The translations under genes and the position numbers were made by a program. The notes under the pieces are model-generated. The model worked only from the letters and a program-made list of their open reading frames with translations. It had not been told where the DNA came from and did no database searches. From the sequence record MK817115.1: a DNA stretch of 64,000 bases; one strand, 5' to 3'. This document shows, piece after piece, positions 1-64,000 of the stretch. Within the stretch, counting starts at the first letter, position 1. Each line of letters opens with the position of its first letter.

Positions 1-76
1 TGTTCAAGTACTGAATACTTTTTAAAATTAAGAAAATCTGAAATATCTAACATATACAATCCTCATAAATTTAGAC

Positions 77-105
77 AAAAAATTAGTCGAGAATAAATCT
101 CGACT
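77..105 (-). terminator. rho-independent terminator
   Basis: AGTCGAGA-5nt-TCTCGACT, U-tract on minus strand. Confidence 0.7.
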
Positions 106-214
106 TGTGTTTTACTTTACCATTTTTCATTTCTTTTTTACGATCCACATGTGTGTGAGGCTTGTTAAACTCATTCATGTGTTTCTGTACGAAATTGTTT
201 ACTTTCTTAGCCAT
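83..214 (-). CDS. small basic hypothetical protein (43 aa, below track cutoff)
   Basis: Hand-translated MAKKVNNFVQKHMNEFNKPHTHVDRKKE...; ends in terminator hairpin. Confidence 0.6.
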   Translation of the reverse strand: MAKKVNNFVQKHMNEFNKPHTHVDRKKEMKNGKVKHKSRFILD

Positions 215-216
215 AC

Positions 217-690
217 TTACTCCAAACTGGGATCTTTAACTGTTAGACTTTCTATGTCACTCGCATAAAGAACTACATTGGATTGATTTTCAGACACTTT
301 AAAGTCGTGATAACTGTCTTTGACGATAAAATTATCTAATATAAACCCTTTACTACAGCACATCATAATTTTATCATCTTTGATTGTGTAGGTGTTTTTC
401 TTTTTACGTACTTCAGATTGTGGCGTAATACTATCGTTATTACGAATAACACAATCAATATATTGTTCATTTGTACTCATAGGCATACCCATGATAAACG
501 AGTTTTCAGTACTGATTGTTAGTATAAAAACGTTAGTATTTGGGTTGTGAAAAAAATCATGCATTGTCTTGCTACACAAAAATAGACATTGAATAATGTC
601 CTTCACATTAAACATTATATCATGAACTTTGAATGCGTCCAACTCTAAAATGTCATCAATTTTCCCATTTTCAACAGTTTTAATCTCCAT
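217..690 (-). CDS. hypothetical protein
   Basis: 157 aa ORF in chained minus-strand run; no FQxS motif. Confidence 0.8.
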   Translation of the reverse strand: MEIKTVENGKIDDILELDAFKVHDIMFNVKDIIQCLFLCSKTMHDFFHNPNTNVFILTISTENSFIMGMPMSTNEQYIDCVIRNNDSITPQSEVRKKKNTYTIKDDKIMMCCSKGFILDNFIVKDSYHDFKVSENQSNVVLYASDIESLTVKDPSLE

Positions 691-732
691 GATCTATCCT
701 TGATCTTCTAATGCACTCCATGTGCGTTTTTA

Positions 733-1230
733 TTAAGTCACTGCATTATACTTCTCTATAGCATTAGTAATATTTAATATAGCTTCAGGAACCATTTCTT
801 TATTGTATTCACGTTTTAAATTTTCCATTTTCTTAATAATTTCCAAGAAAAATGGCAAAATGCATGAAGTATCTGTGAAATTACATGAGTACAAAGTACT
901 CATTTGAAATAATTCACCTGAATCAATATTAAGAGATTTGTATTCCTTAACAATGTTTTCGTTTGTATTGAAAATATGAAATACTGTTCCCATGTGATGA
1001 AGATATACACCATTCTCATTTTGAATATTGCATGGTGTGATTACAATAGCAGTGTTGTCAATATTATTTACTATTGATAAACGTAGACTATGTAAACCTA
1101 AAATAACAGTACAATCACTTGAACTGCTTTGAATTTGGTCAGCAGTTTGTGTAACACTTGTAATATTTTCCCCATCAAGACAACTCTTGATTTTATCAAA
1201 TGAATTTTTCATTGATTTAGTTAGATACAT
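733..1230 (-). CDS. FQxS-family hypothetical protein
   Basis: GELFQMSTL. Confidence 0.85.
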   Translation of the reverse strand: MYLTKSMKNSFDKIKSCLDGENITSVTQTADQIQSSSSDCTVILGLHSLRLSIVNNIDNTAIVITPCNIQNENGVYLHHMGTVFHIFNTNENIVKEYKSLNIDSGELFQMSTLYSCNFTDTSCILPFFLEIIKKMENLKREYNKEMVPEAILNITNAIEKYNAVT

Positions 1231-1634
1231 TTATGAACACCTTCGAAATATTTGATTAATGATTTTATCTTATCGCTACTAATGCCATGTAAGTCAACAC
1301 CTAAACACTCGTATTGAAAAAAATCAATATCCTCAAGCGTGTTTAGATCAATTTCCACCTTATCATGACCCAACGAATTCATAATAACGTTTTTATCATT
1401 AATTGTCAAGAAAGTTTTTTTATCTGAACCTAAAAAGATTTTTACGTGTTTTTTTGGCATTACATCATAAGATAAAGATTGTGAACCATAAATGTATATG
1501 CCTTCCATTGAACCAATATCTATAAAATATAGACGAATCCCTTTGTGGTATTTTGACTCCTTAGTGATCGCCTCTATTAGTTCATCTGTGGTTGTTAACC
1601 TTGTTTCTTTCTTCTCTAAATTGCTCAAATGCAT
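1221..1634 (-). CDS. FQxS-family hypothetical protein
   Basis: DIDFFQYECL. Confidence 0.8.
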   Translation of the reverse strand: MHLSNLEKKETRLTTTDELIEAITKESKYHKGIRLYFIDIGSMEGIYIYGSQSLSYDVMPKKHVKIFLGSDKKTFLTINDKNVIMNSLGHDKVEIDLNTLEDIDFFQYECLGVDLHGISSDKIKSLIKYFEGVHKCI

Positions 1635-2055
1635 AAAATAATACCTTGATCATTTGTAATGTTTCTGACATTACATCAGCAGAAAATTGAACATCAGTGT
1701 ATTTTACCATAGTACTTTGAGTAAAGAAAGTAGCTTCAATATCATCAAGGTCAAATGGTTCATCAAATAAATTAGTACTGAACATATCAGTTTTTTTCTT
1801 ATAAGTCAACATAAACTTAGCACTGTATCTCAATACAATTTCATCTTTACTTACTAAAATTCGTGCAATGTTCTGTCTACCCAGTGTTGTAATGTTAACA
1901 TTAAACGTATTCTTTCGTGCCTCAACAATATCAACGAAATAACCATCACCTTGGTAAACGTTATGACGAACTTCTAATCCTTGTTGAACTGTATTGAACA
2001 GTGCGTCCTGGATAAAATAATTTGCAGTATCGATGTTTCCTAAAATATCTAACAT
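1582..2055 (-). CDS. FQxS-family hypothetical protein (variant motif)
   Basis: EATFFTQSTMV. Confidence 0.8.
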   Translation of the reverse strand: MLDILGNIDTANYFIQDALFNTVQQGLEVRHNVYQGDGYFVDIVEARKNTFNVNITTLGRQNIARILVSKDEIVLRYSAKFMLTYKKKTDMFSTNLFDEPFDLDDIEATFFTQSTMVKYTDVQFSADVMSETLQMIKVLFYAFEQFREERNKVNNHR

Positions 2056-2585
2056 AACTTCTCCTTTATAGCTGTCATATTTAGAAGAAATTCAGTAAGC
2101 AATTCCTCCGTAACATGCTCTGTATACCAGAATATCACAATATCTTTTGAAAGTCGTGTATTCATAAAAATATCTACTAACTCTTTGTAGTACTCTAGCG
2201 TTTCGAGATTTGTGAGAATTAACGAGTACTGAAAGAGTAATTCTTCAGTTAGATTAAATTCTGGATAAAGTAAATCATTGAACTCATGTGATGCAGTTTG
2301 AACTTGAATTCGGTCAAAGTTATTGGTTATACAACCGGAATAAATATTTCGGTGCAACTCTCTGTACAACGCAGCATAATCTATGAATTTTGCTTTAGGG
2401 TTAAAATCAAGAACACTTTCACCTTTATATGACAATCGGTGGAACGCCGAGAACATAGTCACTTCCCACGGTTGCCTAATATCTAGCTCAGTGATATCAA
2501 TATTATTGGACAGAAGAACCGTAAAAATCTCACCAATCTTTAATAGTAATTTTGTACGTGCCAGTGCTACCATCGGGTCAGTCAT
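2049..2585 (-). CDS. FQxS-family hypothetical protein
   Basis: EELLFQYSLI. Confidence 0.85.
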   Translation of the reverse strand: MTDPMVALARTKLLLKIGEIFTVLLSNNIDITELDIRQPWEVTMFSAFHRLSYKGESVLDFNPKAKFIDYAALYRELHRNIYSGCITNNFDRIQVQTASHEFNDLLYPEFNLTEELLFQYSLILTNLETLEYYKELVDIFMNTRLSKDIVIFWYTEHVTEELLTEFLLNMTAIKEKLC

Positions 2586-2998
2586 TATACACCTTCATAT
2601 TCATCAAGAAAATCTTCGATAATCATTTCAGCTTCATCCATATGCATAGCATCAACTTCAATGATGCGAACTTTAGATGCATCCCAAATCATATAACTAG
2701 GAACATTATCAGGCTCGTAGTCATTTTTGTACTGAACAGCATCGTAACCTTTCGAAATACAATGTTCAATTAGTGCACGCCACTCATCATCACTACCTAA
2801 ATCTTCACACAGAAGCACGTTATCAACATCAACTTCTAAGGTATGCAAGTATACTGTACATGCGTCTACTACGTTCAGTGGGCTTCTCAGCTTGCGTAAG
2901 GCAGCTTCCAAAGCACTGTGTTTGCCTCCCATATGAAGTCCACCATACGGGATATAAAAGTTATCAATTTTTACAGTACTCGCATGATACAGTTTCAT
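2585..2998 (-). CDS. putative ADP-ribosyltransferase-fold protein (ART-PolyVal-like)
   Basis: LYHAS...GLHMG...GYDAVQYKNDYE...YMIWDASKVRII pattern. Confidence 0.5.
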   Translation of the reverse strand: MKLYHASTVKIDNFYIPYGGLHMGGKHSALEAALRKLRSPLNVVDACTVYLHTLEVDVDNVLLCEDLGSDDEWRALIEHCISKGYDAVQYKNDYEPDNVPSYMIWDASKVRIIEVDAMHMDEAEMIIEDFLDEYEGV

Positions 2999-3007
2999 AT
3001 TTCATTC

Positions 3008-3592
3008 CTATTTCAGTACTTTAGTCAATGCTTTCACAGCGGTTTCGAGTTGAGCATAGTCGTTAATTGTAAGGTAATGAATACCATGTGCATTCATTTC
3101 AGCATCTATTTTATTATATAAATCAAACATGTCAAGGATATGATTGTATGCATATGAAGTATTTGAAACACACAATTCTTGGAACAAACGTTCTTCCAAG
3201 TCATTCACAACTTCTCCATGAATATCAAGTACTACACCATCTTTGTAAGTGTAGTACTCTTCACTCCACTCTTCAGAAAGTCGGAACAGTAACGGATTCC
3301 CGCCGAACACTTCCATGTCATAGGAATTTATCTCACTAAGTAGTGTTTCACCTGGTTCTGGTGTGAAGTCAAAATATGCGAGTGTTGTACCATCATAGTC
3401 CTTGAGTGATATACCAGTATGATTTAAGGTTACTTCACCATAATTATTATTCTTGAACTTGATTTTGATATTAATCTCAATGTATTTTATTGTCTCATCA
3501 TCACTGAAATTGTAATCAATTTTATACTTTTTCCAAAGAAGTTTGATATCTTTGAAGTACTTTAATTTACTTTCAATTTCTTTAAAGTCCAT
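3008..3592 (-). CDS. FQxS-family hypothetical protein
   Basis: EERLFQELCV. Confidence 0.85.
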   Translation of the reverse strand: MDFKEIESKLKYFKDIKLLWKKYKIDYNFSDDETIKYIEINIKIKFKNNNYGEVTLNHTGISLKDYDGTTLAYFDFTPEPGETLLSEINSYDMEVFGGNPLLFRLSEEWSEEYYTYKDGVVLDIHGEVVNDLEERLFQELCVSNTSYAYNHILDMFDLYNKIDAEMNAHGIHYLTINDYAQLETAVKALTKVLK

Positions 3593-4184
3593 CTGGAACC
3601 ACCATTTCTTGAATGTGCTTACATTTTATATTTGCCATATTGGTATGTAATATAATGCTGTGTTTACGCAATGATTTTACTTTGTAGCACTCATTGAGTA
3701 CCGAAATAATTCCCCATAACTCTTCTACACTAATAGTGATAGGTTCACTTGTACTCAGTTGCATCAGTGCTGCTTGAACATCATCTTTGTTATTAATAGT
3801 GAACTGGATTCCTCTTTTGAGAATTTTAGTTTTTGGATTGTACTCAGCTAATACATCACCTTCTGGATAACCCTCATGAAGTAATAATGTTGTTTCAAAA
3901 TCACCGCAGTTGAAGTTAATTTCATCATAATCAGGTACACAAATGTTCCCTTCCCCGTACTCATTAGGTTCAGATTCTAGTGTTAAAATACGCTGAGTCT
4001 CATTGCTCAGGATGATAGAATCATTCCAGTACTGGGTAGTGAATGCTCTACGTTTCTTTTGAAAGCACATACTCGACATTGACCCATACTTCTTGTATAT
4101 GGACTTCTTGAACTCAATAGCAGCAGGAGCCACCTTGATAACTTCACGAATTAAGTCAATAGCTTCTTGATAACTTTTTCTCAT
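3582..4184 (-). CDS. FQxS-family hypothetical protein (variant motif)
   Basis: QAALMQLSTS. Confidence 0.8.
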   Translation of the reverse strand: MRKSYQEAIDLIREVIKVAPAAIEFKKSIYKKYGSMSSMCFQKKRRAFTTQYWNDSIILSNETQRILTLESEPNEYGEGNICVPDYDEINFNCGDFETTLLLHEGYPEGDVLAEYNPKTKILKRGIQFTINNKDDVQAALMQLSTSEPITISVEELWGIISVLNECYKVKSLRKHSIILHTNMANIKCKHIQEMVVPDGL

Positions 4185-4732
4185 TTATCGTATCCATATA
4201 AAATATGATCTAGTGTACTTTGGACTTCTTCATGAAAGAATGAAGGGTAAACTTGTATTAATTTATCTTTAAGTTCAAGGGAATGGCATAGTTCTAATGT
4301 TTTGTAACAATCCTCGTACTGTGCCAGATCATGTAATGTACTTAACTGAAAATGTTGTTCTTCGGAGTACAATAAATCATAAACCATATTATCGGATAAA
4401 AGATTAGATTTGATTGAAGGATCAAGTACTGTCTGGTGGTGACCAACCCAAAAGATAGCTTTTGAGTTAATGTTATTACAACCCCATCCTTTCCCCATCT
4501 TTTGGTGAATAGCAAATACACAGGAATCATACAAATTAATGCTCAGACGTTCTTCGTCTGCATGGATAGTTACACCATCAATAGATAGTGTATATTTGAA
4601 ATCCATAGCCCCCTCACTTCGTGCACGAGAACTAAAGACCAGATATCGATGAATTATGGTATTGATTTTATCTGTCCATCCATCAACACATTTGGATGCA
4701 CATAATGTAAAAAGATCATGATTGTAGTTCAT
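4181..4732 (-). CDS. FQxS-family hypothetical protein
   Basis: EEQHFQLSTL. Confidence 0.85.
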   Translation of the reverse strand: MNYNHDLFTLCASKCVDGWTDKINTIIHRYLVFSSRARSEGAMDFKYTLSIDGVTIHADEERLSINLYDSCVFAIHQKMGKGWGCNNINSKAIFWVGHHQTVLDPSIKSNLLSDNMVYDLLYSEEQHFQLSTLHDLAQYEDCYKTLELCHSLELKDKLIQVYPSFFHEEVQSTLDHILYGYDK

Positions 4733-4750
4733 AAAATTCTCCTTTAGGAC

Positions 4751-4788
4751 AATGTATCATACAAAAATACCAGAGTCAACCCCTGGTA
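4751..4788 (-). promoter_or_regulatory. terminator hairpin with sigma70 -35 inside it
   Basis: Minus: TACCAGGG-GTTGA-CTCTGGTA-TTTTT; TTGACT-17-TACATT. Confidence 0.55.
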
Positions 4789-4793
4789 CGAAT

Positions 4794-5375
4794 TTAATCC
4801 ATCATAAGTGGGATAATTGCCCATATCTTTTTCATAATCATATCTTCAGTAAAAACAAATGTTTTAGGAGCAGTATATGATATTGACACACCAAATGGAA
4901 GTTTGATTGCATCATCAATTATATTATGAATATCAAACCATGTTTTAACATAATCATACGGTGGAAGTTCATGAATTGTACTTAACTGAAAGTAATTCTC
5001 TTCACCAAAATCACTATATTCAATTTCACAAATTTTAGTGAATTGATGATTCCATTTAGATATAATACTATTTTTATTATTGTACATAGTAGTTCTATGC
5101 ATAAAACCATTTTTGCTAGTATGATTTGATATTACGTTTTCTTCAATGTCAGTATCTATTTTAAAATTCATATCAAAGTTGTAGTACGGACTTGACGATT
5201 CTTTGAATTTTAAATGTAAATTGCGATTGTTATTAATTTCAATTTCAATACAAAACACATCTGAATCAAAACGATTAAACTTGTAATCGTTATCTTCCGG
5301 TAGATTCTGTATTTTTTTCATAATACTAAGCATAGGGTGTACTACACTTTTAATAAAATCATTTGTTATTTTCAT
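4794..5375 (-). CDS. FQxS-family hypothetical protein
   Basis: EENYFQLSTI. Confidence 0.85.
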   Translation of the reverse strand: MKITNDFIKSVVHPMLSIMKKIQNLPEDNDYKFNRFDSDVFCIEIEINNNRNLHLKFKESSSPYYNFDMNFKIDTDIEENVISNHTSKNGFMHRTTMYNNKNSIISKWNHQFTKICEIEYSDFGEENYFQLSTIHELPPYDYVKTWFDIHNIIDDAIKLPFGVSISYTAPKTFVFTEDMIMKKIWAIIPLMMD

Positions 5376-5868
5376 AGTATTCCTTTAGAACTTTATATGA
5401 TTCAACAATACTATCTTGTGTATAATTTGAACTATATACAACAGCACTTGTTTTAGTTGACCATAGATATGACATAAAGGTTATAACACTACTACATGGA
5501 CTTAATGTATTGTTTTGAAATTCAATTTCTTCAATGTTATCAGTACTGGTATAGATGAATTGGAAAGTACCCATTGATTTATTGGACAGCGATACTATAG
5601 TAGAATCCGTACCAGGACTATACATGAATGTCTCATTACTAATTGAACTATCATTAGTATATGATGGTTTGGGAATATAAATCAAACGCATGATATCGCG
5701 TTCAAGACCTGACTTATTACTTTCCACCAAAGAAATCATATCTATATTTGATATATGTTCAACACTGACATGGAACTTTTTGTCGAGAATCACATCTCCA
5801 TGAGAATTTTTATATGAAGACAAAATCTCATACATCTCAACTAATTCGCGTGCATTTAATAAACTCAT
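5359..5868 (-). CDS. FQxS-family hypothetical protein
   Basis: EEIEFQNNTL. Confidence 0.85.
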   Translation of the reverse strand: MSLLNARELVEMYEILSSYKNSHGDVILDKKFHVSVEHISNIDMISLVESNKSGLERDIMRLIYIPKPSYTNDSSISNETFMYSPGTDSTIVSLSNKSMGTFQFIYTSTDNIEEIEFQNNTLSPCSSVITFMSYLWSTKTSAVVYSSNYTQDSIVESYKVLKEYYENNK

Positions 5869-6293
5869 GTTTTGTCTCTTAATGAAAGAATATCCTTAGT
5901 ATAAACTGAAACAGAAATATGATTATATTTCATCATTAATTTATACACATAAGAAGCTAGTACTAAATCGTAAATTAATTTAGTATTATACAGTACTTGG
6001 TATTGTAACGCAAGTGAATCAATATCATCTTTACTTTCAATATCCAGAAATGTACCGAAAAATGTAGTACCGTAGAGATGAAAAGTGGAATTAATGCAAT
6101 CAATGCATTCATTGTCCAATAGAGTAGATGCTGATGCCCTCGGTGAATCCCAAATAGTCACTGCGTGTATGCCCTCAACGAACAAATCTATCCATATTTT
6201 GTGTCGTTGTCTTTTTTTTGTTTTATAATTTTCTGGATTTGAAAGTGTAGTTTCAATTATATCCCATATGTACAAACAATCATCTCTTGTCAT
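5865..6293 (-). CDS. hypothetical protein (weak FQxS-like motif)
   Basis: DSLALQYQVLY; ATGA-coupled to neighbours. Confidence 0.8.
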   Translation of the reverse strand: MTRDDCLYIWDIIETTLSNPENYKTKKRQRHKIWIDLFVEGIHAVTIWDSPRASASTLLDNECIDCINSTFHLYGTTFFGTFLDIESKDDIDSLALQYQVLYNTKLIYDLVLASYVYKLMMKYNHISVSVYTKDILSLRDKT

Positions 6294-6871
6294 TGTAGCA
6301 CCTTATCCATTGCTGCATTTAATGCTTTTAAACGATCAACATTCAAAGTATTGAAGATGTACGTTCCTAAAATGTGGAAATCGAATTGGTTCTTTTTGTA
6401 TGTATGATAAATTAAACTACAAAAAACAACAGTACTAAGAACCTCTTCAGGTATAACAGTGCTCATCTGGAACAGTTCTTCTTCAACTGTACTTGAATCT
6501 GGATTGATAGCTTTTAACACATACTCTTCATCACCGAATAGTACTTTAATATTATATAAAACACCAATAGTACTAATATGGAATGGGTGATGTGAAAAAC
6601 TTCCATCATCCTTAATTTGTATATCGGTTCTAATCTCACACTCTTCATTACTTTTACTTTTATTTTTTACAATACAAATATTTCTGGCCCCAGAAATAGT
6701 AAGAATACCGTGGTCGTAATATTCATTTGACCAACATTTAGATGAAATTGATACATCACGGATGAGATATTGTTTTTCAATTTCTTTCGCACTACCAACA
6801 ATTGATAGCATTTTTTTACTGATATCATATAATAACTGATGGCGTTCTGTCATATAACTATAAGCGTTCAT
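6290..6871 (-). CDS. FQxS-family hypothetical protein
   Basis: EEELFQMSTV. Confidence 0.85.
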   Translation of the reverse strand: MNAYSYMTERHQLLYDISKKMLSIVGSAKEIEKQYLIRDVSISSKCWSNEYYDHGILTISGARNICIVKNKSKSNEECEIRTDIQIKDDGSFSHHPFHISTIGVLYNIKVLFGDEEYVLKAINPDSSTVEEELFQMSTVIPEEVLSTVVFCSLIYHTYKKNQFDFHILGTYIFNTLNVDRLKALNAAMDKVLQ

Positions 6872-7442
6872 ATTTTTCCTTAACAGATTCTATATTTTGA
6901 AGTAGTGTATTCAGAACATCAGTCTTGCAATTGATAAAATCATTGTACATAACTAGTTCACCACAATCAAGAATTTTTGCAGTATCGTAACAAAGCATTA
7001 AGTACTCGAATTCTTTGTAATTGTCCAACAAGGATTTCTGGAAAATGAATGCATCTCGAATATCTTCACTTTGGTCTAATTCTGGTGGAACATCCAACCC
7101 AATAAATCCATCATCTTCACTGAAATTAGATTCTACAATTTTATTCATTTTTTCATGTAATGCATTCGCAAATACCATATTAGAAGAAATAGAACCAATA
7201 CGTTCACGATTTCTGGATGTGCGAATGTACATAGTAATCGTATCCCATGAACTTTTAATTTTTTTAGAAAATTCATAAGTTTTATATACATCCAACTGAA
7301 CTGATCCAAAACGATGTTTGGATTTGTTTTCAATTTTCAGTCGATAATCATCAAATTCAACAATTTCTGTAATGTCATGAATCTCTGAAAGTTCTGCAAT
7401 GTCATGCATGAGTCTCAAAATTTTAGTTCTGATATGGTTCAT
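6858..7442 (-). CDS. FQxS-family hypothetical protein
   Basis: DAFIFQKSLL. Confidence 0.85.
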   Translation of the reverse strand: MNHIRTKILRLMHDIAELSEIHDITEIVEFDDYRLKIENKSKHRFGSVQLDVYKTYEFSKKIKSSWDTITMYIRTSRNRERIGSISSNMVFANALHEKMNKIVESNFSEDDGFIGLDVPPELDQSEDIRDAFIFQKSLLDNYKEFEYLMLCYDTAKILDCGELVMYNDFINCKTDVLNTLLQNIESVKEKYERL

Positions 7443-8017
7443 TGTGCATCCTCGAATTTAACAGGTACATGTTCATTAATGAAATTCTTAAGAGCCTGTA
7501 CTAAATCCTCTAATTCTTTTGTACTGTATTTTAAAATAGTTTTAAAGTGAATCAAATCTTTTCTTTCCATGATCTTTGGAATTTTATATGCTAACTCTAA
7601 ACAGCGTACAGTACTGGCATCATACAAAAGGTTTGCGTTGAACATTAGAACATTGTATTCATCAGATGAAATTTTATAATTATATGTATCAATCACTTCA
7701 TGTGTGTATAAATTCTTATACACAATTTTATTCTCACTGAAGTTTGAGCAAACACACAGATGATCGTTGTAAAATGAAGAACGATAATCTTGTTTACGTT
7801 GTACATCTGCTATGATTTGTAATACTGTATATTTTTCTTCAGAATCCAACTCAATGTTAGCATAACTGCTCGCAGTTTCAGATACAAGGATATTGATGTT
7901 ATATTTCTCATTAACTTTAATGTACTGGCGTGAGCCAGTATCAGGAATGAACTTAAAACAATGCTTCAGAAGTAATGTGACTTCTTTAATTAATTCAGTA
8001 CTCATAGATTCCTCCAA
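7439..8017 (-). CDS. hypothetical protein (variant FQxS motif)
   Basis: NVLMFNANLLYD. Confidence 0.8.
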   Translation of the reverse strand: MEESMSTELIKEVTLLLKHCFKFIPDTGSRQYIKVNEKYNINILVSETASSYANIELDSEEKYTVLQIIADVQRKQDYRSSFYNDHLCVCSNFSENKIVYKNLYTHEVIDTYNYKISSDEYNVLMFNANLLYDASTVRCLELAYKIPKIMERKDLIHFKTILKYSTKELEDLVQALKNFINEHVPVKFEDAQ

Positions 8018-8032
8018 CTCTAGTTAAAATCA

Positions 8033-8094
8033 AGTATAACACACCTGAATGCTCTTGTAAAGCCATAAACACAAAAAGACCCATACGGGTCTTT
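8033..8094 (-). promoter_or_regulatory. terminator followed by sigma70 promoter
   Basis: AAAGACCC-4nt-GGGTCTTT + U-tract; TTTACA-17-TATACT. Confidence 0.65.
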
Positions 8095-8659
8095 ATTTTG
8101 GTAAAACACTGTCAATGTACGCTAGAACCTCATCTCGAAGGTACGTTCCATCTATAGTTAGGTAATAGTTCATGGGAATATCACTCCCAACCTTCTCATA
8201 AATTTTCATACATGATATCACATCTTCATCACAAATGGTACTCAATTGAAAAAGAACTTCATCGGTTAACGGTACGATATCATGTTTAGATAGGGGATTT
8301 GTATTTTCATTCAACACAATATTAATCAAGTTAGGAGTATTCTTTGACGAAATATAACGATGCTTACTACGAATTACCATTCTCGATAGTGAAATACTGG
8401 AACTCCATCTTGGATCAACATCTTCATATGATAACGATATTAACATCTCGTGAAAATCTTGAAATTTCATTGACGCATAATATGTTTTATCCTCACCGTA
8501 CATACCAAATGATTTAAATTCAATATCCCCCACTTTGTATGTATCGACATCATTATTTGAGAACTTTATTAAACTATTAATTAGTCTAATTAGAATATCA
8601 TCTTTATCCATTCTTAAATAACTCCAAGTGCATGTCGTATAAATCTCTGAAGTCTTCAT
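8093..8659 (-). CDS. FQxS-family hypothetical protein
   Basis: DEVLFQLSTI. Confidence 0.85.
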   Translation of the reverse strand: MKTSEIYTTCTWSYLRMDKDDILIRLINSLIKFSNNDVDTYKVGDIEFKSFGMYGEDKTYYASMKFQDFHEMLISLSYEDVDPRWSSSISLSRMVIRSKHRYISSKNTPNLINIVLNENTNPLSKHDIVPLTDEVLFQLSTICDEDVISCMKIYEKVGSDIPMNYYLTIDGTYLRDEVLAYIDSVLPK

Positions 8660-9167
8660 AGAAATCTTTTTCTACCAGAATATCCTTTAAACTAGGAAAC
8701 TCTTCCATAATTTCTTCTATATCCGATTCTATGAAAAACCCTGATGGTTTATCGTAGTTTTGTAACAGATAACTGAAAGTAATAATGTAAAGAAGTTCAT
8801 TAGGATTGTGAATTAAACTTAGCTGGAACATAGCTGATTCTAAATCGGATTCAGTACTAAGATCAACCCAACGTGAATTTCTATAATCAATTCGTACTTG
8901 ACTTGTATTTGGATTCCATGTGAAGCAATGTGTACCAATATGACCTATACAACCAACCCTTGTACTGTCTCCGGTATCAACACTGATATCAACAAATAGT
9001 TCAACACAGATATCGGATGATGTTACACGACCTTTTTTCAGAAATAAATCATTATCCTTACGAAATTGTTTGGATGAAAGAGTGTCAATGATGCACATCA
9101 ATGTTTTTGCAAATGCAACACAATGACGAAATTCAAGCCTATGAAATTGGTAATCATTGATATTCAT
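8604..9167 (-). CDS. FQxS-family hypothetical protein
   Basis: ESAMFQLSLI. Confidence 0.85.
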   Translation of the reverse strand: MNINDYQFHRLEFRHCVAFAKTLMCIIDTLSSKQFRKDNDLFLKKGRVTSSDICVELFVDISVDTGDSTRVGCIGHIGTHCFTWNPNTSQVRIDYRNSRWVDLSTESDLESAMFQLSLIHNPNELLYIITFSYLLQNYDKPSGFFIESDIEEIMEEFPSLKDILVEKDFYEDFRDLYDMHLELFKNG

Positions 9168-9706
9168 AATTCAACCCCCAATATTTTATCAGCAATTGAT
9201 ATAACCTTATCATTGAATACATTACCAATCTCAATCCTTATATACATAGCAGGTGGAATCTTTCCTTGTAGTGAATAATATGTTTGTATACCTAAGTACT
9301 CATTATCTGATAATGAAAATTTGATTCTCTCCATATCAATGTCTGTTACTGGTAAATCAATCATTTCATAATGGTAGTCAACGTTTTCAGTGTATATTTT
9401 ATCGAAGTAATTTGAATAATCACTACTAATATAGATGCTATCATCACGAATAATCACTTTATAATCAGAAGGTTCAAATTTATCTTTAGAAGAAAAGAAT
9501 GCATCATCTATCTTCTCTTCTCTTATACCGAATAACATTTTACCATCATATTTTACATCAAGAATACTACCTAGTATATTAATGGTACAATGCTCATCAA
9601 TATTATGACGTAAAGAACGAGTCTTGTATTTTGGGTTAATGAAAATTTTCATTAATTTTATACAAATGTCAGTAATGCATTTTACATTCTCATTTTCTAT
9701 GTACAT
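9164..9706 (-). CDS. hypothetical protein
   Basis: 180 aa chained ORF; motif at best degenerate. Confidence 0.8.
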   Translation of the reverse strand: MYIENENVKCITDICIKLMKIFINPKYKTRSLRHNIDEHCTINILGSILDVKYDGKMLFGIREEKIDDAFFSSKDKFEPSDYKVIIRDDSIYISSDYSNYFDKIYTENVDYHYEMIDLPVTDIDMERIKFSLSDNEYLGIQTYYSLQGKIPPAMYIRIEIGNVFNDKVISIADKILGVEL

Positions 9707-10193
9707 TAAAAGCCCTCTTTAATTCTTTTACATTTTTAATGAATACTTTCATTGCAGAAATCTCAAAAGATAATGTATTAAATTTGCAGTACTTTTTAAA
9801 GTACGACATTATGAATAACATTTTGAGTTCTTTTTCTGTATAAATTAAACTGTTTTGAAAGTAACTTTCTTCGGAAATGTCCGTAAGAAAAGAATAAAAT
9901 GTATTTTGCTTGTGCACAATTTTAATACTATCAGACCAAGATTTGTATGAAACGTAATCAGTACGTGCAAAATCATATAGTGAATTAGATGTATCTGTGT
10001 ATGTTTCCGAGAACACAATCTTATATATCTTATCTTGAATTCGAGAACATATGTACCTATGGTCATCTGTCTCACTGATTGCAATGTATCTATGGAGTAA
10101 ATCTTTATGAGCATTGATGAACTCAAACACTTCTAAACACTCCTTAGCGAACTTCATAGTTTCTCTGTACTTTCGGTTCATTAGTCTCTCCAA
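9690..10193 (-). CDS. FQxS-family hypothetical protein
   Basis: EESYFQNSLI. Confidence 0.85.
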   Translation of the reverse strand: MERLMNRKYRETMKFAKECLEVFEFINAHKDLLHRYIAISETDDHRYICSRIQDKIYKIVFSETYTDTSNSLYDFARTDYVSYKSWSDSIKIVHKQNTFYSFLTDISEESYFQNSLIYTEKELKMLFIMSYFKKYCKFNTLSFEISAMKVFIKNVKELKRAFNVHRK

Positions 10194-10594
10194 ACTTTAC
10201 CAGGGAAGTGTTTCTCGTAGTACTCATCATCACTTAACATATAATCAGGAGTTTCTACTTCTATGGTTTTGAAGATTGTTTCTGGAATGTGTGTGACTTT
10301 ATTGGGTTGTACTTTATGTTCGCGTAAAACCTTCTGTATCGCTCCTAGACGTTGTAAATCGATACATGTAGGAAAGACTAAGCTGTACTGAAATAACTCA
10401 TCAGGGGTCATTATAGACACATCTTTAGCTTGTTTGATTTGATAATTAGTACTAATGAATATATCAAATCCTTGTACAGCATTATAGCTTACATAGGTTG
10501 TTTTATTTTTGTCAATAGGAGCACTTAAACGATATCCATATATCCCGTGTTGGTCAACAAGACAGCGTTGCATAATTTTAATCATTTCTAACAT
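10181..10594 (-). CDS. FQxS-family hypothetical protein
   Basis: PDELFQYSLV. Confidence 0.85.
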   Translation of the reverse strand: MLEMIKIMQRCLVDQHGIYGYRLSAPIDKNKTTYVSYNAVQGFDIFISTNYQIKQAKDVSIMTPDELFQYSLVFPTCIDLQRLGAIQKVLREHKVQPNKVTHIPETIFKTIEVETPDYMLSDDEYYEKHFPGKVWRD

Positions 10595-10940
10595 AATTTA
10601 CCTCATATGTATTGTAACACCACGGTTTAACAATATCGATTTGTATATCATTTGCTTCATGAAAATGTTTAAGTACCTTCTGGTATTCCATTATTTCGTA
10701 CACATCTTCAGTACTTATAGTGCTCTCCTGAAATAATTCCTCTTCTGATAAAGTACTATAATCAGGGATTTTTATTTCTGAATATATATCATTTATCTTT
10801 CCATTATATTGATAAATCTGGATATAAAATTGATTGTATTCTGGAATATAGGTTACATAATGGTTGTGGTTGATTACATATCTTGAAACAAAGTATTCAG
10901 TACCATCAGTCATGTACTGAATTGTTGTCGTATTTTGCAT
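10578..10940 (-). CDS. FQxS-family hypothetical protein
   Basis: EEELFQESTI. Confidence 0.85.
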   Translation of the reverse strand: MQNTTTIQYMTDGTEYFVSRYVINHNHYVTYIPEYNQFYIQIYQYNGKINDIYSEIKIPDYSTLSEEELFQESTISTEDVYEIMEYQKVLKHFHEANDIQIDIVKPWCYNTYEVNYVRND

Positions 10941-11400
10941 TCAAATAATCCACGCATTTATAGTATACTGCTAAATCTAAAAAGAATCGTTGTTTGTATT
11001 TGTAATGATGAAGTAGTGCACCATAAAATAACATAGCATTAAGTACTTTTGTATCATTAATCAATGATTTCTGAAAGTACATTTCCTCTGACATGAATAC
11101 TAAATCATTATATGGAACTTGTACTGCTTCTCTAAATGTATCAATATTAATCTTCAAATCAGACCCAGGGCAATATGAAATGTATTCTGCTTTGTAATGA
11201 AAGTCATTATTATCAAAGTACTCCGCGTAGATTTGATTACCTCTACCATTAGTAAATGCTAGTCTTCCTTTAGATGAACTGAACTCATCGTATTGAAACA
11301 TACCACCAAAAGGTTTAGGACTTCTGAACTCCTTTGCAATGCGATAGATATTTTCTGCAAATTCTAAAACACCATCGTAATCATATTCTGTAGTAATCAT
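10906..11400 (-). CDS. FQxS-family hypothetical protein
   Basis: EEMYFQKSLI. Confidence 0.85.
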   Translation of the reverse strand: MITTEYDYDGVLEFAENIYRIAKEFRSPKPFGGMFQYDEFSSSKGRLAFTNGRGNQIYAEYFDNNDFHYKAEYISYCPGSDLKINIDTFREAVQVPYNDLVFMSEEMYFQKSLINDTKVLNAMLFYGALLHHYKYKQRFFLDLAVYYKCVDYLNAKYDNNSVHD

Positions 11401-11873
11401 AAACCATTTTTCTCCAGGTACTCAATAATACAATCGACATTGTTCAGGTCCAAGTAGAAATGATCACTATCGGAATTTAGTTCATTTTTAAGGGCTGTTA
11501 AAATCACTGAACTGAAAACAATCCTCTCTGGATACACAGTACTGTACTGGAAGAACTCTTCTTCAGTGTTAATTACAATCGTATCAAATGCTTCATTTAT
11601 AAGAAGATGATTGTAGTATTTGAAATTATCTGAACTTGGGAAATGGTATGAAATAAAATCACCACTTGGTACTTCATCAAGCACTCTAATACTACAAGTT
11701 GATTCATCTGAGCTATAGAGTAACCCATCCATAAAGGAAAGATATCCATTTCGTTTAATAACTTTATTTTTATCAATTAAAAAATCTTCAGTAACATTCG
11801 CAAGGAATTTATAAACCCTGATAATGTCTTTTGCTATTTTTTGTGCATTGCTAAATGATAGGTCTTTGGACAT
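11397..11873 (-). CDS. FQxS-family hypothetical protein
   Basis: EEEFFQYSTV. Confidence 0.85.
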   Translation of the reverse strand: MSKDLSFSNAQKIAKDIIRVYKFLANVTEDFLIDKNKVIKRNGYLSFMDGLLYSSDESTCSIRVLDEVPSGDFISYHFPSSDNFKYYNHLLINEAFDTIVINTEEEFFQYSTVYPERIVFSSVILTALKNELNSDSDHFYLDLNNVDCIIEYLEKNGL

Positions 11874-11906
11874 TGTGTTATAACCCTTTACAATTAATAT
11901 AAAGGG

Positions 11907-11936
11907 ATTATATCACAAAAAATCGGTGGGTGTCAA
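11907..11936 (-). promoter_or_regulatory. sigma70-type promoter with 5' leader hairpin
   Basis: TTGACA-18-TATAAT, then CCCTTTA...TAAAGGG hairpin. Confidence 0.55.
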
Positions 11937-12517
11937 GAGTGGTTGCGAAGTTCTACCATTTCTTCCCAAACTAATTGGTAATCTTCTAAGTCCAGATAGA
12001 AGTCTTCATTCCAGTGCTCATGAAAGTACTTATACATGAATAGAACTCCTAAATCGTATGCAGGAAACAATAATGATAGTTGAAAGTAGTATTCCTGATT
12101 TAAAACTATATCAATAAACTCTAATGTACGTATGCCACCTTTCGATGAACGTATCTCAATGTGTGAGGTATCCTTCATACTGTAACACATGAAACCACCT
12201 CTAAATTCTGGATCATATTCACATTCGAACTGCTCACTGTTGTTATAGAAATCTCTCCCACTTTCTTGATCTTTCGGTCTACGTACTGATACATGAATAT
12301 TTTTATCACGGTACATTGAACGATTTAGTATTTTCAAACATTTGAACTTATCTTCTTTAATGAACTTGATAATATCAATTATATCTTGTGCTGTACTGAT
12401 AGCTGATTCGAATGTATCCAACTTAAGATGATTATATTGGGTTCCAGAGTTCATTTTTTTATCTAACATATAAACCTCATAATTCATACATTTTTGATTT
12501 GAACTGCATATGACCAC
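11933..12517 (-). CDS. FQxS-family hypothetical protein
   Basis: QEYYFQLSLL; true start probably downstream of track start. Confidence 0.85.
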   Translation of the reverse strand: MVICSSNQKCMNYEVYMLDKKMNSGTQYNHLKLDTFESAISTAQDIIDIIKFIKEDKFKCLKILNRSMYRDKNIHVSVRRPKDQESGRDFYNNSEQFECEYDPEFRGGFMCYSMKDTSHIEIRSSKGGIRTLEFIDIVLNQEYYFQLSLLFPAYDLGVLFMYKYFHEHWNEDFYLDLEDYQLVWEEMVELRNHS

Positions 12518-12818
12518 CTATTTCACATGGATAACAATTCATAATTTTGTTCAATAGAATCTGGTATTTTTTAATAACTTCTATATCAATTTTTATATTA
12601 CTATTAAAAACTAATGATTCTTGAAATAATTCCCCCTCGTCAAGTGAAGTAAAATCATTTATCTTCAAGGGTATATTGTTGCATCGCAAGGAGAATGTAT
12701 TTTCATCACGAATTAAAGTATAGAAATCATTATGTTTTTTATTATAATCAAATTTAACAAGTAGTAGTTTAATATGAGTAGCGTACATTACTTTAACTAA
12801 TTCAGATTCACGTCGCAT
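12477..12818 (-). CDS. FQxS-family hypothetical protein
   Basis: EGELFQESLV. Confidence 0.85.
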   Translation of the reverse strand: MRRESELVKVMYATHIKLLLVKFDYNKKHNDFYTLIRDENTFSLRCNNIPLKINDFTSLDEGELFQESLVFNSNIKIDIEVIKKYQILLNKIMNCYPCEIGGHMQFKSKMYEL

Positions 12819-13240
12819 ACAATACCTCTCTTATGATGCAAACATTCTTGCATAATGTGTTGTATTTTTCGTAACAGAAACACATCCAGTTCATTAAAAA
12901 CAGTACTGTACTGGAACATCTCTTCTTCCCCGTACTCAGTTAAATCATCAATTTCATCTCTAGAAACAGCTACAATATTAAAACCACGTGTACTACAATA
13001 ACCCTTAGTAAGATAATATATGTACTTGTACTCTCCGTTGATATCTAAGAGATCTTGTGTGATACAGAAGCTTTTGGGTGACAGTTTATCATCAGGAACC
13101 ATATGCCTTGCTTGTACATAGCAACGGATACCATCACCTATACTATATGTAATAACTTCAAATTCAATCTTCATAGGTGAATATAATCCTTTTATATTGC
13201 TCAGGTGCAGTACTGAAACGTTTGATTGGATAATTATCAA
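12797..13240 (-). CDS. FQxS-family hypothetical protein
   Basis: EEEMFQYSTV. Confidence 0.85.
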   Translation of the reverse strand: MIIIQSNVSVLHLSNIKGLYSPMKIEFEVITYSIGDGIRCYVQARHMVPDDKLSPKSFCITQDLLDINGEYKYIYYLTKGYCSTRGFNIVAVSRDEIDDLTEYGEEEMFQYSTVFNELDVFLLRKIQHIMQECLHHKRGIVCDVNLN

Positions 13241-13526
13241 AGATTCTTTTCATTTCTTTCTGGATTAAACATAAGAAATCAAAGTTACAATCGTACTTAT
13301 TATCCCATACTAAACTTTCTTGGAATAACTCATCCTCTTGCATTAGTGTAGTGTCAATTACATCTTCACGGACATAGCTATATACTTCATAGCTCTTGAA
13401 GCCATCTTCTGATAATTCTAATTCATATGCAGCCATATCAAACATATCATCATGGTTTGTCTTCAAAGATATTAAACAAGTAACTAATTTTTTAGTTGTA
13501 TAGTATGTAATACTTAATGTGTTCAT
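13164..13526 (-). CDS. FQxS-family hypothetical protein
   Basis: EDELFQESLV. Confidence 0.85.
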   Translation of the reverse strand: MNTLSITYYTTKKLVTCLISLKTNHDDMFDMAAYELELSEDGFKSYEVYSYVREDVIDTTLMQEDELFQESLVWDNKYDCNFDFLCLIQKEMKRIFDNYPIKRFSTAPEQYKRIIFTYED

Positions 13527-13531
13527 TTGTT

Positions 13532-14134
13532 TTATACCTCAGTATATAGCTTACAATAGCTTTCATCGAAATTACAAACACTTCTCAAGTACTGACACAG
13601 GTCATTGAAAATATTTACATTTGATATATATACATTATCAAATTCTGTTCGTTGAAAGAATGTATACATAGAATTTGTAATATATCGCATTGCATCTTCA
13701 CGTCCCATAGTTATATCATTTGTGAACATTGCATCTTCATCAGTACTGATGTGTTCTATTTTAAATGATTTCATAAATGGAATACTCTTTCCTAGGGCAT
13801 AACCATCACCATATGATGCTTCTACTGCACCTTTGGAATAAAGGAATTGATATAAGTCCGAATCACGATTATAAAAAGTACGACATACGGAGGAACATAA
13901 TTTATTATCTATATGAAATAAAAATCTTTTAGCATTTTTGTCTAATACTATTCGCAATGCATCACTCTCTAGAAATATATCACCATCAAGCATAAATGAG
14001 AACTGTACTAATGCTTTTTCTAAATCCGCTCGTTTGTGATAAATCATTTCCTGCATATATATAATATCATTTGCTAATTTCTTAAAAAACAAATGCACAT
14101 CTGCACTACAACATTTATTTGCATTTATTGACAT
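13532..14134 (-). CDS. hypothetical protein (variant FQxS motif)
   Basis: EDAMFTNDIT. Confidence 0.8.
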   Translation of the reverse strand: MSINANKCCSADVHLFFKKLANDIIYMQEMIYHKRADLEKALVQFSFMLDGDIFLESDALRIVLDKNAKRFLFHIDNKLCSSVCRTFYNRDSDLYQFLYSKGAVEASYGDGYALGKSIPFMKSFKIEHISTDEDAMFTNDITMGREDAMRYITNSMYTFFQRTEFDNVYISNVNIFNDLCQYLRSVCNFDESYCKLYTEV

Positions 14135-14685
14135 AATAGTTCCTTATACATATGATGTACTTTACAAATCTCATTATAGTATTTCATATCAATGTCATTT
14201 GTATTAAAAACGGAAACAGACAATACTGCTAACTTATCAATTAAGTAATTATTATCGGCGTACTGTTTTAACTTATTGAACATATAGATGCATTTTATAC
14301 TTAATTCATCATGCAACACACTGTTCTGAAAAATATTCTCTTCAGTATTAGGAGATAAGTAATCTTCAATTATATACGATAAACTACTATCGCAATCTTT
14401 ATAGATTGAAATTGATGGATGTAATGTGTCATACATTACACTAAACAGATCACCGTCATATGTGGATATTAAACTATTATTGGAAACAGTAGGATGATAA
14501 TATTTCAGTACTGAAAACTTTGAACAATCAGTGCAGTAAAAATGATCCATCCCTCGACGACTTTCGTATGAGAATAGTTTACTTGTATATTCAATCCCTT
14601 TGGTGCGACGGATTGTTTCATGCATTTCTGCACATTGCATTAAAATTACCATACGTTCAAACGCAAGATCTAAATCATCGTACAT
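14125..14685 (-). CDS. FQxS-family hypothetical protein
   Basis: EENIFQNSVL. Confidence 0.85.
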   Translation of the reverse strand: MYDDLDLAFERMVILMQCAEMHETIRRTKGIEYTSKLFSYESRRGMDHFYCTDCSKFSVLKYYHPTVSNNSLISTYDGDLFSVMYDTLHPSISIYKDCDSSLSYIIEDYLSPNTEENIFQNSVLHDELSIKCIYMFNKLKQYADNNYLIDKLAVLSVSVFNTNDIDMKYYNEICKVHHMYKELLCQ

Positions 14686-14866
14686 AACGGATATCCTTCT
14701 TCAACGAATTAATATATTCCAAAATAACTTGTTCCTGATATTGGGTTCCCAAGTACATCAGTACTTTCAACTCTTTGAATTCAGTACTATATGAGTCTGT
14801 TTGCATCATTCTAGTAGAATATATATTGAATAGTTTAGCAATATCATCTTGGTCTATTATTTTCAT
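14675..14866 (-). CDS. LGTxxQE-family small protein
   Basis: YLGTQYQEQ. Confidence 0.85.
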   Translation of the reverse strand: MKIIDQDDIAKLFNIYSTRMMQTDSYSTEFKELKVLMYLGTQYQEQVILEYINSLKKDIRYVR

Positions 14867-15062
14867 TAACCCTCTTCTGTATTAGTTCCTGTAAGTGCTG
14901 AATATAACCCTTCATTGCAACATCCTGTTTGTTAGAGCCAACGAAGAACAAGAGCTTAAAGTCATGGTAATCCATTTTTGGTTTAGTAGTGAACCATATG
15001 TCCCACACTGCACTCACAGTTCTCATGTATTCAATTCGATTAAATGTTTTTGAATACTTCAT
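14844..15062 (-). CDS. LGTxxQE-family small protein (variant)
   Basis: FVGSNKQD. Confidence 0.8.
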   Translation of the reverse strand: MKYSKTFNRIEYMRTVSAVWDIWFTTKPKMDYHDFKLLFFVGSNKQDVAMKGYIQHLQELIQKRVNENNRPR

Positions 15063-15576
15063 CGATGTTCATTGCCAATAAGTTAATATACAAATTACTG
15101 TTAAATGCTATCTGCAATTCCATATAGAACTGAATGATTGCATAGTCAGGGTCAGTACACGATAGTTGAAAACACTGTTCGTCGAATGCATTGTAATTGT
15201 ACTTAGGGATGTGAATTTCACGCTTCAAATCAGGTTGCCCCCACTTCATCGCGTACACACCAATGTTATTGTTCTTTTTCCTTTTCTTAAATGTTAATTG
15301 TTGAATATTTCCTGCGTTATCCAGGAAAATAGAATTATTCGACACAGGTGCACCAATAGAAAACAATGATGTATCAATTACGTGTTTCTCACGTACATCA
15401 CACTTCTGAAATGCACCTGTACCCTGTAATACACGATGAAAATTGTACTTCTCATTAACAACAGTACTAGGATCAATTAAACCAGTACTGCATTTTTTGA
15501 GTACTGGTACGATGATACGAATCTTTTTTGATAAATCTTGTAATGCATCAAAGTCATTGATGTTAACTTTCATCAC
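15040..15576 (-). CDS. FQxS-family hypothetical protein
   Basis: DEQCFQLSCT. Confidence 0.85.
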   Translation of the reverse strand: MMKVNINDFDALQDLSKKIRIIVPVLKKCSTGLIDPSTVVNEKYNFHRVLQGTGAFQKCDVREKHVIDTSLFSIGAPVSNNSIFLDNAGNIQQLTFKKRKKNNNIGVYAMKWGQPDLKREIHIPKYNYNAFDEQCFQLSCTDPDYAIIQFYMELQIAFNSNLYINLLAMNIDEVFKNI

Positions 15577-16022
15577 TCAAATGTGGCCTCTTCAGTAGTA
15601 ACAAAATTGATTAGTGTATCCAGTTCAGCAGTGTCAAGATAAAATACATCCAGTACTGATTTCTGATATATTACACTGAATGTGCATAGATTGTCAAGCG
15701 TTCCTTGTTCATAAACAGTACTACCCTGGAAGTACCCTTCTTCAGTACTCAGGGATAAAATGTCTGAAATTTTAAAAGATTCTTCAGTCGCATGTCTTTC
15801 TATATTAACTAAATGTCCGTTTCGGTTCAATGAAATATAATCGTATGCTAACTCAATTAGACTATAATTATCCGCATTAGTGTCAAATAAAGCGACAATT
15901 TTTCGTCTCAATCTCTCATCGTGATCATGGTTTTCATCAGCTAAGTATTCAGGATTTTCTTTGAAGAACTTAACAACTTTTAGAATATCATTTGCTTTCT
16001 TGATTGCACTTTCGTAACTCAT
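15573..16022 (-). CDS. FQxS-family hypothetical protein
   Basis: EEGYFQGSTV. Confidence 0.85.
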   Translation of the reverse strand: MSYESAIKKANDILKVVKFFKENPEYLADENHDHDERLRRKIVALFDTNADNYSLIELAYDYISLNRNGHLVNIERHATEESFKISDILSLSTEEGYFQGSTVYEQGTLDNLCTFSVIYQKSVLDVFYLDTAELDTLINFVTTEEATFE

Positions 16023-16327
16023 AATAATTCAACCACTCCATCTCTAAAGTACATATAACTACCACCATTGGATACTGTGAATTCTATTGTCCCCAATAAT
16101 ATATTATATTTTTTTATTTCACATGTAGTACTTGTAGTGTAAGGCTCACCATCTCCTAAGTACATTGACATATGACATAGAACTTTTCTACCAGCATATT
16201 TCTCTTCAAACGATTGTTCAAAACTATGCATAATTTGATTTAAAGCTGAAATGTAATTAATAAAGTCAGGTATTTCTGTCAATGAATTATAAACCGTACA
16301 AAGTGAATCAAATTCATTTTTAGTCAT
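16019..16327 (-). CDS. hypothetical protein
   Basis: 102 aa, stop/start-coupled to neighbours. Confidence 0.75.
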   Translation of the reverse strand: MTKNEFDSLCTVYNSLTEIPDFINYISALNQIMHSFEQSFEEKYAGRKVLCHMSMYLGDGEPYTTSTTCEIKKYNILLGTIEFTVSNGGSYMYFRDGVVELL

Positions 16328-16641
16328 TATATTTCTATCTCAATGTAATCCTGTGTGATTAAGTAATCCCAATGATACTTCACCTGCTTTTGTAATTCAA
16401 TTAACGTAAAGAAGTTGATCGATTTATCCCATACGAGCGATTCCTGGAAAATAAATGATTCATGTTCATCGTAATAATCACACTCTAAAAAATCAGGTAT
16501 ATATTCACTATCGTGAATGTATTCAACAAACGAACTAGCTTGGCATTTCTTTACTACTAGTAATAATGAATTATCATGATCAAACAGATACAATAAACTA
16601 ATTTCACCAGGGACGTACTGAACACTGAATAAGTTTTTCAT
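16327..16641 (-). CDS. FQxS-family hypothetical protein
   Basis: ESFIFQESLV. Confidence 0.85.
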   Translation of the reverse strand: MKNLFSVQYVPGEISLLYLFDHDNSLLLVVKKCQASSFVEYIHDSEYIPDFLECDYYDEHESFIFQESLVWDKSINFFTLIELQKQVKYHWDYLITQDYIEIEI

Positions 16642-17090
16642 TCTATACCTTCTGGATCTTTACGAAGTTCTTCGAAATCCAAATAAAATCGAGGACAGTT
16701 AACACTCTTTAAATACCACATAATAACTAATGCTTCAAGTACTTCATCATCGTAAACAGTACTGTTTTGGAAGTAATACTCTTCACTATCCCACGGACCA
16801 TCCAGTACTTCATAATTCAAAATTAATGGTTTTTTGCGATTAATAAAACGAATGCTACCATTTTCAACATAACTAATAAATTCTGCATCTCTATTGTATT
16901 CAGAAAACGATATAGGACTATTGGAATTCAACCCAAGAATAACCCTTACACCAACGGAGTTATTATACATTTCATCTTTGTAGTAGTTGCCGTTCTCGGC
17001 TTTGTACACTTCTTTGAACTTTCCTGCCTTTATATCGTCAAAGTATCCATGTAGTTCTTTTGCTTTTTCAAGAGCACTTTGTAATGACAT
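16638..17090 (-). CDS. FQxS-family protein, GPWDSEEYYFQ subfamily
   Basis: MSLQSALEKAK...GPWDSEEYYFQNSTV. Confidence 0.9.
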   Translation of the reverse strand: MSLQSALEKAKELHGYFDDIKAGKFKEVYKAENGNYYKDEMYNNSVGVRVILGLNSNSPISFSEYNRDAEFISYVENGSIRFINRKKPLILNYEVLDGPWDSEEYYFQNSTVYDDEVLEALVIMWYLKSVNCPRFYLDFEELRKDPEGIE

Positions 17091-17556
17091 TACCTTCTCC
17101 TACAGTATTCTCTACATATTCATAATCAAAATAGAAACTACTGGAGTCAATACTTTTGAAATACCACATAATCACAATAACATCCAGTTCTTCTTCATTG
17201 TACAACGTACTATTCTGGAAGTAATACTCTTCACTATCCCACGGACCTTCTAGTACTGAATAAGGAATGATAGTGTCATCAGCATCACTATCTGTGTTGT
17301 AGATGGTAATATCTTCATTACGGCAATAACTAATGTACTGATTGTACATATGATATTCACAGTTATCACTGTCACCAGTATCAGTGTGCAGTACTAATGT
17401 TTCTGCACATATCTCGGACTCGTCATAATCGTCACGGTCTTTTACAAAAAATTCAGTATCAGATGTTTTATATACACCTGGAACTGAACCTTCTTGTACC
17501 ATAATCATATACTCATGAATCTTCTTTGCTTCTTTCAATGCACTTTGTAACGACAT
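17068..17556 (-). CDS. FQxS-family protein, GPWDSEEYYFQ subfamily
   Basis: MSLQSALKEAK...GPWDSEEYYFQNSTL. Confidence 0.9.
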   Translation of the reverse strand: MSLQSALKEAKKIHEYMIMVQEGSVPGVYKTSDTEFFVKDRDDYDESEICAETLVLHTDTGDSDNCEYHMYNQYISYCRNEDITIYNTDSDADDTIIPYSVLEGPWDSEEYYFQNSTLYNEEELDVIVIMWYFKSIDSSSFYFDYEYVENTVGEGNVITKCS

Positions 17557-17999
17557 TACAAATCCCCTGAACTTAAATATTCACATGCTCCCCAGTCAAG
17601 AAAGAATGGTTCAAAATTCAATTCCTTAAAGTACCACAACACAACCAAGGAATCAAGCATTTCTTGGTTAAAAATGAAACTCTGTTGGAAGTAATACTCT
17701 TCAGTACCCCACGGGCCATCAAGTACCCCGAAGTCAACAGGTGCATTTGATGTGTCAAACGTAATCTTAGTACCTGGAATATATACAAAAAAACTAGTAT
17801 ATTGACTACATGAAGAGTACTGTATAGTATTGTCTTTATCCTGTCCCATAAGTAAAATATCATCAGAGTATGTCTTTATACCTGATAGATAATACTCATC
17901 ACCAAATGCACTTACTTTATCACCATAGAACCCACTTTTTATGTTATCGTGGAAGTGATGTATTCTGTGTGCTAGTTCAAGTGCACTTGCTAAACTCAT
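17556..17999 (-). CDS. FQxS-family protein, GPWDSEEYYFQ subfamily
   Basis: GPWGTEEYYFQQSFI. Confidence 0.9.
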   Translation of the reverse strand: MSLASALELAHRIHHFHDNIKSGFYGDKVSAFGDEYYLSGIKTYSDDILLMGQDKDNTIQYSSCSQYTSFFVYIPGTKITFDTSNAPVDFGVLDGPWGTEEYYFQQSFIFNQEMLDSLVVLWYFKELNFEPFFLDWGACEYLSSGDL

Positions 18000-18466
18000 A
18001 TATCCTCTTTAATAACTCGTAGTAGATCCAAGTCCAAATAGAAGCTAGGACAATCTGTATTATTAAAGTACCACAGAATGACAAGCTTGTCAAGTACATC
18101 TTCCTCGTAGATAGTATTCTGCTGGAAGTAGTACTCTTCACTTCCCCAGTCATTATCCAGTACTGAATACGGAAGATGTTTCTCTGCTGCACCAGATATA
18201 ATGTCAGAATCTTGTATTAAAATATCAGCATCACGACAGAAGTACATGTAATTATCTTCCAAATTAACATCACACCCATTGAGTGTTGTTTCAGAAGAAT
18301 CTAAGTTTTCTTCATACATGTGAATGTACTCACTACTGTCATCGTATCTCATTCGACAATAAGATTTACCTTCCTTGAATAGATATCCATTGAGACAATT
18401 TGCTACAATTTCTTTGCTGCATAAATCAATTAACTTCGCAATCTCTAATGCTCTTTCTAAACTCAT
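17996..18466 (-). CDS. FQxS-family protein, GPWDSEEYYFQ subfamily
   Basis: NDWGSEEYYFQQNTI. Confidence 0.9.
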   Translation of the reverse strand: MSLERALEIAKLIDLCSKEIVANCLNGYLFKEGKSYCRMRYDDSSEYIHMYEENLDSSETTLNGCDVNLEDNYMYFCRDADILIQDSDIISGAAEKHLPYSVLDNDWGSEEYYFQQNTIYEEDVLDKLVILWYFNNTDCPSFYLDLDLLRVIKEDI

Positions 18467-18467
18467 T

Positions 18468-18959
18468 TTAACCCCTGTTAATACCGTTATCTACAGTTTT
18501 CTTTACGTATTTGTAATCGAAATAGAAGTTCCCAGAACCAATACTTTTAAAGTACCACATAATTATAATAACATCAAGTACTTCATTATCGTATACAGTA
18601 CTTTGTTGGAAGTAATACTCTTCACTATCCCACGGACCTTCCAGTACTTCACTCGGAATTATAATGTCATCGGAATCGCTATCAGTACTGTAGATGGTAT
18701 CTGTATCATTAATATAGACCATGTACTCATTATGCATATTAATGAAGCATTCATAATCATTAGGGTCGGTATCCAGTACACACGTTTCTGTATCCAGTAC
18801 GCACGTTTCTGTATCTGAGCAGTCATTATAAAGGAGGTTATCCGGTACATAATATTGAGTACTTGTGTCTTTGAAAACACCGTAAACTGAACCTTCTTTT
18901 GCCATATTCATGTACTCATGAATCTTCTTTGCTTTTTCCAATGAACTCTGTAATGTCAT
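18468..18959 (-). CDS. FQxS-family protein, GPWDSEEYYFQ subfamily
   Basis: GPWDSEEYYFQQSTV; internal 21-nt tandem duplication at 18769-18811. Confidence 0.9.
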   Translation of the reverse strand: MTLQSSLEKAKKIHEYMNMAKEGSVYGVFKDTSTQYYVPDNLLYNDCSDTETCVLDTETCVLDTDPNDYECFINMHNEYMVYINDTDTIYSTDSDSDDIIIPSEVLEGPWDSEEYYFQQSTVYDNEVLDVIIIMWYFKSIGSGNFYFDYKYVKKTVDNGINRG

Positions 18960-18968
18960 TTTATAATC

Positions 18969-19328
18969 TCATATATTGAAATAATAATTATTCGTTCTTG
19001 ATGGGGATGGATTAAATACGTTTTCTTTTTCAAATCTCTTCATTTCATTTTGCAAAGAAACCATTTCTTCAAATGTACAGGAGTACTTATTCTTATCAAA
19101 CACTAATGCAGCCTGAAATAGTTCACCATCGTCCAGTACTGTATAATCTATAAGACTCTCAGATTCATAGTCATAGTCGTCATGTGATACATGAATAAAT
19201 TTAAAACAAGAATCTTTGTAATGCATATATAAACTCAACTCATGTTCCGAGTCGCCCTTAATAAGATTACAGCACAAGTCCCATCCTTTAGGTAACTTAT
19301 AATAGTACATAGAATAATCATATGTCAT
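18969..19328 (-). CDS. FQxS-family hypothetical protein
   Basis: DGELFQAALVFDK. Confidence 0.85.
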   Translation of the reverse strand: MTYDYSMYYYKLPKGWDLCCNLIKGDSEHELSLYMHYKDSCFKFIHVSHDDYDYESESLIDYTVLDDGELFQAALVFDKNKYSCTFEEMVSLQNEMKRFEKENVFNPSPSRTNNYYFNI

Positions 19329-19681
19329 TCTTGAATTCCTAAATTGAATTTGTATTCTTGATTAATACTTGCATTGGGTTTATGCAAAGCAGCATACTCT
19401 TTCATTTCATTTTGTATTGCAATAACTTCTTCAAATGTACACAAGTACTTCTTATCAAATACTAATGATTCTTGGAATAGTTCTGCGGTATCCATTAATG
19501 TATAGTCCGGCATATCTTGGTGTGGATACTGTAATGAACTGTAATCAATGAATGTAAATTTACCCTGAGTGTAATGAATATACTCATTTGCACTGTGCAT
19601 TAAATCACCTTTGTTTAAATTACAAAAGTACTGATAACTGTGCTTGAAAGTATGTACTGATATTAAAAAATCAAATTCCAT
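19325..19681 (-). CDS. FQxS-family hypothetical protein
   Basis: TAELFQESLVFDK. Confidence 0.85.
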   Translation of the reverse strand: MEFDFLISVHTFKHSYQYFCNLNKGDLMHSANEYIHYTQGKFTFIDYSSLQYPHQDMPDYTLMDTAELFQESLVFDKKYLCTFEEVIAIQNEMKEYAALHKPNASINQEYKFNLGIQE

Positions 19682-20052
19682 CAGTACTCAACCTCTACAT
19701 AAATAGATTCAGGAAACTTAGTCATATAATCTTCTGGATAGTTCTGCATTACTTTGATCATTTCTGCCTGTGTAGCACGGACGTATTCAATTGGTGCTCC
19801 TGGTAAATTCCAGACAGTACTTTCCTGAAAGAATTCCTCTTCTGACAGTACTGTCAGATTTACAAAATCATTACGGTAATTTTTTGAATCATCATATGTG
19901 AAGATTTTAAAAGACCCATTTTCATATAGTACAAGAACAAAATGGGAGAATTTTTGTAATGCACCACCAAGGCTTTCCACGACCGCATGATTCAGTGTAC
20001 AGATGACCTCTTTTTTCCTCATACCGAATTGAATTCTAATTTCTTTTTTCAT
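19681..20052 (-). CDS. FQxS-family hypothetical protein
   Basis: EEEFFQESTV. Confidence 0.85.
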   Translation of the reverse strand: MKKEIRIQFGMRKKEVICTLNHAVVESLGGALQKFSHFVLVLYENGSFKIFTYDDSKNYRNDFVNLTVLSEEEFFQESTVWNLPGAPIEYVRATQAEMIKVMQNYPEDYMTKFPESIYVEVEY

Positions 20053-20210
20053 AAAATCTCCTTCAGATTAGTACTGAATTTGTACAGAATATTAGAACTG
20101 TATACAGCCTCTGTATCTGTATCCATAATCAAATCACCTTTGTTTAAATTACAAAAGTACTGATAACTGTGCTTAAAAGAATGTACTGATATTAAAAAAT
20201 CAAATTCCAT
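20049..20210 (-). pseudogene. truncated duplicate (53 aa) of the 5' end of 19325..19681
   Basis: 20131-20212 matches 19602-19683 with 2 mismatches; MEFDFLISVHSFKHSYQYFCNLNKGDL, then unrelated tail. Confidence 0.7.
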
Positions 20211-20587
20211 CACTCTTCCCCTAGATTGAAATGATTACAAAAATCATCTTCACCAGTACTGCACCAGATATCTATACATTCCCTGTGAATACATTTAATT
20301 CTACGCTGTAATTCAATCATCTCTTCTAATGTACAGATGTACTTCTTATCAAATACTAATGCCGCCTGAAACAGTGCAGCATCATCAAGTACTGTATAGT
20401 CCAACATCTCGGTTGCTTTACCCCTAAACCCAGTACTAAAATCCATCAAATAAAAGTCAGCATTCCAGTACTTTAAAATCTTGTCCCTAGCGTAGTTTAA
20501 ATCACCCTTGTATAAGTTAGAGTGCGTAACTAACTCACCAGTGTACATCCATGTCCTTGCACAAAATTCATTATATTTTATTTCCAT
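20210..20587 (-). CDS. FQxS-family hypothetical protein
   Basis: DAALFQAALVFDK; start trimmed to MEIKYN. Confidence 0.85.
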   Translation of the reverse strand: MEIKYNEFCARTWMYTGELVTHSNLYKGDLNYARDKILKYWNADFYLMDFSTGFRGKATEMLDYTVLDDAALFQAALVFDKKYICTLEEMIELQRRIKCIHRECIDIWCSTGEDDFCNHFNLGEE

Positions 20588-20783
20588 CTTAATCTCTACT
20601 ATAATTAATAAGGTAAACTCCAATATAAGGAGCACGTTGCGGGGGCGGGGTATTTTTTGTTTCAGGAAACATGAACTGTACTCTGAAAAACACAATATAA
20701 AACTTTATATTAAACATATACCTTAGCATGTTTTTCAGCGGAAATTTTTTTGACCCCCTGCGGCCTGTCAAAACGAAACGTCT

Positions 20784-21008
20784 CTATTTATTCAGCCTAG
20801 AAACCTTGATTTCTTCAATCCTTTTCATTGCACAAAGCCTTCGACTCGTCCTCTCGTATATATTCAATACTCGCTGTAATGCATTATCTGTATTATCTGC
20901 AACTGCAATCTGAACCAAATATGTATCCTTCAAAATAGAATCCATCATGAATTCAAAACCTTTCACACTAAAGCAATATGCCACTTCCGGCTCTTCAAAC
21001 GTAATCAT
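20784..21008 (-). CDS. hypothetical protein
   Basis: 74 aa chained ORF. Confidence 0.7.
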   Translation of the reverse strand: MITFEEPEVAYCFSVKGFEFMMDSILKDTYLVQIAVADNTDNALQRVLNIYERTSRRLCAMKRIEEIKVSRLNK

Positions 21009-21198
21009 AATTCCAATCCCCTATTCCCTCTAACCTTCTAAGATATCTTGCGTAAATTATTTCGAAATATCTGTGCAACGAAATTACGGATTGCTCATAA
21101 TCATCATTCCTGTACATTGTGCATGTCAGAAAATCATTTAACCCAAAATCTAAACTGCACTTGAACTTCTCCTTAGCAACATCTCTAAAATTATTCAT
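20995..21198 (-). CDS. hypothetical protein
   Basis: 67 aa, GAGG RBS. Confidence 0.7.
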   Translation of the reverse strand: MNNFRDVAKEKFKCSLDFGLNDFLTCTMYRNDDYEQSVISLHRYFEIIYARYLRRLEGIGDWNYDYV

Positions 21199-21358
21199 AA
21201 TATGTCCTCTGTACAGCGTAGGTGTACTGTGAACTCAGCACCACTAATAGGTAATCTATATTGTAAGCACGATTTCCTCGTTGACTAGCACGGCTGGAAT
21301 AAAGAATATTATCCACATATGTATTGAACTGATCTTCAAATAACTCTTTCATCAGCAT
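21191..21358 (-). CDS. hypothetical protein (55 aa, below cutoff)
   Basis: Hand-translated MLMKELFEDQFNTY...; fills the gap exactly. Confidence 0.5.
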   Translation of the reverse strand: MLMKELFEDQFNTYVDNILYSSRASQRGNRAYNIDYLLVVLSSQYTYAVQRTYYE

Positions 21359-21380
21359 TATACCATCACATAATCATACA

Positions 21381-21932
21381 TCATACATTAACAACTTTAT
21401 CGATGTAATCTTCTAACATATCAATATATCTGGTATTGGTTCTAACTAAAAGGTATGCAAATCCAGAGAACTCCTGTGTATAATGCTTTACAGCGTACAT
21501 ACAACGAAGCTTATCATTGTCATACATTGTACTGTACTGAAACAAACTCTCGTCTGATAGCTCTAATAACGCTTGGGCTTCACTTCTCGTGAACTTCATA
21601 GGGTCATGTACTGCATCACAAAAACAAACCTGTGTCTCGCTATTGAAACCCTGTGATAGATATATACCTTCACACTCTGAACGCACCGATACTGCATTAT
21701 AACTATGTGTTGCCCCCATCATATCTGAACTCAAAACTAAAATCAACCCATTTTTATTTTTAATCAACAAATCTGACTTAAGGGATTTGATCTCCGTATG
21801 GGAAATATCACCAAATCTTCCTGGGACTTCAAACTTATCAACGTTGTATACAATCTTTTGTACTTGCTCTTTTAAACGCTTAATTGCACTTCTGTCTTTT
21901 TCTAATGTATCTAATAAACTCATTGAACTCAT
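21381..21932 (-). CDS. FQxS-family hypothetical protein
   Basis: DESLFQYSTM; start trimmed to MSSMS (AAGGA RBS). Confidence 0.85.
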   Translation of the reverse strand: MSSMSLLDTLEKDRSAIKRLKEQVQKIVYNVDKFEVPGRFGDISHTEIKSLKSDLLIKNKNGLILVLSSDMMGATHSYNAVSVRSECEGIYLSQGFNSETQVCFCDAVHDPMKFTRSEAQALLELSDESLFQYSTMYDNDKLRCMYAVKHYTQEFSGFAYLLVRTNTRYIDMLEDYIDKVVNV

Positions 21933-21942
21933 TGTACTTTCC

Positions 21943-22284
21943 TTACATATTTGTACCGAACAAAACGGAACTGCGAACGTCATTGATCGACAATTCATGT
22001 ACATATATATTTTGTCTGAACAAAGGAACTAATTGAACTAAACTTTGTTGCATAACAATATGCATATGTAAATTGTCATATGCCGTTTCGTATTGGAAAC
22101 GTGCTGCTTCATCTTCTATGAAATTAGGAACTTGGACTGGATTTTCAAAATTTGTTCTTGAACTGAACTGCACATCATTATCCTGTACTTTAATACCATA
22201 TGCATTATCATCATCATATACATCTAATTCAATTAAACTACCATCACTTTTTATGTTTACCACACAAACCGAAAATCGACTCAT
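21943..22284 (-). CDS. FQxS-family hypothetical protein
   Basis: EAARFQYETA. Confidence 0.8.
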   Translation of the reverse strand: MSRFSVCVVNIKSDGSLIELDVYDDDNAYGIKVQDNDVQFSSRTNFENPVQVPNFIEDEAARFQYETAYDNLHMHIVMQQSLVQLVPLFRQNIYVHELSINDVRSSVLFGTNM

Positions 22285-22796
22285 AAACCTATTTCCTCTA
22301 AATCTTTGACAAATGTATCATAATCCGATAATGACAAAAATATGTCTGTACTGATGTTTTGACGTAATGTATTAAACAAATTATGTACCTGTAATAAATC
22401 AGGTGCATAAATCAGGGATTGCTGGAAATACGATTCTTCTGTATCTAATATATCCCTGCACTCAATTTCACGAACTCGTTGGTATATTGAATTTAATAAT
22501 ACATTTTCATCTTTGAGCATTGGAAGGTATCTGATGTACATGTGCTCCATCAACTCATCCTGGATTGAACCCCTGAACTGCAACACGTATTCAAAACACA
22601 TCACTACATCTTGTAGGTAATTGGCACTGTAATTATTGCTGTAAACAATCTTATGACTTCTGAACTCATCATCATTTCTGAACCAATCGTCACCCACTTT
22701 GGTGTACTTATGACTAAGCTTCCCATCCTCCAACGCTCGAATGAACTTCATAATGTTAATTGCAAAATCATATGAATGATGCTTGTGTTGATGCAT
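22281..22796 (-). CDS. FQxS-family hypothetical protein
   Basis: EESYFQQSLI. Confidence 0.85.
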   Translation of the reverse strand: MHQHKHHSYDFAINIMKFIRALEDGKLSHKYTKVGDDWFRNDDEFRSHKIVYSNNYSANYLQDVVMCFEYVLQFRGSIQDELMEHMYIRYLPMLKDENVLLNSIYQRVREIECRDILDTEESYFQQSLIYAPDLLQVHNLFNTLRQNISTDIFLSLSDYDTFVKDLEEIGL

Positions 22797-22804
22797 TTTT
22801 TACC

Positions 22805-22999
22805 TCAATTCTGTCCGAAAAAATAACCAAAATGTTTAAAACAAGAAAGCATTACTATGTTCATCACTCTATCATCAAATTCATCTTGTGTTTCTGCACA
22901 TAATGTTTCACAGATATTCAAATGTAATAATTCAAGCTGGAAACTGTCGGTGAACCAATCAAACTTACGGTATTTTTGTTTAACATCAACTGTAAGCAT
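22805..22999 (-). CDS. hypothetical protein
   Basis: 64 aa chained ORF. Confidence 0.7.
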   Translation of the reverse strand: MLTVDVKQKYRKFDWFTDSFQLELLHLNICETLCAETQDEFDDRVMNIVMLSCFKHFGYFFGQN

Positions 23000-23000
23000 A

Positions 23001-23624
23001 CTATATATCCAACCCTTTTACAACATCTACGAAATGTTCAAACACTTCTTTTGAAAAATAACCACCTTCACAAAAAAGCATACTAAACGGTGGCAGCATG
23101 TCCGATAACTCTTTAGCTAAATTGATTTCTGCTCTTAACTCTTGAACATCAATGATATCATGTACTAACGATAATTGAAACATGAATGCATCTACATCTT
23201 CATTCATTTCTGAATTGTAATATAACTCTTCAGGGAATTTGTCGGTTTCGTAATAATAAAAAACTTTATTGTTGAACACACCACTAATAGGAACATCATT
23301 TTCATCTTTCTTTGAAATGTTTGTTTCCCATGACTCTATATTATTAGGAACAAAAAAATCATAGGCTGATTTTGAACCCTGTACTGAATCCAACTTTATT
23401 CCATAATATTCCGTATCCATGTATTTCTGCTGTAATGTAATACCACGTGTACTGACATTCACTTGGAATATATCATCTTTATCTGGAACACTAAATGGAA
23501 TACATAACACTGAATTCTCAGGGTATTTGGCAATGAATGCATCCAGCACTTTATTAAGCACCGGAATGGCAATTTTACTGTACTGCATCAAATCATACAT
23601 TTTAATTCTGGTCATATCATTCAC
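23001..23624 (-). CDS. FQxS-family hypothetical protein
   Basis: DAFMFQLSLV. Confidence 0.85.
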   Translation of the reverse strand: MNDMTRIKMYDLMQYSKIAIPVLNKVLDAFIAKYPENSVLCIPFSVPDKDDIFQVNVSTRGITLQQKYMDTEYYGIKLDSVQGSKSAYDFFVPNNIESWETNISKKDENDVPISGVFNNKVFYYYETDKFPEELYYNSEMNEDVDAFMFQLSLVHDIIDVQELRAEINLAKELSDMLPPFSMLFCEGGYFSKEVFEHFVDVVKGLDI

Positions 23625-24144
23625 CTGTGTATGTTTTCACCCTTAGCGATTCAAAATCCCATACATCACTGATTGTACCATTGTGCCTGTAATCATAATA
23701 TTCTACTAATACATTATACAATAACTTCAACGATACAAATTCATGATTCCACGGAGCTTTATTCTCATGAACACATTTGGTGATATAAGGTATAATATAT
23801 AAACTAAACAACACTAATGGTGAATGTATACATTGCATTTGAAAATATTCTTCTTCTTGCATACAATGCTCAGGAATAATCAATTCCGTATGTGACCCTA
23901 AGCTATACGAACCTGCTGTGTATTTTTTCGTATCACATGCGTACCATATTGTACTATCCGAAATAAATGGAATGATACCATTATTGTTTGCAATGTACAT
24001 CATATGGTAAGAGCGATTTGTCTTGTTAAATATCTCAATACTTTCGATATTACTACAAATCATGTATTCAATGCAATCAATAATCTTATCTTTAAATGCA
24101 CCAATTTCATTGAATGTCATTGATTTCTGCACTTCACTGCTCAT
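23617..24144 (-). CDS. FQxS-family hypothetical protein
   Basis: EEEYFQMQCI. Confidence 0.85.
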   Translation of the reverse strand: MSSEVQKSMTFNEIGAFKDKIIDCIEYMICSNIESIEIFNKTNRSYHMMYIANNNGIIPFISDSTIWYACDTKKYTAGSYSLGSHTELIIPEHCMQEEEYFQMQCIHSPLVLFSLYIIPYITKCVHENKAPWNHEFVSLKLLYNVLVEYYDYRHNGTISDVWDFESLRVKTYTGE

Positions 24145-24683
24145 ATGTTCTCCTTAAAAAAATTCAAATACTCTTCATTGAAAGCATATGTATCATCTTT
24201 TTTGTTATGCACCACATAATCATAAAGAGCTATGAATGCAGGGATTATGATCTTACATGATTTATTATTGTATTTGTACTGCTCCAAATCAACGGTGTTC
24301 AATTTAGCAATAAGCATAGCAGCAAAGATATCTTCATGGCGGTGTACTGTGCTGTACTGAAAATATTCATCCTCTCCAATATCGGGATGATATAACGGTA
24401 TAACCAAATTATTACGAATTGACATCTTATATTTTTGTAATGCAGCTAAATGTATGAACCACAATCTATCTTCATTGAAATATGGAAAAATAATTTTGTC
24501 TGTGCTAATAAAAATTTCTTCATTTCGATTATTTGTCACAAGAGGTGCATACATTTTAATTTTTGCAGATTTAATAATTAAATTAAAAATATAATGAATC
24601 TTATGAACTGCACTTGATGCATCTTCGTATGTACTTGGGATTATGAAACTCACTATATGTTCTCCTTTAAAATGAATACACAT
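24141..24683 (-). CDS. FQxS-family hypothetical protein
   Basis: EDEYFQYSTV; true start probably a downstream GTG after AGGAG. Confidence 0.85.
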   Translation of the reverse strand: MCIHFKGEHIVSFIIPSTYEDASSAVHKIHYIFNLIIKSAKIKMYAPLVTNNRNEEIFISTDKIIFPYFNEDRLWFIHLAALQKYKMSIRNNLVIPLYHPDIGEDEYFQYSTVHRHEDIFAAMLIAKLNTVDLEQYKYNNKSCKIIIPAFIALYDYVVHNKKDDTYAFNEEYLNFFKENI

Positions 24684-24748
24684 GATAACAGCTTTGGTCT
24701 TCTATGTCAATACCAAAACGAAAAAAGCCCATATCTTACGATACAGGC
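24682..24748 (-). promoter_or_regulatory. terminator followed by sigma70 promoter
   Basis: GCCTGTATC-GTAA-GATATGGGC-TTTTTT; TTGACA-17-TATCAT. Confidence 0.7.
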
Positions 24749-25242
24749 GTTCTGGGCATGTTGATTTGAATTTCATTGTACAAATCATCAATATATAGAC
24801 ATGAAAAAAATACACTATCTTGTACTATATTGTTGTGATAAAGCATTTTAAATACTACATAAAAAAATAAATCAATATCATCGTGGACTAAATTCTGCTG
24901 GAACCACCACTCGTCTGTTAAATCTTGTGCATTAAAATCATCAGGAACTTCAATGAACGACATATCACAATCTTCTTTGTACTCAAACCACATGTCGTCA
25001 TTCGGATAACGTTCATGCTTCTCTGGGTAACAATTGCTGGGATTAAATGTTAAAATATTAAACCCCGTAGAGCAACGTTCTTTATTTAAAAATGTATTAT
25101 TCCATACCTGATATTTTTCACCAACATCAAGCTCTTCTGTTACTGATTTTATTGCACATAATGTACTGTATATTGTTTCTATCTTGTGAACATATTTAAA
25201 TGCAGCATCTAAGCTGAACTCTAAATCATACATGTACTGCAT
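24736..25242 (-). CDS. FQxS-family hypothetical protein
   Basis: DEWWFQQNLV. Confidence 0.85.
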   Translation of the reverse strand: MQYMYDLEFSLDAAFKYVHKIETIYSTLCAIKSVTEELDVGEKYQVWNNTFLNKERCSTGFNILTFNPSNCYPEKHERYPNDDMWFEYKEDCDMSFIEVPDDFNAQDLTDEWWFQQNLVHDDIDLFFYVVFKMLYHNNIVQDSVFFSCLYIDDLYNEIQINMPRTPVS

Positions 25243-25562
25243 AAAATTACCTCAACTAAAGCAAGGACTGTATTGAATTCCACTATACTTGTAATTCCTT
25301 GAAGGTACATATACTTTGCTACTACATATTTCTGTACTAAATTATAATTATTAAATTCCTCAAAATTGTAATTTAGAACAAAATCTGTACTCAAAAATAT
25401 CTTATGCATCTCTAATGCACTTTGATAATACGCGTACAACTCACTGATATCAATACTGGTTAAATTATATTGTTCATATCTATGATACGGGATGGCTTCA
25501 ATTTCAATACTATAAAACCATTCTCTTAACTTATTAATATCAAATGTATTATTCAGCTTCAT
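25221..25562 (-). CDS. hypothetical protein
   Basis: 113 aa chained ORF. Confidence 0.75.
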   Translation of the reverse strand: MKLNNTFDINKLREWFYSIEIEAIPYHRYEQYNLTSIDISELYAYYQSALEMHKIFLSTDFVLNYNFEEFNNYNLVQKYVVAKYMYLQGITSIVEFNTVLALVEVILCSTCMI

Positions 25563-26115
25563 AACTCAATACCTCCATTAAACACTCATACACACCATCA
25601 ATCGCATAAGCACAAAAATTGAAATTAATTTTGTGATTCTTGTGTAATGGACTATTGTGTACTGTACTCATTATGACATTATAAAATAACAAACGCACTG
25701 GTACAAGCATTGAACCTTGGAAAAATTCTTCCTCTGATTTATATGTATTGTACTCTATTGTTTTGTTCGTTTCTTTATCATATGTTACCATTACTAATGG
25801 GGCATTTTTATTATACCATGCGTACTCTAAATCATTCTTTCCAATAACAGCACCAGGTGCGAAATCCAAAAGACCAATAACACTACGGGAATTTGGGGTA
25901 TCAGGTGTATTGAATCGTTTATCAAAATGACTCGTGCACGCAATATATGTATTGTACTTCGATGGAATAATACCAATACATTTGTGGAAATGACGCTTGT
26001 GATATTTCTGGGCATTATATAAGGCTGCAACAATACAAGCTAACTTTTGTCCCATAAGGATTGCATTAGCGTAGGTGTACTGAATTTCATTGCTGGTACG
26101 GTACTTCGAGGTCAT
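25549..26115 (-). CDS. FQxS-family hypothetical protein
   Basis: EEEFFQGSML. Confidence 0.85.
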   Translation of the reverse strand: MTSKYRTSNEIQYTYANAILMGQKLACIVAALYNAQKYHKRHFHKCIGIIPSKYNTYIACTSHFDKRFNTPDTPNSRSVIGLLDFAPGAVIGKNDLEYAWYNKNAPLVMVTYDKETNKTIEYNTYKSEEEFFQGSMLVPVRLLFYNVIMSTVHNSPLHKNHKINFNFCAYAIDGVYECLMEVLSYEAE

Positions 26116-26398
26116 AATATTTCCTTTGCCATATCATGGGCTTAAAATCAATAACAGCTTTCTGTATCTTTTTTAATAATAAGACATCATAACCACCCGT
26201 GTCAATCACTAATTGCTGTTGGAACAATTCTTCATCGGATAATGTATTGAAATCTACAAAATAATCTGTAACTATCGAATCATTTAAATGTGCCATGTAC
26301 CAACCTGAACTTCTTGAATAAATCAAATTCCACCCATCGTCATCATCTTCTAATTCAACATAAATCATATCTGGGGTATACATCATTTTATACTTCAT
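26087..26398 (-). CDS. FQxS-family hypothetical protein
   Basis: DEELFQQQLV. Confidence 0.85.
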   Translation of the reverse strand: MKYKMMYTPDMIYVELEDDDDGWNLIYSRSSGWYMAHLNDSIVTDYFVDFNTLSDEELFQQQLVIDTGGYDVLLLKKIQKAVIDFKPMIWQRKYYDLEVPYQQ

Positions 26399-26936
26399 AA
26401 CTATATCCTTGCATTAATAAATCATAAACTACATGGACTAAATTTAATTGAATATAAAATTTTAAACCTTTAATTAATGGATTCAAATGCATTGTACTGA
26501 ATAACATTAGATACATCATCTCATGCGGTTTTGTGATTAATGATTTTTGAAATACTTCAGCTTCATCATAAGGGTCTATGAACTGAAATTTGTCTTCATC
26601 ATAATTTGTATTGGAATGCTGATATATAAAATAATCATCATTGGTATTGTACCACAAATATCCTTCGAATCCTGTACTAACATCTTTGGTCAATGGGGAT
26701 GCTGATACTGGATTTGAACTGATTAATGCACCTACATCAACAATCCCCGTTGTATCATATTCGATTTCAACATCAATATCAATGTATTTCCTTGCGATAT
26801 CCGCGTTTATGGACAAATATAAACTACCACCTGTCCTCTGACTCAGGATTCCATCTATATGCGATATAGGATGGTTGTTATTGAGGATAAGCATTATTGT
26901 ACTTATCTTGTGTGCTAATAACTCTATCTCATTCAT
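26388..26936 (-). CDS. FQxS-family hypothetical protein
   Basis: EAEVFQKSLI. Confidence 0.85.
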   Translation of the reverse strand: MNEIELLAHKISTIMLILNNNHPISHIDGILSQRTGGSLYLSINADIARKYIDIDVEIEYDTTGIVDVGALISSNPVSASPLTKDVSTGFEGYLWYNTNDDYFIYQHSNTNYDEDKFQFIDPYDEAEVFQKSLITKPHEMMYLMLFSTMHLNPLIKGLKFYIQLNLVHVVYDLLMQGYSYEV

Positions 26937-27136
26937 AATTTACCTATCGATGGATACCTAGGATTTGTAGGATGTAAAATCCTGTCCTGTACTGAAAGGT
27001 GCTCAAATGTAATTAAACTCAAATAATAATCGTAATTATCAATACCACCCTTCAAATGTATATTGTAATACATCTTAATACTATCTAATAATGAATCCTG
27101 TAATGCATTTAATGTTATCGTATTAATCTTTTGCAT
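26933..27136 (-). CDS. hypothetical protein
   Basis: 67 aa chained ORF. Confidence 0.7.
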   Translation of the reverse strand: MQKINTITLNALQDSLLDSIKMYYNIHLKGGIDNYDYYLSLITFEHLSVQDRILHPTNPRYPSIGKL

Positions 27137-27284
27137 TAATGTTCTTCTCTTAAAAATCGTTTGATAGCATAATCTAAATAAAATTCATAACACATGCTAT
27201 CTCTGTTCTTTATCCATATTTTGTAATCGGATTTTATATTACGCAACAAATAATTTGTATTAATTGTGTAATAATCTAATCGCC

Positions 27285-27677
27285 CTAATCTTTCCATTTA
27301 ATAGGATACTCCTTTCCTTGTACTATATATGACAAAATCCATCCGTAATGAATAGGATGATTTTTGTCTGAATCAGGAATAAAATATAAAGCTGTACTTG
27401 GATTATGACTGAATAAATCTTTATTGTCAAATGTAAAATGTGATAATATAATTTTCCTTGCACTTGGACGAATAACATTCTTAACACTGAACTCTGAACC
27501 TTTGTATTTCTCCGATAATTCAAATAATGCATCTGTAATTAAATCACTGATCTCTTGGATTACAAAATTCTGATAAAATGCATTAATCTCTTTTAACTCT
27601 GTATACAATTCACTTCTGGTATTCAAAAGAAATATTACTTTTTTAAGATCCTGAACTATTTCTGGATTCATATTCAT
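27285..27677 (-). CDS. hypothetical protein
   Basis: 130 aa chained ORF. Confidence 0.75.
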   Translation of the reverse strand: MNMNPEIVQDLKKVIFLLNTRSELYTELKEINAFYQNFVIQEISDLITDALFELSEKYKGSEFSVKNVIRPSARKIILSHFTFDNKDLFSHNPSTALYFIPDSDKNHPIHYGWILSYIVQGKEYPIKWKD

Positions 27678-27909
27678 TTATCTCATTCTGTATCTTAAGC
27701 ATCAAAATTTGCATATTAATTTTTTGTACAAGGTGCTTGATAAATTTCTGTGCCATTTCTTCTTGTTCTTTTGTACCAAGATAAAATAACAGATTAAATT
27801 CTGATAATCGCAAAGAAAAATCTTCATCACCACCCTTTAAACAAAAATCCCTGTACTTTGTAGCGTACAAATATTGGTTTACCTTTTTATAATACCCTGT
27901 GTTTTGCAT
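27643..27909 (-). CDS. LGTxxQE-family small protein
   Basis: YLGTKEQEE. Confidence 0.85.
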   Translation of the reverse strand: MQNTGYYKKVNQYLYATKYRDFCLKGGDEDFSLRLSEFNLLFYLGTKEQEEMAQKFIKHLVQKINMQILMLKIQNEINEYESRNSSGS

Positions 27910-28097
27910 ACTATCTCCGTTCGCAACGAATTTATATAATAATGAACAAATTGTTCTTGTGAACGTGTTCCAAGAAAAATAAACATATCAAACTCTGTTG
28001 TTTTTAAATTCAATGCATCTTTTGTAAAATTCCTGTTGAATTCCCTGTACTTTTGGGTCTTCCATTCTTGATTAATTGTCTTGTATATCGATTTCAA
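27879..28097 (-). CDS. LGTxxQE-family small protein
   Basis: FLGTRSQEQ. Confidence 0.85.
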   Translation of the reverse strand: MKSIYKTINQEWKTQKYREFNRNFTKDALNLKTTEFDMFIFLGTRSQEQFVHYYINSLRTEIVCKTQGIIKR

Positions 28098-28398
28098 TGA
28101 TTCTCCCTGATGTACCTTGTATTAGCTTATCATACATATCGAGCATCACTTTTTGAATACTAATTAGTACTGGCATCGTGCAAATATCAATGTCGTATAC
28201 TAAGCTGTACTGGAATAATTCATCTTCCTGCATTTGTACTAAATTAGGTAAAGGATAATTGTCTGCCTCTTCATCCTGGTACTTGAAATGCATAACACCA
28301 TCCTTTTTGTACAAAAGAATGTCAATATCACCTAACTCATCAGCATAACCAAAAATACATATACTCGATGTTTTTGCTATATTAAATTTCATCTCCAC
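28072..28398 (-). CDS. FQxS-family hypothetical protein
   Basis: EDELFQYSLV. Confidence 0.85.
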   Translation of the reverse strand: MEMKFNIAKTSSICIFGYADELGDIDILLYKKDGVMHFKYQDEEADNYPLPNLVQMQEDELFQYSLVYDIDICTMPVLISIQKVMLDMYDKLIQGTSGRIIEIDIQDN

Positions 28399-28634
28399 CT
28401 CTCTCCGTCAGCACAAGAGTACTGGTACGTTGTCGTTAGGGTAGGGACCATGTTTGTAATGGGCATGTTGTTAACAATAACCGTAACAGGCATAAGAATC
28501 GTCTCTACTCTACTCTGTCCTGTCCTTGTGCAATTCATCTTCTGCATTTCATCTGAATCCATGAAATACAATACAAATGGTGCAATCCCAAGAACAATAC
28601 ACAAGACGATAAGGAAATTTAAAAAATTTAACAT
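28389..28634 (-). CDS. putative membrane-anchored protein
   Basis: N-terminal hydrophobic helix, two Cys. Confidence 0.75.
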   Translation of the reverse strand: MLNFLNFLIVLCIVLGIAPFVLYFMDSDEMQKMNCTRTGQSRVETILMPVTVIVNNMPITNMVPTLTTTYQYSCADGERWR

Positions 28635-28663
28635 AATTTTTACCCTATGATTAACGTTAGTGT

Positions 28664-28692
28664 ACTATATCAGTAATGAAAAGTACTGTCAA
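28664..28692 (-). promoter_or_regulatory. sigma70-type promoter
   Basis: TTGACA-17-TATAGT with AGTACT overlapping the -35/spacer. Confidence 0.65.
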
Positions 28693-28693
28693 G

Positions 28694-29098
28694 CTAGTAT
28701 TGCACTGTTCTAATGAAAGTACCTTTACTCATGGATTTAAGCTTATGAACCTCTTCCTGCATACCCTTAATTAACCCTAAAGGTATAGGTAAATCATGTA
28801 CTAAGCTGTACTGAAAGTATTCTTCTTCAGATAAAGTACTAACATCTGGAACGCCAATTTTAGTTATATAATCTTGATGTGTTGACCAATAAATTATATC
28901 TTCAGTACTATTGTACTCCCCATATACTGAACAATATTGATGAATATCTTTCCTGTACCCTTGAGCAATAAAGAACTTATCTAATGCATTACCAGCATTA
29001 ATAGAATTTACTTCGATTGTCACAGTACTTGAGCTTGTATAACTCTTAATATTATCAGTACTCTTAATACTCAACGATGTGTTCTTCATAATCACCAT
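28694..29098 (-). CDS. FQxS-family hypothetical protein
   Basis: EEEYFQYSLV. Confidence 0.85.
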   Translation of the reverse strand: MVIMKNTSLSIKSTDNIKSYTSSSTVTIEVNSINAGNALDKFFIAQGYRKDIHQYCSVYGEYNSTEDIIYWSTHQDYITKIGVPDVSTLSEEEYFQYSLVHDLPIPLGLIKGMQEEVHKLKSMSKGTFIRTVQY

Positions 29099-29408
29099 TA
29101 GGCTCCTGTTTAGATTCTTTCATTAGTACTATCATCTTATGTACTAATGGCATAGGAAACTCTAAATCCCATACTAATGATTCCTGAAAGTATTCCTCTG
29201 GTGATAAAGTACTTAAATCTTTAATATCAACGTGCTTGTATATTTTATTTTCGTAATTAACAAATGATATATATAAATCACTAACATAAGAATCATAGGT
29301 AATTGTGAATGGTTTACCCTTGTAATCCATTACATCTCTACATAGACTACTTTTGATATATGTATGTTCAAATGATTTATATACCTTGAGTTGTATATTA
29401 GTTTTCAT
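29064..29408 (-). CDS. FQxS-family hypothetical protein
   Basis: PEEYFQESLV. Confidence 0.85.
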   Translation of the reverse strand: MKTNIQLKVYKSFEHTYIKSSLCRDVMDYKGKPFTITYDSYVSDLYISFVNYENKIYKHVDIKDLSTLSPEEYFQESLVWDLEFPMPLVHKMIVLMKESKQEPNGDYEEHIVEY

Positions 29409-29658
29409 ATTTCTCTTTATTAGCTTGTTTGGTTTTATAGTGAATTAAATCTATTAATGTAATCAAGTACAACGTCAAATAGTACTCTTGTTGATCTGTA
29501 CCTAATGATACAAAGAACTTGTGCTCATAGATTAAAACCTGTTTCTCTTCAAATGGACATTTAATCCTCTGTATAGGCTTAAGTAAATGATAGTACTTAT
29601 TAAATCTATGATACATTTCTAGTTCTGTCAGTACTTTCATATTAAACACATACTCCAT
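29398..29658 (-). CDS. LGTxxQE-family small protein
   Basis: SLGTDQQE. Confidence 0.85.
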   Translation of the reverse strand: MEYVFNMKVLTELEMYHRFNKYYHLLKPIQRIKCPFEEKQVLIYEHKFFVSLGTDQQEYYLTLYLITLIDLIHYKTKQANKEKYEN

Positions 29659-29863
29659 TAGCAGTAGCAGTACTTAAAGCACTCAAATACCTCTGTACGG
29701 CTTGCTCTTGATGATCTGTACCTAAAAGTATATACACCCATAATTCATTGTAGTGTACATCTTCTGTATAAGGGTTGTTGTAACTTTTTGATAATATAGC
29801 ATCAAATTCAGATGCATAATCCCTTGTGAACTTAAACATATCTTGTTGTGTTATGATTCTCAT
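29642..29863 (-). CDS. LGTxxQE-family small protein
   Basis: LLGTDHQE. Confidence 0.85.
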   Translation of the reverse strand: MRIITQQDMFKFTRDYASEFDAILSKSYNNPYTEDVHYNELWVYILLGTDHQEQAVQRYLSALSTATANGVCV

Positions 29864-30075
29864 AACTTTTCCTGTATAAGCTTCTTAAGTATTTCTATGT
29901 GTGAATTAACAGTTCTTTCTTGATGCTGTGTTCCTAAGAGTGTCAGTACTATCATCTCTGAACGCAAAAGATTTTTTTCAAGTTCACTTATATCAGTTCT
30001 TGAATCAAGTGCCATATATTTGTGATTATTCTTCCTGAATAGTGCCAAGTACTCTTGATTTGATATTTCCTTCAT
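29860..30075 (-). CDS. LGTxxQE-family small protein
   Basis: LLGTQHQE. Confidence 0.85.
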   Translation of the reverse strand: MKEISNQEYLALFRKNNHKYMALDSRTDISELEKNLLRSEMIVLTLLGTQHQERTVNSHIEILKKLIQEKL

Positions 30076-30302
30076 AGTTTATTCCTGATGCCATTTAAAA
30101 GTGCTCTAATATGCTCATTGACAAATCGCTCTTGGGAATCTGTTCCTAGAGTGAGTAGCAATCTTAAATCTGAACTTTTGATGTGATATTCTAAATCATT
30201 CTTTGATTCTTGCATCAGTTTCTTAAAGGATGAGAAGTTTGCAGCCATTAGTTCAATGTATTCTGCTGTTCCTAGGGGTTTGTGTGTGTGCTGTCTGTGC
30301 AT
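30072..30302 (-). CDS. LGTxxQE-family small protein
   Basis: TLGTDSQE. Confidence 0.85.
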   Translation of the reverse strand: MHRQHTHKPLGTAEYIELMAANFSSFKKLMQESKNDLEYHIKSSDLRLLLTLGTDSQERFVNEHIRALLNGIRNKL

Positions 30303-30514
30303 TTTAATTGTATTACCCTTTTGAGTGTATTAATGTAATTATACACATTGGCTTCTTGATAGTTTGTTCCTAGAGTAGCTTGAACGTAGATTTCATTTAA
30401 CTTAATAATTTTATCAGAATCTGGAAGTTTTGATGTGTTAATGGCAAATAACTTCGAAAACAGTCCATTTATGATTGTTAGGTATTCTACTTCGGTAATG
30501 ATTCGCATTTGCAT
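30272..30514 (-). CDS. LGTxxQE-family small protein
   Basis: TLGTNYQE. Confidence 0.85.
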   Translation of the reverse strand: MQMRIITEVEYLTIINGLFSKLFAINTSKLPDSDKIIKLNEIYVQATLGTNYQEANVYNYINTLKRVIQLKCTDSTHTNP

Positions 30515-30726
30515 TGGATAAACCTTTTTAGTTCATTGATGTAATCATTAATATTGCATTCTTGATAGTTAGTCCCTAGTGTAGCTTGAACATAGATTTC
30601 ACTTACTAGAATACTTATTTCATCATCTGGTAATTTCATGCTTTTTGTTATAAACAGCTTTAGAATTAAACTACTTAATAGTTGGTTGTATTCTGTGGGT
30701 GAAATGATTTTCATTTGCATTTGCAT
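30487..30726 (-). CDS. LGTxxQE-family small protein
   Basis: TLGTNYQE. Confidence 0.85.
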   Translation of the reverse strand: MQMQMKIISPTEYNQLLSSLILKLFITKSMKLPDDEISILVSEIYVQATLGTNYQECNINDYINELKRFIQCKCESLPK

Positions 30727-30932
30727 TTTCTCAGTACTGATTCTTTAAGTTCATTAATGTAGCACTCTACATATTCTTCTTGTAGGTTTGTTCCGATATG
30801 TAACAGTACTCTTAAATCTGCTCTCAGTACTTCTTTATCATCTTCATCTATATCAGACAGTGTTATGTTTAAGAATTTACTTGAACTCTCTATAAGTAAT
30901 ATTACTGAATCACCTTTGCTTAAAATTTTCAT
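30711..30932 (-). CDS. LGTxxQE-family small protein
   Basis: HIGTNLQE. Confidence 0.85.
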   Translation of the reverse strand: MKILSKGDSVILLIESSSKFLNITLSDIDEDDKEVLRADLRVLLHIGTNLQEEYVECYINELKESVLRKCKCK

Positions 30933-31140
30933 AATCTCTTTTTGCTTTCCTCGCCAAAAGGTACATATACGATTCTTCGTATTGTGCTTGGTAGTTTGTG
31001 TTTAAGAGTCGAAACAACTTCTGTTCTGCTAGAACGAGTTGCTTATCTTCATAACAACGATAGCGTATCAACTTTTTGTATTCGATGTTGATTACATCCA
31101 TTACTATAAGCCCATGTTCATCATCTGTCAAGTGTTTCAT
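30910..31140 (-). CDS. LGTxxQE-family small protein
   Basis: LLNTNYQA. Confidence 0.85.
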   Translation of the reverse strand: MKHLTDDEHGLIVMDVINIEYKKLIRYRCYEDKQLVLAEQKLFRLLNTNYQAQYEESYMYLLARKAKRDYENFKQR

Positions 31141-31379
31141 GCATTTTTTCTTTTTCTTATATGTTTAGTTAAAAGGTATATTAGTTTTCTATTGTATTCT
31201 TCCTGATAGTTTGTTCCTAATAGTGCAAGAAGTTTTGCTTCAACTAAAGCTAATTGACGTTCTTCAAATGTGTGTTCCAGTATGTACTTGGGGTTTGATT
31301 TTTTAGCGTAAGCACTATTAGTCTTCATTACAATCTTATGATATTCATTAGCAGTTAGGATTTTTAAATACTTGATCAT
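31137..31379 (-). CDS. LGTxxQE-family small protein
   Basis: LLGTNYQE. Confidence 0.85.
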   Translation of the reverse strand: MIKYLKILTANEYHKIVMKTNSAYAKKSNPKYILEHTFEERQLALVEAKLLALLGTNYQEEYNRKLIYLLTKHIRKRKNA

Positions 31380-31599
31380 GTATCTTTTCCTTTATAGAGA
31401 ATTTAAGATATCGAAGCATACTTTCAATGTAATACTCTTGTCTGTCAGTGCCAAGAAAGTACATGAGTTGAATGTATAAAACTTCTGCACTCCTTTCCGC
31501 TGGAGACTTGTTTGTGTCGTTTGGAAGTTGATTTGTATGTTTTCTTGATTTAATTAGTCGTTCTTTTAACTCATCGTCTGTTAAGTATTTCATTTGCAT
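31348..31599 (-). CDS. LGTxxQE-family small protein
   Basis: FLGTDRQE. Confidence 0.85.
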   Translation of the reverse strand: MQMKYLTDDELKERLIKSRKHTNQLPNDTNKSPAERSAEVLYIQLMYFLGTDRQEYYIESMLRYLKFSIKEKIHDQVFKNPNC

Positions 31600-31825
31600 T
31601 TACTTTTTCCTTAATAGTGATTTTAAGATATCTAATCATACGTGCAACATATTCCTCTTGTCTATCAGTTCCCAGAAGATATGGTAGTGATTGGAATAAT
31701 ACTTCTGCACTCCTTTCTGCTGGGGTTTGGTTTAGGTCAATTGGACGTTTATTGGTATATCTCTTGGCACGAACTAATCTCTCGACGTATTCATTATAGG
31801 TTAAGTATATCATTTCATTTTGCAT
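31571..31825 (-). CDS. LGTxxQE-family small protein
   Basis: LLGTDRQE. Confidence 0.85.
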   Translation of the reverse strand: MQNEMIYLTYNEYVERLVRAKRYTNKRPIDLNQTPAERSAEVLFQSLPYLLGTDRQEEYVARMIRYLKITIKEKVNANEILNRR

Positions 31826-32045
31826 TTACTTTTTCCTTAATACTCATTATAAGATGTTCAATCATATTTTGAACCATAAATTCTTGTTTATCAGTTCCAA
31901 GAACGTATGGTAGCTTCTGAAACAATACATTTGCAGATACTTCAGATATTGATTGATTTGGACCGAACTTAAGAGTAATGTTTTTGGTTTTTAACATCTT
32001 CTCTTGAAATTCTTCATTCGTTAAGTATATCATTTCATTTTGCAT
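31815..32045 (-). CDS. LGTxxQE-family small protein
   Basis: VLGTDKQE. Confidence 0.85.
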   Translation of the reverse strand: MQNEMIYLTNEEFQEKMLKTKNITLKFGPNQSISEVSANVLFQKLPYVLGTDKQEFMVQNMIEHLIMSIKEKVNAK

Positions 32046-32261
32046 TTACATTCTCTCATATATATTTTGGGTTAAAAGGTCAATCCAGATTTCCACATAT
32101 CGTTGTTGGTGTTGCGTCCCTAACAGTACACCCAACTTAGCTTCACACTCTAATAACAATCTGGTTTTGTATGGTAGACTTTGGAATCCTATAGTAGCAT
32201 CTAATTTGGTAATTGCATAGTTGATTCGGATGAATCTTTCTTGCAATGTGATGTTGATCAT
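32046..32261 (-). CDS. LGTxxQE-family small protein
   Basis: LLGTQHQQ. Confidence 0.85.
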   Translation of the reverse strand: MINITLQERFIRINYAITKLDATIGFQSLPYKTRLLLECEAKLGVLLGTQHQQRYVEIWIDLLTQNIYERM

Positions 32262-32548
32262 TTCTTAGTACACCTCAGTGGTTGGGTCATTTGATGAAAG
32301 TACAGCTTACCTCTGATTTCCAGTAGCAACTCCGCGATTAAGCGATTTACTTCTGTATCTTGATAGTTTGTTCCTAAGAATACACCCATCTTTAACTCAC
32401 GCATCATAATCATTTTCTTACTGTGTTGAATTTCTGGGTTGTGATAGATTGTATTACGTTTGTGCGTAATTTTTGTCATACGCTCGGTATATTCATCTTT
32501 ACTTAAATTGATCATTTGCATGTTCATCAACCTCACATTTATTTTCAA
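32258..32548 (-). CDS. LGTxxQE-family small protein
   Basis: FLGTNYQD. Confidence 0.85.
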   Translation of the reverse strand: MKINVRLMNMQMINLSKDEYTERMTKITHKRNTIYHNPEIQHSKKMIMMRELKMGVFLGTNYQDTEVNRLIAELLLEIRGKLYFHQMTQPLRCTKK

Positions 32549-32550
32549 TA

Positions 32551-32817
32551 CTATTCTTTAGTTTGTAGATATAGTTTTCTTCCAATATATCTCTTAAGTG
32601 CGATTATGTATTCATCTACATAATACTCCTGATAGTTTGTTCCTATGAATGCACCCACCTTTAACTCAAGTTTCATAATCATCTTATTTCCGTGTTTAAT
32701 GACTTCTCCGTGATGGATTTCATTAAGTCCAGGTGCAATTTTTACCAGGCGTTCTTTATATTTTGCTTGAGATAATTTAATCATTTTCATGTTAATTACC
32801 CTTACATTTATTTTCAA
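32551..32817 (-). CDS. LGTxxQE-family small protein
   Basis: FIGTNYQE. Confidence 0.85.
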   Translation of the reverse strand: MKINVRVINMKMIKLSQAKYKERLVKIAPGLNEIHHGEVIKHGNKMIMKLELKVGAFIGTNYQEYYVDEYIIALKRYIGRKLYLQTKE

Positions 32818-33022
32818 TACTATTCATGAGTTCTATAAGATAGTTTTCTACCTTACCTTCCTGATAGTTAGTCCCTAGGAAGTTGCACAACACGGCTTCT
32901 ATGATTTTGATTTTCCTGATATCAGGCTTCAATCTTTTGTTATTGAATATTTGAATCCTTATATCTCTGGATGCATTTAAACGTTTTTGATATTCATGGT
33001 AAGTTAAATTAATCATTTTCAT
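32792..33022 (-). CDS. LGTxxQE-family small protein
   Basis: FLGTNYQE. Confidence 0.85.
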   Translation of the reverse strand: MKMINLTYHEYQKRLNASRDIRIQIFNNKRLKPDIRKIKIIEAVLCNFLGTNYQEGKVENYLIELMNSIENKCKGN

Positions 33023-33237
33023 TTACGTTTAACCTCTCGCTGGAGGGCATCAATTAACATCAGTACAGCATTCTCTTGATAGTTTGTTCCTAAGACTGAA
33101 AGCATCTTTATCTCATTTACTAAAATCAACTTCTTTGAGGGTTCAATAATGTGACTATCATAAACGGCCTTACGTGCTGGATAAGTTTTCGCCAGTATAA
33201 CATAAAATTCGTCTTTACTTAAATTAATCATTTGCAT
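33019..33237 (-). CDS. LGTxxQE-family small protein
   Basis: VLGTNYQE. Confidence 0.85.
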   Translation of the reverse strand: MQMINLSKDEFYVILAKTYPARKAVYDSHIIEPSKKLILVNEIKMLSVLGTNYQENAVLMLIDALQREVKRK

Positions 33238-33446
33238 TTACTTTTAACCTCTTTCTGTAGAGCGTCAATCCATAGATCCACATACATTTGTTGATAGTTT
33301 GTGCCTAAGAGTGCACCTACATAGAGTTCAGTTACTAGTGCGTGCTTAAGGTTAGCTTGGATGCTCTTATCGCTTGATAAGATTTTCCTTCTGCTGGTGC
33401 ATGTTTTCAGGAGTCTGATGTATTCAAAGCCTTGTAAATTTCTCAT
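33228..33446 (-). CDS. LGTxxQE-family small protein
   Basis: LLGTNYQQ. Confidence 0.85.
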   Translation of the reverse strand: MRNLQGFEYIRLLKTCTSRRKILSSDKSIQANLKHALVTELYVGALLGTNYQQMYVDLWIDALQKEVKSKCK

Positions 33447-33658
33447 ATTTTGGATACCACCTTGTTACGTAAGGCACTTAACAATACGTCAGTGTAGATG
33501 TTTTGATAGTTTGTCCCTACGAAAGCACCCAACTTCATTTCAGCTATTATAACACATTTGTCCTCTTGTGCAATAGATTTGTTTAACACAATACTATACA
33601 CTTTTGATTTGATAGTTTGTAACCTCCAATGATACTGAAACTCATTTAGTGTTATCAT
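33443..33658 (-). CDS. LGTxxQE-family small protein
   Basis: FVGTNYQN. Confidence 0.85.
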   Translation of the reverse strand: MITLNEFQYHWRLQTIKSKVYSIVLNKSIAQEDKCVIIAEMKLGAFVGTNYQNIYTDVLLSALRNKVVSKI

Positions 33659-33893
33659 TCTCTCGTCTCCATATCTCGGTTCTAATGTGTTGACATTGTG
33701 CTTCGATGAACATATCTATTGATTTGGCAATTGCTTTTTTATCAGTGCCTGTCATCAGTACAAGCATCTCTGCCTCACTATGAATTAAACGCATGATATC
33801 ATAGGGTAATATTTCAGATACAGTGTCATAGTGTTTCTGTGCCAGTGTCTGTAATAGTTTACAATACATTTTGTGATTTAGTCTGTGTCGCAT
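33642..33893 (-). CDS. LGTxxQE-family small protein (variant)
   Basis: EAEMLVLMTGTDKK. Confidence 0.8.
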   Translation of the reverse strand: MRHRLNHKMYCKLLQTLAQKHYDTVSEILPYDIMRLIHSEAEMLVLMTGTDKKAIAKSIDMFIEAQCQHIRTEIWRRENDNTK

Positions 33894-34150
33894 TGTTTAT
33901 TCCATTCTCTTCTGGCTTGACGGGTTTTATCTGATATTTCGTTTCTCAATGCAGCGATATATCGTAGAGTGAACAGTTCTTGATAGTTAGTCCCTATGAA
34001 TTTATTAAGATATACATCAGCGTTGACGATATCAGCTTCACGGGAATTATAAAGTTTATTGTTCGTGCGGAGGGTGTTTAGAAGAGAGAAGAGGGCAGTC
34101 TGATACTCCACTCCTGATAAAATCTTCATGTTTTGTGAGCAAATAATCAT
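33878..34150 (-). CDS. LGTxxQE-family small protein
   Basis: FIGTNYQE. Confidence 0.85.
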   Translation of the reverse strand: MIICSQNMKILSGVEYQTALFSLLNTLRTNNKLYNSREADIVNADVYLNKFIGTNYQELFTLRYIAALRNEISDKTRQARREWNKQCDTD

Positions 34151-34370
34151 CTAGTTTATCCTGTATAACATTCGTTAATTGTTCGATATATTCTGTGCAA
34201 AACTTATCTTGATATTGAGTCCCCATAAAGTACAGCAACCATAGCTCATTAACTTTAGCTCGCATTTGGTTCCATGTAAGGCTGGGGTCACCGTAGACTA
34301 TCCTTGTGATGGGGGTTAGTTTACGAATTATAGTTTCAAATTCATCATCAGTTAAGTGTTTCATTTGCAT
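34056..34370 (-). CDS. LGTxxQE-family small protein
   Basis: FMGTQYQD. Confidence 0.85.
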   Translation of the reverse strand: MQMKHLTDDEFETIIRKLTPITRIVYGDPSLTWNQMRAKVNELWLLYFMGTQYQDKFCTEYIEQLTNVIQDKLDDYLLTKHEDFIRSGVSDCPLLSSKHPPHEQ

Positions 34371-34579
34371 TTGTCCCTTATTAAATCAGTGAGGGCAACT
34401 ATGTGTGCAACAACATACTCTTCCTGAAAGTTCGTCCCCAGTACAGCCATCATGCGTATATCGGTGGTGTTTATCCTGTGTTCCCTTACACATAAACCTT
34501 CTGTGTGAGGAAGTGTAAAATATTTGTTTATTGCAGCAACGATAATTTTATTCTTCTCGGAGTTACTTAAATGTTTCAT
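34361..34579 (-). CDS. LGTxxQE-family small protein
   Basis: VLGTNFQE. Confidence 0.85.
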   Translation of the reverse strand: MKHLSNSEKNKIIVAAINKYFTLPHTEGLCVREHRINTTDIRMMAVLGTNFQEEYVVAHIVALTDLIRDKCK

Positions 34580-34788
34580 AGTTTACTCCTGATATAATTC
34601 TGAAGTGCAATTAAGTATTCCCCTACATAATACACCTGAAAGTCTGTATCAAGGAATGCACCCATAAGTAAATCTTTTTCTAATACCCTTGATAAGTTAA
34701 GGTCTGCATTTGAAAGGTATATAAGTAAGATTTCACCCTGTGCGGAATTGAAACGTTTCTTATATTCTTCTGGTGTTAAAAAAATCAT
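34576..34788 (-). CDS. LGTxxQE-family small protein
   Basis: FLDTDFQV. Confidence 0.85.
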   Translation of the reverse strand: MIFLTPEEYKKRFNSAQGEILLIYLSNADLNLSRVLEKDLLMGAFLDTDFQVYYVGEYLIALQNYIRSKL

Positions 34789-35000
34789 AATTTGCTCCTG
34801 ATATATTTCTCAAGAGATGACAAATACTTTTCCTCATAATACTTCTGATAGTCTGTTCCTAAGAATGCACCCAATAGTATATCATTTTCCAATACCTCGG
34901 CTAAGTTTAAATCAGAAGTCTCTTCGTATATTATGAGGATTTCAAGTTGTCTGGCAGCGATGCGTTCAGTATATTGATATGAGTTTTCTATAATAATCAT
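34785..35000 (-). CDS. LGTxxQE-family small protein
   Basis: FLGTDYQK. Confidence 0.85.
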   Translation of the reverse strand: MIIIENSYQYTERIAARQLEILIIYEETSDLNLAEVLENDILLGAFLGTDYQKYYEEKYLSSLEKYIRSKL

Positions 35001-35206
35001 AATTTACTCTTTATATCTTGAATTAAAAATCGAATCCATTCTTCAACATAATCTTCCTGATGGTTTGTGTTCAGTACAGCCAACATGCGGATCTCTGCTC
35101 TTGCAACTTCAATTTCAGTTTTAGGAAGGTCTTTGCTGATATCCACCATTAAGTCCATGTATTTCAAGATAAGACCGTATGATTGGGTTCGTGTTATAGT
35201 TTTCAT
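34997..35206 (-). CDS. LGTxxQE-family small protein
   Basis: VLNTNHQE. Confidence 0.85.
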   Translation of the reverse strand: MKTITRTQSYGLILKYMDLMVDISKDLPKTEIEVARAEIRMLAVLNTNHQEDYVEEWIRFLIQDIKSKL

Positions 35207-35403
35207 TGTTTCCTCGTGGACAATATTTTATTTTTCAATGTATCCATATATTGAATCACCCATCTTTCCTGATAGTTAGTTCCCAAAGTAATCAAAAGGT
35301 ATAACTCCATTCGTTCTACGTGTGTGTCTGTATTATAAATCTTTGTGAAGTTTTTACGTAACAGTGATTGATATTCTTCTTTATTTAAAATACGCATTTT
35401 CAT
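35203..35403 (-). CDS. LGTxxQE-family small protein
   Basis: TLGTNYQE. Confidence 0.85.
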   Translation of the reverse strand: MKMRILNKEEYQSLLRKNFTKIYNTDTHVERMELYLLITLGTNYQERWVIQYMDTLKNKILSTRKQ

Positions 35404-35627
35404 AGTTTACTCGTTATATCTTCAATTAAATACCAAATCCAATCGTTGACATACCTTTCCTGAAAGTTAGTTCCAATGAATAGTGCCATAATTAATTCAC
35501 GCTTATAGGCAATACCACGGTCATGGGACTTATACATTATCATAGCCATGTTATTGATAAGTCTTTCGTGGTGCTGTTCTTTAGTTAAAATACGCATAGG
35601 GACTCCCTTAAAATTATTATCGATCAT
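35400..35627 (-). CDS. LGTxxQE-family small protein
   Basis: FIGTNFQE. Confidence 0.85.
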   Translation of the reverse strand: MIDNNFKGVPMRILTKEQHHERLINNMAMIMYKSHDRGIAYKRELIMALFIGTNFQERYVNDWIWYLIEDITSKL

Positions 35628-35752
35628 ATTTTATACGATTCATATAAAAAGTCAATAACATTTTATTCGTAATACCCCTTTATCGAAGTCGCTAAGGTTA
35701 CCCGCCCTTTAGCCCCCTACGCATTTTGCCATAGTCCAATCCCTTTTATTTC

Positions 35753-35818
35753 AAAAAAGTCAAGGGATTACCTATGCATTTTTTTAACGCATAATTTTAA
35801 AAACGCCTTGACTTTTTT
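35753..35818. repeat. 13-bp perfect inverted repeat pair at region boundary
   Basis: AAAAAAGTCAAGG (35753-35765) / CCTTGACTTTTTT (35806-35818). Confidence 0.7.
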
Positions 35819-35846
35819 CTGAATCAGTACTAGATCCCTTTACGCA

Positions 35847-36056
35847 TTAATCCTTCGTTACGCTAACGATTATCTGTGTATCCCCGTAGTCCTGCCATAC
35901 TTCCACGCCATCGGTCGCCCTGGTTAGTCGTGCTGTCATCTGCTTAATGGTCTTAGGCTTTAGTGGAACCTGTTGCAGTACTGTACGCATAGCATCATTG
36001 ACGTTATCATGTACGCCTGCAATAGTACCTAGAACGCTGTATACTGTATAGAACAT
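35847..36056 (-). CDS. early hypothetical protein
   Basis: 69 aa, AGGAG RBS. Confidence 0.8.
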   Translation of the reverse strand: MFYTVYSVLGTIAGVHDNVNDAMRTVLQQVPLKPKTIKQMTARLTRATDGVEVWQDYGDTQIIVSVTKD

Positions 36057-36124
36057 ATGTATGTACTCCTGATATAGTTAAGGCCGCTACAAGGCGGCCT
36101 ATGATGTTTGGTGATGTGTAACGC

Positions 36125-36526
36125 TTACAGTCCTAAGATAGTGCGTGCTTCGTTACGTTCCGTACACAGCTGCATGATGTGAGCAAGTAAGTCCTTGCTA
36201 ATGTATCCGTTGTCCATAGCTTCACGGATAGATACATCATAAGCACCGAACCCCGTGCGAACGATACGCACATCATTCAGGTTAGTATTATAGATACCGC
36301 CGAGATCAACGGCTTCGAATACTACATCAACAGAATATTCATTGTTGCCATCGTGGAAGTTTTCCAGTGCAATAGTATTGGATACCGCCCAACGTTTGCA
36401 GTTTCCAATGATGCGGCACTGTTCCGGTTGGATAGTGCCATTACTTACAGCGTACTCCAGTGCATCTTTACCGAAAGTCCGAGCCAGTACTAAAACGTCA
36501 GCGAAGGAATTGATTGAGAAGGTCAT
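36125..36526 (-). CDS. early hypothetical protein
   Basis: Start trimmed to MTFSIN after cassette RBS. Confidence 0.8.
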   Translation of the reverse strand: MTFSINSFADVLVLARTFGKDALEYAVSNGTIQPEQCRIIGNCKRWAVSNTIALENFHDGNNEYSVDVVFEAVDLGGIYNTNLNDVRIVRTGFGAYDVSIREAMDNGYISKDLLAHIMQLCTERNEARTILGL

Positions 36527-36615
36527 GATAAAACTCCTTAATTTAGGAGGGAGAACCATTTCCCCCTCTCTATGTAAAACATTATACTTGATTCTAAGTA
36601 CTATGCAAGTACTTT

Positions 36616-36948
36616 TTACATTTTAATACCTGGATTCAGGTAGCGGTGAGATCCATATTCTGGATCGGTTTCGGTCCAGTACTGTAAATCTATAGTACCT
36701 TTAGCGTTAATCTTGTCTACCAGCTTATTCATCTTAGCGTATACTACATCAGCATCGATGCGTTTAAAGCCAGTAGCTTTAGTGAAGTAGTAGTGATTTG
36801 CTTCACTATCATTAAGGATATACCGAGCACCGTTTGCAGTCTGTGCGATAATGATTGAGTATTCTACTTCCCGATCCAGACCGTCGATGAATACAGATGA
36901 AACATTGGTACGGATGAAAGCTTTAACGATAGCGATTGAAGTACTCAT
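36616..36948 (-). CDS. early hypothetical protein
   Basis: 110 aa, AGGAG RBS. Confidence 0.8.
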   Translation of the reverse strand: MSTSIAIVKAFIRTNVSSVFIDGLDREVEYSIIIAQTANGARYILNDSEANHYYFTKATGFKRIDADVVYAKMNKLVDKINAKGTIDLQYWTETDPEYGSHRYLNPGIKM

Positions 36949-37100
36949 TTTGAATCTCCTAACTTTGTGGGCCGTCGCACCATTGCCGCCCTACGAGATA
37001 CATTATTGCAGTACTGATATACTTTGTCAATACTTTTTTATTAATAGTTTTAGTTCCACCAGCAGATAGTTACTCACCGTTATTAACTATATATTTTGGA

Positions 37101-37178
37101 TACACTCCTGCACCCAGTGGGCTAGTTTTTGTCTATGCGTATATAATAGCAAAGGGACTGACCGGAGTCAATCCCTTT
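37101..37178 (-). promoter_or_regulatory. class B unit: UNCG terminator + promoter + CCCANNGGGTGC
   Basis: Hairpin 37151-37178; TTGACT-17-TATTAT; motif 37110-37121. Confidence 0.8.
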
Positions 37179-37192
37179 TTTATTCTTTTTTG

Positions 37193-37393
37193 TTAGATGA
37201 TTCTCCAATCTTCTACGATCATGGTAAGATAACGGACCATCGATTCAAGTGATTCGAATTCCCGATAGTCTGCCGCTCCACCAGCGGTACAAGTACAGCC
37301 GATTAAACCATTTTGCAATTCCTTAATCTGTACATCGATAAGGTTGGCTTTAGCTTCTTTCAGTACTTCAACCAGGGCGATAGCGATAGACAT
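37193..37393 (-). CDS. early hypothetical protein
   Basis: 66 aa behind class A cassette. Confidence 0.8.
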   Translation of the reverse strand: MSIAIALVEVLKEAKANLIDVQIKELQNGLIGCTCTAGGAADYREFESLESMVRYLTMIVEDWRII

Positions 37394-37483
37394 AATGTTT
37401 TACTCCAAACTATTAGCGGGAGAACTATTCCCCCGCTCTATGTAAAACATTATACATTACTGGTTAGTACTGTCAAATAGTTT

Positions 37484-37741
37484 TTATGAAATATCTTCGA
37501 TGTAGTCGGCCCATTTCATTTTTTCAGTACTGTCAATGGCTACCGGATTATTTGGATCAAACCATTCACCATTACCGCAGTACATACCAACGGCTACGGT
37601 TTTATAGCCATCCTGGGCCGTACTCCACGACATTGCACGATAGATATGGCCTTTAACTGGTTGCAGTACTGGTAATGTTTTATGGTCTTCTACGTAGGCC
37701 ATAGCTTGAGGATTTACCCGATATTGTGTGAACTGTTCCAT
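37484..37741 (-). CDS. early hypothetical protein
   Basis: 85 aa with own promoter/RBS. Confidence 0.8.
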   Translation of the reverse strand: MEQFTQYRVNPQAMAYVEDHKTLPVLQPVKGHIYRAMSWSTAQDGYKTVAVGMYCGNGEWFDPNNPVAIDSTEKMKWADYIEDIS

Positions 37742-37817
37742 TATGTTTCCCCTTGTAGTTAGTAAAGTTATTACATCAGTACTATCAAGCTATGTCAATA
37801 GTACTGAAATAAAACTT

Positions 37818-38042
37818 TTAGATTAGATTATTGATGCCTGAAATGGTAGACTCACTTTCTTCTTTCTCCCATTGGCGGTAGTACTTCCACGCTTCATGAT
37901 AGGTGGCGATCAGTTCATCTTTTTGATCCTGAGTACATGCCAGTACTGAATCACTGTAAGCGGTGTTATAGATAGAATCGAATGATTTCTTCTCTTCTGC
38001 CAGGTTAGCTACTTCCCGCATCAGTTCATCAAAGTTAGCCAT
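37818..38042 (-). CDS. early hypothetical protein (acidic)
   Basis: Start trimmed to MANFDE. Confidence 0.8.
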   Translation of the reverse strand: MANFDELMREVANLAEEKKSFDSIYNTAYSDSVLACTQDQKDELIATYHEAWKYYRQWEKEESESTISGINNLI

Positions 38043-38110
38043 TTTAGTACTCCTTATTAGTGGGGGAGGATATCTCCCCCTATGCAAAACATTATACTTT
38101 GTTTTAGTTA

Positions 38111-38374
38111 TTATGCAAGTACTTTTTTCATATAAACATTAAATTCTACACCGCCGTAACCTTCTACGATGATATGTTTTGCGTTATCACGTTTGCACAT
38201 AGTGAAACCGTTGTTGATGTGTTCTGCATTTTCCAGGGCGACATCACCGATAGCGGCACATACGGCACTAATAACAGTATTCCGCAAAGTACTGGTATCA
38301 TTAGCGGTCATAGTAGTTTGCAGTACTACGTTGTCGTATACGTGTGCATTGATAGTGATTTCGATAGTGTTCAT
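38111..38374 (-). CDS. early hypothetical protein
   Basis: 87 aa behind class A cassette. Confidence 0.8.
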   Translation of the reverse strand: MNTIEITINAHVYDNVVLQTTMTANDTSTLRNTVISAVCAAIGDVALENAEHINNGFTMCKRDNAKHIIVEGYGGVEFNVYMKKVLA

Positions 38375-38460
38375 GGTGTATCTCCTGCACAGTCGGGAGA
38401 ACTATTCCCCCGCTCTATGTAAAACATTATACGTTAATCTAACTACAATGCAAGTACTTT

Positions 38461-38652
38461 TTAAATTTTATTTCCGATATAGTCCGGTCTATTCTTTTCG
38501 GTCATACGCTTTGCTAATGTTTGCATATGGCTTATTGCGTTTAATGTGTCTTCCTCCAGGGATGAATCAACATAATCAGGATCATTCTTCACCTTGCAAT
38601 GATTATGATAGCGTAGTACTGCCAGTACTTTTTTAACTTCTTCTACTGTCAT
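38461..38652 (-). CDS. early hypothetical protein
   Basis: 63 aa, ATGA-coupled. Confidence 0.75.
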   Translation of the reverse strand: MTVEEVKKVLAVLRYHNHCKVKNDPDYVDSSLEEDTLNAISHMQTLAKRMTEKNRPDYIGNKI

Positions 38653-38921
38653 AATAAGTACCCCACTTCGTTAGCTTTCAGGTTAGTATCAATCATCAGT
38701 GGATTTTTGTAGTTCACAAAACGATTAGTTTTCTCGATAGCGAATCCCATATAATCCAGCTTACTAACAGTACATTCATTCTTAAAAACTTCTTTCGCTG
38801 CATTGATGGCTGATTCAATTGATAACCGACCATCTAAGTTAATGTTTCCAAATGATCCACCAGCAGAAGTAGGATTACCGTTCATATCTTTAATGATCAT
38901 AGTAGCGGAGTAGCTAGACAT
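38649..38921 (-). CDS. early hypothetical protein
   Basis: 90 aa behind class A cassette. Confidence 0.8.
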   Translation of the reverse strand: MSSYSATMIIKDMNGNPTSAGGSFGNINLDGRLSIESAINAAKEVFKNECTVSKLDYMGFAIEKTNRFVNYKNPLMIDTNLKANEVGYLL

Positions 38922-39005
38922 AATTTTGTTTCCTTTTAGTATCGGGGAGAACTATTCTCCCCTTGATGTAAACTATTATACAGTACTAAGATACTTTGTC
39001 AATAC

Positions 39006-39227
39006 TTAATTACGTTTAAAATGATATGTGCCTTTATCATCCTGTACGCCCCATACTGATTTACCATCAACACCAGTGAAACCGGATTGTAATTCAATAT
39101 GGAAACCATTATTATCAACTACAAAAACTTTTTTATTTTCATCCCGATAACATTGATATTCTGAATCAACATTAAAGGCCGCATCATTCAGAAGATTGGA
39201 AGCGTAAATGCAAGTCATTGTAGTCAT
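39006..39227 (-). CDS. early hypothetical protein
   Basis: Start trimmed to MTTMTC. Confidence 0.8.
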   Translation of the reverse strand: MTTMTCIYASNLLNDAAFNVDSEYQCYRDENKKVFVVDNNGFHIELQSGFTGVDGKSVWGVQDDKGTYHFKRN

Positions 39228-39360
39228 GATTTTATTCCTTATTGCCAGGGAGAACCATTTCCCCCTCTCGATATAAAACATTATACTTGATTCTAAGTAC
39301 AATGCAAGTACTTTTTATCAAATACTTTAAAATAGTTTTCAGTACTGAATACTTATATAA

Positions 39361-39447
39361 TAGATACACTTATGCACCCTGTGGGTCAGTGAGTTATCTC
39401 TCAATGAATATATATTAGCAAAGGGACTGACCGGAGTCAATCCCTTT
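39361..39447 (-). promoter_or_regulatory. class B unit
   Basis: Hairpin 39420-39447; TTGACT-17-TAATAT; motif 39374-39385. Confidence 0.8.
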
Positions 39448-39458
39448 TTTAATCTTTT

Positions 39459-40043
39459 TTATCGTGTTATAGTTACGGCTTTTACATCACGCTTTTTATA
39501 GTACTGATTCCAGATATTGCGGGTTAAACCGTAATCAAGTACTTTAATAAGTCCATTACGATCCTGGCCGATATTCTGTTTTCTGATATCTCTTATCGTT
39601 AGTGTTGATAATGTATCATCGACGTGTTGTAGTGCATCAGCAAAGCGGTGCTGGCGTTCAATGGCATTACGTTTAATATTGTACTTTAATTCGTTGCACG
39701 CGTTAACGTGCTTCACACTGCCTTTACTTGCAGTACTCAACCGATCCATAACGATAAACATATTATCAGGATCGCATAAATGCATATGCACCTTTGCAAA
39801 GTACTGTTTCAATTGAGGGCGGTCATAGTCTAAAAAATTCCATACCTTACATTCAGTTTCATTTTGTTCTACACCCGCATCACAATTGGCGACCTTAATC
39901 ACTAACCGATCATTTAAAGCGAATACGATACGGGAAGAACCCGCCCCGATGATCTCCAGGCCAGCTAACCGACAAGCTGAAAGGATCTCTTTGTTGGTTT
40001 CCATTTCTGACAGTGTACGGATGAATTTAGTATAATTACGCAT
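39459..40043 (-). CDS. Ser/Thr protein kinase-like protein
   Basis: IGAGSSRIV (Gly loop), VIK, alphaC Glu, DIRKQN (catalytic loop), DYG; start trimmed to MRNYTK. Confidence 0.8.
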   Translation of the reverse strand: MRNYTKFIRTLSEMETNKEILSACRLAGLEIIGAGSSRIVFALNDRLVIKVANCDAGVEQNETECKVWNFLDYDRPQLKQYFAKVHMHLCDPDNMFIVMDRLSTASKGSVKHVNACNELKYNIKRNAIERQHRFADALQHVDDTLSTLTIRDIRKQNIGQDRNGLIKVLDYGLTRNIWNQYYKKRDVKAVTITR

Positions 40044-40074
40044 TGCATGTTCTCCTTGAGTTAATGAAACTATC

Positions 40075-40317
40075 TTACAGTACTTTACTATCAATGGCAA
40101 CCACTTTTTTCACACTAACCGCGTGAATCACTTCCTTAGTGTTTTTAGTACTGAATACTTTCGCTGTTCCTTGTTCTACTGCAATGCGATAACGACCGTT
40201 AACATCAACCATATTAATAAAGTCCGGTGTACTAAACCGAGTAGTACGGCATTTCAGTACTGTTAACAATTCCACCAGCGATGTAGTTTCTTTGATACGT
40301 TTTTCTAAAGTAATCAT
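40075..40317 (-). CDS. early hypothetical protein
   Basis: 80 aa with own promoter. Confidence 0.75.
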   Translation of the reverse strand: MITLEKRIKETTSLVELLTVLKCRTTRFSTPDFINMVDVNGRYRIAVEQGTAKVFSTKNTKEVIHAVSVKKVVAIDSKVL

Positions 40318-40375
40318 TTTGTTTTCCCCCGTGTTGGTATGTACATATAGTACTAAAACATTTGAGTACTGTCAA

Positions 40376-40594
40376 TTAGATAATAGAATATTTCTTTAGT
40401 GATAATGCGTCTTCTGTCGGTTGATATTCTACACCGTTCCCGTTATCAACCTTAGTGAGTAAACCTTTATCAATGAGTTTTTTGATGGTACGGTTTCCCT
40501 GTTGAAAACTGGTGAAGTGTGAATCATTACGAAAGGTATAACCGTGCTTCACTGCTTCATCAATAGTTTTCTTTTCGATTTTAGATAATTTCAT
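40376..40594 (-). CDS. early hypothetical protein (possible wHTH)
   Basis: Start trimmed to MKLSK; TIKKLIDKGLLTKV resembles a wHTH recognition helix/wing. Confidence 0.7.
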   Translation of the reverse strand: MKLSKIEKKTIDEAVKHGYTFRNDSHFTSFQQGNRTIKKLIDKGLLTKVDNGNGVEYQPTEDALSLKKYSII

Positions 40595-40650
40595 TTTGTT
40601 TCTCTCTCTGTGTTGGTATAGATACATAATACTAAAACAATTGAGTACTG

Positions 40651-40905
40651 TCAACGTGATATTAGTTTTATTTTTTTATTGTATTGTTGGTGTTCATATA
40701 GATTAATTTTTCCAGTACTCTCAATTACTATTCTATTGTTAGTGTCTACATCGATAACACGTAGTTTCCCGTTGCTTAACTTCCTGGGTAATAGACTACC
40801 ATTAATAAACTCATTAGCAAGCTGTACGGCCTTTGTGATGATTCTCTGTGGTGCTTTATAGTGTACCCGCAAGATATTATCTTTAGATAGTTGTACCTTC
40901 ATCAT
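40651..40905 (-). CDS. hypothetical protein, possibly ParE/RelE-like fold
   Basis: KA...PRKL...IDVDTNNRIV...LYEHQQYN pattern. Confidence 0.4.
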   Translation of the reverse strand: MMKVQLSKDNILRVHYKAPQRIITKAVQLANEFINGSLLPRKLSNGKLRVIDVDTNNRIVIESTGKINLYEHQQYNKKIKLISR

Positions 40906-40920
40906 TTTAGTTTATCCTAT

Positions 40921-40946
40921 AAAAAAAGGCGGGAACTGAACCCGCC
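40921..40946 (-). terminator. rho-independent terminator
   Basis: GGCGGG-7nt-CCCGCC + T7 on minus. Confidence 0.75.
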
Positions 40947-40969
40947 GTGTTGTTAGTACTGCAAAGTTA

Positions 40970-41374
40970 TTAGATAACCTGGCGGCGTTTACTGTATACT
41001 GTTACACGGTTTCCTTTACGGTCATGACGGATCTCTTTCTGGTTACGAATCAGTTCACTTGGACGCTTAAGGTTTGCCAGGTGATCCGCGTGAGTCCATG
41101 CATTTGCGTTAACTGTAACTTCAATATCAGAACCTTTCAAAAAGTCATCTTGAGCGTTCAGTACTTCAGCCAGTTCTTGAGCTTGCTTTAGTTCTGCTTC
41201 AGTAAGTACAGGCTCAGGTGAATTCACAATATCAGAGATCTCTTTGAACTGTACCGCCCAGCGTTGTCCTTTCGGTGCATCTTTGCCCATGTCTTTAAAT
41301 GTTTCACCTTCTTCACGAGCAACGATGCGAGCTTGTTCACGGGTAGCGAAGAATTTAGTAATCATGGTGTACAT
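40970..41374 (-). CDS. early hypothetical protein, paralog of 52987..53253
   Basis: FATREQARI...FKDMG...DRKGNRVTVY. Confidence 0.85.
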   Translation of the reverse strand: MYTMITKFFATREQARIVAREEGETFKDMGKDAPKGQRWAVQFKEISDIVNSPEPVLTEAELKQAQELAEVLNAQDDFLKGSDIEVTVNANAWTHADHLANLKRPSELIRNQKEIRHDRKGNRVTVYSKRRQVI

Positions 41375-41464
41375 CCTATTAGTTAAGTTAATTAGTACTA
41401 CAAGTTAGAGTCTATTATAAAGTACTATCTGGGCAATGTCAAATAGTACTTTAAATGGATTCTA

Positions 41465-41788
41465 TTACATGTCTTTTTTACGTTTTACATCGTAGTAACG
41501 AACTGTAATTTCTTTGTTGATCTCATCCTCAATTCTGTGTAGTACTTTCTCTTTCGGGTTGAAACCTATTACAGTTTCTTTAATGATCTCCAAGCCCGTG
41601 TATTCGCCTTGTGTACCGTAACCGTAAGTAAAGGTTTCATGTCCCAGGTCTTCCCAGCGGTCACCAATCAATGCAGACACGTAGCATGAGTGGTAAGTAT
41701 TGCCGTGGCTATCAGTCCACCGATTAACTTTAATGTCAAAGGAAGTTACAATTTTCATTTCTACTTTCTGGGCAAGGATCATAGTCAT
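41465..41788 (-). CDS. early hypothetical protein, paralog of 47657..48001
   Basis: RW...GNTY...F.YGYG...DVKRKKD. Confidence 0.85.
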   Translation of the reverse strand: MTMILAQKVEMKIVTSFDIKVNRWTDSHGNTYHSCYVSALIGDRWEDLGHETFTYGYGTQGEYTGLEIIKETVIGFNPKEKVLHRIEDEINKEITVRYYDVKRKKDM

Positions 41789-41875
41789 TTTAATTTCTCT
41801 CTTTTTGTTAGGAAGGGAACCATTCCCCTCACTTGATGTAAACTATTATACAGTACTAAGATACTTTGTCAATAC

Positions 41876-42151
41876 TTAAGTATTGTAAATGTCGTGAATA
41901 GTGATAAAGTTTTTACGACCGTAAACATGTAAATCAGTATCAATGTAGTGCTTATCAAGTACATCCTCGACGCTTAAAGCCGTGTCGTGAATATCTTCAT
42001 AGAATTGTGGATCTACAATCTTACTTAAATCATCCGGCGTTAACTTATCATTGAGCCATTGCACCGCCTGGATATCTGCATCACGTTTCCAGTCTTCCAG
42101 GTTAGTAGTCAGTACTTGCTCGATTTCGTTAGCTGTCAGTAGAATCCGCAT
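41876..42151 (-). CDS. early hypothetical protein (acidic)
   Basis: 91 aa behind class A cassette. Confidence 0.8.
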   Translation of the reverse strand: MRILLTANEIEQVLTTNLEDWKRDADIQAVQWLNDKLTPDDLSKIVDPQFYEDIHDTALSVEDVLDKHYIDTDLHVYGRKNFITIHDIYNT

Positions 42152-42240
42152 TTTAATTTCTCTCTTTGTTAGGTGGGGAACTATTCCCCACTTGATGTAA
42201 AATATTATACAGTACTAAAAACTATTGTCAAACTATTTTA

Positions 42241-42441
42241 TCAAATTGTTTCCCATTTCATGTTACCCGCTTTACGCTGTGAAACAGGAATAAACATGTT
42301 ATTAATGTTACTAATATAACCGACCTGTAAGTCACGCTGTGAACCATACGCCCGACTTGCTGCATTTTTAGCACCGCGTTCTGATTTATAAACGCCGCTG
42401 GATACTGTAAAGCCTACTACACCGAAAGTAAAATGTTTCAT
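42241..42441 (-). CDS. early hypothetical protein
   Basis: 66 aa with promoter and GAGG RBS. Confidence 0.8.
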   Translation of the reverse strand: MKHFTFGVVGFTVSSGVYKSERGAKNAASRAYGSQRDLQVGYISNINNMFIPVSQRKAGNMKWETI

Positions 42442-42492
42442 TTTGTATTCCTCTTTGTGGTTGATGTAAGTATTATACTCGTTTAATTTCTA

Positions 42493-42643
42493 TTGTCAAA
42501 CTATTTTATCAGGGGAGGTTTTCGTATGTCTTACTCCTGGACTACTTAACGGGGTTACTTATTTCGTTCCCCGTCCTGATGTAAAACATTATACTTGATT
42601 CTAAGTACAATGCAAGTACTTTTTAAAAATAGTTTTCAGTACT
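42493..42643 (-). repeat. ORF-less ~150-bp module (copy 1), candidate sRNA
   Basis: Near-identical to 52299-52451. Confidence 0.75.
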
Positions 42644-42670
42644 TGATAGTACTAGCCACCAGCATATAAT

Positions 42671-42751
42671 AGATACATTTATGCACCCTGTGGGTTAGAT
42701 TGTTTCTATGCATATATAATAGCAAAGGGACTGACCGGAGTCAATCCCTTT
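42671..42751 (-). promoter_or_regulatory. class B unit
   Basis: Hairpin 42724-42751; TTGACT-17-TATTAT; motif 42683-42694. Confidence 0.8.
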
Positions 42752-42762
42752 TTTAAATCTTT

Positions 42763-42912
42763 TTAAACTTGTTTTGGGTTGCGATATGTGATAGCGTTCG
42801 GGTACATTTGTTTAATGTTATTCCATGCCTGGTTAACATTGTAACCACTTGATCGAATCAGTTGGTTACTTCCTACGCCCTGAAACACTACTTCGAATAA
42901 GAATTCTTTCAT
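42763..42912 (-). CDS. small early protein (49 aa)
   Basis: Hand-translated MKEFLFEVVFQG...; ATGA-coupled. Confidence 0.65.
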   Translation of the reverse strand: MKEFLFEVVFQGVGSNQLIRSSGYNVNQAWNNIKQMYPNAITYRNPKQV

Positions 42913-43079
42913 GCTGCAATCCCCTCTGATTTACCTTTACGCCAGGCGTTAGCCAGTTCATTACGTTGCCATACATCCAATGCAATGTATAGTTTAGCAG
43001 TATCCCCTTTAGGGTATTCGCCAGTAGTGCCTAACCGATAAAACAGATCTTTCAGTACTGATAATTCTACTTGGATCAT
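42909..43079 (-). CDS. small early protein (56 aa)
   Basis: Hand-translated MIQVELSVLKDL...; AGGAG RBS. Confidence 0.65.
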   Translation of the reverse strand: MIQVELSVLKDLFYRLGTTGEYPKGDTAKLYIALDVWQRNELANAWRKGKSEGIAA

Positions 43080-43185
43080 TGTATTACTCCTGATTGTGTT
43101 AGTACTTCTACGATGGCATGAATGATCATAAGTACAGCTAACACAACAATCATCGGATTCATTTGCATAAGCTGTACTCCTTCTA

Positions 43186-43398
43186 TTAATCTTTCAGCCA
43201 ATGATCTTGAATGAATTTTTCACAGAATCCCTGTTTCATAGATTCTAACAGGCGTTCACGGTGAGCGGCGGCATATTGCTCAGTACTATGCGTTACGCCA
43301 GGTTGATAACGTGAAACACCGTCCGGTCCGATATATTGAACATCCCACGGTTTTTCGTTAGTATCAGACCATTTACGAACGATTAGTTGACCTTGCAT
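43186..43398 (-). CDS. early hypothetical protein
   Basis: 70 aa behind class A cassette. Confidence 0.8.
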   Translation of the reverse strand: MQGQLIVRKWSDTNEKPWDVQYIGPDGVSRYQPGVTHSTEQYAAAHRERLLESMKQGFCEKFIQDHWLKD

Positions 43399-43483
43399 GT
43401 TTCTTTCCTCTTAGTGGGGAGAATCATTTCTCCCCTTCATGTAAACTATTATACAGTACTATAATCTATTGTCCAGTACTTTT

Positions 43484-43678
43484 TTACAGTTTATGAATCA
43501 ATTCTTTATCTAAGCGATAGCGTACATTATTAATGGTAACAGCATTATTTTTAATGCTACGCTGTACTGGCCCACCAGCAATAACAAACGTTGCTTTATT
43601 ACCCCGAACAATGATAGCACTACCAGGATTGCCAAAATCATCTTGTACTAAAATACTTGATAAGTTTTCCATTTTCAT
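43484..43678 (-). CDS. early hypothetical protein
   Basis: 64 aa behind class A cassette. Confidence 0.8.
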   Translation of the reverse strand: MKMENLSSILVQDDFGNPGSAIIVRGNKATFVIAGGPVQRSIKNNAVTINNVRYRLDKELIHKL

Positions 43679-43750
43679 TTCCTCTTAGTAGGGGAAGACG
43701 TTTCCCCTTGATGTAAGTACTATAACAGTACTGGAAACTAAATGCAAGTA

Positions 43751-44107
43751 CTACGATAAAATCATGATAGGATATTCACTATCGATCAGTACTTCAAATC
43801 CAAAACTTTCATACCATTCTTTAAGATTAAAGGCGTTATCTTCTCCCGTATCGCATTCTAAAATGATACAATCTGAATCATCGGCGGCATCAATAAAGGC
43901 GTTCATCAATTCCGTACCTTCACCATTACCCCGACTAGCAGGATCAACATAAAGAGAATCAATAAACGCTACACGGTCATAATCAAGATCCGGTGCAATG
44001 ATTCCACGTTTAACAAACCAGTACTGCAATTGTGCTACTTTGCCCTGTACTTGATAGCCAGTGATCTCGCCATTGTCAGTAGTACGCGTGGTATGTTGTA
44101 TTCCCAT
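43751..44107 (-). CDS. GNAT family N-acetyltransferase
   Basis: IDSLYVDPASRGNGEGTELM (motif A), WYESFGF. Confidence 0.88.
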   Translation of the reverse strand: MGIQHTTRTTDNGEITGYQVQGKVAQLQYWFVKRGIIAPDLDYDRVAFIDSLYVDPASRGNGEGTELMNAFIDAADDSDCIILECDTGEDNAFNLKEWYESFGFEVLIDSEYPIMILS

Positions 44108-44170
44108 GATTTCTATCCTCAGTTAAGATATAAAATATTATACACTATCTTTCAGTACTGTCAATACTTT

Positions 44171-44428
44171 TTATCTCATAGATCTATGCCAACAATTACG
44201 CGGATCTCTTTTAAAAGTACTATCATGATCCTCCTGGCAAGTTATGCAATACTTACATCCCTTAACAGCCTGGCGGCGATTCTCAGGGATTTTATCGCCA
44301 CAGTCGAGGCAATGTATCAGTGATTCTATTTGTGCGTTAATTTGCTTTCTAGCGTGGTTTACGGCGGCCTGAATCACTGCGTTAATCTCGTCTTGCTCGG
44401 CCCCGTCTTTCGCGAATCCTACAGCCAT
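44171..44428 (-). CDS. DksA/TraR C4 zinc-finger protein (YbiI-like)
   Basis: MAVGFAKDGAEQDEI...CLDCGDKIPENRRQAVKGCKYCITCQE. Confidence 0.9.
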   Translation of the reverse strand: MAVGFAKDGAEQDEINAVIQAAVNHARKQINAQIESLIHCLDCGDKIPENRRQAVKGCKYCITCQEDHDSTFKRDPRNCWHRSMR

Positions 44429-44625
44429 TATTTTAACTTTTTTCTGTCATTGATTAATGCTTTCAGTACTATACTAATGATTTGCAATGATTCATCAATA
44501 ACTATAAAATTATTTTCTTTCATTAGATGATAGTTACCATTGATATTATATTCTAACGAGTACTGTTTACGTTTAATTTTTGATAATGTTTCTATTTGTT
44601 TTTGTACTGATTTCATGCTAATCAT
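44428..44625 (-). CDS. early hypothetical protein
   Basis: 65 aa, coupled to next gene. Confidence 0.7.
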   Translation of the reverse strand: MISMKSVQKQIETLSKIKRKQYSLEYNINGNYHLMKENNFIVIDESLQIISIVLKALINDRKKLK

Positions 44626-44698
44626 TGTTAAACGTCCTGTAACGCATTCTAACGAGATAAACGGTTTAGTACTGGCATTGTATAGGGTAATGGATTAA

Positions 44699-44724
44699 AG
44701 CCCACCAGCGTTAACCAGTGGGCT
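44699..44724 (-). terminator. terminator, AGCCCAC...GTGGGCT type
   Basis: 7-bp stem; short U-tract. Confidence 0.55.
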
Positions 44725-44730
44725 ATAATC

Positions 44731-44874
44731 TTACATCTTGCGGATAATCTTAACAGTATCTTTCACCGATTTACCGTTTTGCTGACATTGTTCGATCATC
44801 GCGTATTGTTCTGCGGTCAGATCCTCGCCAGTTTTTGCCAGTACTGCATCGATGAATGAATCTAGTGCGATCAT
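44731..44874 (-). CDS. small early protein (47 aa)
   Basis: Hand-translated MIALDSFIDAVL... Confidence 0.6.
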   Translation of the reverse strand: MIALDSFIDAVLAKTGEDLTAEQYAMIEQCQQNGKSVKDTVKIIRKM

Positions 44875-44973
44875 TTTGTTTCTCTCTTAGGTTAAGTTAA
44901 CTACTGTTTATAAAACTTATTATACAGTACTATCAAACTATGTCAATATCTTTAATAGTACTGGTAATATATT

Positions 44974-45153
44974 TTAGCGGTAGTCGTCGTATGCTTTATT
45001 CACCTGGCGAATGTAACTTTCAAAGGCTTCGTCTACCGTTTCATACTCCCGAACATAATCACCATAGGAAACTACATACATCCCTTTTTGATCTTCAAAC
45101 GTCATGATGATAGAATCCAGGCCGATGATTTCAGTTTTTGCGATGATAGCCAT
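44974..45153 (-). CDS. small early protein (59 aa)
   Basis: Hand-translated MAIIAKTEIIGL...; AAGGA RBS. Confidence 0.65.
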   Translation of the reverse strand: MAIIAKTEIIGLDSIIMTFEDQKGMYVVSYGDYVREYETVDEAFESYIRQVNKAYDDYR

Positions 45154-45234
45154 TTTTAATTCCTTAGTAGTGTAGTTGATAAAACTTATTATACAGTACT
45201 ATCAAACTATGTCAATAGTACTGTGATAATATTT

Positions 45235-45447
45235 TTAGTTAATGATAGTCAGTGTAAAATTGTAATCCCCTGCCTGGTATAGTACTTTGTCGCCGAACGT
45301 ACCAACACGTTTCATATTGCAATAGATACCCATAACACTTTTTACATCTTTGATATTCCGAACGCCTGTGATATCCTTGTTGAAATTTTCATGATCAGAA
45401 AATAAAACTTGTTTTGCATTTTTCAGTACAGTGCAGATATTAGCCAT
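45235..45447 (-). CDS. early hypothetical protein
   Basis: 70 aa behind class A cassette. Confidence 0.8.
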   Translation of the reverse strand: MANICTVLKNAKQVLFSDHENFNKDITGVRNIKDVKSVMGIYCNMKRVGTFGDKVLYQAGDYNFTLTIIN

Positions 45448-45540
45448 TTTGATTTCTCTTTGTTAGTGGGGAGAACTATTCTCCCCTTGATGTAACTTAT
45501 TATACAGTACTATAATCTATTGTCAAACTATTTTTTAATA

Positions 45541-45882
45541 TTATTCAAAATCTTCTGGACCGGACTGATAATCATCTTCACCGTATGCACTTTCTAACTT
45601 CTCGCCAGTGTGATCATCAGTTAGTGAGTCATCCTCATAGTTCACGTCTACGCCCGTGATGTAAAACTGGCTATCGTCTGGATCATTGAAATTAATTTTC
45701 TGAATGTTTACAATAACGGTATTGATGCCCAGGACACCGCCATCAGCAGTTACAAAGTACTGATAGTTTTCACAACCGCCTGTATTGAAACCGTAATTAA
45801 TTTCGGCCCGACCATCATTTAAACGCAGTGCCTGGGCGATGATTTCGTTTTCAAAGTTAGATTGAGCAATTGAGATAGTCAT
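45541..45882 (-). CDS. early hypothetical protein (acidic)
   Basis: YFVTADGGVL...VNYEDDSL...IESAY-type motif; start trimmed to MTISIA. Confidence 0.8.
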   Translation of the reverse strand: MTISIAQSNFENEIIAQALRLNDGRAEINYGFNTGGCENYQYFVTADGGVLGINTVIVNIQKINFNDPDDSQFYITGVDVNYEDDSLTDDHTGEKLESAYGEDDYQSGPEDFE

Positions 45883-46002
45883 GATTCGTTTCCTTATTAC
45901 CAGGGGAAACCGTTTCCCCTCTCGATGTAAAACATTATACGCCAATTGAGATAGTTTGCAAGTACTTTTTAAAAATAGTTTTCAGTACTCAATACTTATA
46001 TA

Positions 46003-46091
46003 ATAGATACACTTATGCACCCGGTGGGCTAGTGAGCTATCTCTCAATGAATATATAATAGCAAAATGGCTGACCGAAGTCAACCACTTTT
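46003..46091 (-). promoter_or_regulatory. class B unit with compensatory stem changes
   Basis: GTGGTTGAC-TTCG-GTCAGCCAT; TTGACT-17-TATTAT; motif 46017-46028. Confidence 0.8.
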
Positions 46092-46096
46092 TTCAT

Positions 46097-46231
46097 TTAT
46101 TTTTTAGCTTTCAGTACTGCCGCCTTTCGCGTCATGCCTTGCTTAATGTACTCCTTTACTTTCGCTTTACGTGCTTTCGCTTTATCTGCTTTCGTTTTAG
46201 GAGTACTGTAAATTAAACCGTTAGGATTCAT
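46097..46231 (-). CDS. small very basic protein (44 aa)
   Basis: Hand-translated MNPNGLIYSTPKTKADKAKARKAKVK... Confidence 0.55.
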   Translation of the reverse strand: MNPNGLIYSTPKTKADKAKARKAKVKEYIKQGMTRKAAVLKAKK

Positions 46232-46317
46232 TTAAATCACCATAAAGAATAGATAGGTTACTAACAATGCCGCGATCAATGCACCGATCACCGCTGAACT
46301 GTAATAAGCTAATGATT

Positions 46318-46470
46318 TCATTTTTTAGCCTGGAAGTAATGTTTAATTTGTGCGGCGGTCAGTGCACAATTACGCAGGAAGTTTTCTGTATAACTGCGGC
46401 GAGTACTGAAAGAGAATTGACCTTTGCCGTTACCGATAGTAACATCAAACCGAGCGTTGTATTGTTTCAT
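46318..46470 (-). CDS. small early protein (50 aa)
   Basis: Start trimmed to MKQYNARF. Confidence 0.7.
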   Translation of the reverse strand: MKQYNARFDVTIGNGKGQFSFSTRRSYTENFLRNCALTAAQIKHYFQAKK

Positions 46471-46551
46471 TTTGTTTCTCCTGTTATTGGGGAGAATCAT
46501 TTCTCCCCTTCATGTAAAACATTATACAGTACTAAAAACTAATTGCAAGTA

Positions 46552-46698
46552 CTATTTTTTAGATTTACGCAAACTTTCTACCATCTCAGGAGTAAGGCCA
46601 GGCGGGTAGGAAACCACTTCATCAACGAAACGTAAAGGGAATACCCCAGCGAAAGGTGAACATGCTTTCTTAGTATTACTCTTTTTTGATGCTTTCAT
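46552..46698 (-). CDS. small early protein (48 aa)
   Basis: Hand-translated MKASKKSNTKK...; behind class A cassette. Confidence 0.55.
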   Translation of the reverse strand: MKASKKSNTKKACSPFAGVFPLRFVDEVVSYPPGLTPEMVESLRKSKK

Positions 46699-46767
46699 TT
46701 CATATTCCTTAATTAGTGGAGAGAATCATTTCTCCCCTTCATGTAAAACATTATACGCGTTTAAAAA

Positions 46768-46977
46768 CTAATTGCAAGTATTATTTGAAAGTAAATGCTC
46801 ATACGCTGCATTAACTACGTTTTCAATAACCGACTGTACAGAAAGATCCCCCACGTCCTGGCTATAGTAGAAATCGCTTACAGTACTATCATCGTATGCA
46901 AATACTTTACCAGGATCTGCATCAATCACATACATATTAACCTTTAAGATGTCGATCTTATCCTGTACAGTAAGCAT
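46768..46977 (-). CDS. early hypothetical protein (acidic)
   Basis: 69 aa. Confidence 0.75.
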   Translation of the reverse strand: MLTVQDKIDILKVNMYVIDADPGKVFAYDDSTVSDFYYSQDVGDLSVQSVIENVVNAAYEHLLSNNTCN

Positions 46978-46982
46978 ATTAA

Positions 46983-47255
46983 TTAACCTTTTAAGTACTG
47001 GCTTAAGTAGTCTTGTTGATCTTCGGTGATTGCAGCCATCTTCCCTAGTACTGGATTGATGATATAATCCCCTGTAACGTCCTGTAACGCATTCTCAGGC
47101 GGTTTAACGGCTGGGGTAGCCATAGCCATTGCCTGGACTTGTTCGACGCTGTAACGCTCATAAAGGCGGCATTCTTCCGGTGTTAACATAGCATCAGTAC
47201 GCTTCATCGGTTTAATGATGCTTTCGATCTCATTCAGTACTTGATTAACGTTCAT
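46983..47255 (-). CDS. early hypothetical protein
   Basis: 90 aa. Confidence 0.75.
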   Translation of the reverse strand: MNVNQVLNEIESIIKPMKRTDAMLTPEECRLYERYSVEQVQAMAMATPAVKPPENALQDVTGDYIINPVLGKMAAITEDQQDYLSQYLKG

Positions 47256-47306
47256 GGTATAATCCCCAATATAAGCGGCCTAAATCGACCGCTAACGATG
47301 TTTTGA

Positions 47307-47576
47307 TTAATAGGTGTATGGTTGACGCTCAAACAATGAATAGACGTTATACGCCCCGCTTATGGGCTTCGCTGGTAAATCAATTTTATATTGTTCACGC
47401 TTAAAGATAATAAAACGGCAATTGTTTTTAACATCAAAATTGATTGAACGTTCCAGGAGTTTACCATCGTGCACAAATACAAGATAACCGCTCGCTACTT
47501 GTTTTGTAGTACTGGTTGCAACCATAGACCGCCGAACATGTGTACCTGCATCAATTAAAGTACTGATATTTTTCAT
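47307..47576 (-). CDS. early hypothetical protein
   Basis: 89 aa. Confidence 0.75.
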   Translation of the reverse strand: MKNISTLIDAGTHVRRSMVATSTTKQVASGYLVFVHDGKLLERSINFDVKNNCRFIIFKREQYKIDLPAKPISGAYNVYSLFERQPYTY

Positions 47577-47656
47577 TATACTATCTTCTTAAGTTAATTT
47601 AATTTCTTTCCCCTATGCAGACACTATATCAAAGTATCTGCATAAAGTAAAGCTAA

Positions 47657-48001
47657 TTAAAGATCTTTTTTGCGTTTAACATCAGTTACCGAACTGTAAA
47701 CAGTGATATTATTGTCACGGCAAAAACGGGAAAGATAAGAACCGCGTAAAAACTCTTTATCTTCCATATTAATAACCTTGCTAAATTCTTCCATTGCTAC
47801 AGTGTCAAAGTGATCCCCGTATCCATATTGGAACGGCACGTTTACTACTTCAATAAAATTACCATCAATTTCTACGTCTACACTTAAAGAGAAATAAGTG
47901 TTACCATATGAAGCCTGGAACCAACGCCGAGCGGCAATATGTACAACTTCAACAGAAGACAGGTTGATATTTTGTTTTGCGATAGTGTTGATATTAGCCA
48001 T
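47657..48001 (-). CDS. early hypothetical protein, paralog of 41465..41788
   Basis: RRWFQASYGNTY...FQYGYGD...DVKRKKDL. Confidence 0.85.
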   Translation of the reverse strand: MANINTIAKQNINLSSVEVVHIAARRWFQASYGNTYFSLSVDVEIDGNFIEVVNVPFQYGYGDHFDTVAMEEFSKVINMEDKEFLRGSYLSRFCRDNNITVYSSVTDVKRKKDL

Positions 48002-48082
48002 TTTAATTTCCTCTTAGTTGTCTTGATAAAATCTATTATGCCAGTACTATCAAACTATGTCAATAGTACTGTGATAATATTT

Positions 48083-48226
48083 TTACTTACTTTTTGCTTT
48101 CTTTGCTGCTTCCACCTGGTCGGCCCATTCTTTACCCCATACTTGTAAATTATAATGGTACTGGCAAAGTGCAACGCCCCGCTTTAAACCAGTAATAGAT
48201 TTTTTACCACATTGACAAGTTTTCAT
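48083..48226 (-). CDS. small putative Zn-binding protein (47 aa)
   Basis: Hand-translated MKTCQCG...LCQYHY; behind class A cassette. Confidence 0.6.
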   Translation of the reverse strand: MKTCQCGKKSITGLKRGVALCQYHYNLQVWGKEWADQVEAAKKAKSK

Positions 48227-48312
48227 ATTAGTTTCCTCATTATCAGGGAGAACCATTTCTCCCCTTGATGTAATGTATTATACTTTATCTGATTTACTTT
48301 GCAAGTACTTTT

Positions 48313-48540
48313 TTAATTTAATTCATCCAGGCAAAGGATACGCTCAACGCCCAAATCAGTTAAACTAATCGACGGCACTTGATAGGTTTCAATGTATGCT
48401 ACACTTGCCCACTGACCGAACTCATTAACGGCCCATTTATCCATTGCAAAATGCAATTCCGCACCTTTCTTATTAGTAATTACAGCAACAGTAGAAGAAT
48501 TGCCAGTAGTACCAGTTACGCGAGTGATTACGATAGCCAT
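48313..48540 (-). CDS. early hypothetical protein
   Basis: Start trimmed to MAIVIT. Confidence 0.8.
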   Translation of the reverse strand: MAIVITRVTGTTGNSSTVAVITNKKGAELHFAMDKWAVNEFGQWASVAYIETYQVPSISLTDLGVERILCLDELN

Positions 48541-48777
48541 TGTTTTAATTCCTTTGATTTGGAAGGAGAACCGTTTCCCCCTCTCGATGTAAAACATTAT
48601 ACGCTAATCTCTTAATCGTGCAAGTACTTTTTATTACTTTTTGCAAAATACTTTAAACGCACTCAATCGCGTTCTTACAGCCTTAACGCCACCAGCTAGG
48701 GCAATGCATCAGATAATCAGTTTAATGCGTTAGAATCGATTCTAGGCGGTGCTGGTGGCCTGGTAAACGTTAAACAC

Positions 48778-48803
48778 AAAAAAGCCCACTTATGCAGTGG
48801 GCT
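48778..48803 (-). terminator. terminator, AGCCCAC...GTGGGCT type
   Basis: 8-bp stem + T6 on minus. Confidence 0.75.
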
Positions 48804-48824
48804 AGTGATTCAGTACTTTAATTG

Positions 48825-49307
48825 TTATGCTTCCACTTTGCGATGAGCTTCGATCCATTCCTCGCGAGTCATACCGCTGGAGTTAATCGCATCCAGTACT
48901 ACCGCAATGCAGTTACCACGCACCGGAATCAGATATTCTTCCCCGTTGTCCAGTACTACCGCTACACGTTTTTGAATCCATTTTTTAGGCTTAGATTCCG
49001 GCTTATCTTCCCCATACTTAACCGCCAGGGCTTTTTGTGCCATCTCTGTAACTACTTCCAGATCCAATCCAACTACTGCCGCCTGAATACTTTCAATTGT
49101 TGCTTGTAGTTCTGCTTCACGGGCCGCCTTTGCCGCTTCAATTTCTGCCGCTTTATTTGCTTGTAGTTCTTTCGCAGTACTATAAGCGATGTTAAAATTA
49201 TTGCGTACCGCTTTCATGGTATCGTTATCCAGATCAGCCAGGATCTCTGCCGCGACGTTAGTTTCATTTGCTACCAGTGCTTTGATGAATGATTTTACAT
49301 TAGCCAT
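48825..49307 (-). CDS. H-NS/MvaT-like protein (coiled coil + C-terminal domain)
   Basis: Ala/Glu-rich helical N-half; C-term LDNGEEYLIPVRGNCIAVVLDAINSSGMTREEWI aligns by eye with H-NS [35 protein letters not shown]. Confidence 0.5.
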   Translation of the reverse strand: MANVKSFIKALVANETNVAAEILADLDNDTMKAVRNNFNIAYSTAKELQANKAAEIEAAKAAREAELQATIESIQAAVVGLDLEVVTEMAQKALAVKYGEDKPESKPKKWIQKRVAVVLDNGEEYLIPVRGNCIAVVLDAINSSGMTREEWIEAHRKVEA

Positions 49308-49510
49308 TTTATAAATCCTCAATTAAAGTTTAGTTTACGTTGGTTAGTGTATCAAAGTTTTCTCGACGTGTCCAGTTTTTCGTTCGACTTACTGGCGGTC
49401 TACTTAGTGCTCCCCGTCTTGATGTAATATATTCTACGCCTTTTTGCGGTAATGTCAACTATTTTTTAAAACTATTTTCAAAGTATCTCAGTACTACGAT
49501 ACTACAAAAA

Positions 49511-49534
49511 CAAAAAAAGCCCACCAGGTGGGCT
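49511..49534 (-). terminator. terminator, AGCCCAC...GTGGGCT type
   Basis: 7-bp stem + T7 on minus. Confidence 0.75.
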
Positions 49535-49540
49535 ATGTAC

Positions 49541-49771
49541 TTAATCAGTAATTAAAACATTAAACACTTTATCATTTAACGTTATGGGTGTACTGCTACC
49601 AGGCTTGAGATCAGTTAGTACACCTGCAATAGCTTTTTCATTGGCGACCTTTCCAGTGTCCAACAGTACTACAGTACTGATAAGATTAACGCTCGTTTCA
49701 ATATCATAATGCACGGCGTTAAGTAGTTGTGTAGTACTGCTTTCGTTAAGTAAAACAATTCGCTTAGTCAT
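49541..49771 (-). CDS. early hypothetical protein
   Basis: 76 aa. Confidence 0.75.
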   Translation of the reverse strand: MTKRIVLLNESSTTQLLNAVHYDIETSVNLISTVVLLDTGKVANEKAIAGVLTDLKPGSSTPITLNDKVFNVLITD

Positions 49772-49792
49772 GATGTTACCCCGTAGTATCTA

Positions 49793-50092
49793 TCAACGGC
49801 AATTAATAACGCCAGTATGAGTTACTTTCTCAGTATCCATAACAGTGACCGAACCGCGTTTAGTACTTGCATCGTAATAAATTGTCGTGCTACCGTTTTC
49901 GTCTTCTTCATGGAACGGGCCGTTTTTAAATGCTTCCGGCTGGATCTCTAAATCCTTTAAAACAATCTCGCCAGTACTTTCATCGGTCATTGCAACAGTG
50001 CACTGAATGAATTTTTCACTACTTACATCTAATGACGCATTAACAGCGAAAGAGGAAACAGATAAAGCCAGGGCGATGATTGCAATTTTCAT
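49793..50092 (-). CDS. putative secreted/periplasmic protein
   Basis: Signal peptide MKIAIIALALSVSSFAVNA. Confidence 0.75.
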   Translation of the reverse strand: MKIAIIALALSVSSFAVNASLDVSSEKFIQCTVAMTDESTGEIVLKDLEIQPEAFKNGPFHEEDENGSTTIYYDASTKRGSVTVMDTEKVTHTGVINCR

Positions 50093-50177
50093 TTGATTAT
50101 CCTTAGTTACCAGGGGGAACCGCTCCCCCCTTGCGATGTAAAATATTATACAGTACTAAAAACTAATTGCAAGTACT

Positions 50178-50414
50178 TTATGATTTTTTATAAAACATTT
50201 CGGCAGTGATATTTTTACCCGTTGGTTGTACTTTATCCAGAATTTTTTGATGTCCAGGGCGACCAAATGAATAAGATCCGTAAACCGTAAACCAGTAGTT
50301 ACCCTCAGTGTTTACATGTACAGCACAATAGGGAACGCCCCGCGATTCATCACTAGTAAAGTGTGATACCGTACCCGTTACATTCGCAGACGTTGATTTG
50401 ATTTGTTCGACCAT
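50178..50414 (-). CDS. early hypothetical protein
   Basis: 78 aa behind class A cassette. Confidence 0.8.
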   Translation of the reverse strand: MVEQIKSTSANVTGTVSHFTSDESRGVPYCAVHVNTEGNYWFTVYGSYSFGRPGHQKILDKVQPTGKNITAEMFYKKS

Positions 50415-50522
50415 TTTCTTATTCCTTAGTTACCAGGGGAACCGCTCCCCCTATGCAAAACATTATACGCGTTTAAAAACTAATAGCAAGTATTTTAATA
50501 AAAAGTATTTGGAAAATAATTG

Positions 50523-50591
50523 TTGACAAGTGCATCCAGTACTGGCATAATTACTACATCAAGACGAAACAGTCACTAACCCACCGGGTGC
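50523..50591 (+). promoter_or_regulatory. class B unit, plus strand, no ORF
   Basis: TTGACA-17-CATAAT; CCCACCGGGTGC 50580-50591. Confidence 0.75.
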
Positions 50592-50621
50592 CGAGATCCG
50601 TCTATTAAATGATTCAGTACT

Positions 50622-50650
50622 AAAAAAAGAAAGGGGATCAATTGATCCCC
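50622..50650 (-). terminator. rho-independent terminator (possibly bidirectional)
   Basis: GGGGATCAATTGATCCCC, strong U-tract on minus. Confidence 0.75.
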
Positions 50651-50656
50651 TCGTTG

Positions 50657-50878
50657 TTATTTTGTAAGGTATAAACAGAAGTCACCTTTATTTGCTACGC
50701 CGCCAGTGTAACGCGAGGAATAGTTAGAAACGTCCTGGACTTCTGCTATTACCAGGGTATCATCATTCAATTCGTCGCAGAAGCAAACGGCTGGATCTTG
50801 TACGCCGATATTGTCGGCATGTTCCCGCATAGATTTAACCAGTGCTTCAAGTTGGGAAAGAGTAGTGATATTAGCCAT
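50657..50878 (-). CDS. early hypothetical protein
   Basis: Start trimmed to MANITT. Confidence 0.8.
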   Translation of the reverse strand: MANITTLSQLEALVKSMREHADNIGVQDPAVCFCDELNDDTLVIAEVQDVSNYSSRYTGGVANKGDFCLYLTK

Positions 50879-50961
50879 TTTATTTTCCTCATTACCAGGG
50901 AGAACCATTTCTCCCCTTGATGTAAACTATTATACAGTACTAAAAACTAATTGCAAGTACT

Positions 50962-51243
50962 TTAACTGTAAGATCCGCAACGGTCGCAGTAGTGCCCCTC
51001 GTCATCGTCAACGAATTGACCAACGAAATTATCTACTTTCGCTTTCAGGTTATTATAATCGTTTTCTACTTCATTTAAACGCTTCTGGTAGTATTCCAGT
51101 GCTTTAAGATATGCCGCATCAGCAGTTTTCTCCTGCATAGCTAAATTCATGCCACGCGTTTCATCGTACAGCCAAAAACCATCGGTGCACTGGCTAATAG
51201 ATAATGACTTGCTTAGTACTGTATAGTTAATTACTTTACTCAT
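50962..51243 (-). CDS. early hypothetical protein
   Basis: GFWLYDETRGMNLAM + coiled coil; start trimmed to MSKVIN. Confidence 0.8.
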   Translation of the reverse strand: MSKVINYTVLSKSLSISQCTDGFWLYDETRGMNLAMQEKTADAAYLKALEYYQKRLNEVENDYNNLKAKVDNFVGQFVDDDEGHYCDRCGSYS

Positions 51244-51301
51244 TAGATAAACCCTCAATAAAGGCGGGAACCATTCCCCGCCATTGTTACAGTACTGAAT
51301 A

Positions 51302-51541
51302 TTACATTCCAACCATTGCAGCACGGATCGCAGTAGTGCTATACTTAAAGCCGTCCGGCGTTGTAGTAGTACCGTTGGCTTTTAATCTGCGGTACATGCA
51401 TTCCGCTGCAATATCTTTAGTTCTACTTTGTGCGATACAACTTTGTGCAAGCCGATACAATGACTCACCGTTATTAATCCATAAGGAAACATTCCAATGA
51501 GTTTTGTTTTTGTGCCCGTTGTAAGTTTTAGTACTAGCCAT
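51302..51541 (-). CDS. early hypothetical protein, paralog of 53339..53578
   Basis: GHKNKTHWNVSLWINN...TPDGFKYSTTAIRAAMVGM. Confidence 0.85.
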   Translation of the reverse strand: MASTKTYNGHKNKTHWNVSLWINNGESLYRLAQSCIAQSRTKDIAAECMYRRLKANGTTTTPDGFKYSTTAIRAAMVGM

Positions 51542-51633
51542 TTTTTTTAATCCTCGTTTGAGCGGGGAACCACTCCCCGCCTCGATATAAAGTATTATAC
51601 GCTTTTAAACTTAGTTTGCAAGTACTTTTTAAA

Positions 51634-52245
51634 TTAATATTCGATTGATTCTACTACGCCATCAATAACATTGAATTGATATTCGTTACCCTCAATCAGT
51701 GCTGTAATGTTTTCAGTAGTGAATTGATCCTCATATGCATTCTCTAAATCACGGTACAACTTGCGGGATAATTCACGAATAGTTTCAGTGAGTAGTTCCT
51801 CAAGCTCATTAACTAACGTTTCTTGTTTTGCGGTTAAATCAGTGTAAGCCGATTCAATGTACCCGCTTACAGTGTTTTCATGCGAGTAGTGGGAGTGAGA
51901 ACGCTTTACACTCATCGCCAAATCATCTTCATTCAGCAGGTGACGGATTGAGCGATACTTAGTTAATGCTCTTACCTTGCGTAAAAACTTCACTGCGTCA
52001 ACGTGGTCAGTACTGATTGATGCACCGTCACCCTGGGACCAAAAACCACTGAATTGTATTTCAGCGTCATTAATGCCATATTCCGGCAATACTGTTTCTT
52101 TATAGTGTTCAATTTCACTTTCAGAAAAATAATCGTCGTTTGAGTTTTTTTCACGTTCCCGAACCAGTTCGATAGCTGACGTTTTTTGTTCTGCGTTCAA
52201 TTCAGAAAAATCCATAACATAAGTAGTAGTAGTGATAGTTTTCAT
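51634..52245 (-). CDS. conserved protein of the family annotated 'antitoxin of toxin-antitoxin stability system' (function unverified)
   Basis: FSGFWSQGDGAS motif; N-term T.Y...EL...K..A; C-term LYR.LE..Y......I..NEY.F. Confidence 0.55.
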   Translation of the reverse strand: MKTITTTTYVMDFSELNAEQKTSAIELVREREKNSNDDYFSESEIEHYKETVLPEYGINDAEIQFSGFWSQGDGASISTDHVDAVKFLRKVRALTKYRSIRHLLNEDDLAMSVKRSHSHYSHENTVSGYIESAYTDLTAKQETLVNELEELLTETIRELSRKLYRDLENAYEDQFTTENITALIEGNEYQFNVIDGVVESIEY

Positions 52246-52298
52246 TTTGTAACCCTCATTCAGTAGTTTATGTAAGTATTATACGCTTTTAAAAACAA

Positions 52299-52451
52299 TT
52301 GTCAAACTATTTTATCAGGGGAGTTTTTCGTGTGCCTTACTCCTGGGCTACTTAACGGGAAGTTACTTATTTCGTTCCCCGTCCTGATGTAAAACATTAT
52401 ACGCCTTTAAACATAGTTTGCAAGTACTTTTTAAAAATAGTTTTCAGTACT
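52299..52451 (-). repeat. ORF-less ~150-bp module (copy 2), candidate sRNA
   Basis: Near-identical to 42493-42643. Confidence 0.75.
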
Positions 52452-52467
52452 GAATAGTAAAAAGGTA

Positions 52468-52640
52468 TTGACAGCACTATCCAGTACTGGTATAATATAC
52501 CCCATGACAACAGCTAACCCACCGGGTGCACAATTGTAACTGTACTAAACTACTTTTTCTATAGATACACTCCCGCACCCTATGGGCTACGGCTTATCTG
52601 CCAATGAATACATTATGCCAGTACTGACAAAATAAGTCAA
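52468..52640. promoter_or_regulatory. convergent pair of class B promoters
   Basis: Plus TTGACA-17-TATAAT with motif 52518-52529; minus TTGACT-17-CATAAT with motif 52575-52586. Confidence 0.8.
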
Positions 52641-52670
52641 TACCGGCAATTGTAAAGATTTGTAAACTAC

Positions 52671-52901
52671 TTATACTGCAATCGCGTCCAGGCTATAATA
52701 ATAATAAGTGCCGTATTGGTGTACTTTATTACCTTTTATTTCAGTACTGAATGAATCCGAACGATTGGCATATGATGTTAATTTATAGTACTTTACTTTA
52801 CTAATACGTTGCCATACACCGCAGATCCGCTGTAAGTAAGTAGTTTTATTTGTGGTAGTATCTTTTACGGCTTTCAATTCGATCATATACATAGTGGTCA
52901 T
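52671..52901 (-). CDS. early hypothetical protein
   Basis: 76 aa behind class A cassette. Confidence 0.8.
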   Translation of the reverse strand: MTTMYMIELKAVKDTTTNKTTYLQRICGVWQRISKVKYYKLTSYANRSDSFSTEIKGNKVHQYGTYYYYSLDAIAV

Positions 52902-52986
52902 TTTATTACTCCTTGCTTTAGTGGGGAACTATTCCCCACCTGATATAAAGTATTATACGCGTTTAAACTTAGTTTGCAAGTACTTT

Positions 52987-53253
52987 TTATTCAAGTACTG
53001 CGATCTTTTTAATACGGTACACGGTCACGCGGTTGCCCTTTCGGTCGAGCTTTATTTCTACCACTCGACGCGATACACTATCAGGACTTTTCAACGCCGC
53101 TAACCAGTACTGTAATGATCTGGCGGTACTACGCTTTACAATGGCCCAACGTTTACCACGTTCCGATTGTACGCCCATATCTTTAAACGTTGCCCCGTCC
53201 TGGCGTGCGGCGATCCGAGCTTGTTCACGCGTCGCAAAATACTTAATATTCAT
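52987..53253 (-). CDS. early hypothetical protein, paralog of 40970..41374
   Basis: YFATREQARI...DRKGNRVTVY; start trimmed to MNIKYF. Confidence 0.85.
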   Translation of the reverse strand: MNIKYFATREQARIAARQDGATFKDMGVQSERGKRWAIVKRSTARSLQYWLAALKSPDSVSRRVVEIKLDRKGNRVTVYRIKKIAVLE

Positions 53254-53338
53254 GCTGTTGCCCTTATCGTTGGTGTATGAATAAAACACTATTATAAAGT
53301 ACTATCGCAAAAAATGATAGTACTTTAAATAAATTCTA

Positions 53339-53578
53339 TTACATTCCAACCATTGCAGCACGGATCGCAGTAGTGCTATATTTGAATCCGTCCGGTGTTT
53401 TATCTTGTCCAGTCTGTTCTAAAAATAACATCATATGACGGGCCGCATCATTACGATTAGTATTGGCGGCAATAAAGTCCTGGGCCAACCGGTATAATGA
53501 TTCATCGTTATTAATCCAAAGGCTTACATTCCAATGAGTTTTGTTTTTGTGACCTAAGAACATTTTTGATTTAGCCAT
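53339..53578 (-). CDS. early hypothetical protein, paralog of 51302..51541
   Basis: GHKNKTHWNVSLWINNDE; start trimmed to MAKSKM. Confidence 0.85.
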   Translation of the reverse strand: MAKSKMFLGHKNKTHWNVSLWINNDESLYRLAQDFIAANTNRNDAARHMMLFLEQTGQDKTPDGFKYSTTAIRAAMVGM

Positions 53579-53671
53579 TTTTTTAATCCTCTTATATAGT
53601 GGGGAACTATTCCCCACCTGATGTAAAACATTATACGCTTTTAAACATAGTTTGCAAGTACTTTATTAAAC

Positions 53672-54034
53672 TTATTCGTAAATTTTGCCACTGTCAGCCC
53701 ATACCAGGAAACGAGGCATATTATCCCATGCATCTTGTTTTAAATTTAAACCGTGTAATACTTCTGTACTTTCCATTCCTGGTACTGGTTTACTATACAC
53801 CGCAAATAGTTCACCCATATACTGATAAGCCATCGTTAAATCACTGGCGATCATCTTATGGATCATCGCATCAAGCATCACGGTAGCGGCGTATTGTTCA
53901 CGCTTAAGCGGTAACATTGCAATAAGTTCCCGATAAGCTGAAATGTGAATTTTTACCGTTTCAGCCGGAAGACCTTTCATCTCTTCACGGAAGTTAACCA
54001 GGTTAGCAATAATTTTATTGATTTGAGTCGCCAT
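53672..54034 (-). CDS. first gene of the early region, hypothetical
   Basis: Behind class A cassette; start MATQIN (or MKT at 54043). Confidence 0.8.
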   Translation of the reverse strand: MATQINKIIANLVNFREEMKGLPAETVKIHISAYRELIAMLPLKREQYAATVMLDAMIHKMIASDLTMAYQYMGELFAVYSKPVPGMESTEVLHGLNLKQDAWDNMPRFLVWADSGKIYE

Positions 54035-54397
54035 CGTTTTCATCTCTCTTACAGTGTAGCGGGAAGTGTTCCCGCTCTCGATGTAAAACATTATACGCTT
54101 TTAAACATAGTTTGCAAGTACTTTCTACATGTACTTTTAAAATAGTTTTCTTTCTATATAGGAGTACTATTATTCAGTACTGCAACCATCCAGGGGAACT
54201 ATCTTTCTATATAGTAGTACTATTATTCAGTACTGAATCAATCAACCAAATCACTACTACACCCCGTAAAACGGCCTCAGACGCATTCTAACGCATTAAT
54301 ACACCCAAGCTATACATTTGCACCATTCCAATCATTCCAGGGCTTTACGGGCCGTTTAAACGCGTTAAATTATTTTCAATTATTTTGTTTTTAGGTA

Positions 54398-54580
54398 TTG
54401 ACTCAGTACAGAAAAAGCGTATAATTACTATATAGACGCGAGAAAGCGGAAACCCCAGAGGGTGCGGAATTACGCCCAAAATTCAAGATATAAAAAAAGG
54501 ATACACTCCCGCACCCTAGCAGGTAAACGCACTTTCTCAGTACTGAAATATAGTACCATAGTCCGGCCCAGGATAGCAAG
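54398..54580. promoter_or_regulatory. second convergent pair of class B promoters
   Basis: Plus TTGACT-16-TATAAT with CCCAGAGGGTGC 54454-54465; minus TTGCTA-18-TACTAT with degenerate motif ~54511-54522. Confidence 0.65.
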
Positions 54581-54612
54581 CAAATTAATTAAAACTTTTT
54601 TCATCCAGGGTA

Positions 54613-54680
54613 TTGCTTTATTTTTCCAGTACTGTATAATAGTTCCATCAAGTCGAGAAAGACTCAAGCCCACCGGGTGC
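54613..54680 (+). promoter_or_regulatory. class B unit, plus strand
   Basis: TTGCTT-16-TATAAT; CCCACCGGGTGC 54669-54680. Confidence 0.7.
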
Positions 54681-54737
54681 ATAGTTACGCCCAAAATTCA
54701 GTACTAGATTATTTTTTAAAAATATTCATCCAGGCGG

Positions 54738-54766
54738 TTGACATTGCCCCCAGTTTATAAGATAAT
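54738..54766 (+). promoter_or_regulatory. sigma70-type promoter, no ORF downstream
   Basis: TTGACA-17-GATAAT. Confidence 0.6.
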
Positions 54767-54863
54767 GATTCCAGATTCAGAAAAATCTAACTCCAGATAC
54801 TGCGGGGAAACTATCCCCACGCGGTAGGGGAACTATTGGAAAAAACAAAATAAAATTTTGATT

Positions 54864-55015
54864 TAGCCGTCTATACTTCCAGACGTGTAACCATCTAGCC
54901 GTTTAGCCGTCCAAACGTCTAGCCATCCAGCCCTCCAGAAATCTAGCCGTTTAGCCGTCTAGATGGATAGCCATCTTTACTTCCAGACTTCTGGAGGGCT
55001 AGACATATCTACGTC
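54864..55015. repeat. degenerate tandem octamer array (19 units, YAG(C/A)CNTC)
   Basis: TAGCCRT at 54864, 54896, 54904, 54920, 54944, 54952, 54968; all offsets are multiples of 8. Confidence 0.85.
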
Positions 55016-55377
55016 CAAAATCCACCCAGGGTAACTACGCCCAAAATCCGTCAGTACTATACCATAGATCTATCTTTTGAAAGGGAGTATTCAGTACTGC
55101 CATCATAGCCCTCACTATGTTACCCTAGGAGGATGAAGACTATCATGTAGTACTGAATACTGTTAGAGGGAATCCACCAGCACAAGCTGGTGGCATAATG
55201 CTTTAGATTAAAATCAGTACTGACACCATTCTGTTAATATCAGTACTGTTATTACGATTTTCATATGAGGTTCAAAAAGATGTACCACCACAGGAGGAAC
55301 TATCTTTTCTGTACTGTCTCACGACAGGAGGTAGAGTAAATGAATTGTTCGCAGCAACTCATCACCCTATGTAGAAC

Positions 55378-55405
55378 ATTATACAGTACTGAATCATAAT
55401 GTCAA
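55378..55405 (-). promoter_or_regulatory. class A-type promoter, no ORF downstream
   Basis: TTGACA-16-TATAAT-GTTCTACAT. Confidence 0.65.
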
Positions 55406-56033
55406 TAGCTTTCTTTCATTATTCAGTACTGATATTCTTGAGAACTACCCGACTACAAACATCATTATATCCCACAAATCATAAACGTCCCAACGTAAAT
55501 TTCAACTTTCGAAGATCCAACTTTTATTTCATAGGTACTCCAAAATTTTTAGGATCGAGATTTAGGATGGAGTACTAACCAACTTTTTGCTGGAGCCTCA
55601 AGGGGTAATGGAATTTTACCCCGAAGGGTAAAGGGGTAATTGAAATTAAGGTGAAAGTAATAATTCAGTACTAATCATTGCGTGATTACTTTTGATTACA
55701 TTTGATGTAATTTGAAAAATGGAAAAGGAGCTTGGAAACTACAAAGTACGGCAGACTTCCTCTGCCTACTTAGTGGCATATCAGTACTGAATCCTTCCCG
55801 TGCATTCTTGAGCATTCTTGTCTATACTAATCAGTACTGAATCATATATAATCATTCTGTGATTCTACGGTGCTCATATAAATGTTTATATATGATTACT
55901 TATGACTACCTATGATTACGGGGTTTAGCCTGGGGAGAATCCTAGTGATCGCATTTGTCCAGGCTGAATTTTAACAATTCGCCTGTACATAAAGGTTGTT
56001 CACTAGGAGCTTCCCCTGTCTCTATGTGTTTAA

Positions 56034-56225
56034 TTACTTTCTATATATAAGCATTAAGATATAGTAGTACTGATTATACTGTACATTCTCTTTAATATTA
56101 TAAGGGTCTATAGCAATCTCGGTACATCTGTTAAATGCATATCTATTAAATGCCAGTGGAATTATAGATCTAATCCATACTTGTTCATTTTCTTTTAGTT
56201 TACTTATATAGAAGTTTTTATACAT
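56034..56225 (-). CDS. (H/Y)KE(F/Y)Y-family ~60 aa protein
   Basis: MYKNFY...LMLIYRK. Confidence 0.8.
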   Translation of the reverse strand: MYKNFYISKLKENEQVWIRSIIPLAFNRYAFNRCTEIAIDPYNIKENVQYNQYYYILMLIYRK

Positions 56226-56240
56226 AGTATTCTCTATTAA

Positions 56241-56423
56241 TTAATATGATAGTACTAGTGTTAGTACTGAGCACAATTGTTCTTTATAGTTCTTAGGGTA
56301 TATAGAATCTTTTATGCACTCATTGAAGTGCCATAGGTATAATCTTGGGTCGCATTCTTTATATATTCTTACGGGGACGAATGTTAGTTTTCTTATATAG
56401 AATTCTTTATGTTCTTTATTCAT
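56241..56423 (-). CDS. (H/Y)KE(F/Y)Y-family ~60 aa protein
   Basis: EHKEFY...FNECIKDS. Confidence 0.8.
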   Translation of the reverse strand: MNKEHKEFYIRKLTFVPVRIYKECDPRLYLWHFNECIKDSIYPKNYKEQLCSVLTLVLSY

Positions 56424-56424
56424 A

Positions 56425-56613
56425 TTAGTACCTGAATATAAGTAGGATTATGTTATAGTACTGGTTAGTACTGCAATGATTCTCTATACATCGATTAACA
56501 GTTATGGAATAGCTATATCTGGCGTAAGCATTATCCAGCGGGATTTTACATTGAGCACTTAGAGAAAGTACAGTAGGTAGTGTATTCAAATAGAAGTCTT
56601 TGTAATTATTCAT
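56425..56613 (-). CDS. (H/Y)KE(F/Y)Y-family ~60 aa protein
   Basis: YKDFY...ILLIFRY. Confidence 0.8.
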   Translation of the reverse strand: MNNYKDFYLNTLPTVLSLSAQCKIPLDNAYARYSYSITVNRCIENHCSTNQYYNIILLIFRY

Positions 56614-56815
56614 ACAGGAATAGTATACCTATGATACCTGAGTACAGGTTAGTACTGTTACCATCTTCGTTTGCGTTTAAAGTCATTTGAATACAATTAT
56701 TGTAGCATACTCTGCCGAAAAATGTATTAGTACTTAAAGGTGGAGTAGTCCTTAGAAACATTTGTTCTGAGGGGCTTATGTATTTGGAGTAGAATTCTTT
56801 ATGTTCTTTATTCAT
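56606..56815 (-). CDS. (H/Y)KE(F/Y)Y-family protein, close paralog of 59618..59827
   Basis: EHKEFYSKY...STNTFFGR..YNNCI. Confidence 0.85.
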   Translation of the reverse strand: MNKEHKEFYSKYISPSEQMFLRTTPPLSTNTFFGRVCYNNCIQMTLNANEDGNSTNLYSGIIGILFLYE

Positions 56816-56820
56816 ATTAG

Positions 56821-57006
56821 TTAGTGTCTGTATATAAGTAATAGTAAGAATACGTACTGCACATCTTCATCTTTAGTATTGAGTACTGTACGTATTGCGT
56901 CATTAAACAAGAATATAGTACTTGGGTCATGAGAATTTAAAGGGGTTCTGGGTACGGCATGTTTGTAGTTCCCTTTAACAAATTGTGTGTAGTATTCTCT
57001 ATGCAT
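56821..57006 (-). CDS. (H/Y)KE(F/Y)Y-family ~60 aa protein
   Basis: MHREYY...LLLIYRH. Confidence 0.8.
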   Translation of the reverse strand: MHREYYTQFVKGNYKHAVPRTPLNSHDPSTIFLFNDAIRTVLNTKDEDVQYVFLLLLIYRH

Positions 57007-57007
57007 A

Positions 57008-57193
57008 TTAGTACCTATATATTAGGGCGATAATGTAGTACAATTCATATGGAATGTAATTTGGGGTGATCGCACACTGTGTATGGTAAATGAATTGTTC
57101 GGTATTTTTCTTATCCTTGATATCTATTGGGATTAGTGGTATAAGCATTTGGGAGTTTAGATCGAGATGGCTTAAGTAGAATTCTTTATGCAT
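57008..57193 (-). CDS. (H/Y)KE(F/Y)Y-family ~60 aa protein
   Basis: MHKEFY...IALIYRY. Confidence 0.8.
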   Translation of the reverse strand: MHKEFYLSHLDLNSQMLIPLIPIDIKDKKNTEQFIYHTQCAITPNYIPYELYYIIALIYRY

Positions 57194-57202
57194 ATTGTTC
57201 TT

Positions 57203-57391
57203 TTAGAATACGAAAGCTAGGTACAGGGTATGATACAGTACTCGATGATAGCTGTCAAAATCTAGTATACATGCTTTAGTGCACATAGTAAAGTACACTT
57301 TATCGTTTTGTGCATTGATACCGCGAGGTTTATCTAATAGATTAGTACTGAGGTACATTGGGAAATATTTTGTGTAGTATTCTTTATGCAT
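57203..57391 (-). CDS. (H/Y)KE(F/Y)Y-family ~60 aa protein
   Basis: Start trimmed to MHKEYY. Confidence 0.8.
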   Translation of the reverse strand: MHKEYYTKYFPMYLSTNLLDKPRGINAQNDKVYFTMCTKACILDFDSYHRVLYHTLYLAFVF

Positions 57392-57392
57392 A

Positions 57393-57575
57393 TTAGTACC
57401 TGAATATAAGTAGGATAGTGTTATATAGCTGGTCATAACTACTACTATTTTCTATACTTCGTTCTATGCAGTTATTGAATCCCAGTACTGCCAAATCGTT
57501 ATCCATAGGGACTTTGTATCTGGCGTAGTGTTCAAAAATGCTGGGGAGAAATTGTGTGTAGTATTCTTTGTGCAT
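57393..57575 (-). CDS. (H/Y)KE(F/Y)Y-family ~60 aa protein
   Basis: MHKEYY...ILLIFRY. Confidence 0.8.
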   Translation of the reverse strand: MHKEYYTQFLPSIFEHYARYKVPMDNDLAVLGFNNCIERSIENSSSYDQLYNTILLIFRY

Positions 57576-57576
57576 A

Positions 57577-57762
57577 TTAGTACCTATATATTAGTAAAAG
57601 GATGTGATACAGTACTCGATTATAGTCTTCAATATATATCGAGGATTTAGTGCACTGAATGAAGTAGTCTTTTTCGTAGTTTTTTTCTATACCCAATGGT
57701 TCTGTTGGTACAAGGTGTTGGAGATACATTGGGAGTTTCTCTATGTAGTATTCTTTATACAT
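57577..57762 (-). CDS. (H/Y)KE(F/Y)Y-family ~60 aa protein
   Basis: MYKEYY...LLLIYRY. Confidence 0.8.
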   Translation of the reverse strand: MYKEYYIEKLPMYLQHLVPTEPLGIEKNYEKDYFIQCTKSSIYIEDYNRVLYHILLLIYRY

Positions 57763-57771
57763 ATATTATCC

Positions 57772-57972
57772 TTAGTACTGGAACGCAAGGTACAGGGTGT
57801 GGTAAAGTTGTACTTGATAATTGTTTTCATTAGCTTCTTCATTAAGTACTTGTTCAGTACATGTACGGAAGTAATCAGCTTCATATATACAGTCAATACC
57901 GCGAGGTTCATCTTCTAATAGATTTCCTTGTAGAAACTTTGGTAGTTCTTTTATGTAGAATTCTTTATACAT
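57772..57972 (-). CDS. (H/Y)KE(F/Y)Y-family ~60 aa protein
   Basis: Start trimmed to MYKEFY. Confidence 0.8.
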   Translation of the reverse strand: MYKEFYIKELPKFLQGNLLEDEPRGIDCIYEADYFRTCTEQVLNEEANENNYQVQLYHTLYLAFQY

Positions 57973-58636
57973 AGTTTGTAATATACGTAATGAGGTGATG
58001 CATTTTCTTATCAGTACTGATAATTTCCTGTACATGTTTTGTCAGATTGTACGCGTTTTTATAGAGTACTGGATTATCGATTACAGTACTGTACATGAAT
58101 AGTTCTTCTTCCTGTAGTTCTTTGTGTTCTAGTTCTTTGAGGAATTCTACAATTGATTTAGTTTCTTCTGTACGTTGTGCTTGCCAGAAGTGCATATTCT
58201 CGTGTACTTTTTTTGCACCTATACTGTATATACCACCCATTTGGAATTGTGCTGTATTGACATCGTGGGAGGTGTTACAATTCCCGAAGAAGTATGTATT
58301 CCCGAAGTATAGCATTAAAGTGCACGGGGTATTATCCAACTGCATATGGATGATGAAGGATGCGTTCTTTAGTACCTTTGTGCTCGTATTAGTACTCAAT
58401 ACTTTTAAATCAGTATTATAGATATTCATATAATGAACAGCTATATTATTTTTCTTCATGTACAATCCCAGGTTCTTTGATACGTTAACTCCATTTGTAC
58501 TGGATTTTTCCTTTTTATTTCGTTTCTTTAGTACATTCGGGTGATACGTATATGCAGATGTAACTGATTCTGCCTGAATACTATTGAGGTACTTAAAGTG
58601 CTTAAGGTATTGTTTGCTGTGTGCATTAAGTTTCAT
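57965..58636 (-). CDS. FQxS-family-like protein (outlier)
   Basis: EEELFMYSTVID. Confidence 0.8.
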   Translation of the reverse strand: MKLNAHSKQYLKHFKYLNSIQAESVTSAYTYHPNVLKKRNKKEKSSTNGVNVSKNLGLYMKKNNIAVHYMNIYNTDLKVLSTNTSTKVLKNASFIIHMQLDNTPCTLMLYFGNTYFFGNCNTSHDVNTAQFQMGGIYSIGAKKVHENMHFWQAQRTEETKSIVEFLKELEHKELQEEELFMYSTVIDNPVLYKNAYNLTKHVQEIISTDKKMHHLITYITNYV

Positions 58637-58646
58637 TTGGTTTCCT

Positions 58647-58826
58647 TTATATAGATGCCAGGGCGAGGATTTCCCTGTAGGGATTATCTTGTGTTAGTAC
58701 AGCATAAATGCAGTTATTGAGATTAATATTTTTAGTACTTTTTGTTCCTAGTTTGTAGTACTTCACGAAGGTGTCGTACATGAAACGGTCTTTTATGGTT
58801 ATACGTTCTCTATAGAATTGTTGCAT
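58647..58826 (-). CDS. (H/Y)KE(F/Y)Y-family protein (59 aa, below cutoff)
   Basis: Hand-translated MQQFYRERIT...NNCIYAVLT...YREILALASI. Confidence 0.7.
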   Translation of the reverse strand: MQQFYRERITIKDRFMYDTFVKYYKLGTKSTKNINLNNCIYAVLTQDNPYREILALASI

Positions 58827-58834
58827 AGTATTCC

Positions 58835-59017
58835 TTAAATAGCGATTAGTTTCATTACTTCTCTGTATGTGTACTTTTCGTTTTGTGCATCTCTTGTGAC
58901 GACATATAGGAAGGTGTGTTTATCTTTTTTGTTCCCGCAATTGTAGAAAATATTGAACTTATTGAAGTTGAATCTTTCGGCGTGTTGTAGTTTAGTTAAA
59001 TAGAATTCTATGTTCAT
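58835..59017 (-). CDS. (H/Y)KE(F/Y)Y-family ~60 aa protein
   Basis: MNIEFY...YTYREVMKLI. Confidence 0.8.
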   Translation of the reverse strand: MNIEFYLTKLQHAERFNFNKFNIFYNCGNKKDKHTFLYVVTRDAQNEKYTYREVMKLIAI

Positions 59018-59025
59018 TTTCTTCC

Positions 59026-59211
59026 TTACATTTCAATAAGTTTCAGTACTGCTCGGTACGTGTACTTAGTTGTCAGTGCTTCTTTAATAGAAATACAGAA
59101 GTAATGTTGTTTGTCTCTTATACTGCCGCGTTTGTAGTACCACACATGGGAGTTGTGACTGTACTTGTCTCTGTCGGATAGTTGTTGGTAGTAGTAGCTT
59201 ATATGATTCAT
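59026..59211 (-). CDS. (H/Y)KE(F/Y)Y-family ~60 aa protein
   Basis: HISYY...YTYRAVLKLI. Confidence 0.8.
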   Translation of the reverse strand: MNHISYYYQQLSDRDKYSHNSHVWYYKRGSIRDKQHYFCISIKEALTTKYTYRAVLKLIEM

Positions 59212-59420
59212 TATAATGTAATTAGCCTTACTATATTAAAGTACTCGGTCCCTGGTGTACCTTGTAGTATATTACGCACGACATTTTTTTGGTGCTGGAT
59301 GATTGCTGAAGGTGCGGTTCTTTTTAGTTTTTTTAAAGTACTGAATTCTTGTTTAAGTATGAACTGTACATCTTTAGGGAGAATATCTATGTAGTACTGA
59401 TGAATGTTTGTAGTTTTCAT
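59211..59420 (-). CDS. (H/Y)KE(F/Y)Y-family-like protein
   Basis: IHQYYIDILP...VVRNILQG..YFNIVRLI. Confidence 0.8.
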   Translation of the reverse strand: MKTTNIHQYYIDILPKDVQFILKQEFSTLKKLKRTAPSAIIQHQKNVVRNILQGTPGTEYFNIVRLITL

Positions 59421-59430
59421 ATAGCACCTT

Positions 59431-59625
59431 TTAGAACTTAAAGATGAGGTTCAGGATAGAGCGGTACTTAGTTTCAGGGAACTGATGTTCTATTGCATAA
59501 CGTGTCGCCATCCTGAAATCGTAATTGTAATATAGATTATCCTTTCTCATAGGTGGTGCTAAAGAGAATGATAGCTGGTCTTGCTTGTGTAGTTTACTAC
59601 CATAGAAATCTTTATGATTATTCAT
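59431..59625 (-). CDS. (H/Y)KE(F/Y)Y-family ~60 aa protein
   Basis: HKDFY...YRSILNLIFKF. Confidence 0.8.
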   Translation of the reverse strand: MNNHKDFYGSKLHKQDQLSFSLAPPMRKDNLYYNYDFRMATRYAIEHQFPETKYRSILNLIFKF

Positions 59626-59827
59626 AGAAGTAGATTAGTCCTATTAAACCTGAGTACATAATATTTTTGTTATTGCATTCGATTGCTTCTAGAGTACTAC
59701 GTATACAATTATTAAAGCAATCTCTACCGAAGTGAGTATTGGTACTTACAGGTGATACACTCCTTAGAAACAATTGTTCTTCGTTGCTAAGGTATTTGGT
59801 GTAGAATTCTTTATGTTCAGTATTCAT
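59618..59827 (-). CDS. (H/Y)KE(F/Y)Y-family protein, close paralog of 56606..56815
   Basis: EHKEFYTKY...STNTHFGR..FNNCI. Confidence 0.85.
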   Translation of the reverse strand: MNTEHKEFYTKYLSNEEQLFLRSVSPVSTNTHFGRDCFNNCIRSTLEAIECNNKNIMYSGLIGLIYFYE

Positions 59828-59828
59828 A

Positions 59829-60032
59829 TTAGTACTCGATTAAAAGGGCAAGGATATAATAGTATTGCATACTTTCTGCCCCTTGTAAAGCATTTCTTAT
59901 GATATTATTCCTGTACGAGTTCAGGAGTTTAGGACAACGTTTGTAGTGTATAATAGTATTTTGTGTATACAGTAGGCTTTCTCGTAGACCTTTTGTTGGT
60001 AGTGCATCGATGTAGTACTGTTCGATATTCAT
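59829..60032 (-). CDS. (H/Y)KE(F/Y)Y-family-like protein
   Basis: IEQYYIDALP...IIRNALQG. Confidence 0.8.
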   Translation of the reverse strand: MNIEQYYIDALPTKGLRESLLYTQNTIIHYKRCPKLLNSYRNNIIRNALQGAESMQYYYILALLIEY

Positions 60033-60256
60033 ATAGATAGCAGTACTAAGATTTTTGATAATTGTTTATTGCTATCCCCGCAGATGTTGCTGTGTAAAAT
60101 ACTCACAATGAGGGTATCAATTGCATTGTTCATCATAAGGGTGCATCCTGGACTATTATAATTTTTTAGCTCAATTAGCCACGAACTATCCGAGAGAAAC
60201 TCCCCGTACTCTAGTTCATTTAGAGTATTGAGGTAGTACTTAAGAGTATTTGTCAT
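60029..60256 (-). CDS. (H/Y)KE(F/Y)Y-family-like protein
   Basis: LKYYLNTL...NNAIDTL; AGGAG RBS. Confidence 0.75.
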   Translation of the reverse strand: MTNTLKYYLNTLNELEYGEFLSDSSWLIELKNYNSPGCTLMMNNAIDTLIVSILHSNICGDSNKQLSKILVLLSI

Positions 60257-60281
60257 GTGTAGTTCTCCTTATATTCCTTCT

Positions 60282-60310
60282 ATAGTACAACAGTACTGAA
60301 AGGATGTCAA
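60282..60310 (-). promoter_or_regulatory. sigma70 promoter driving the 56-60 kb array
   Basis: TTGACA-17-TACTAT, AGTACT in spacer. Confidence 0.7.
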
Positions 60311-60358
60311 GGGTTTTCTTTATGGGGTAAATATGATATAATGAATAAGGAGGGATTT

Positions 60359-61507
60359 ATGTTACCTTTTGCAAGAATGATTAAGTACGGGAATATTGCC
60401 CCTGGTGATGATGGACGTTTTAAAATATATTCCAGTGATTCCATGTATCTTCATGATACTTATACTGATAAGTTGTATGCATCTTCTGCGACGAATTGGG
60501 GTACTGGTACAGGTGTAGCATCGAGTAAATTTATTCTTTGTGCGGAGAATGTTAAACGAGTTCTATTGGAAGATAACAGTAGTGATTGTCAATTGTACGA
60601 AGAGAAAGGTACGGGAAAAGTTTTTATCACTGGCAACACGAAGGCATTCACTGGTGTAACTGATAGAAAAACTTTGTGGACGGACTGTACTACATGGATA
60701 ACATCAGGTGGTATTAATGTTTCTGATATAAAATACATGAGTAGTTTTTATGATATGAAGGTGAATTTGATAACAAACGATGGTACATTGTATTGTTGTG
60801 GAGCTAACAATATATCGAACATATCATCATTTGGTGATGGCACAAACATTAATTCTTTTAACACATTCAAAAGAGTAGATACTATAACTTCGGTTAAAAA
60901 GGCAGTTGGTAACATTTATTTGCGAGAAGATAATACTTTATGGGGTTGTGGTTTTAACTATTACTACCAGTTGGGTACGGGTAATCAAACTTCTATTACT
61001 GGGGTGACGATGATTTCTTCGGATGTTATAGATTTTAATGTAAGTTATCAGAGTACATTTTTTATCAAATCGGATAATAATTTGTACGCTTGTGGTAAAC
61101 AGTTCGGTGCACAATATGGGAACGAATTTGGTACAGGTGGTACTTCTACATCTACAGATATACAATATAAAACTCCGACATTATTGAGTTCAGGAGTTTA
61201 TACTCTATATACTTGTGTTGGTAACATGGCATCACATATTGTCAAAGCAGATGAAGTTCTATATGCTTCTGGAACGAATGGGTTTGGGCAATTAGGTGTT
61301 GGTAATAATAATAATCAGTACTCCTATACTCCTTCTTATACTTCTTTTAATAGTTCGTGTGATTTGGTACGCAGTCCATCTGGATCACTTATACTTACGG
61401 ATACTGGAAAATTATATTATTGTGGCATTGCAATAGTAGTAATGGGTGGTATTTCTGGACAGAACGTTCTTAATTATACAGAAGTAGATATGTCATTTAT
61501 ACAATGA
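60359..61507 (+). CDS. RCC1/BLIP-II-like beta-propeller protein
   Basis: LWGCGFNYYYQLGTGN and LYASGTNGFGQLGVGN repeats; start at MLPFARM after AAGGAGG. Confidence 0.85.
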   Translation: MLPFARMIKYGNIAPGDDGRFKIYSSDSMYLHDTYTDKLYASSATNWGTGTGVASSKFILCAENVKRVLLEDNSSDCQLYEEKGTGKVFITGNTKAFTGVTDRKTLWTDCTTWITSGGINVSDIKYMSSFYDMKVNLITNDGTLYCCGANNISNISSFGDGTNINSFNTFKRVDTITSVKKAVGNIYLREDNTLWGCGFNYYYQLGTGNQTSITGVTMISSDVIDFNVSYQSTFFIKSDNNLYACGKQFGAQYGNEFGTGGTSTSTDIQYKTPTLLSSGVYTLYTCVGNMASHIVKADEVLYASGTNGFGQLGVGNNNNQYSYTPSYTSFNSSCDLVRSPSGSLILTDTGKLYYCGIAIVVMGGISGQNVLNYTEVDMSFIQ

Positions 61508-61515
61508 ATTAATAT

Positions 61516-61579
61516 GCCAGTACTTGATACTGGCTTTTCTTTTTGTATTAAATATAGTATAATGAATAAAGGAGGAATT
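61516..61579 (+). promoter_or_regulatory. terminator-promoter-RBS cassette, copy 1
   Basis: GCCAGTA-CTTGA-TACTGGC-TTTTCTTTTT-GTATTAAATATAGTATAATGAATAAAGGAGG. Confidence 0.85.
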
Positions 61580-62722
61580 ATGTTACCTTTTGCAAGAATG
61601 GTTAAGTACGGGAATATTGCACCTGCACAAATCGGTAGATATAAAATATACAGTTCATCTTCTTCACTATTTTTATTGGATACCCAAAAACACAATTTGT
61701 ACAGTACATCGAACATTAATTATACTAGTGGTACAGGTAATGTTGAGCCTAAATTTGTGTTAAGTGCAACTAATGTTAAAAGATTATTACTATCTGATAA
61801 TAGTTGTGCAATGCAAATATATGAAGATATGAATGGGCGTGCAGCGATGTGTGGCACAAGAACTGCATATAGTGGGGTTGCAAATGATAATGTACTGGTA
61901 TGGACGGATTGCACTACATGGTTCACAAATGTAGGGTTGAATGTATCAGATATTCAGTACATGTCTGGTTTTTATAATCTGAAACTAAACATAGTTATGA
62001 ATAATGGTGATTTGTGGTGTAGTGGGAAAAACAACACTACTACTATGTCATCATTTGGTAATAGCACAAATATCGATTCATTCAATCAGTTTACCAAAAT
62101 AACAACAATATCAAATGTTATTAAAGCCACCGGGAATATATACTTATGTGCAGATAATACTTTATGGGGATGTGGTTTTAACTCTTACTATCAGTTAGGG
62201 ACAGGTAATCAAACATCCAGTATTAATTTGATTATGATGGCTTCTAATGTTATCGACTGTAATGTTGGTCTTCAAAATACTTATTACTTGACTAATAATA
62301 AAGAACTTTATGGATGTGGTACACAATTTGGTACAACTTACGGGAATGAATTTGGAACAGGAAGGCAGGGAACATCAATACAATATAAGACTCCTACTAT
62401 AATTTTCACAAATGCAGATGGTCTGGCTGTTTGTGTCGGTAATATGTCTACTCATGTTATTCAATATGATAAAGTTTTTAGTTCTGGTAATAATGCCCTT
62501 GCACAGTTGGGTGTAGGCAACCGTGACAATGTGTACACATATACACAATCATTTGATAATTTCAAAATGGATTCTTCTATAGTACGTGCAAACGTTGGAA
62601 CATTGATAATGACAGCGGACAATAAGTTATATTACAGTGGGAGAAATGATGTTGTTATGGGTGGAACAAGCACACAATACACGACGGTTTTCAGTGAAGT
62701 TAATATGTCATTTATACAATGA
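61580..62722 (+). CDS. RCC1/BLIP-II-like beta-propeller protein
   Basis: Close paralog of 60359..61507; start trimmed to MLPFARM. Confidence 0.85.
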   Translation: MLPFARMVKYGNIAPAQIGRYKIYSSSSSLFLLDTQKHNLYSTSNINYTSGTGNVEPKFVLSATNVKRLLLSDNSCAMQIYEDMNGRAAMCGTRTAYSGVANDNVLVWTDCTTWFTNVGLNVSDIQYMSGFYNLKLNIVMNNGDLWCSGKNNTTTMSSFGNSTNIDSFNQFTKITTISNVIKATGNIYLCADNTLWGCGFNSYYQLGTGNQTSSINLIMMASNVIDCNVGLQNTYYLTNNKELYGCGTQFGTTYGNEFGTGRQGTSIQYKTPTIIFTNADGLAVCVGNMSTHVIQYDKVFSSGNNALAQLGVGNRDNVYTYTQSFDNFKMDSSIVRANVGTLIMTADNKLYYSGRNDVVMGGTSTQYTTVFSEVNMSFIQ

Positions 62723-62728
62723 ATTAAT

Positions 62729-62794
62729 GCCAGTACTTGATACTGGCTTTTCTTTTTTGTATTAAATATAGTATAATGAATAAAGGAGGGAATT
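62729..62794 (+). promoter_or_regulatory. terminator-promoter-RBS cassette, copy 2
   Basis: Same as copy 1 apart from T/G-tract length. Confidence 0.85.
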
Positions 62795-63937
62795 ATGTTA
62801 CCTTTTGCAAGAATGGTTAAGTACGGAAATGAAGCACCAGAACCAAAACCTCTATTTAAAAATAGATTACAAGCAAATTATAATACTCGTTTTTATTTGC
62901 ATGTTAATGGTGACTTGTACTGGTATGGTTCATCTTCATTTGGACAAGGTGGTAATGGTTCATTACAATCATCCACCGTATGGACCCGTGTGAATAATAA
63001 TATTGAACGTTACTGGGGTGGTGTTCTTGGTTCCATTGCCATTAAGAATGATGGAACTATTTGGTTCACAGGTGCTAGTATAGTAATGCCACAAATCGGA
63101 ACAAATACAAATGGGGTTTGGATTGATGTAACCCAGTACTTCACTGATTTTGGTGTCAGTGCTGATGATATTGATGGTATTGCTGTTGGACAGAATTTGC
63201 GTGTATTTTTGAAAAATGGAAAATGGTTCTACTGTGGTGCTGGCGAGGGTGGTGTATTTGGTAACGCATCAACAGCTAATGTCACATCGTTCAGATACAG
63301 CACTATAGAAAATGTTAAAAGTTATGGCTGTTCTTTGCTCAGTACTGGGTTAGTTCTTGATGATGGTTCCTATTGGTATGCAGGAAATACTGTTGCTCCT
63401 GGTAGTACAACAACATCAAATATATTAAGTTTTACAAAAGACAATACGATCACCAATGCTATACAAGCTGTAAATACATACCGTACTTCATATATATTTC
63501 TTAATGATGGTTCAGTGAAGGTTGCTTCACCAAATGCATATGGTCAAGCTGGTGTAGGTAGAGTATCAGCAGTACCAATGAGTACATTAATTCCCAATTT
63601 ATCATTCCAAGGTGAAATAGAGTTGGTGGGTGGTTTATCCAACAACGAAGGGAATGGATGTGTTGTTAAAAATAATAATAAGTTATATACTTGTGGTCGA
63701 AATACCTATGGTGCATGTGGTGTTAATCAAACATCCGAAAATATACTAACTTTCACCGAAATGGTTCTTGATGCATTAGAAGGAAGACGAATTTCAGGCT
63801 TCGTAATTGATAATTTCTATTCAATGATAATTGATGAAAATAACAATTTGTATATGAGTGGTTTGGCTGAACTTGGAAATGTTCCAGCCGTGAGAGTTCC
63901 AACCAGAGTCCCCGATTCCCTTCTACCGTGGAAATAA
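62795..63937 (+). CDS. RCC1/BLIP-II-like beta-propeller protein (more divergent)
   Basis: LYWYGSSSFGQGGNG, LYTCGRNTYGACGVN; MLPFARMVKYGN start. Confidence 0.85.
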   Translation: MLPFARMVKYGNEAPEPKPLFKNRLQANYNTRFYLHVNGDLYWYGSSSFGQGGNGSLQSSTVWTRVNNNIERYWGGVLGSIAIKNDGTIWFTGASIVMPQIGTNTNGVWIDVTQYFTDFGVSADDIDGIAVGQNLRVFLKNGKWFYCGAGEGGVFGNASTANVTSFRYSTIENVKSYGCSLLSTGLVLDDGSYWYAGNTVAPGSTTTSNILSFTKDNTITNAIQAVNTYRTSYIFLNDGSVKVASPNAYGQAGVGRVSAVPMSTLIPNLSFQGEIELVGGLSNNEGNGCVVKNNNKLYTCGRNTYGACGVNQTSENILTFTEMVLDALEGRRISGFVIDNFYSMIIDENNNLYMSGLAELGNVPAVRVPTRVPDSLLPWK

Positions 63938-63945
63938 TGTAATAT

Positions 63946-64000
63946 GCCAGTACTTGATGCTGGCTTTTCTTTTTTGTATTAAATATAGTATAATGAATAA
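63946..64000 (+). promoter_or_regulatory. terminator-promoter cassette, copy 3 (next gene lies beyond the window)
   Basis: Same cassette with one A>G change giving a U-G wobble in the stem. Confidence 0.85.

Follow-up and report, generated by a model that had tools for sequence, protein, structure and literature searches.

Phage genomes usually avoid 6-bp palindromes, and restriction-site avoidance is known to act on this class of site in phages; AGTACT, recognized by ScaI and by its E. coli isoschizomer Eco255I, belongs to the same class. Chi, KOPS and DNA uptake sequences likewise resemble AGTACT in being scattered in many copies, with selection acting on how many there are rather than on where exactly each one lies, and in telling one genome from another, although these motifs are asymmetric and strand-skewed whereas AGTACT is symmetric. 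Phage-repressor operators lying over the -35 and -10 hexamers are palindromic, hold a fixed register and come two per promoter on one helical face. ACA-less mRNAs, the counterpart of MazF mRNA interferases, lack a 3-base word from their sense strand entirely and in all frames, a removal achievable through synonymous choice. The closest genomic analogue is HIP1 (GCGATCGC) of cyanobacteria, a short palindrome that lies far above expectation in coding DNA (all frames) and non-coding DNA alike, is under selection with above-background conservation, has been linked to orphan methyltransferases, and whose function was long unresolved (PMC4390886, PMC5861425).

The stretch analysed here, which we call the window, is the last 64 kb (64,000 nucleotides) of Escherichia phage vB_EcoM_phAPEC6 (Asteriusvirus, 352.6 kb; MK817115.1, 288599-352598), and all positions below are window positions. 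Across it (1-64000), counts and shuffles define a field of 270 AGTACT sites with the consensus (C)AGTACT(G), compared with 18.3 ± 3.9 (maximum 29) in dinucleotide-preserving shuffles and 21.5 expected from base composition alone, a 12.6-fold excess (7.7-fold genome-wide, 918 vs. 120 expected). The strong over-representation claimed in the original prediction is therefore borne out (270 vs. 18-21), and the hand counts behind it, 9 copies in nt 1-3020 and 8 in 35821-37020, proved exact on recounting. By z-score AGTACT ranks first among window hexamers (z = 53.6, order 0), a place that it keeps when the null is an order-3 Markov model built on tetranucleotides (270 vs. 110.8, z = 15). Its flanks show a real preference for C at -1 (~50%) and G at +1 (~40%), together giving CAGTACTG, which was seen 198 times vs. 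3.5 expected. This trend is the opposite of palindrome avoidance, an excess instead of a depletion, and restriction-site avoidance was rejected as a class for AGTACT on these grounds; other palindromes, such as CAGCTG, ACCGGT, TCTAGA and AAGCTT, are depleted in the window. Of the claim that the pattern extends over the entire 64 kb, the excess stood and the uniform spread did not, as two stretches (20,468-28,165 and 30,832-35,825) are free of AGTACT and the RCC1 genes contain few copies.

Our data support the positive selection put forward in the original prediction: it is selection that maintains AGTACT, and neither base composition nor codon usage accounts for it. Genes in the window hold 164 copies, compared with 52.9 ± 6.2 after synonymous-codon shuffling within genes, 42.0 ± 6.0 after pooled synonymous shuffling and 21.6 after codon permutation (z = 18-32), so that the excess persists under the tetranucleotide- and codon-aware nulls under which it might have vanished. 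Enrichment over codon-preserving nulls extends from small early genes (z = 18-20) to core and late genes, 13 of which together contain 84 copies vs. 26 under the null (z = 12.6), with ~2 copies per kb in late structural genes. All three reading frames are used (65/42/58), coding sites vary in their flanks, and density is higher in non-coding (8.5/kb) than in coding DNA (3.2/kb). Relative to phage EC.P1 (83% identity), AGTACT is the most conserved of 75 frequent hexamers, with 80% of sites conserved vs. 42% for all hexamers, and turnover runs mainly through AGAACT and TGTACT. Relative to a Klebsiella RaK2-like phage (71% identity), 33% of AGTACT positions are conserved vs. 18.5% of background; between genera, positions thus turn over while density is maintained. 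The comparison with related jumbo phages, also envisaged in the original prediction, showed the excess to be common to RaK2-like jumbo phages and absent from relatives with ~44% terminase identity. A 50-kb sample of the E. coli K-12 host contained only 3 copies (0.06/kb), giving a phage/host density ratio of ~40. Among single-base variants, those at positions 1/6 and 3/4 are enriched and those at positions 2 and 5 are not, which argues against a plain mutational halo; on the sense strand NGTACT and AGTACN are about equally common.

AGTACT therefore shares with HIP1 its many-fold excess, its presence in non-coding DNA and in every coding frame above what codon usage gives, and its above-background conservation. 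Unlike HIP1, it occurs in a virus rather than a cell, is 6 bp long (8 bp with its preferred flanks) and A+T-rich, comes without an evident cognate methyltransferase, and sits in fixed promoter positions with a density peak in a terminal repeat. As to the polarity typical of Chi and KOPS, one-sided variants have a mild sense-strand bias genome-wide, and a complete skew (66:0) is confined to a single 7.6-kb domain (20.5-28.2 kb).

Along the genome, AGTACT has a background density of 1.5-2.5/kb and reaches a maximum of ~7/kb in the terminal repeat and just past it. The direct-terminal-repeat equivalent (35,695-55,770), where the termini of the linear genome of G17 fall, contains 139 copies (6.9/kb) together with ~50 small early genes on the minus strand and sigma-70-type promoters; the adjoining, mostly non-coding segment next to the physical genome end (55,771-60,300) contains another 33 (7.3/kb), many of them as CAGTACTG or TCAGTACTGA. 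Promoter-embedded copies had been predicted, and both the promoter sequences and their offsets confirm them: AGTACT is present in 28 of 46 strict sigma-70-like intergenic promoters between 35.7 and 60.3 kb, with offsets, counted from the -10 hexamer, that peak sharply at -7 (13) and -27 (11), i.e., directly upstream of the -10 hexamer and at the upstream edge of the -35 hexamer. For instance, an early promoter on the minus strand (45,185-45,225) reads AGTACT-A-TTGACA-N9-AGTACT-G-TATAAT, with one copy adjoining the -35 and the other, 22 bp away, adjoining the -10. Spacings of 20-23 bp between copies are over-represented (28 vs. 11 expected), and the Klebsiella phage shows the same pattern, one 50-kb piece of it containing 15 copies of the AGTACTGTATAAT arrangement and 6 of AGTACTTGCA. 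Such fixed placement with respect to both core hexamers is that of a promoter operator; unlike repressor operators, AGTACT has >85% of its copies outside promoters and a site of just 6-8 bp.

We tentatively propose, at a probability of about 0.37, that AGTACT is a putative recognition site for a lineage-specific DNA-binding protein that would mark phage DNA and gate early promoters. Of the three functions raised in the original prediction (a mark for a DNA-binding protein, a modification target, or self/non-self discrimination during host-DNA degradation), the DNA-binding mark fits best with the fixed promoter positions and the ~40-fold phage/host contrast, and a part in host-DNA degradation is purely conjectural. 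The reader of (C)AGTACT(G) would be a protein confined to the RaK2-like lineage of jumbo phages, most simply a homodimer bound to duplex DNA. With a site density on phage DNA ~40-fold that of the host sample, and >100-fold in the terminal repeat, nearly all occupancy would be expected on phage DNA. Two promoter sites 20 bp apart would lie on one face of the helix, and a protein bound there would intrude on the RNA polymerase footprint. Such a protein could act as a switch on early transcription, in the simplest case turning early promoters off as its level rises; the hundreds of intragenic copies may concentrate the same protein genome-wide as a mark, organizer or shield. A repressor alone does not explain the ~2 copies per kb kept by late structural genes, which counts against this reading, and Pfam scans of ~590 ORFs returned no obvious match to a regulator that binds AGTACT. 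Many early promoters may also stem from duplicated cassettes, in which case the sharp offsets would be partly inherited rather than independently selected.

Within the first AGTACT-free stretch lies a domain devoid of ACT on its sense strand (minus strand, 20,543-28,165; i.e., no AGT on the plus strand), which takes in gp448c-gp462c with the DNA between them, as well as the margins of gp447c and gp463c. The sense strand carries 0 ACT in 7,623 nt vs. ~148 expected, 1,185 non-coding nt included, while the antisense strand is not depleted (59-75 ACT per 2.5 kb). Since no AGT occurs on the plus strand, the mRNAs of 15 genes are ACU-free; the ban covers all frames, untranslated parts and every NNACT, and the domain is kept in divergent relatives. 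Neither this strand domain nor the two AGTACT-free stretches had been noticed in the original prediction. In lacking a word on the sense strand alone, the domain matches ACA-less mRNAs, with the differences that it spans 15 genes plus intergenic DNA and belongs to a phage. We know of no ACU-specific nuclease in E. coli. Enterobacterial MazF/PemK-family toxins cut U^ACU and U^ACG (PMC10864209), a narrower specificity than the NNACT ban, and Pfam searches of ~440 small ORFs of the phage detected no MazF/PemK-like domain. Immunity to a nuclease that cuts at ACU is the best reading of the domain, although the cause may lie at the DNA level. It is possible, if doubtful, that a single ACT-based system underlies both patterns: an agent reading single strands or RNA at (G-W-)ACT, whether a nuclease of host defence or an enzyme of the phage itself, would have led to the purging of ACU from the 15-gene operon, which would stay expressed while the agent is active, and AGTACT would be its double-stranded version of the ACT word, kept at high density as a self mark in the rest of the genome. 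If true, this would be the first operon-scale viral recoding against a triplet-specific nuclease, and would point to an undescribed ACU-specific defence in E. coli or Salmonella.

The same domain bears on whether the selected unit is the palindrome at all. Its plus strand keeps GWACT in one orientation only (66 GWACT vs. 0 AGTWC), and on its sense strand AGTACA (34 vs. 11.7, z = 7.5) and AGTTCA (18 vs. 6.5, z = 5.6) exceed the codon null, a pattern for which a 5-base unit read strand-wise, GWACT, is no worse an explanation than a symmetric dimer. In that case 5'-GWACT-3' would be read on one strand by a DNA-tracking enzyme, with AGTACT as its cheapest placement on both strands; candidate readers are the phage primase-helicase (core triplet ACT in a preferred 5' context) or, with GWACT as a Chi-like signal, a helicase-nuclease. 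Triplet recognition by primases is established, T7 primase for instance using GTC inside GGGTC/TGGTC, and the AGTACT background density is on the scale of Okazaki fragments. The EC.P1 turnover words fit such a unit too, and palindrome enrichment is roughly the square of that of the one-sided variants, a relation also expected from two independent strand-wise units and so counting against the protein-dimer reading. We nevertheless consider the strand-specific pentamer unlikely, as GTACT outside the palindrome is only ~1.2-fold enriched genome-wide once the 918 palindromes are removed and no polarity is found elsewhere in the genome; priming sites, moreover, give no reason for fixed promoter positions, nor for a total one-strand ACT ban, since an unused priming site should be neutral. 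An RNA-level signal modelled on T4 RegB, which acts at GGAG, would make (G)UACU an endoribonuclease cleavage or processing site speeding the decay of motif-rich early transcripts. The U^ACU specificity of MazF/PemK toxins (PMC10864209), the highest AGTACT density in early transcription units, and the ACU-free cluster, which shows that the presence of ACU in RNA, or of ACT on one strand, makes a difference to the phage, all speak for it. Against it, selection acts on the palindrome and not on a sense pentamer (NGTACT ~ AGTACN), many copies lie inside promoters upstream of the transcription start, late genes carry the motif as well, and the Pfam search of ~440 small ORFs gave no MazF/PemK-like domain, making this explanation very improbable.

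Site-specific DNA modification (methyl or other), serving as a self tag or nuclease block, could let copies accumulate because each one protects, and Eco255I would be a serious threat to a genome carrying 918 sites without modification. HIP1 and its methyltransferases offer the precedent, and the phage encodes two methyltransferases (PMC7247149); these are one C5-cytosine methylase and one phage Dam-family enzyme, neither an evident cognate for AGTACT. Bisulfite and digestion data for RaK2 indicate CpG-type and Dam/Dcm-type methylation, not AGTACT (PMC3622015), and digestion of DNA of the related phage fEgEco12 with ten enzymes, among them SpeI (ACTAGT), matched the in silico prediction (PMC13070987). 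Site losses show no C-to-T excess, and the deamination neighbours AGTATT (0.94 of expectation) and AATACT (1.19) are not depleted, so that we regard modification as distinctly unlikely. Non-adaptive origins (mutation bias, Dcm/Vsr-kind biased repair, or the spread of motif-bearing cassettes by duplication) draw on the C5 methylase and on the promoter cassettes and paralogous gene families common in the window, but are already largely refuted and highly improbable, given that AGTACT is the most conserved hexamer, that coding sites have diverse flanks in all frames, that unique core genes are enriched too, that transition neighbours are not depleted and that density is kept across genera despite turnover. 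As a product of Dcm/Vsr-type repair specifically, the motif was rejected, AGTGCT standing at 1.86 of expectation beside the two neighbours above. Finally, AGTACT lies at the centre of the 12-bp SlmA site GTGAGTACTCAC (PMC3020112), and might act as a decoy or recruiting site for such a host protein, blocking cell division or titrating a factor. SlmA, however, requires G1, T2 and a purine as the third base (mirrored after ACT), whereas in the phage AGTACT is preceded by C at 48% of sites and by G at just 5%, 4 of the 918 sites read GAGTACTC, and sites with at least 3 of 6 SlmA flank matches number 64 vs. 115 expected, i.e., below chance; an SlmA-binding site was rejected, and a host decoy is scarcely credible.

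The second AGTACT-free stretch (30,832-35,825) overlaps a tandem array of 20 paralogous genes of ~70 aa on the minus strand (29,642-35,597), and GTAC within the stretch is below the codon-shuffle null. Palindromes of 10-14 bp predicted at 54-56 kb were recovered, such as the perfect 14-bp ATTCAGTACTGAAT (54,225-54,238). The copy predicted in the stem of the RCC1-cassette terminator was located at 61,516-61,545 on the plus strand, where a hairpin (GCCAGTA-cttga-TACTGGC, followed by a T run) has AGTACT across its stem/loop junction, and the next two RCC1 genes show the same terminator arrangement, with AGTACT at 62,732 and 63,949.

By megablast, the window corresponds at 100% identity to positions 288,599-352,598 of Escherichia phage vB_EcoM_phAPEC6 (MK817115.1), a 352.6-kb Asteriusvirus belonging to the RaK2-like jumbo phages. 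Its genes are nearly all small, encoded on the minus strand and unassigned in function, with three RCC1-repeat genes on the plus strand at the end of the window. The long co-directional block at 1-20,600 includes several sets of paralogs encoding proteins of 120-190 aa (sets of 8 and 6), and TGTACT and TGAACT are also elevated on its plus strand. Pfam searches of the window's 149 ORFs returned one ParE-like toxin domain, one DksA/TraR zinc finger, one GNAT acetyltransferase, two DUF7249 and one DUF7230, the other small proteins being anonymous; neither the toxin, the zinc finger nor the acetyltransferase accounts for the AGTACT motif.

The original prediction, made from the sequence alone, was that the palindrome AGTACT is strongly over-represented across the window. 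Its hand counts proved exact on recount, and the window as a whole holds 270 copies, compared with 18.3 +/- 3.9 in dinucleotide-preserving shuffles and 21.5 predicted from base composition. AGTACT is the top-deviating hexamer at order 0 (z = 53.6), and an order-3 null built on tetranucleotides does not displace it (270 vs. 110.8, z = 15). The GTAC core is itself enriched 3.2-fold, with 42% of GTACs in the window being AGTACT, and the flanks are biased toward C before (48-50%) and G after (40-42%); for CAGTACTG the whole genome has 198 copies where 3.5 are expected. In phages, 6-bp palindromes are expected to be lost, and CAGCTG, ACCGGT, TCTAGA, AAGCTT and others are depleted in the window as usual.

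Of the 270 copies, 165 lie wholly within annotated genes, where they encode Ser-Thr, x-Tyr-x or x-Val-Leu with a frame distribution of 65/42/58, and 104 are intergenic (8.5/kb vs. 3.2/kb in coding sequence). The 164 copies observed in this comparison exceed the expectation from within-gene synonymous codon shuffling (52.9 +/- 6.2), from synonymous codons pooled across genes (42.0 +/- 6.0) and from permuted codon order (21.6). Thirteen long core or late genes—including DNA polymerase, sheath, portal, NrdA and a 10-kb virion protein—likewise carry 84 copies where the codon-aware null gives 26.2 +/- 4.6 (z = 12.6). The enrichment thus survives the codon-aware check that had been named for it, and these three nulls together with the spread over frames rule out codon usage or a peptide motif as its cause.

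Across the phAPEC6 genome we counted 918 AGTACT against 120 expected, or about one per 380 bp over the whole 350 kb, with every 5-kb bin outside two gaps reaching at least about 1/kb. GATC (601 vs. 1104 expected, about half) and CpG (0.74 of expectation) fall short across the same genome, despite phage-encoded Dam-family and C5 methyltransferases. The two AGTACT-free gaps, at window positions 20,468-28,165 and 30,832-35,825, recur in G17, 121Q, EC.P1 and UE-S1, and Turkey5 is also among the gap-bearing genomes; since these relatives were sequenced independently, an assembly or base-calling artefact is ruled out. The second gap coincides with a tandem array of 20 paralogous genes of ~70 aa (29,642-35,597), located directly inside the terminal-repeat boundary, AGTACT-free and GTAC-poor. 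GTAC in this gap (30.8-35.8 kb) lies under the codon null. The array and a strand pattern equal to that null exclude a mirror image of the polar domain found in the first gap; the simplest reading is a recently amplified unit free of the motif.

The motif is densest in the terminal repeat and just beyond it. The two ends of linear G17 DNA fall at window positions 35,695 and 55,770, so the interval is the equivalent of a ~20-kb direct terminal repeat, which is hidden in the circular phAPEC6 record; the terminal repeat of fEgEco12 measures 20,993 bp (PMC13070987). The window interval holds 139 AGTACT (6.9/kb, ~1 per 140 bp), and the largely non-coding 4.5 kb beyond it another 33 (7.3/kb). The 55,770 end itself falls 13 nt before a CAGTACTG, within a 2-kb non-coding stretch. 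Starting at the 55.8-kb end, genes of the repeat point toward lower coordinates, and each has a sigma-70-type promoter close to consensus and a conserved 5' hairpin ahead of it. The hairpin is G+C-rich (e.g., GGGGAGAATAGTTCTCCCC), opens most early transcripts between 36,000 and 54,100, and explains why CCAGGG/CCCTGG-type words are locally in excess.

Of the 46 intergenic promoters at 35.7-60.3 kb that pass a strict definition, 28 contain AGTACT, at offsets forming two sharp peaks: 13 copies directly upstream of the -10 hexamer (AGTACT-G-TATAAT) and 11 at the upstream border of the -35 hexamer (AGTACTTGCA). The 20 bp separating these positions account for an excess of 20-23-bp spacings between copies (28 vs. 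11), apart from which we found no short-range periodicity. Both arrangements are also present in a RaK2-like Klebsiella phage. Copies embedded in promoters had already been noted from the sequence, as had copies in the RCC1 terminator stem and longer palindromes of 10-14 bp; the terminator hairpins behind each RCC1 gene do carry the motif, and the extended palindromes are present near the physical genome end.

Among related jumbo phages, the enrichment is common to RaK2-like phages and absent at a terminase identity of ~43-45%. The Klebsiella phage (terminase 74.5% identical) shares the motif and its flanks and has a dense zone of its own, and IMG/VR contigs 366 kb and 346 kb long (73-81%) are also enriched; nine contigs at ~43-45% are not, and those at ~45% instead exhibit an excess of CACTGG/ACTGGT/CTGGTG. 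AGTACT can serve as a simple sequence signature of the clade. In a 50-kb sample of E. coli K-12 we counted only 3 copies (0.06/kb), under its own expectation of 11.6.

Selection on the site, as originally proposed, is supported by an alignment of window 1-19,683 with phage EC.P1 (82.8% identity), in which 80% of AGTACT copies are intact compared with 42% of all hexamers, giving AGTACT the first conservation rank among 75 hexamers with at least 25 copies. Between genera, 33% of positions are kept against an 18.5% background (alignable blocks, 71% identity) and density is retained. Because conservation exceeds background and density is kept between genera, both the individual sites and their number are under selection, with turnover. 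Losses and gains in the EC.P1 alignment pass mainly via AGAACT and TGTACT, and genome-wide there is a mild enrichment of variants at positions 1/6 and 3/4 but not at 2/5, a pattern that speaks against a simple mutational halo; a non-adaptive origin of the motif in general we regard as very improbable. Biased repair of the Dcm/Vsr type is disfavoured because the transition neighbours of AGTACT are not depleted.

The evidence says that the selected object is the duplex palindrome, given that T occupies position 6 in 69% of AGTACN (35% from composition), that sense-strand NGTACT and AGTACN are similarly numerous, and that many copies lie upstream of transcription starts. A weaker candidate, a role at the RNA level, seems to us improbable. 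Our preferred reading, to which we assign a probability of roughly 0.37, is that a putative protein binds (C)AGTACT(G) on DNA, is confined to phage DNA, and by occupying two fixed positions that fall inside the RNA polymerase footprint would gate early promoters. This reading draws on density selection with turnover, the ~40-fold contrast to the host, the maximum at the terminal repeat and genome end, and the two fixed promoter positions; the binder itself, the number of subunits it would have and what the copies inside genes are for are inferred. The strongest competitor, which we consider unlikely, treats AGTACT as two overlapping strand-wise GWACT units read by a tracking enzyme such as a primase; palindrome enrichment at approximately the square of that of one-sided variants and the one-sided enrichment inside the ACT-free domain described below favour it, whereas the geometry at promoters and the only weakly enriched lone GTACT speak against it.

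A DNA modification target is less probable still, as the phage's methyltransferases are of the C5 and Dam families with no AGTACT enzyme evident among them, literature data on RaK2 point to CpG- and Dam-type marks, and related phage DNA is cut normally by ten reported enzymes other than ScaI. A decoy for a host factor such as SlmA is the least credible of the candidates, and AGTACT has the wrong flanks for SlmA sites. The nearest known phenomenon is HIP1 of cyanobacteria, also an iterated palindrome under selection and of unresolved function; unlike HIP1, the phAPEC6 motif is viral, A+T-rich, without an evident methylase, and tied to promoters and the terminal repeat. We came across no mention of the motif in papers on phAPEC6, fEgEco12, RaK2 and CBB, nor in a full-text search for AGTACT and phage. 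That a lineage of 350-kb phages retains a palindrome under measurable selection implies that some part of jumbo-phage biology which reads sequence awaits discovery, with a mark on the genome, a switch for early promoters and a signal for replication as possible forms.

Our analysis also revealed a distinct compositional domain within the first gap, where the plus strand lacks any AGT for 7,626 bp (record 309,138-316,764; window 20,543-28,165), so that the sense (minus) strand of 15 genes (gp448c-gp462c) and their 1,185 nt of intergenic DNA is free of ACT in every frame, against ~148 expected. The next most extreme trinucleotide gap in the 352-kb genome is under one-fifth as extreme. Threonine codons here are ACA, ACC and ACG only, and TCT is depleted 3.3-fold. 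The domain begins just after an AGTACT beside a promoter-like element within the end of gp463c and stops ~45 nt into gp447c; neither the 15 proteins nor their neighbours gave a significant Pfam match. It spans 7,649 bp in G17, 7,511 bp in 121Q, 8,676 bp in EC.P1 (71-80% nucleotide identity to phAPEC6), and 4,402 bp with another 717 bp in Turkey5, whose tested cluster proteins are 24-31% identical; the UE-S1 equivalent has ~17 AGT against ~130 expected, and the domain was not seen in 143 kb sampled from the Klebsiella phage. On the strand opposite to sense, GTACT and GAACT are enriched (66 vs. 0 on the other strand), and sense-strand AGTACA (34 vs. 11.7) and AGTTCA (18 vs. 6.5) exceed the codon null, indicating that motif pressure persists in the domain only in forms that create no sense-strand ACT.

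A strand-specific, frame-independent triplet ban along a co-directional cluster is the pattern that immunity to a sequence-specific endoribonuclease would produce, with MazF and ACA-less mRNAs as precedent. We know of no E. coli enzyme of plain ACU specificity, and Pfam found no phage-encoded MazF/PemK-like RNase in ~590 ORFs. Relatives of MazF in enterobacteria cleave at U^ACU and U^ACG (PMC10864209). A DNA-level cause, in the form of an enzyme acting on one strand, is possible; single-stranded DNA ADP-ribosylation of the DarT type does not match, with DarT2 using TNTC and DarT1 having no consensus. As far as we can tell, the ACT-free domain is undescribed and more surprising than the AGTACT finding. 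Motif purging on such a scale is rarely met in nature, and it provides a way into the role of the 15 conserved early genes and into a triplet-specific nuclease defence that enterobacteria may possess. Elsewhere in the genome (record 200-290 kb), phAPEC6 encodes a set of RNA-repair-type domains—polynucleotide kinase-phosphatase, RNA ligase 1, 2H phosphoesterase, a cyclic-phosphate-processing receiver domain and PTH2—from which it seems that the phage is under real pressure from host defences that cut RNA.

Follow-up and report, generated by a model that had tools for sequence, protein, structure and literature searches.

In PA5oct, a phage dependent on host RNA polymerase (RNAP), the genes of the direct terminal repeat (DTR) are early by RNA-seq; transcripts from the terminal repeat of phage K are present at 2 min, and in CBB host-type promoters stand ahead of short open reading frames (ORFs) that are predicted to be early. 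The SPO1 host-takeover module and the T5 pre-early genes represent further terminal-repeat-associated early takeover sets, and large eukaryotic DNA viruses carry terminal, lineage-specific tandem families whose copy number varies among relatives ('genomic accordions'). Bacillus phage G contains a lineage-specific expansion of ~35 zinc-ribbon genes (Iyer et al. 2021, PMC7824862). An array orthologous to the one described here is present in phage 121Q (23 contiguous copies and 2 nearby), and its existence was probably already noted: a 2017 paper explains such arrays by tandem duplication in one sentence, given without coordinates, which could mean the array family or the larger paralog families adjoining it, and leaves fold, position, expression signals and selection aside (PMC5646251).

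The window analysed (64,000 nt; MK817115.1) comprises the final 64 kb of the 352.6-kb genome of Escherichia phage vB_EcoM_phAPEC6 (Asteriusvirus), a jumbo phage of E. coli. The ORF listing places 28 contiguous minus-strand ORFs of 66–104 aa, all intact and all members of one family, at 29398–35627 (6 kb; <2% of the genome), as the original prediction had stated, with no other plausible gene among the ORFs of this interval. A profile built from the 28 array members added exactly four extra copies in the window (E 4e-12 to 8e-6), reproducing the predicted total of 32; these form two outlying minus-strand pairs, at 27643–28097 (27643–27909 and 27879–28097; E=1.3e-6 and 1.2e-10) and 14675–15062 (14675–14866 and 14844–15062; E=4.3e-12 and 8.1e-6). 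The proposal of a single family of tiny paralogs was upheld by PHROG 4148, a phage protein family annotated as function unknown and independent of our profile, which matched 9 of 10 tested members over its whole 74-position model (E 1e-10 to 4e-24); its entry gives no function, structure or genomic context. It was the only match, and searches of Pfam, NCBIfam, PADLOC and the PDB returned no named family, in agreement with the first reading of the sequence. The family was confined to Asteriusvirus phages and their uncultured relatives, with 94 clusters among 1.84 billion proteins. It is not a virion protein, because no member appears on the 62-protein virion list of phAPEC6 (PMC7247149).

The genes are numbered in the direction of transcription, all on the minus strand, with E-values from the 28-member profile. 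As the longest ORF, gene 1 spans 35400–35627 (E=1.6e-21; PHROG 4148 E=1e-19; GenBank gp489c), yet the conserved promoter overlaps this longest form, so that the start is most likely 35597, with GGAG 5 nt upstream; an eight-genome alignment and the gp489c annotation support the same start. It is followed by genes 2 (35203–35403; 4.1e-21; gp488c), 3 (34997–35206; 2.8e-23; gp487c), 4 (34785–35000; 1.1e-20; gp486c), 5 (34576–34788; 3.2e-23), which is 51% identical to gene 4 and in which D replaces the usual G50, and 6 (34361–34579; 7.7e-26; PHROG 7e-14). Gene 7 (34056–34370; 9e-28) reaches 104 aa, with its C terminus extended into gene 8 (33878–34150; 8.2e-21), an overlap of 95 nt. The most divergent copy, gene 9 (33642–33893; 1.8e-17), is not reached by the PHROG model; in the 32-sequence alignment its turn contains an insertion and the near-invariant Q is missing. 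Genes 10 (33443–33658; 9.6e-25), 11 (33228–33446; 7.2e-27), 12 (33019–33237; 1.4e-25; PHROG 3e-21) and 13 (32792–33022; 3e-27; PHROG 4e-24), the last of which was modelled as described below, precede genes 14 (32551–32817; 2.5e-28) and 15 (32258–32548; 2.4e-27), with 49% identity to each other, gene 16 (32046–32261; 3e-22), and genes 17 (31815–32045; 6.4e-22; PHROG 3e-11) and 18 (31571–31825; 2.5e-24), with 55% identity. The remainder comprises genes 19 (31348–31599; 1.7e-26), 20 (31137–31379; 2.4e-22; PHROG 9e-11), 21 (30910–31140; 5.5e-20; the usual G50 replaced by N), 22 (30711–30932; 2.1e-23), 23 (30487–30726; 2e-26), 24 (30272–30514; 3e-26; PHROG 1e-18), 25 (30072–30302; 7e-23), 26 (29860–30075; 5.3e-23; PHROG 3e-20), 27 (29642–29863; 4.2e-23) and, as the last of the array, 28 (29398–29658; 4.2e-23; PHROG 5e-22). 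MK817115.1 has a CDS for 23 of the 28 array genes and omits genes 8, 19, 22, 23 and 25.

Neighbouring genes overlap or abut throughout, as predicted, with 4-nt ATGA overlaps at 13 of the 27 junctions, and a Shine-Dalgarno core is present in 20 of the 28 genes. A sigma-70-type promoter (35628–35655, minus strand; −35, 16-nt spacer, −10; 10/12 consensus positions) lies upstream, and both of its hexamers and the Shine-Dalgarno sequence are kept in 8 genomes, the divergent JNE01 among them. The promoter scan found no strict-consensus sigma-70 promoter within the array; a promoter-like site (11/12) occurs inside coding sequence at 31131–31103. The position of the array relative to the DTR was mapped from two related phages, fEgEco12, whose 20,993-bp DTR was determined by PhageTerm and restriction digests (PMC13070987), and vB_Ec-M-J, whose DTR is annotated as 1..21525. 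Both DTR ends fall at column 166 of one alignment, which sets the inner boundary of the left DTR at the equivalent of 35695/35696; position 1 of fEgEco12 aligns to 55770, and the DTR-equivalent extends from ~35696 to ~55770 of the window. The array lies just outside the repeat, with ~40 nt between the boundary and its promoter. On the array strand of 35628–55770 there are 20 strict sigma-70 matches, including the array promoter, against 0.53 expected from shuffles; the DTR block holds 19 consensus promoters, most with a better fit (12/12) than that of the array, which follows directly with its own. Because of the conserved upstream promoter, the lack of a strict internal one and the mostly 4-nt overlaps, the array looks like one early polycistronic operon, the first of the unique DNA beside the left DTR. 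As this is the first operon after the terminal repeat, its proteins would probably be produced as soon as infection begins.

Directly after the array, with no promoter between, are two minus-strand genes of 114 and 134 aa (28694–29408), which for this reason probably end the operon of the array. They belong to an unrelated family, phrog_13866, with no relation to the array family in a profile–profile comparison, and likewise adjoin the array on a metagenomic contig (L004). The first intergenic gap past the array contains a sigma-70-like promoter (28664–28692, minus strand; 11/12, with extended TG), which probably starts the next transcription unit. The neighbourhood of the array also includes DksA-like and kinase genes.

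Next, we compared the copies with each other and with their orthologues. Paralogs share 25% identity on average and 55% at most, and the longest DNA repeat covers 226 nt at 74% identity, near-identical DNA being absent; the 'accordion' of the original prediction, in the sense of a recent amplification, is thus not supported. Adjacent copies are more alike (32.1% versus 25.3%; exceeded in 0 of 20,000 permutations), which points to a tandem origin. Orthologues are under purifying selection (dN/dS ~0.33; 0.31–0.36 versus six genomes), with values of 0.45 in the columns that vary among paralogs and 0.14 in the turn, the most constrained part; aggregate dN/dS gave no sign of positive selection, though an arms-race family might show it. 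In the divergent congener JNE01, the array is ~42% identical whereas the adjacent DTR genes are ~94% identical, and the array content is almost completely turned over. On these comparisons, the array is a multigene family that is old and diversified and turns over by birth and death, not a recent amplification.

In the alignment of the 32 sequences (numbered as the protein of 32792–33022), G50 is kept in 29/32 copies, T51, Q54 and L65 in 31/32 each, I69 in 26/32 and K72 in 23/32; at position 52, 17 copies have N, 9 have D and 4 have Q, and at position 55, 22 have E and 4 have D. The motif had been ascribed to every ORF, and its core GT..Q is indeed found in 27 of 32 copies, but the strictest form in only 15. 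In the six-frame translation of the window, GT[NDQ].Q[ED] occurs 21 times (20 in the array and 1 in an outlying copy) versus 0.04 expected from composition. AlphaFold2 predicted a compact four-helix fold for the protein of 32792–33022 (monomer; pLDDT 96.5, pTM 0.81), with helices at residues 8–17, 19–26, 33–46 and 54–73. The motif was correctly assigned to a helical hairpin, since in the model it lies in the 7-residue turn, with a beta-bridge, between helix 3 and the 20-residue helix 4. The N-terminal helix is variable, as had been noted, but not notably basic (K+R 0.17 versus D+E 0.17). Polar conserved patterns are N/D-x-x-E where helix 4 begins and, at helix 1, T/S-x-x-E, and we infer that the conserved residues give all copies a common scaffold by forming its hydrophobic core, its turn and its helix caps. 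Copies contain 0–3 Cys, with no conserved Cys or His, and no transmembrane segment was found in the family proteins. Positions 22, 33, 36, 40, 44 and 71 vary among paralogs and are conserved within orthologues; the 'specificity face' that they suggest on helix 3 depends on soft thresholds and only eight genomes.

The original prediction had suggested binders, such as sponges or inhibitors of host sensors, or combinatorial oligomers. The reading that we tentatively prefer is that an old tandem family has become a diversified panel of early soluble binders against host or defence targets, which fits the early position beside the repeat, the small and soluble fold, the surface positions specific to paralogs but conserved in orthologues, and the fast turnover. 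Host RNAP would transcribe the array in the first minutes of infection as a single long mRNA, and its cistrons would be translated by coupling. The surface positions that vary among paralogs and are kept in orthologues, clearest on one face of helix 3, would give each copy its own partner, so that the copies jointly may act as a stoichiometric panel that neutralises or redirects host proteins, probably defence or takeover targets, with a repertoire that shifts with changing hosts.

The strong constraint on the turn (dN/dS 0.14), with G50, T51 and Q54 retained in 29–31 of 32 copies, could alternatively reflect a conserved pole, formed by the N-terminal strand together with the helix 3–4 turn, that docks all paralogs on one partner (a host machine or a phage protein) or on each other as a combinatorial oligomer, while the variable faces recruit differing clients. 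Co-translation of 28 cistrons would suit such assembly, and phages UB and EC.P1 each have one family domain joined to the front of an unrelated ~190 aa domain, also common to RaK2 and K64-1, which suggests that the family domain can be a module. We consider this unlikely: no partner is needed for the conserved polar residues, because ordinary helix capping and turn formation account for them, the monomer alone is confidently predicted, and the fusion occurs in two genomes only. A role as nucleic-acid-binding regulators, acting on phage or host DNA or RNA to tune early transcription or translation, would agree with small helical proteins of median pI 8.6 in an early regulatory neighbourhood, and TetR-type regulators are among the weak top Foldseek matches. 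However, whole-protein pI ranges from 4.4 to 9.9 with 7 copies below 6, none of the 32 members matched a helix-turn-helix family in Pfam or NCBIfam, the turn and long helix 4 are unlike a helix-turn-helix, and Foldseek found no significant PDB neighbour (E≥3); this role is accordingly rather improbable.

Contiguous arrays comprise 17–30 copies across genomes, a variation that would agree with duplicates fixed to fill a larger capsid while contributing little themselves (the ratchet idea; Hua et al. 2017). Such filling is very unlikely for a segment of this small size, given that orthologues are collinear across genomes at dS up to 0.35, all copies are intact, dN/dS stays below 1 even at paralog-variable columns, and the promoter and ribosome-binding sites are conserved. 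That the ORFs are chance products of AT-rich DNA, as the five GenBank omissions might suggest, has a negligible probability and is contradicted by the profile and independent PHROG matches (E down to 1e-28), the motif excess, purifying selection at orthologues and the confident predicted fold.

Compared with proteins of known type, AcrIIC4 and T4 Vs.4 resemble the family in size, helical content and phage-early context, without significant similarity (Foldseek E 6–7). DUF1374 of archaeal viruses, which we take to be the AcrID1 anti-CRISPR family, likewise has several paralogs per genome; one of the 32 members matched it, with a score of 15.8 bits against a cut-off of 21. Bacillus phage G is also a jumbo phage in which one tiny domain of unknown role has expanded greatly, but it differs in lineage, host and fold, its zinc ribbons contrasting with four helices devoid of conserved Cys or His. 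By analogy, the array may be likened to the multigene families of eukaryotic viruses in terminal location, lineage restriction, tandem expansion and variable copy number; because a genomic accordion consists of recent near-identical copies, the likeness is one of form only. The PA5oct DTR, phage K terminal-repeat and CBB early genes are similarly small and function-unknown, lie at or beside long repeats behind host-type promoters and are transcribed first where measured. Such takeover sets lie at or next to repeats, the phAPEC6 array just outside its repeat; their genes are for the most part single and unrelated, each behind its own promoter, whereas the array combines 28 copies of one fold under one promoter.

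The minus-strand array at 29398-35627 is best read as encoding a set of soluble single-domain binders that have diversified, are made early and are directed against host targets. By megablast it corresponds to positions 317996-324225 of MK817115.1 (100% identity), the 352,598 bp genome of the Asteriusvirus Escherichia phage vB_EcoM_phAPEC6, of which the window is the final 64 kb; the region is present in 35 other records at 84-97% identity (31 Escherichia phages and 4 Salmonella phages, all Asteriusvirus-like). All genes under the match are labelled 'hypothetical protein'. The 28 consecutive paralogs and 32 copies of the original prediction were both recovered: the ORF listing gave 28 successive genes on the minus strand encoding 66-104 aa, which form one family by PHROG 4148, and a profile built from these array members revealed four further copies, a pair at 14675-14866 and 14844-15062 and another at 27643-27909 and 27879-28097; the adjoining 50 kb of genome sequence contained none. 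As evidence for the 28 from which it was built, this profile is circular, and PHROG 4148 serves as the external model for them. MK817115.1 carries no CDS for five of the 28 array genes (30072-30302, 30487-30726, 30711-30932, 31348-31599 and 33878-34150) or for the full-length outlying copy at 27879-28097; all six have annotated orthologues, in slurp01 and G17 among others. Chance ORFs were rejected on the basis of the profile matches, purifying selection and motif enrichment.

The PHROG 4148 HMM matched nine of ten tested members (E 1e-10 to 4e-24, model positions 1-72 of 74), and also a fusion protein, P0077, and the protein P0094. Scans of all 32 members against Pfam, NCBIfam and PADLOC yielded no family with hits from two or more members, nor any score at the curated cut-off, in agreement with the earlier impression that no named family could be recognised; PHROG 4148 was the sole match, and a sequence-profile search of the PDB with the family gave a best E of 4.7. 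In the 32-sequence alignment (numbered by the protein of 32792-33022), the most conserved columns were T51, Q54 and L65 (31 sequences each) and G50 (29), followed by I69 (26), L49 (24), K72 (23), E55 (22, plus four with D) and E42 (22, plus seven with D), while position 52 was N in 17, D in nine and Q in four. The pattern GT[NDQ].Q[ED] occurred 21 times in the six-frame translation of the window, 20 of them within the array, with 0.04 expected from composition.

To this family AlphaFold2, supplied with the 32-sequence alignment, assigned a confident four-helix fold (pLDDT 96.5, pTM 0.81; all five models at least 95.8), with helices at 8-17, 19-26, 33-46 and 54-73 and a one-residue beta-bridge from residue 4 to T51. 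The motif had been described as a helical hairpin, which the model refines: given the modelled helix limits, it covers the seven-residue turn leading from helix 3 into helix 4, together with the initial turn of helix 4 itself. No transmembrane segment was found in the family proteins, and a membrane protein was rejected at a maximum hydropathy window of 1.15. Foldseek searches returned nothing with E below 3 in the PDB (best 3.1) and family members only in BFVD. No likeness to a solved anti-defence protein was found, the Foldseek values for AcrIIC4 and Vs.4 being E 6.2 and E 7.0.

The family proteins could alternatively be hub adaptors or oligomers, a reading to be weighed together with the conserved polar residues, most of which are probably structural judging by the DSSP string of the model and known helix-capping rules: T/S7...E10 and N/D52...E55 would serve as caps for helices 1 and 4, respectively, and the turn would be made possible by G50. 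Nucleic-acid binding is a further alternative, to be set beside isoelectric points that span 4.4-9.9 with a median of 8.6. A helix-turn-helix regulator as such was rejected, for there was no HTH Pfam match and the helix 3-4 turn has seven residues with a beta-bridge, as against three to four in HTH proteins; TetR-type Foldseek matches had E of at least 3.3 and probability of at most 0.21. A virion component was likewise rejected, since no family member is listed for phAPEC6 particles; gp45x-gp49x are all missing from that proteome of 62 virion-associated proteins, in which small proteins are easily missed by mass spectrometry.

Identity between paralogs averaged 25% and reached 55% at most, and the longest direct DNA repeat was 226 nt at 74% identity, so that no near-identical DNA is left and recent amplification was rejected on these figures. 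Neighbouring copies were nevertheless more alike than copies in random order (32.1% vs 25.3%, exceeded in 0 of 20000 permutations), which is the trace of old tandem duplication. The number of contiguous copies was 23, 26, 27, 28, 28, 29, 29 and 30 in close Asteriusvirus genomes and about 17 in JNE01, a divergent congener. Hence the original description as an 'accordion' holds for copy number, which varies between close relatives, but not for near-identical tandem copies, which are absent; the label fits only loosely, as copy-number change over long times. Gene order is kept among the close genomes, apart from copies gained, lost or swapped locally. Against phAPEC6, 25 direct terminal repeat (DTR) genes of JNE01 average about 94% protein identity, whereas the best matches of its array members average about 42%, with the step in identity exactly at the repeat boundary.

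Six related genomes each contained orthologues (60% identity or more) of 20-27 array genes out of 28, with a pooled dN/dS of 0.31-0.36 at dS 0.08-0.35. By column class the ratio was 0.20 for paralog-conserved, 0.45 for paralog-variable and 0.14 for turn positions; because dN/dS is low in every class, each copy is constrained in its own right. An improbable alternative, that the array is genome filler, has to contend with this constraint. Residues 22, 33, 36, 40, 44 and 71 differ between paralogs yet keep an identity of 89% or more when orthologues are paired, while exposed helix-4 positions 63 and 70 vary among paralogs and orthologues alike. From this pattern we tentatively propose that one face of helix 3 may serve as the specificity surface.

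The timing of expression was approached through the position of the array and its signals. The DTR of phage fEgEco12 measures 20,993 bp by PhageTerm and restriction digests (PMC13070987), and that of vB_Ec-M-J is annotated as 1..21525; the DTR ends of both fall in one alignment column, equivalent to window 35695/35696, and base 1 of fEgEco12 aligns to window 55770. Since the DTR ends map in this way, about 35696-55770 corresponds to the repeat, and unique DNA begins directly after it with the array, in the same reading direction. A sigma-70-type promoter lies at 35655-35628 on the minus strand, about 40 nt beyond the DTR boundary, and leads to a GGAG that is separated by five bases from the ATG at 35597; the promoter hexamers and the ribosome-binding site are kept in eight genomes, divergent JNE01 included. 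The array thus has both the position and the host-type promoter of an early gene set beside a terminal repeat. On its strand, a strict promoter pattern matched 20 times in 35628-55770 compared with 0.53 in shuffles, and the same pattern gave no match inside the array and only four on the whole plus strand. A looser scan found one 11-of-12 promoter-like site within the array (31131-31103, inside a coding sequence), and the next good minus-strand promoter, at 28692-28664, comes after two unrelated genes following the array. ATGA overlaps occur at 13 of the 27 junctions, and a Shine-Dalgarno core precedes 20 of the 28 genes, an approximate count based on a generic 10-base core. We read these signals as those of one putative early polycistronic operon of about 30 cistrons, probably with translational coupling. 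The array would be expressed early; in the related, host-RNA-polymerase-reliant PA5oct the DTR genes are early, the authors of CBB predict early expression for short ORFs behind RpoD-like promoters, and the terminal-repeat genes of phage K are transcribed at 2 min. Genes annotated as spackle, DksA-like, GNAT and Ser/Thr kinase are among those in the fEgEco12 repeat.

The surrounding DNA has features of its own. The DTR-equivalent (about 35696-55770) has a GC content of 36-41% vs 32-36% in the array, and holds small genes spaced 80-100 nt apart. Its sigma-70 promoters number 19, all near-perfect, and a recurring GC-rich hairpin in the leader follows many of them; its intergenic DNA is repeated and appears as spurious plus-strand 'ORF families'. 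Within it, 39459-40100 (minus strand) encodes 213 aa with a weak protein-kinase match (E 0.003, under the cut-off), and the fEgEco12 orthologue is annotated Ser/Thr kinase. The interval 54700-56034, about 1.3 kb without an ORF of at least 60 aa, holds the equivalent of the left physical end (about 55770), and the GC skew changes sign there. Next to it, a second, unrelated array at 56034-60256 (minus strand; at least 16 tiny ORFs of 60-87 aa, phrog_11711) has its own sigma-70-like promoter at 60310-60282 and occupies the opposite end of the unique sequence; as it adjoins the physical terminus, the terminal repeat has an array of tiny paralogs on each flank. Three paralogs in tandem (380-402 aa) with RCC1-like repeats (60341-63937, plus strand) are the only sizeable plus-strand genes of the window. 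The roughly 29 kb at 217-29408 (minus strand) consist almost entirely of paralog families without assigned function, including phrog_13866 (110-160 aa, 10-11 copies), phrog_9317 (147-167 aa, eight copies) and many proteins of 180-200 aa, for example phrog_35776. The phrog_13866 family, directly 3' of the array, was modelled with moderate confidence as beta-rich (AlphaFold2, pLDDT 71.7; no PDB neighbour better than E 0.07), and profile-profile comparison of the PHROG 4148 family with it and with the 56-60 kb array found no relation. An Rfam scan of the whole window returned no match, and neither did a tRNA scan.

Among 1.84 billion representative proteins, a profile search found 94 clusters, all of 52-122 aa except one of 269 aa; those traced belong to Asteriusvirus genomes, to contigs close to 350 kb in length, or to uncultured relatives represented by metagenome contigs. 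By tblastn the family was found in 36 phage records, every one an Escherichia or Salmonella Asteriusvirus-like phage, and these same records hold the nearest known relatives (about 37% identity) of arrays on metagenome contigs, one of which (9 kb) has 13 copies in a row and another (40.8 kb) 13 that are scattered. No family match came from plasmids or from complete E. coli genomes, and IMG/VR gave no relative when queried with a single family protein. The family is a lineage-specific expansion, with many paralogs in one lineage and none found outside. In phages UB (L013, 3001-3810) and EC.P1, one family domain stands N-terminal to an unrelated domain of about 190 aa, forming the 269-aa fusion protein P0077; this C-terminal domain is common to Klebsiella phages RaK2 and K64-1, being 40% identical to a hypothetical protein of theirs, and it gives no functional clue because it had no Pfam match and a word-based search found only P0077 itself.

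Paralog arrays were mentioned previously by Hua et al. 2017 (PMC5646251), echoed in one sentence by the phAPEC6 paper. The family is already known as PHROG 4148, and we found no published work that analyses its fold, position, signals or selection, or what it does.

Orphans make up most of the gene content of jumbo phages, which also carry large paralog expansions. The array described here is an unusually clean case, combining one confident fold that has no structural neighbour, 28 intact copies in what we read as one operon, defined early signals, an exact position at the terminal-repeat boundary and constraint on all copies; its repertoire also turns over fast among phages that infect different strains of E. 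coli and Salmonella. For the proposed binders we infer early timing, a scaffold-plus-surface logic, host targets and an anti-defence role. If the copies are target-specific, they would supply dozens of natural probes for components of host takeover or defence, and would help to account for the success of these broad-host-range phages on diverse hosts; should the copies not be binders, the array remains useful as a well-bounded model of phage genome growth by duplication. A more far-reaching and rather improbable version of the binder reading would join these elements: the 28 co-transcribed paralogs would form a recognition repertoire on one four-helix scaffold, whose conserved pole plugs into a common host or phage hub while each paralog-specific face captures a different host defence or housekeeping protein, and which related phages re-stock by the birth and death of copies. 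Were this repertoire real, it would constitute a combinatorial adaptor system, distinct in having no described counterpart among phages.

Follow-up and report, generated by a model that had tools for sequence, protein, structure and literature searches.

The last 64 kb of the genome of Escherichia phage vB_EcoM_phAPEC6 (Asteriusvirus; a jumbo phage of E. coli, 352.6 kb), hereafter the window, contain an array of small genes among which a cassette of promoter, hairpin and ribosome-binding site recurs many times. Our results make it reasonably probable that this is an early gene array read by the host RNA polymerase from a direct terminal repeat (DTR), that most of its genes have one cassette each, that the RNA hairpin caps the 5′ end of the mRNA and that cassette homology drives gene swapping. 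An earlier note on this DNA had read the cassettes as mRNA-stabilising leaders and recombination joints, and that interpretation as a whole is partly supported here.

The existence of the array is confirmed. An nhmmer profile finds 23 canonical cassettes, all on the minus strand at 36,529–54,126, and a covariance model (R1) gives 23 too, with scores of 55–97 bits (Table 1). Three long-leader variants and about six promoter-only copies are also present, so that the 'about 25' copies previously placed at 36533–54125 are correct, and the limits agree. In total, the terminal repeat contains about 33 strong promoters of nearly the same sequence; a transcribed hairpin and a ribosome site follow in 23 cases. 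Twelve promoters match the sigma-70 consensus perfectly (12/12) on one strand within 20 kb, and all covariance-model matches in the whole 352.6-kb record lie within record positions 325,127–342,724, with one weak exception. The perfect promoters, the R1 scores and this confinement rule out chance. About 49 small genes make up the array, most with their own expression cassette; the cassette is ∼85 bp long and recurs every 200–800 bp.

Table 1. Cassettes and related features, in window coordinates; canonical hairpins are written as arm-loop-arm, and scores are those of covariance model R1.
Feature	Position	Strand	R1 (bits)	Remarks
Canonical, GAGGGGGAA-ATGG-TTCTCCCTC	36529..36617	-	82.5	before gp491c
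Canonical, AGCGGGGGAA-TAG-TTCTCCCGCT	37398..37485	-	72.1	
Canonical, GGGGGAG-ATATC-CTCCCCC	38043..38127	-	75.1	
Canonical, CGGGGGAA-TAG-TTCTCCCG	38375..38462	-	79.7	
Canonical, GGGGAGAA-TAG-TTCTCCCC	38925..39010	-	73.0	breakpoint vs EC22.5-2 and G17
Canonical, AGGGGGAA-ATGG-TTCTCCCT	39228..39316	-	85.2	joint of TH47 deletion
Canonical, GAGGGGAA-TGG-TTCCCTTC	41793..41880	-	70.5	breakpoint
Canonical, GTGGGGAA-TAG-TTCCCCAC	42154..42240	-	75.2	breakpoint in 3 relatives
Canonical, GGGGAGAA-ATGA-TTCTCCCC	43397..43484	-	86.1	
Canonical, AGGGGAA-ACGTC-TTCCCCT	43671..43756	-	54.9	weakest; -10 TATAGT or TTATAG
Canonical, GGGGAGAA-TAG-TTCTCCCC	45449..45535	-	75.5	
Canonical, AGGGGAAA-CGG-TTTCCCCT	45883..45970	-	84.8	insertion joint, TH47 and EC22.5-2
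Canonical, GGGGAGAA-ATGA-TTCTCCCC	46470..46557	-	94.2	
Canonical, GGGGAGAA-ATGA-TTCTCTCC	46699..46786	-	86.0	
Canonical, GGGGAGAA-ATGG-TTCTCCCT	48226..48313	-	86.7	cassette and gene 85% identical in rV5-like W70
Canonical, GAGGGGGAA-ACGG-TTCTCCTTC	48544..48632	-	81.8	
Canonical, AGGGGGGA-GCGG-TTCCCCCT	50093..50181	-	85.1	TH47 chimeric joint
Canonical, TAGGGGGA-GCGG-TTCCCCTG	50415..50498	-	72.9	short leader
Canonical, GGGGAGAA-ATGG-TTCTCCCT	50878..50965	-	97.3	top score; insertion joint
Canonical, GGCGGGGAG-TGG-TTCCCCGCT	51543..51630	-	83.2	
Canonical, GGTGGGGAA-TAG-TTCCCCACT	52902..52988	-	80.5	other hairpin types at relatives' orthologous genes
Canonical, GGTGGGGAA-TAG-TTCCCCACT	53580..53666	-	84.9	EC22.5-2 insertion with 80-nt repeat overlap
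Canonical, AGCGGGAA-CAC-TTCCCGCT	54039..54126	-	74.7	first by transcription direction
Variant, same promoter and ACATC start, longer different leader	42529..42624	-	52.1	no ORF until next promoter
Variant, promoter and start unchanged, long leader	49375..49467	-	36.4	ahead of gp528c
Variant, duplicate of 42.6-kb long-leader module	52335..52432	-	58.6	repeat D8, 87% identical
Promoter-only copy	42441..42508	-		12/12 consensus, without hairpin
Promoter-only copy	44096..44172	-		
Promoter-only copy	44877..44955	-		
Promoter-only copy	45153..45223	-		
Promoter-only copy	52245..52314	-		
Promoter-only copy	55345..55414	-		upstream of array
Promoter-less cassette-type hairpin, GGCGGGGAA-TGG-TTCCCGCC, and Shine–Dalgarno	51244..51320	-	27.6	then TTTATT; scored terminator-like
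Equivalent of ∼20.7-kb DTR	35695..55760	.		holds whole array; mapped from G17, phAPEC6 ends inferred

The 5′ part of the cassette consists of an A-tract, a −35 element (TTGCAA, TTGACA or TTGCAT), a 16-nt spacer, TATAAT preceded by G and an ACAT start region; the 3′ part consists of a G-rich hairpin followed by ∼19 nt that include the Shine–Dalgarno site and lead to the ATG. The spacer, earlier measured as 16 bp in three copies, is 16 nt in 22 of 23, and the copy at 43,756 is better read as having 17 nt and TATAGT. Both start regions named before (ACATC and ACATA) occur, as do ACATG, ATATC and GCATA. All 23 stems are perfect, and their length is 7–10 bp, as had been claimed; the loops (UAG, AUGG, AUGA, CGG, GCGG, CAC, AUAUC and ACGUC) range over 3–5 nt instead of 3–4 nt. 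The two hairpins given as examples (GAGGGGGAA-ATGG-TTCTCCCTC at 36.6 kb and AGGGGGGA-GCGG-TTCCCCCT at 50.1 kb) are genuine. A predicted single-stranded tail of 3–8 nt separates the start from the hairpin, the 3′ end of which lies 17–23 nt (mode 19) from the ATG in 21 of the 23 copies.

Comparison of the stems supports a structure confined to one strand, for which RNA is the simplest reading, over a DNA cruciform or an operator bound by protein. The 23 stems contain 16 G·T pairs and one T·G pair on the sense strand (the copies share descent, so counts across them are not independent). Among 54 distinct hairpins from nine loci, 30 G·T versus 0–1 A·C pairs occur in core stems, A·C being confined to spurious outer extensions, and every single-base difference between orthologous cassettes yields G·U. 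The covariation score of 123 distinct cassettes is 0.317 versus 0.230 after shuffling, and none of 500 shuffles reaches 0.317. The mean fold z-score is −2.4, and folding is slightly more favourable for the sense strand than for the antisense strand (−13.3 versus −12.3 kcal/mol, p = 0.026). Furthermore, the hairpin is retained in distant genera with different stems (e.g. GGGTAAGC/GCTTACCC and GACAGGAGA/TCTCTTGTC). The wobble asymmetry, the covariation and the sense fold thus point to RNA, and the earlier description of stem mismatches as sense-strand G–U pairs, favouring RNA over a cruciform, holds.

The position of the array was mapped through G17, a linear record that includes its repeats. 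It contains 27 cassettes at 835–19,075, and these occur again at an offset of 350,149 (54 matches), giving a DTR of 20,668 bp; the DTR of the Sharanji phage, determined by PhageTerm, is likewise 20,668 bp (PMC11895373). G17 position 1 corresponds to window position 35,695, and G17 position ∼20,668 to ∼55,760. By this mapping, which also gives the putative DTR ends in phAPEC6, the cassette array fills a DTR of ∼20.7 kb.

We propose that the DTR carries an array of early genes that would be read by the host RNA polymerase. For most of the genes, the cassette provides a UP-like A-tract and a near-consensus sigma-70 promoter with its fixed spacer; early timing and a start at ACAT are predicted. 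The transcript would begin with 3–8 unpaired nt, continue with the 7–10-bp G-rich hairpin and then ∼19 nt with the Shine–Dalgarno site, ending at the ATG. Most probably the hairpin would cap each short early mRNA at its 5′ end, and a ribosome immediately next to it would leave little naked leader for RNase E or RppH. Classical 5′-hairpin protection against RNase E or RppH needs ∼0–4 unpaired 5′ nt; for this putative mRNA-stabiliser role the predicted 3–8 nt would be borderline. A simple insulator role is unsupported because in silico deletion of the hairpin leaves Shine–Dalgarno accessibility unchanged (0.68 versus 0.66).

Other functions of the hairpin have to be weighed against capping. It is unlikely that the hairpin RNA is instead a common tag for a phage or host protein (candidates being an endonuclease, a repressor of translation or an antiterminator that recognises a promoter-proximal RNA hairpin as lambda N does boxB), by which all terminal-repeat genes would be switched off or processed together, with stabilisation being secondary. 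Such a tag would fit the fixed position (3–9 nt after the predicted start, ∼19 nt ahead of the ATG), the closing GAA…UUC pairs and G-run kept in most copies, GGAG in 9 of 23 5′ arms, the single occurrence of this hairpin type without a promoter and its retention in two unrelated phage families. However, the loops are free to vary in length and sequence, the stems of other genera are wholly different, and a Pfam search of the genome, run without a positive control, gives no RegA or RegB match. It is extremely improbable that the inverted repeat works as double-stranded DNA after the start, whether bound as an operator by a dimeric repressor or extruded as a cruciform to block or modulate early transcription or to set off recombination. 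Although every canonical promoter has the repeat, at a classical operator position (∼+5 to +27), A·C mismatches on the other strand are expected of a cruciform, against the 30 G·T to 0–1 A·C count. The stems also covary without being conserved, both within the array and across genera, which does not fit a sequence-specific DNA-binding protein. Very unlikely, too, is a true PeSL of the published type, which would terminate or attenuate upstream transcription and so isolate each gene transcriptionally. PeSLs are described for RB49/phi1, PST/T4 and nt-1/KVP40 (Arbiol et al. 2010, PMC2839356; Comeau et al. 2014, PMC4122927); RB43 and RB16, to which the earlier note assigned them, are not named in the 2014 paper. 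In phAPEC6 the G-run/C-run stem is similar to the GN-loop-CN stems of RB49 (PMC4122927), a PeSL stem was shown to stop transcription as efficiently as rrnB T1 (PMC2839356), and TTTATT follows one promoter-less copy. But none of the 23 canonical hairpins is followed by a U-tract or called terminator-like, about nine canonical terminators lie separately on the same strand within the array, the RB49 genome has no match to the cassette model, and a hairpin downstream of its own promoter would attenuate its own transcript too. The hairpin was thus rejected as an intrinsic terminator.

The second part of the proposal concerns gene swapping. In no relative does a single piece span more than 54% of the 20-kb array, although the shared parts are 92–95% identical. 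Comparison with four relatives gives 26 unique events, the breakpoints of which do not avoid the cassettes: 29 of 52 lie in canonical cassettes, which occupy 13.9% of the region (p = 2e-12). In 9 of the 26 events there is a repeat overlap of 40–108 nt (i.e. one cassette versus two flanking copies), chimeric cassettes with the crossover within shared cassette sequence sit at deletion joints in relatives, and in 30 of 60 orthologous pairs the two genes are preceded by hairpins of different types. These comparisons support the claim that rearrangement joints between relatives fall at the cassettes and that the exchange unit is a single gene. In Asteriusvirus relatives, single genes with their cassette have been deleted, inserted, replaced or re-paired with other cassettes, and the recurring ∼85-bp cassette would be the source of homology, since the same sequence is met every 200–800 bp. 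Alternatively, the cassettes could mark joints and not make them, if gene swapping can proceed by any route and selection spares only the joints that fall between genes; cassette likeness would then come from tandem duplication of the array and convergence of strong promoters on the consensus. We give this a minor but real chance. Cassettes are about half of the array's non-coding DNA, and against non-coding DNA only the enrichment is modest (67% versus 49%, p = 0.010); much of the coincidence could reflect selection that keeps genes intact. Moreover, 17 of 52 breakpoints lie outside any repeat, including at terminators and at one cassette-less gene junction (44,428–44,437), and some joints are complex mosaics. 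The repeat overlaps, the chimeric cassettes and the different cassette types on orthologous genes argue against mere marking, as do cassette-to-cassette joins in wastewater contigs, which are possibly assembly errors at repeats. Homology at the cassettes probably causes the joints.

The cassette occurs in 63 phage records, including other RaK2-like jumbo phages and unrelated rV5-like phages. In the rV5-like phages W70 and A5-4, single-gene units are 68–89% identical and their order is shuffled; cassette-plus-gene units are common to these phages and the Asteriusvirus group.

A terminal repeat full of small early genes with their own promoters is also found in Bacillus phage SPO1 (the host-takeover module of its terminal redundancy) and phage T5 (its terminal-repeat pre-early genes). 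In these modules many small early genes are packed together, each or nearly each with a strong host-type promoter and a strong ribosome site, and are read by unmodified host polymerase as soon as infection begins. We know of no description of a conserved transcribed hairpin cassette or of cassette-mediated shuffling in either. The leaders of ompA and T7 gene 10 likewise have a stable hairpin near the mRNA 5′ end and upstream of the ribosome site, which slows 5′-end-dependent decay. Stabilising hairpins of this type begin within 0–4 nt of the 5′ end, whereas that of phAPEC6 follows 3–8 predicted unpaired nt and is repeated on more than 20 promoters.

The likeness to PeSLs is closer in composition than in layout. 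Both are repeated ∼70–100-bp intergenic cassettes in which an AT-rich tract lies upstream of a near-consensus sigma-70 early promoter, and both contain a G-run/C-run stem-loop, a Shine–Dalgarno site and a start codon; both cluster among small genes of unknown function, and insertion, deletion and replacement joints between close relatives fall in them. By contrast, PeSL stem-loops lie mostly between −35 and −10 or over −10, with transcription termination demonstrated (PMC2839356), whereas that of phAPEC6 would be inside the transcript, downstream of the predicted start and fixed ∼19 nt from the ATG, without a U-tract and separate from real terminators. The spacer is 16 nt versus 17 in PeSLs, and phAPEC6 belongs to the RaK2-like jumbo phages rather than the T4-like phages, its array filling the DTR. 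The earlier label 'PeSL-like' thus suits the behaviour at recombination joints but not the layout, and RB49 is unmatched. Early promoters of the same RpoD type are predicted in a comparable region in relatives from both cassette-carrying lineages. For CBB, 18 with an UP element are listed, clustered ahead of short hypothetical genes and within the terminal repeat (PMC5259590), and for rV5, 33 (PMC3606486). Unlike the present account, the parts of these two papers considered here list promoters only, with no leader hairpin, fixed cassette or link to gene shuffling described. New here are the placement of the array in the DTR, the cassette in other RaK2-like and in rV5-like phages, the stem covariation, the restriction of non-Watson–Crick stem pairs to G·U on the sense strand and the concentration of breakpoints in cassettes.

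The cassette was delimited with a profile search (nhmmer, 16 seed copies), which recovers 23 full-length copies, and with a covariance model built on these 23 copies (hereafter R1), which scores them at 55–97 bits. R1 also matches three copies that have the same promoter with a longer, different leader, about six promoter-only copies and one promoter-less hairpin. The window corresponds with 100% identity to positions 288,599–352,598 of Escherichia phage vB_EcoM_phAPEC6 (MK817115.1, 352,598 bp; Asteriusvirus). Over the whole 352.6-kb record of phAPEC6, all R1 matches lie within record positions 325,127–342,724 (window 36,529–54,126) except one weak match of 33.5 bits. In all 23 copies an A-tract lies upstream of a near-consensus sigma-70 promoter, and a Shine-Dalgarno site with ATG opens a reading frame of 47–133 codons. 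Scanning the minus strand of the 20 kb for the sigma-70 consensus yields 12 promoters that match it perfectly (12/12). The cassette promoters are almost certainly host-type; transcription start, timing and RNA-level functions are predicted. The copy number, coordinates, 16-nt spacer and ACAT motif given in the earlier note agree with the nhmmer, R1 and consensus scans. Its description of the stems as 7–10 bp and G-rich also stands (23/23 copies, all uninterrupted), but the loops, put there at 3–4 nt, reach 5 nt.

Parts of the cassette and other elements in and around the array (window positions)
Element	Position	Strand	Content	Basis
Cassette, part 1		minus	stop codon of upstream gene inside A-tract (AAAAAGTAC)	direct reading
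Cassette, part 2		minus	-35 box TTGCAA, TTGACA or TTGCAT, 16 nt, then G+TATAAT
Cassette, part 3		minus	GTTTT-ACATC or close variant
Cassette, part 4		minus	G/A-rich 5' arm, loop of 3–5 nt, C/T-rich 3' arm
Cassette, part 5		minus	short A-rich stretch including Shine-Dalgarno site, then ATG
Terminator (example)	40,946–40,928	minus		terminator call
Terminator (example)	48,803–48,783	minus		terminator call
Terminator (example)	49,534–49,518	minus		terminator call
Terminator (example)	50,652–50,631	minus		terminator call
Second repeat family	37,143–37,178; 42,716–42,751; 46,055–46,090; also near 39,440	minus	12-bp terminator-like hairpin (AAAGGGATTGACTCCGGTCAGTCCCTTT), TTGACT -35 in stem, TATTAT 17 nt downstream
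Hairpin-less promoters	40,347–40,375; 40,626–40,654	minus	TTGACAGTACTCAAxTGTTTTAG...
Long-leader modules	42,529–42,624; 52,335–52,432	minus	cassette promoter, ACATC start, two-part longer leader
Insertion point in relatives	44,428–44,437		~320 bp at a gene junction
Promoter-less hairpin	51,263–51,282	minus	GGCGGGGAA-TGG-TTCCCGCC, then TTTATT and Shine-Dalgarno site
Phased repeat array	54,864–55,019		degenerate, 8-bp-phased, CGTCTAGC-like units

An Rfam search of window 30–64 kb gives no family at threshold; its sole listed match is Trp_leader at 48,776–48,840 (24.5 bits, with a threshold of 41 bits; E=0.69). Promoters are not mentioned in the text of the phAPEC6 paper, a literature search for Asteriusvirus transcription start-site data returned nothing, and a search of an incomplete library found no paper describing this cassette. 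In the passages searched, the genome papers of rV5 and CBB report sigma-70 promoters in the matching regions and say nothing of a leader hairpin or cassette.

The genes served (gp491c–gp539c) are all small, on the minus strand and annotated as hypothetical. Among ten of the larger products, Pfam recognises a GNAT acetyltransferase and a DksA/TraR zinc finger, plus a kinase match below threshold, and nothing else.

Our results further indicate that the array fills the direct terminal repeat (DTR). In G17, a relative whose linear record includes the repeats, R1 gives 54 matches, i.e. 27 cassettes at 835–19,075 and the same 27 at 350,984–369,224. With an offset of 350,149 between the two sets in a record of 370,817 bp, the DTR comes to 20,668 bp, and direct comparison finds the sequence from 350,150 onward 100% identical to that from 1 onward. 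For Asteriusvirus Sharanji, PhageTerm is reported to give a repeat of the identical length, 20,668 bp (PMC11895373). Also, blastn places one cassette at about twice as many positions in 366–384 kb records as in ~348–352 kb ones. The G17 duplication, the Sharanji repeat and this doubling with record size together locate the array in the DTR, and this location is new. Transferred from G17, the DTR of phAPEC6 would run from window 35,695 (G17 position 1) to about 55,760 (repeat end). The GC content is 0.36–0.41 in this putative DTR (35,695–55,760) versus 0.30–0.33 in the DNA to its left (1–35,000), which would fit a possible gene exchange with higher-GC phages. Just upstream of the first cassette, it also contains the phased repeat array. 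A further compositional feature extends over the whole window (1–64,000): the AGTACT palindrome has 270 copies, a 12.6-fold excess over the 21.5 predicted by base composition, and is found in every 8-kb bin, and CAGTACTG has 58 copies against 0.6 expected. The excess is present in both coding and non-coding DNA, and 32 of the 125 copies in 36.4–54.3 kb lie inside cassettes.

We then asked at which level the hairpin acts. The cassette leaders are more stably folded than their dinucleotide-shuffled counterparts (mean z -2.4), and the sense fold is slightly better than the antisense fold (-13.3 vs -12.3 kcal/mol; Wilcoxon p=0.026). A slid-register control on the window's own copies could not tell the registers apart, as G-runs can pair with C-runs in several of them. 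Cassettes were therefore gathered from nine further loci, giving 123 distinct sequences that were compared with 500 shuffles. Paired cells amount to 88.9% (83.8±0.6% in shuffles), cells altered on both sides to 62 (24.6±4.4) and the covariation score to 0.317 (0.230); none of the 500 shuffles is as high in any of the three, although, the copies being related by descent, neither these counts nor the pair counts given below are independent events. In this larger and more diverse alignment the true register exceeds all slid registers on covariation. In other genera, hairpins whose stems are unrelated occupy the same place: Serratia phage BF has GGGTAAGC/GCTTACCC and GACAGGAGA/TCTCTTGTC, and Salmonella phage 7t3 has GGGGGAA-ACATC-TTCCCCC.

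The mismatches are informative about the strand. Non-Watson-Crick pairs in the 23 stems are one-sided (16 G·T and one T·G), as the earlier note had observed in reading them as G-U pairs on the sense strand. A finder that gives G·T and A·C equal treatment detects 54 distinct hairpins with 30 G·T pairs; their 11 A·C or C·A pairs all fall in chance extensions outside the core stem. Where orthologous cassettes differ by a single base, the substitution is C/T in the 3' arm or A/G in the 5' arm, and a G·U pair preserves the stem. A DNA cruciform would show A·C mismatches on the other strand, whereas the core stems have 30 G·T to at most one A·C (p=3e-8). A site for a sequence-specific DNA-binding protein is incompatible with the observed covariation, which such a protein would not tolerate. 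Since neither DNA-level explanation accommodates these patterns, the case is strong, though short of proof, that selection acts on the sense-strand hairpin. Its selection as RNA is the simplest reading and quite probable. The preference for an RNA structure over a cruciform voiced in the earlier note is thus supported by both the one-sided wobble pairs and the covariation.

What the hairpin does may be approached from its geometry. In 23/23 copies it lies downstream of the predicted start, beginning 8–14 nt past the -10 box, and the distance from its end to the ATG is 17–23 nt in 21 of them (mode 19); its base would presumably lie near the 5' boundary of the footprint of a bound ribosome. By sequence, an intrinsic terminator appears improbable: a U-tract follows none of the 23 hairpins (tails are CTAAAT, ACTAAT, GGTAAT and similar), none receives a terminator-like call, and the terminator scan places about nine canonical hairpin plus T-tract terminators at other sites on this strand of the array. 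A role as a simple insulator has no in silico support, as predicted Shine-Dalgarno accessibility is the same with or without the hairpin, both for native genes (0.68 with the hairpin vs 0.66 when deleted) and for 23×22 swapped gene combinations (0.646 vs 0.641). Our best guess, to which we give a little under an even chance, is that the hairpin protects short early mRNAs from 5'-end-dependent decay, aided by the adjacent ribosome. However, the unpaired 5' tail predicted for the transcript, 3–8 nt, speaks against 5'-end protection. The hairpin would begin 3–9 nt from the 5' end if the transcript starts at the sixth nucleotide after the -10 box, and two nucleotides closer if at the eighth. The main rival is that the hairpin is a common protein-binding tag; searches of the whole phage record for RegA and RegB (Pfam PF01818 and PF10715) gave no match, and the control genomes gave none either.

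Nowhere else is the genome as mosaic as in the cassette region. Shared parts are 92–95% identical, yet the largest single collinear block that any relative has in common with the 20 kb spans at most 54% of it. Chained blastn alignments of window 34–57 kb against the relatives SHEFM2K, TH47, EC22.5-2 and G17 reveal 26 unique rearrangements in the array, i.e. 52 breakpoints. Canonical cassettes (±15 nt), which occupy 13.9% of the region, contain 29 of them (p=2e-12); six lie in other repeated promoter or terminator elements, eight in plain intergenic DNA and nine in coding DNA, several of these within a few nucleotides of a gene end. Under a fairer null restricted to non-coding DNA, of which cassettes already make up 49%, the breakpoint share is 67% (p=0.010), so that the enrichment is modest and the coincidence alone is not proof of cause. 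Further evidence comes from the structure of the joints: (i) in nine of the 26 events the repeat overlap is 40–108 nt, with a single cassette in one phage versus two copies flanking an extra gene in the other; (ii) at the 50,181–50,411 deletion in TH47, the single cassette follows the upstream phAPEC6 cassette through promoter and hairpin and then the downstream one from the shared CCCCTGGTAACTAAGG; and (iii) the hairpin differs in 30 of 60 orthologous gene pairs, often being of another cassette type, and the replacement hairpins are all perfect except at one gene with a promoter-only copy in the orthologues. These overlaps, the chimeric cassette and the switched hairpins point to exchange within cassettes. 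Wastewater contigs (Logan) also contain cassette-to-cassette joints (e.g. 46,559 to 50,962 and 48,609 to 45,912), which could be either real variants or repeat assembly errors. We consider it quite probable that the cassettes are the usual sites of exchange, and are somewhat less sure that their homology causes the joints. In line with the recombination joints proposed in the earlier note, rearrangement joints between relatives coincide with the cassettes (29/52 breakpoints, overlaps and chimeric cassettes).

Some gene gain in the array bypasses the cassettes, given that SHEFM2K and TH47 carry an insertion at a junction with neither a cassette nor another repeat. Two near-identical hairpin-less promoters flank a 92-codon gene that is missing in SHEFM2K and TH47; the joint overlap is 62–72 nt, and this is a further repeat-bounded gene loss. 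The second repeat family has its -35 box in the stem, so that stem-loop and promoter overlap, as in published promoter-early stem-loops (PeSLs), and a conserved non-coding stretch follows. The two long-leader modules, candidate small RNAs, are 87% identical and are followed ~120 nt downstream by the next promoter, with no ORF in between; Rfam gives nothing at either. The promoter-less, cassette-type hairpin lies between gp534c and gp533c, exactly at a G17 breakpoint, and may be either a decayed cassette or a weak terminator.

One 76-nt cassette matches 63 phage records by blastn. Carriers include (i) Asteriusvirus phages of E. coli and Salmonella; (ii) RaK2-like jumbo phages, i.e. Salmonella phages 7t3, SE_PL and PHA46, Klebsiella phage fENko-Kae01 (with the match annotated within direct terminal repeats), the Eneladusvirus phages BF, fHe-Yen9-04 and pEa_SNUABM_12, 47 and 50, and, listed among them, Erwinia phages pEa_SNUABM_44 and 49; and (iii) the rV5-like Vequintavirinae A73, A5-4, muut and LTH01. 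On whole records R1 finds at least 10 copies in 7t3, at least seven in BF and at least six in A5-4, and a model search of W70, another rV5-like phage, finds two strong and several weaker copies. An exact-pattern scan of IMG/VR returns five contigs only (three of ~350–366 kb, one of 109 kb and one of 33 kb), so the motif appears to be narrow in distribution. About ten single-gene units of the window recur in W70 and A5-4 with 68–89% DNA identity, in a different order and mostly bounded by cassettes, and in one unit common to phAPEC6 and an rV5-like phage the cassette is nearly base-for-base the same, spacer included. A tentative and rather doubtful extension of these findings is that the cassette is a shared plug standard, i.e. 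a promoter-hairpin-ribosome-site adapter kept by at least two unrelated lineages of E. coli myoviruses (RaK2-like jumbo phages and rV5-like Vequintavirinae). Single early genes would then move between them by homologous recombination in co-infection and be expressed at once, and the hairpin would serve as a common RNA handle that coordinates the whole terminal-repeat gene set.

If true, cassette-mediated modular gene shuffling is not peculiar to T4-like phages, and would be a general route by which large lytic phages renew host-takeover genes, here across families and inside a terminal repeat. The cassette is also a compact natural expression part (~85 bp with strong promoter, leader hairpin and ribosome site), and its dozens of natural variants suit direct assay of promoter strength, mRNA life and context independence. 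For annotation, the cassette can serve as a marker of the predicted early regulon and of the terminal repeat in Asteriusvirus genomes, whose public records are mostly permuted circles with unmarked ends.

PeSLs were described in the T4-like phages RB49/phi1 and then PST/T4 and nt-1/KVP40 as composite promoter-terminator motifs (PMC2839356, PMC4122927). The earlier note had named RB43 and RB16 as PeSL phages; neither name occurs in the 2014 PeSL paper (PMC4122927). Like PeSLs, the cassettes combine a near-consensus sigma-70 early promoter and its AT-rich upstream tract with an adjacent stable G-run/loop/C-run stem-loop, and close on the 3' side with a Shine-Dalgarno site and start codon. They are likewise concentrated in hyperplastic regions of small genes annotated as hypothetical, and contain the insertion, deletion and replacement joints between close relatives. 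In PeSLs, however, the stem-loop is found 'in various positions', with the interval from -35 to -10 and the -10 box itself as the commonest sites, and one stem terminates as well as rrnB T1 (PMC2839356), whereas the cassette stem-loop lies downstream of the predicted start, not within or over the promoter, and probably differs in function too. The jumbo-phage host lineage, the location inside a terminal repeat and the sharing across families are further differences. The RB49 genome gives no R1 match at E<=0.01, a search whose weight is lowered by its fast first-look filter. The label 'PeSL-like' in the earlier note thus holds for a repeated linker for modular shuffling with shared promoter, stem and Shine-Dalgarno site, and not for stem position or a match in RB49. 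On these sequence features, the cassette may best be filed as a variant akin to PeSLs rather than as a member of them.
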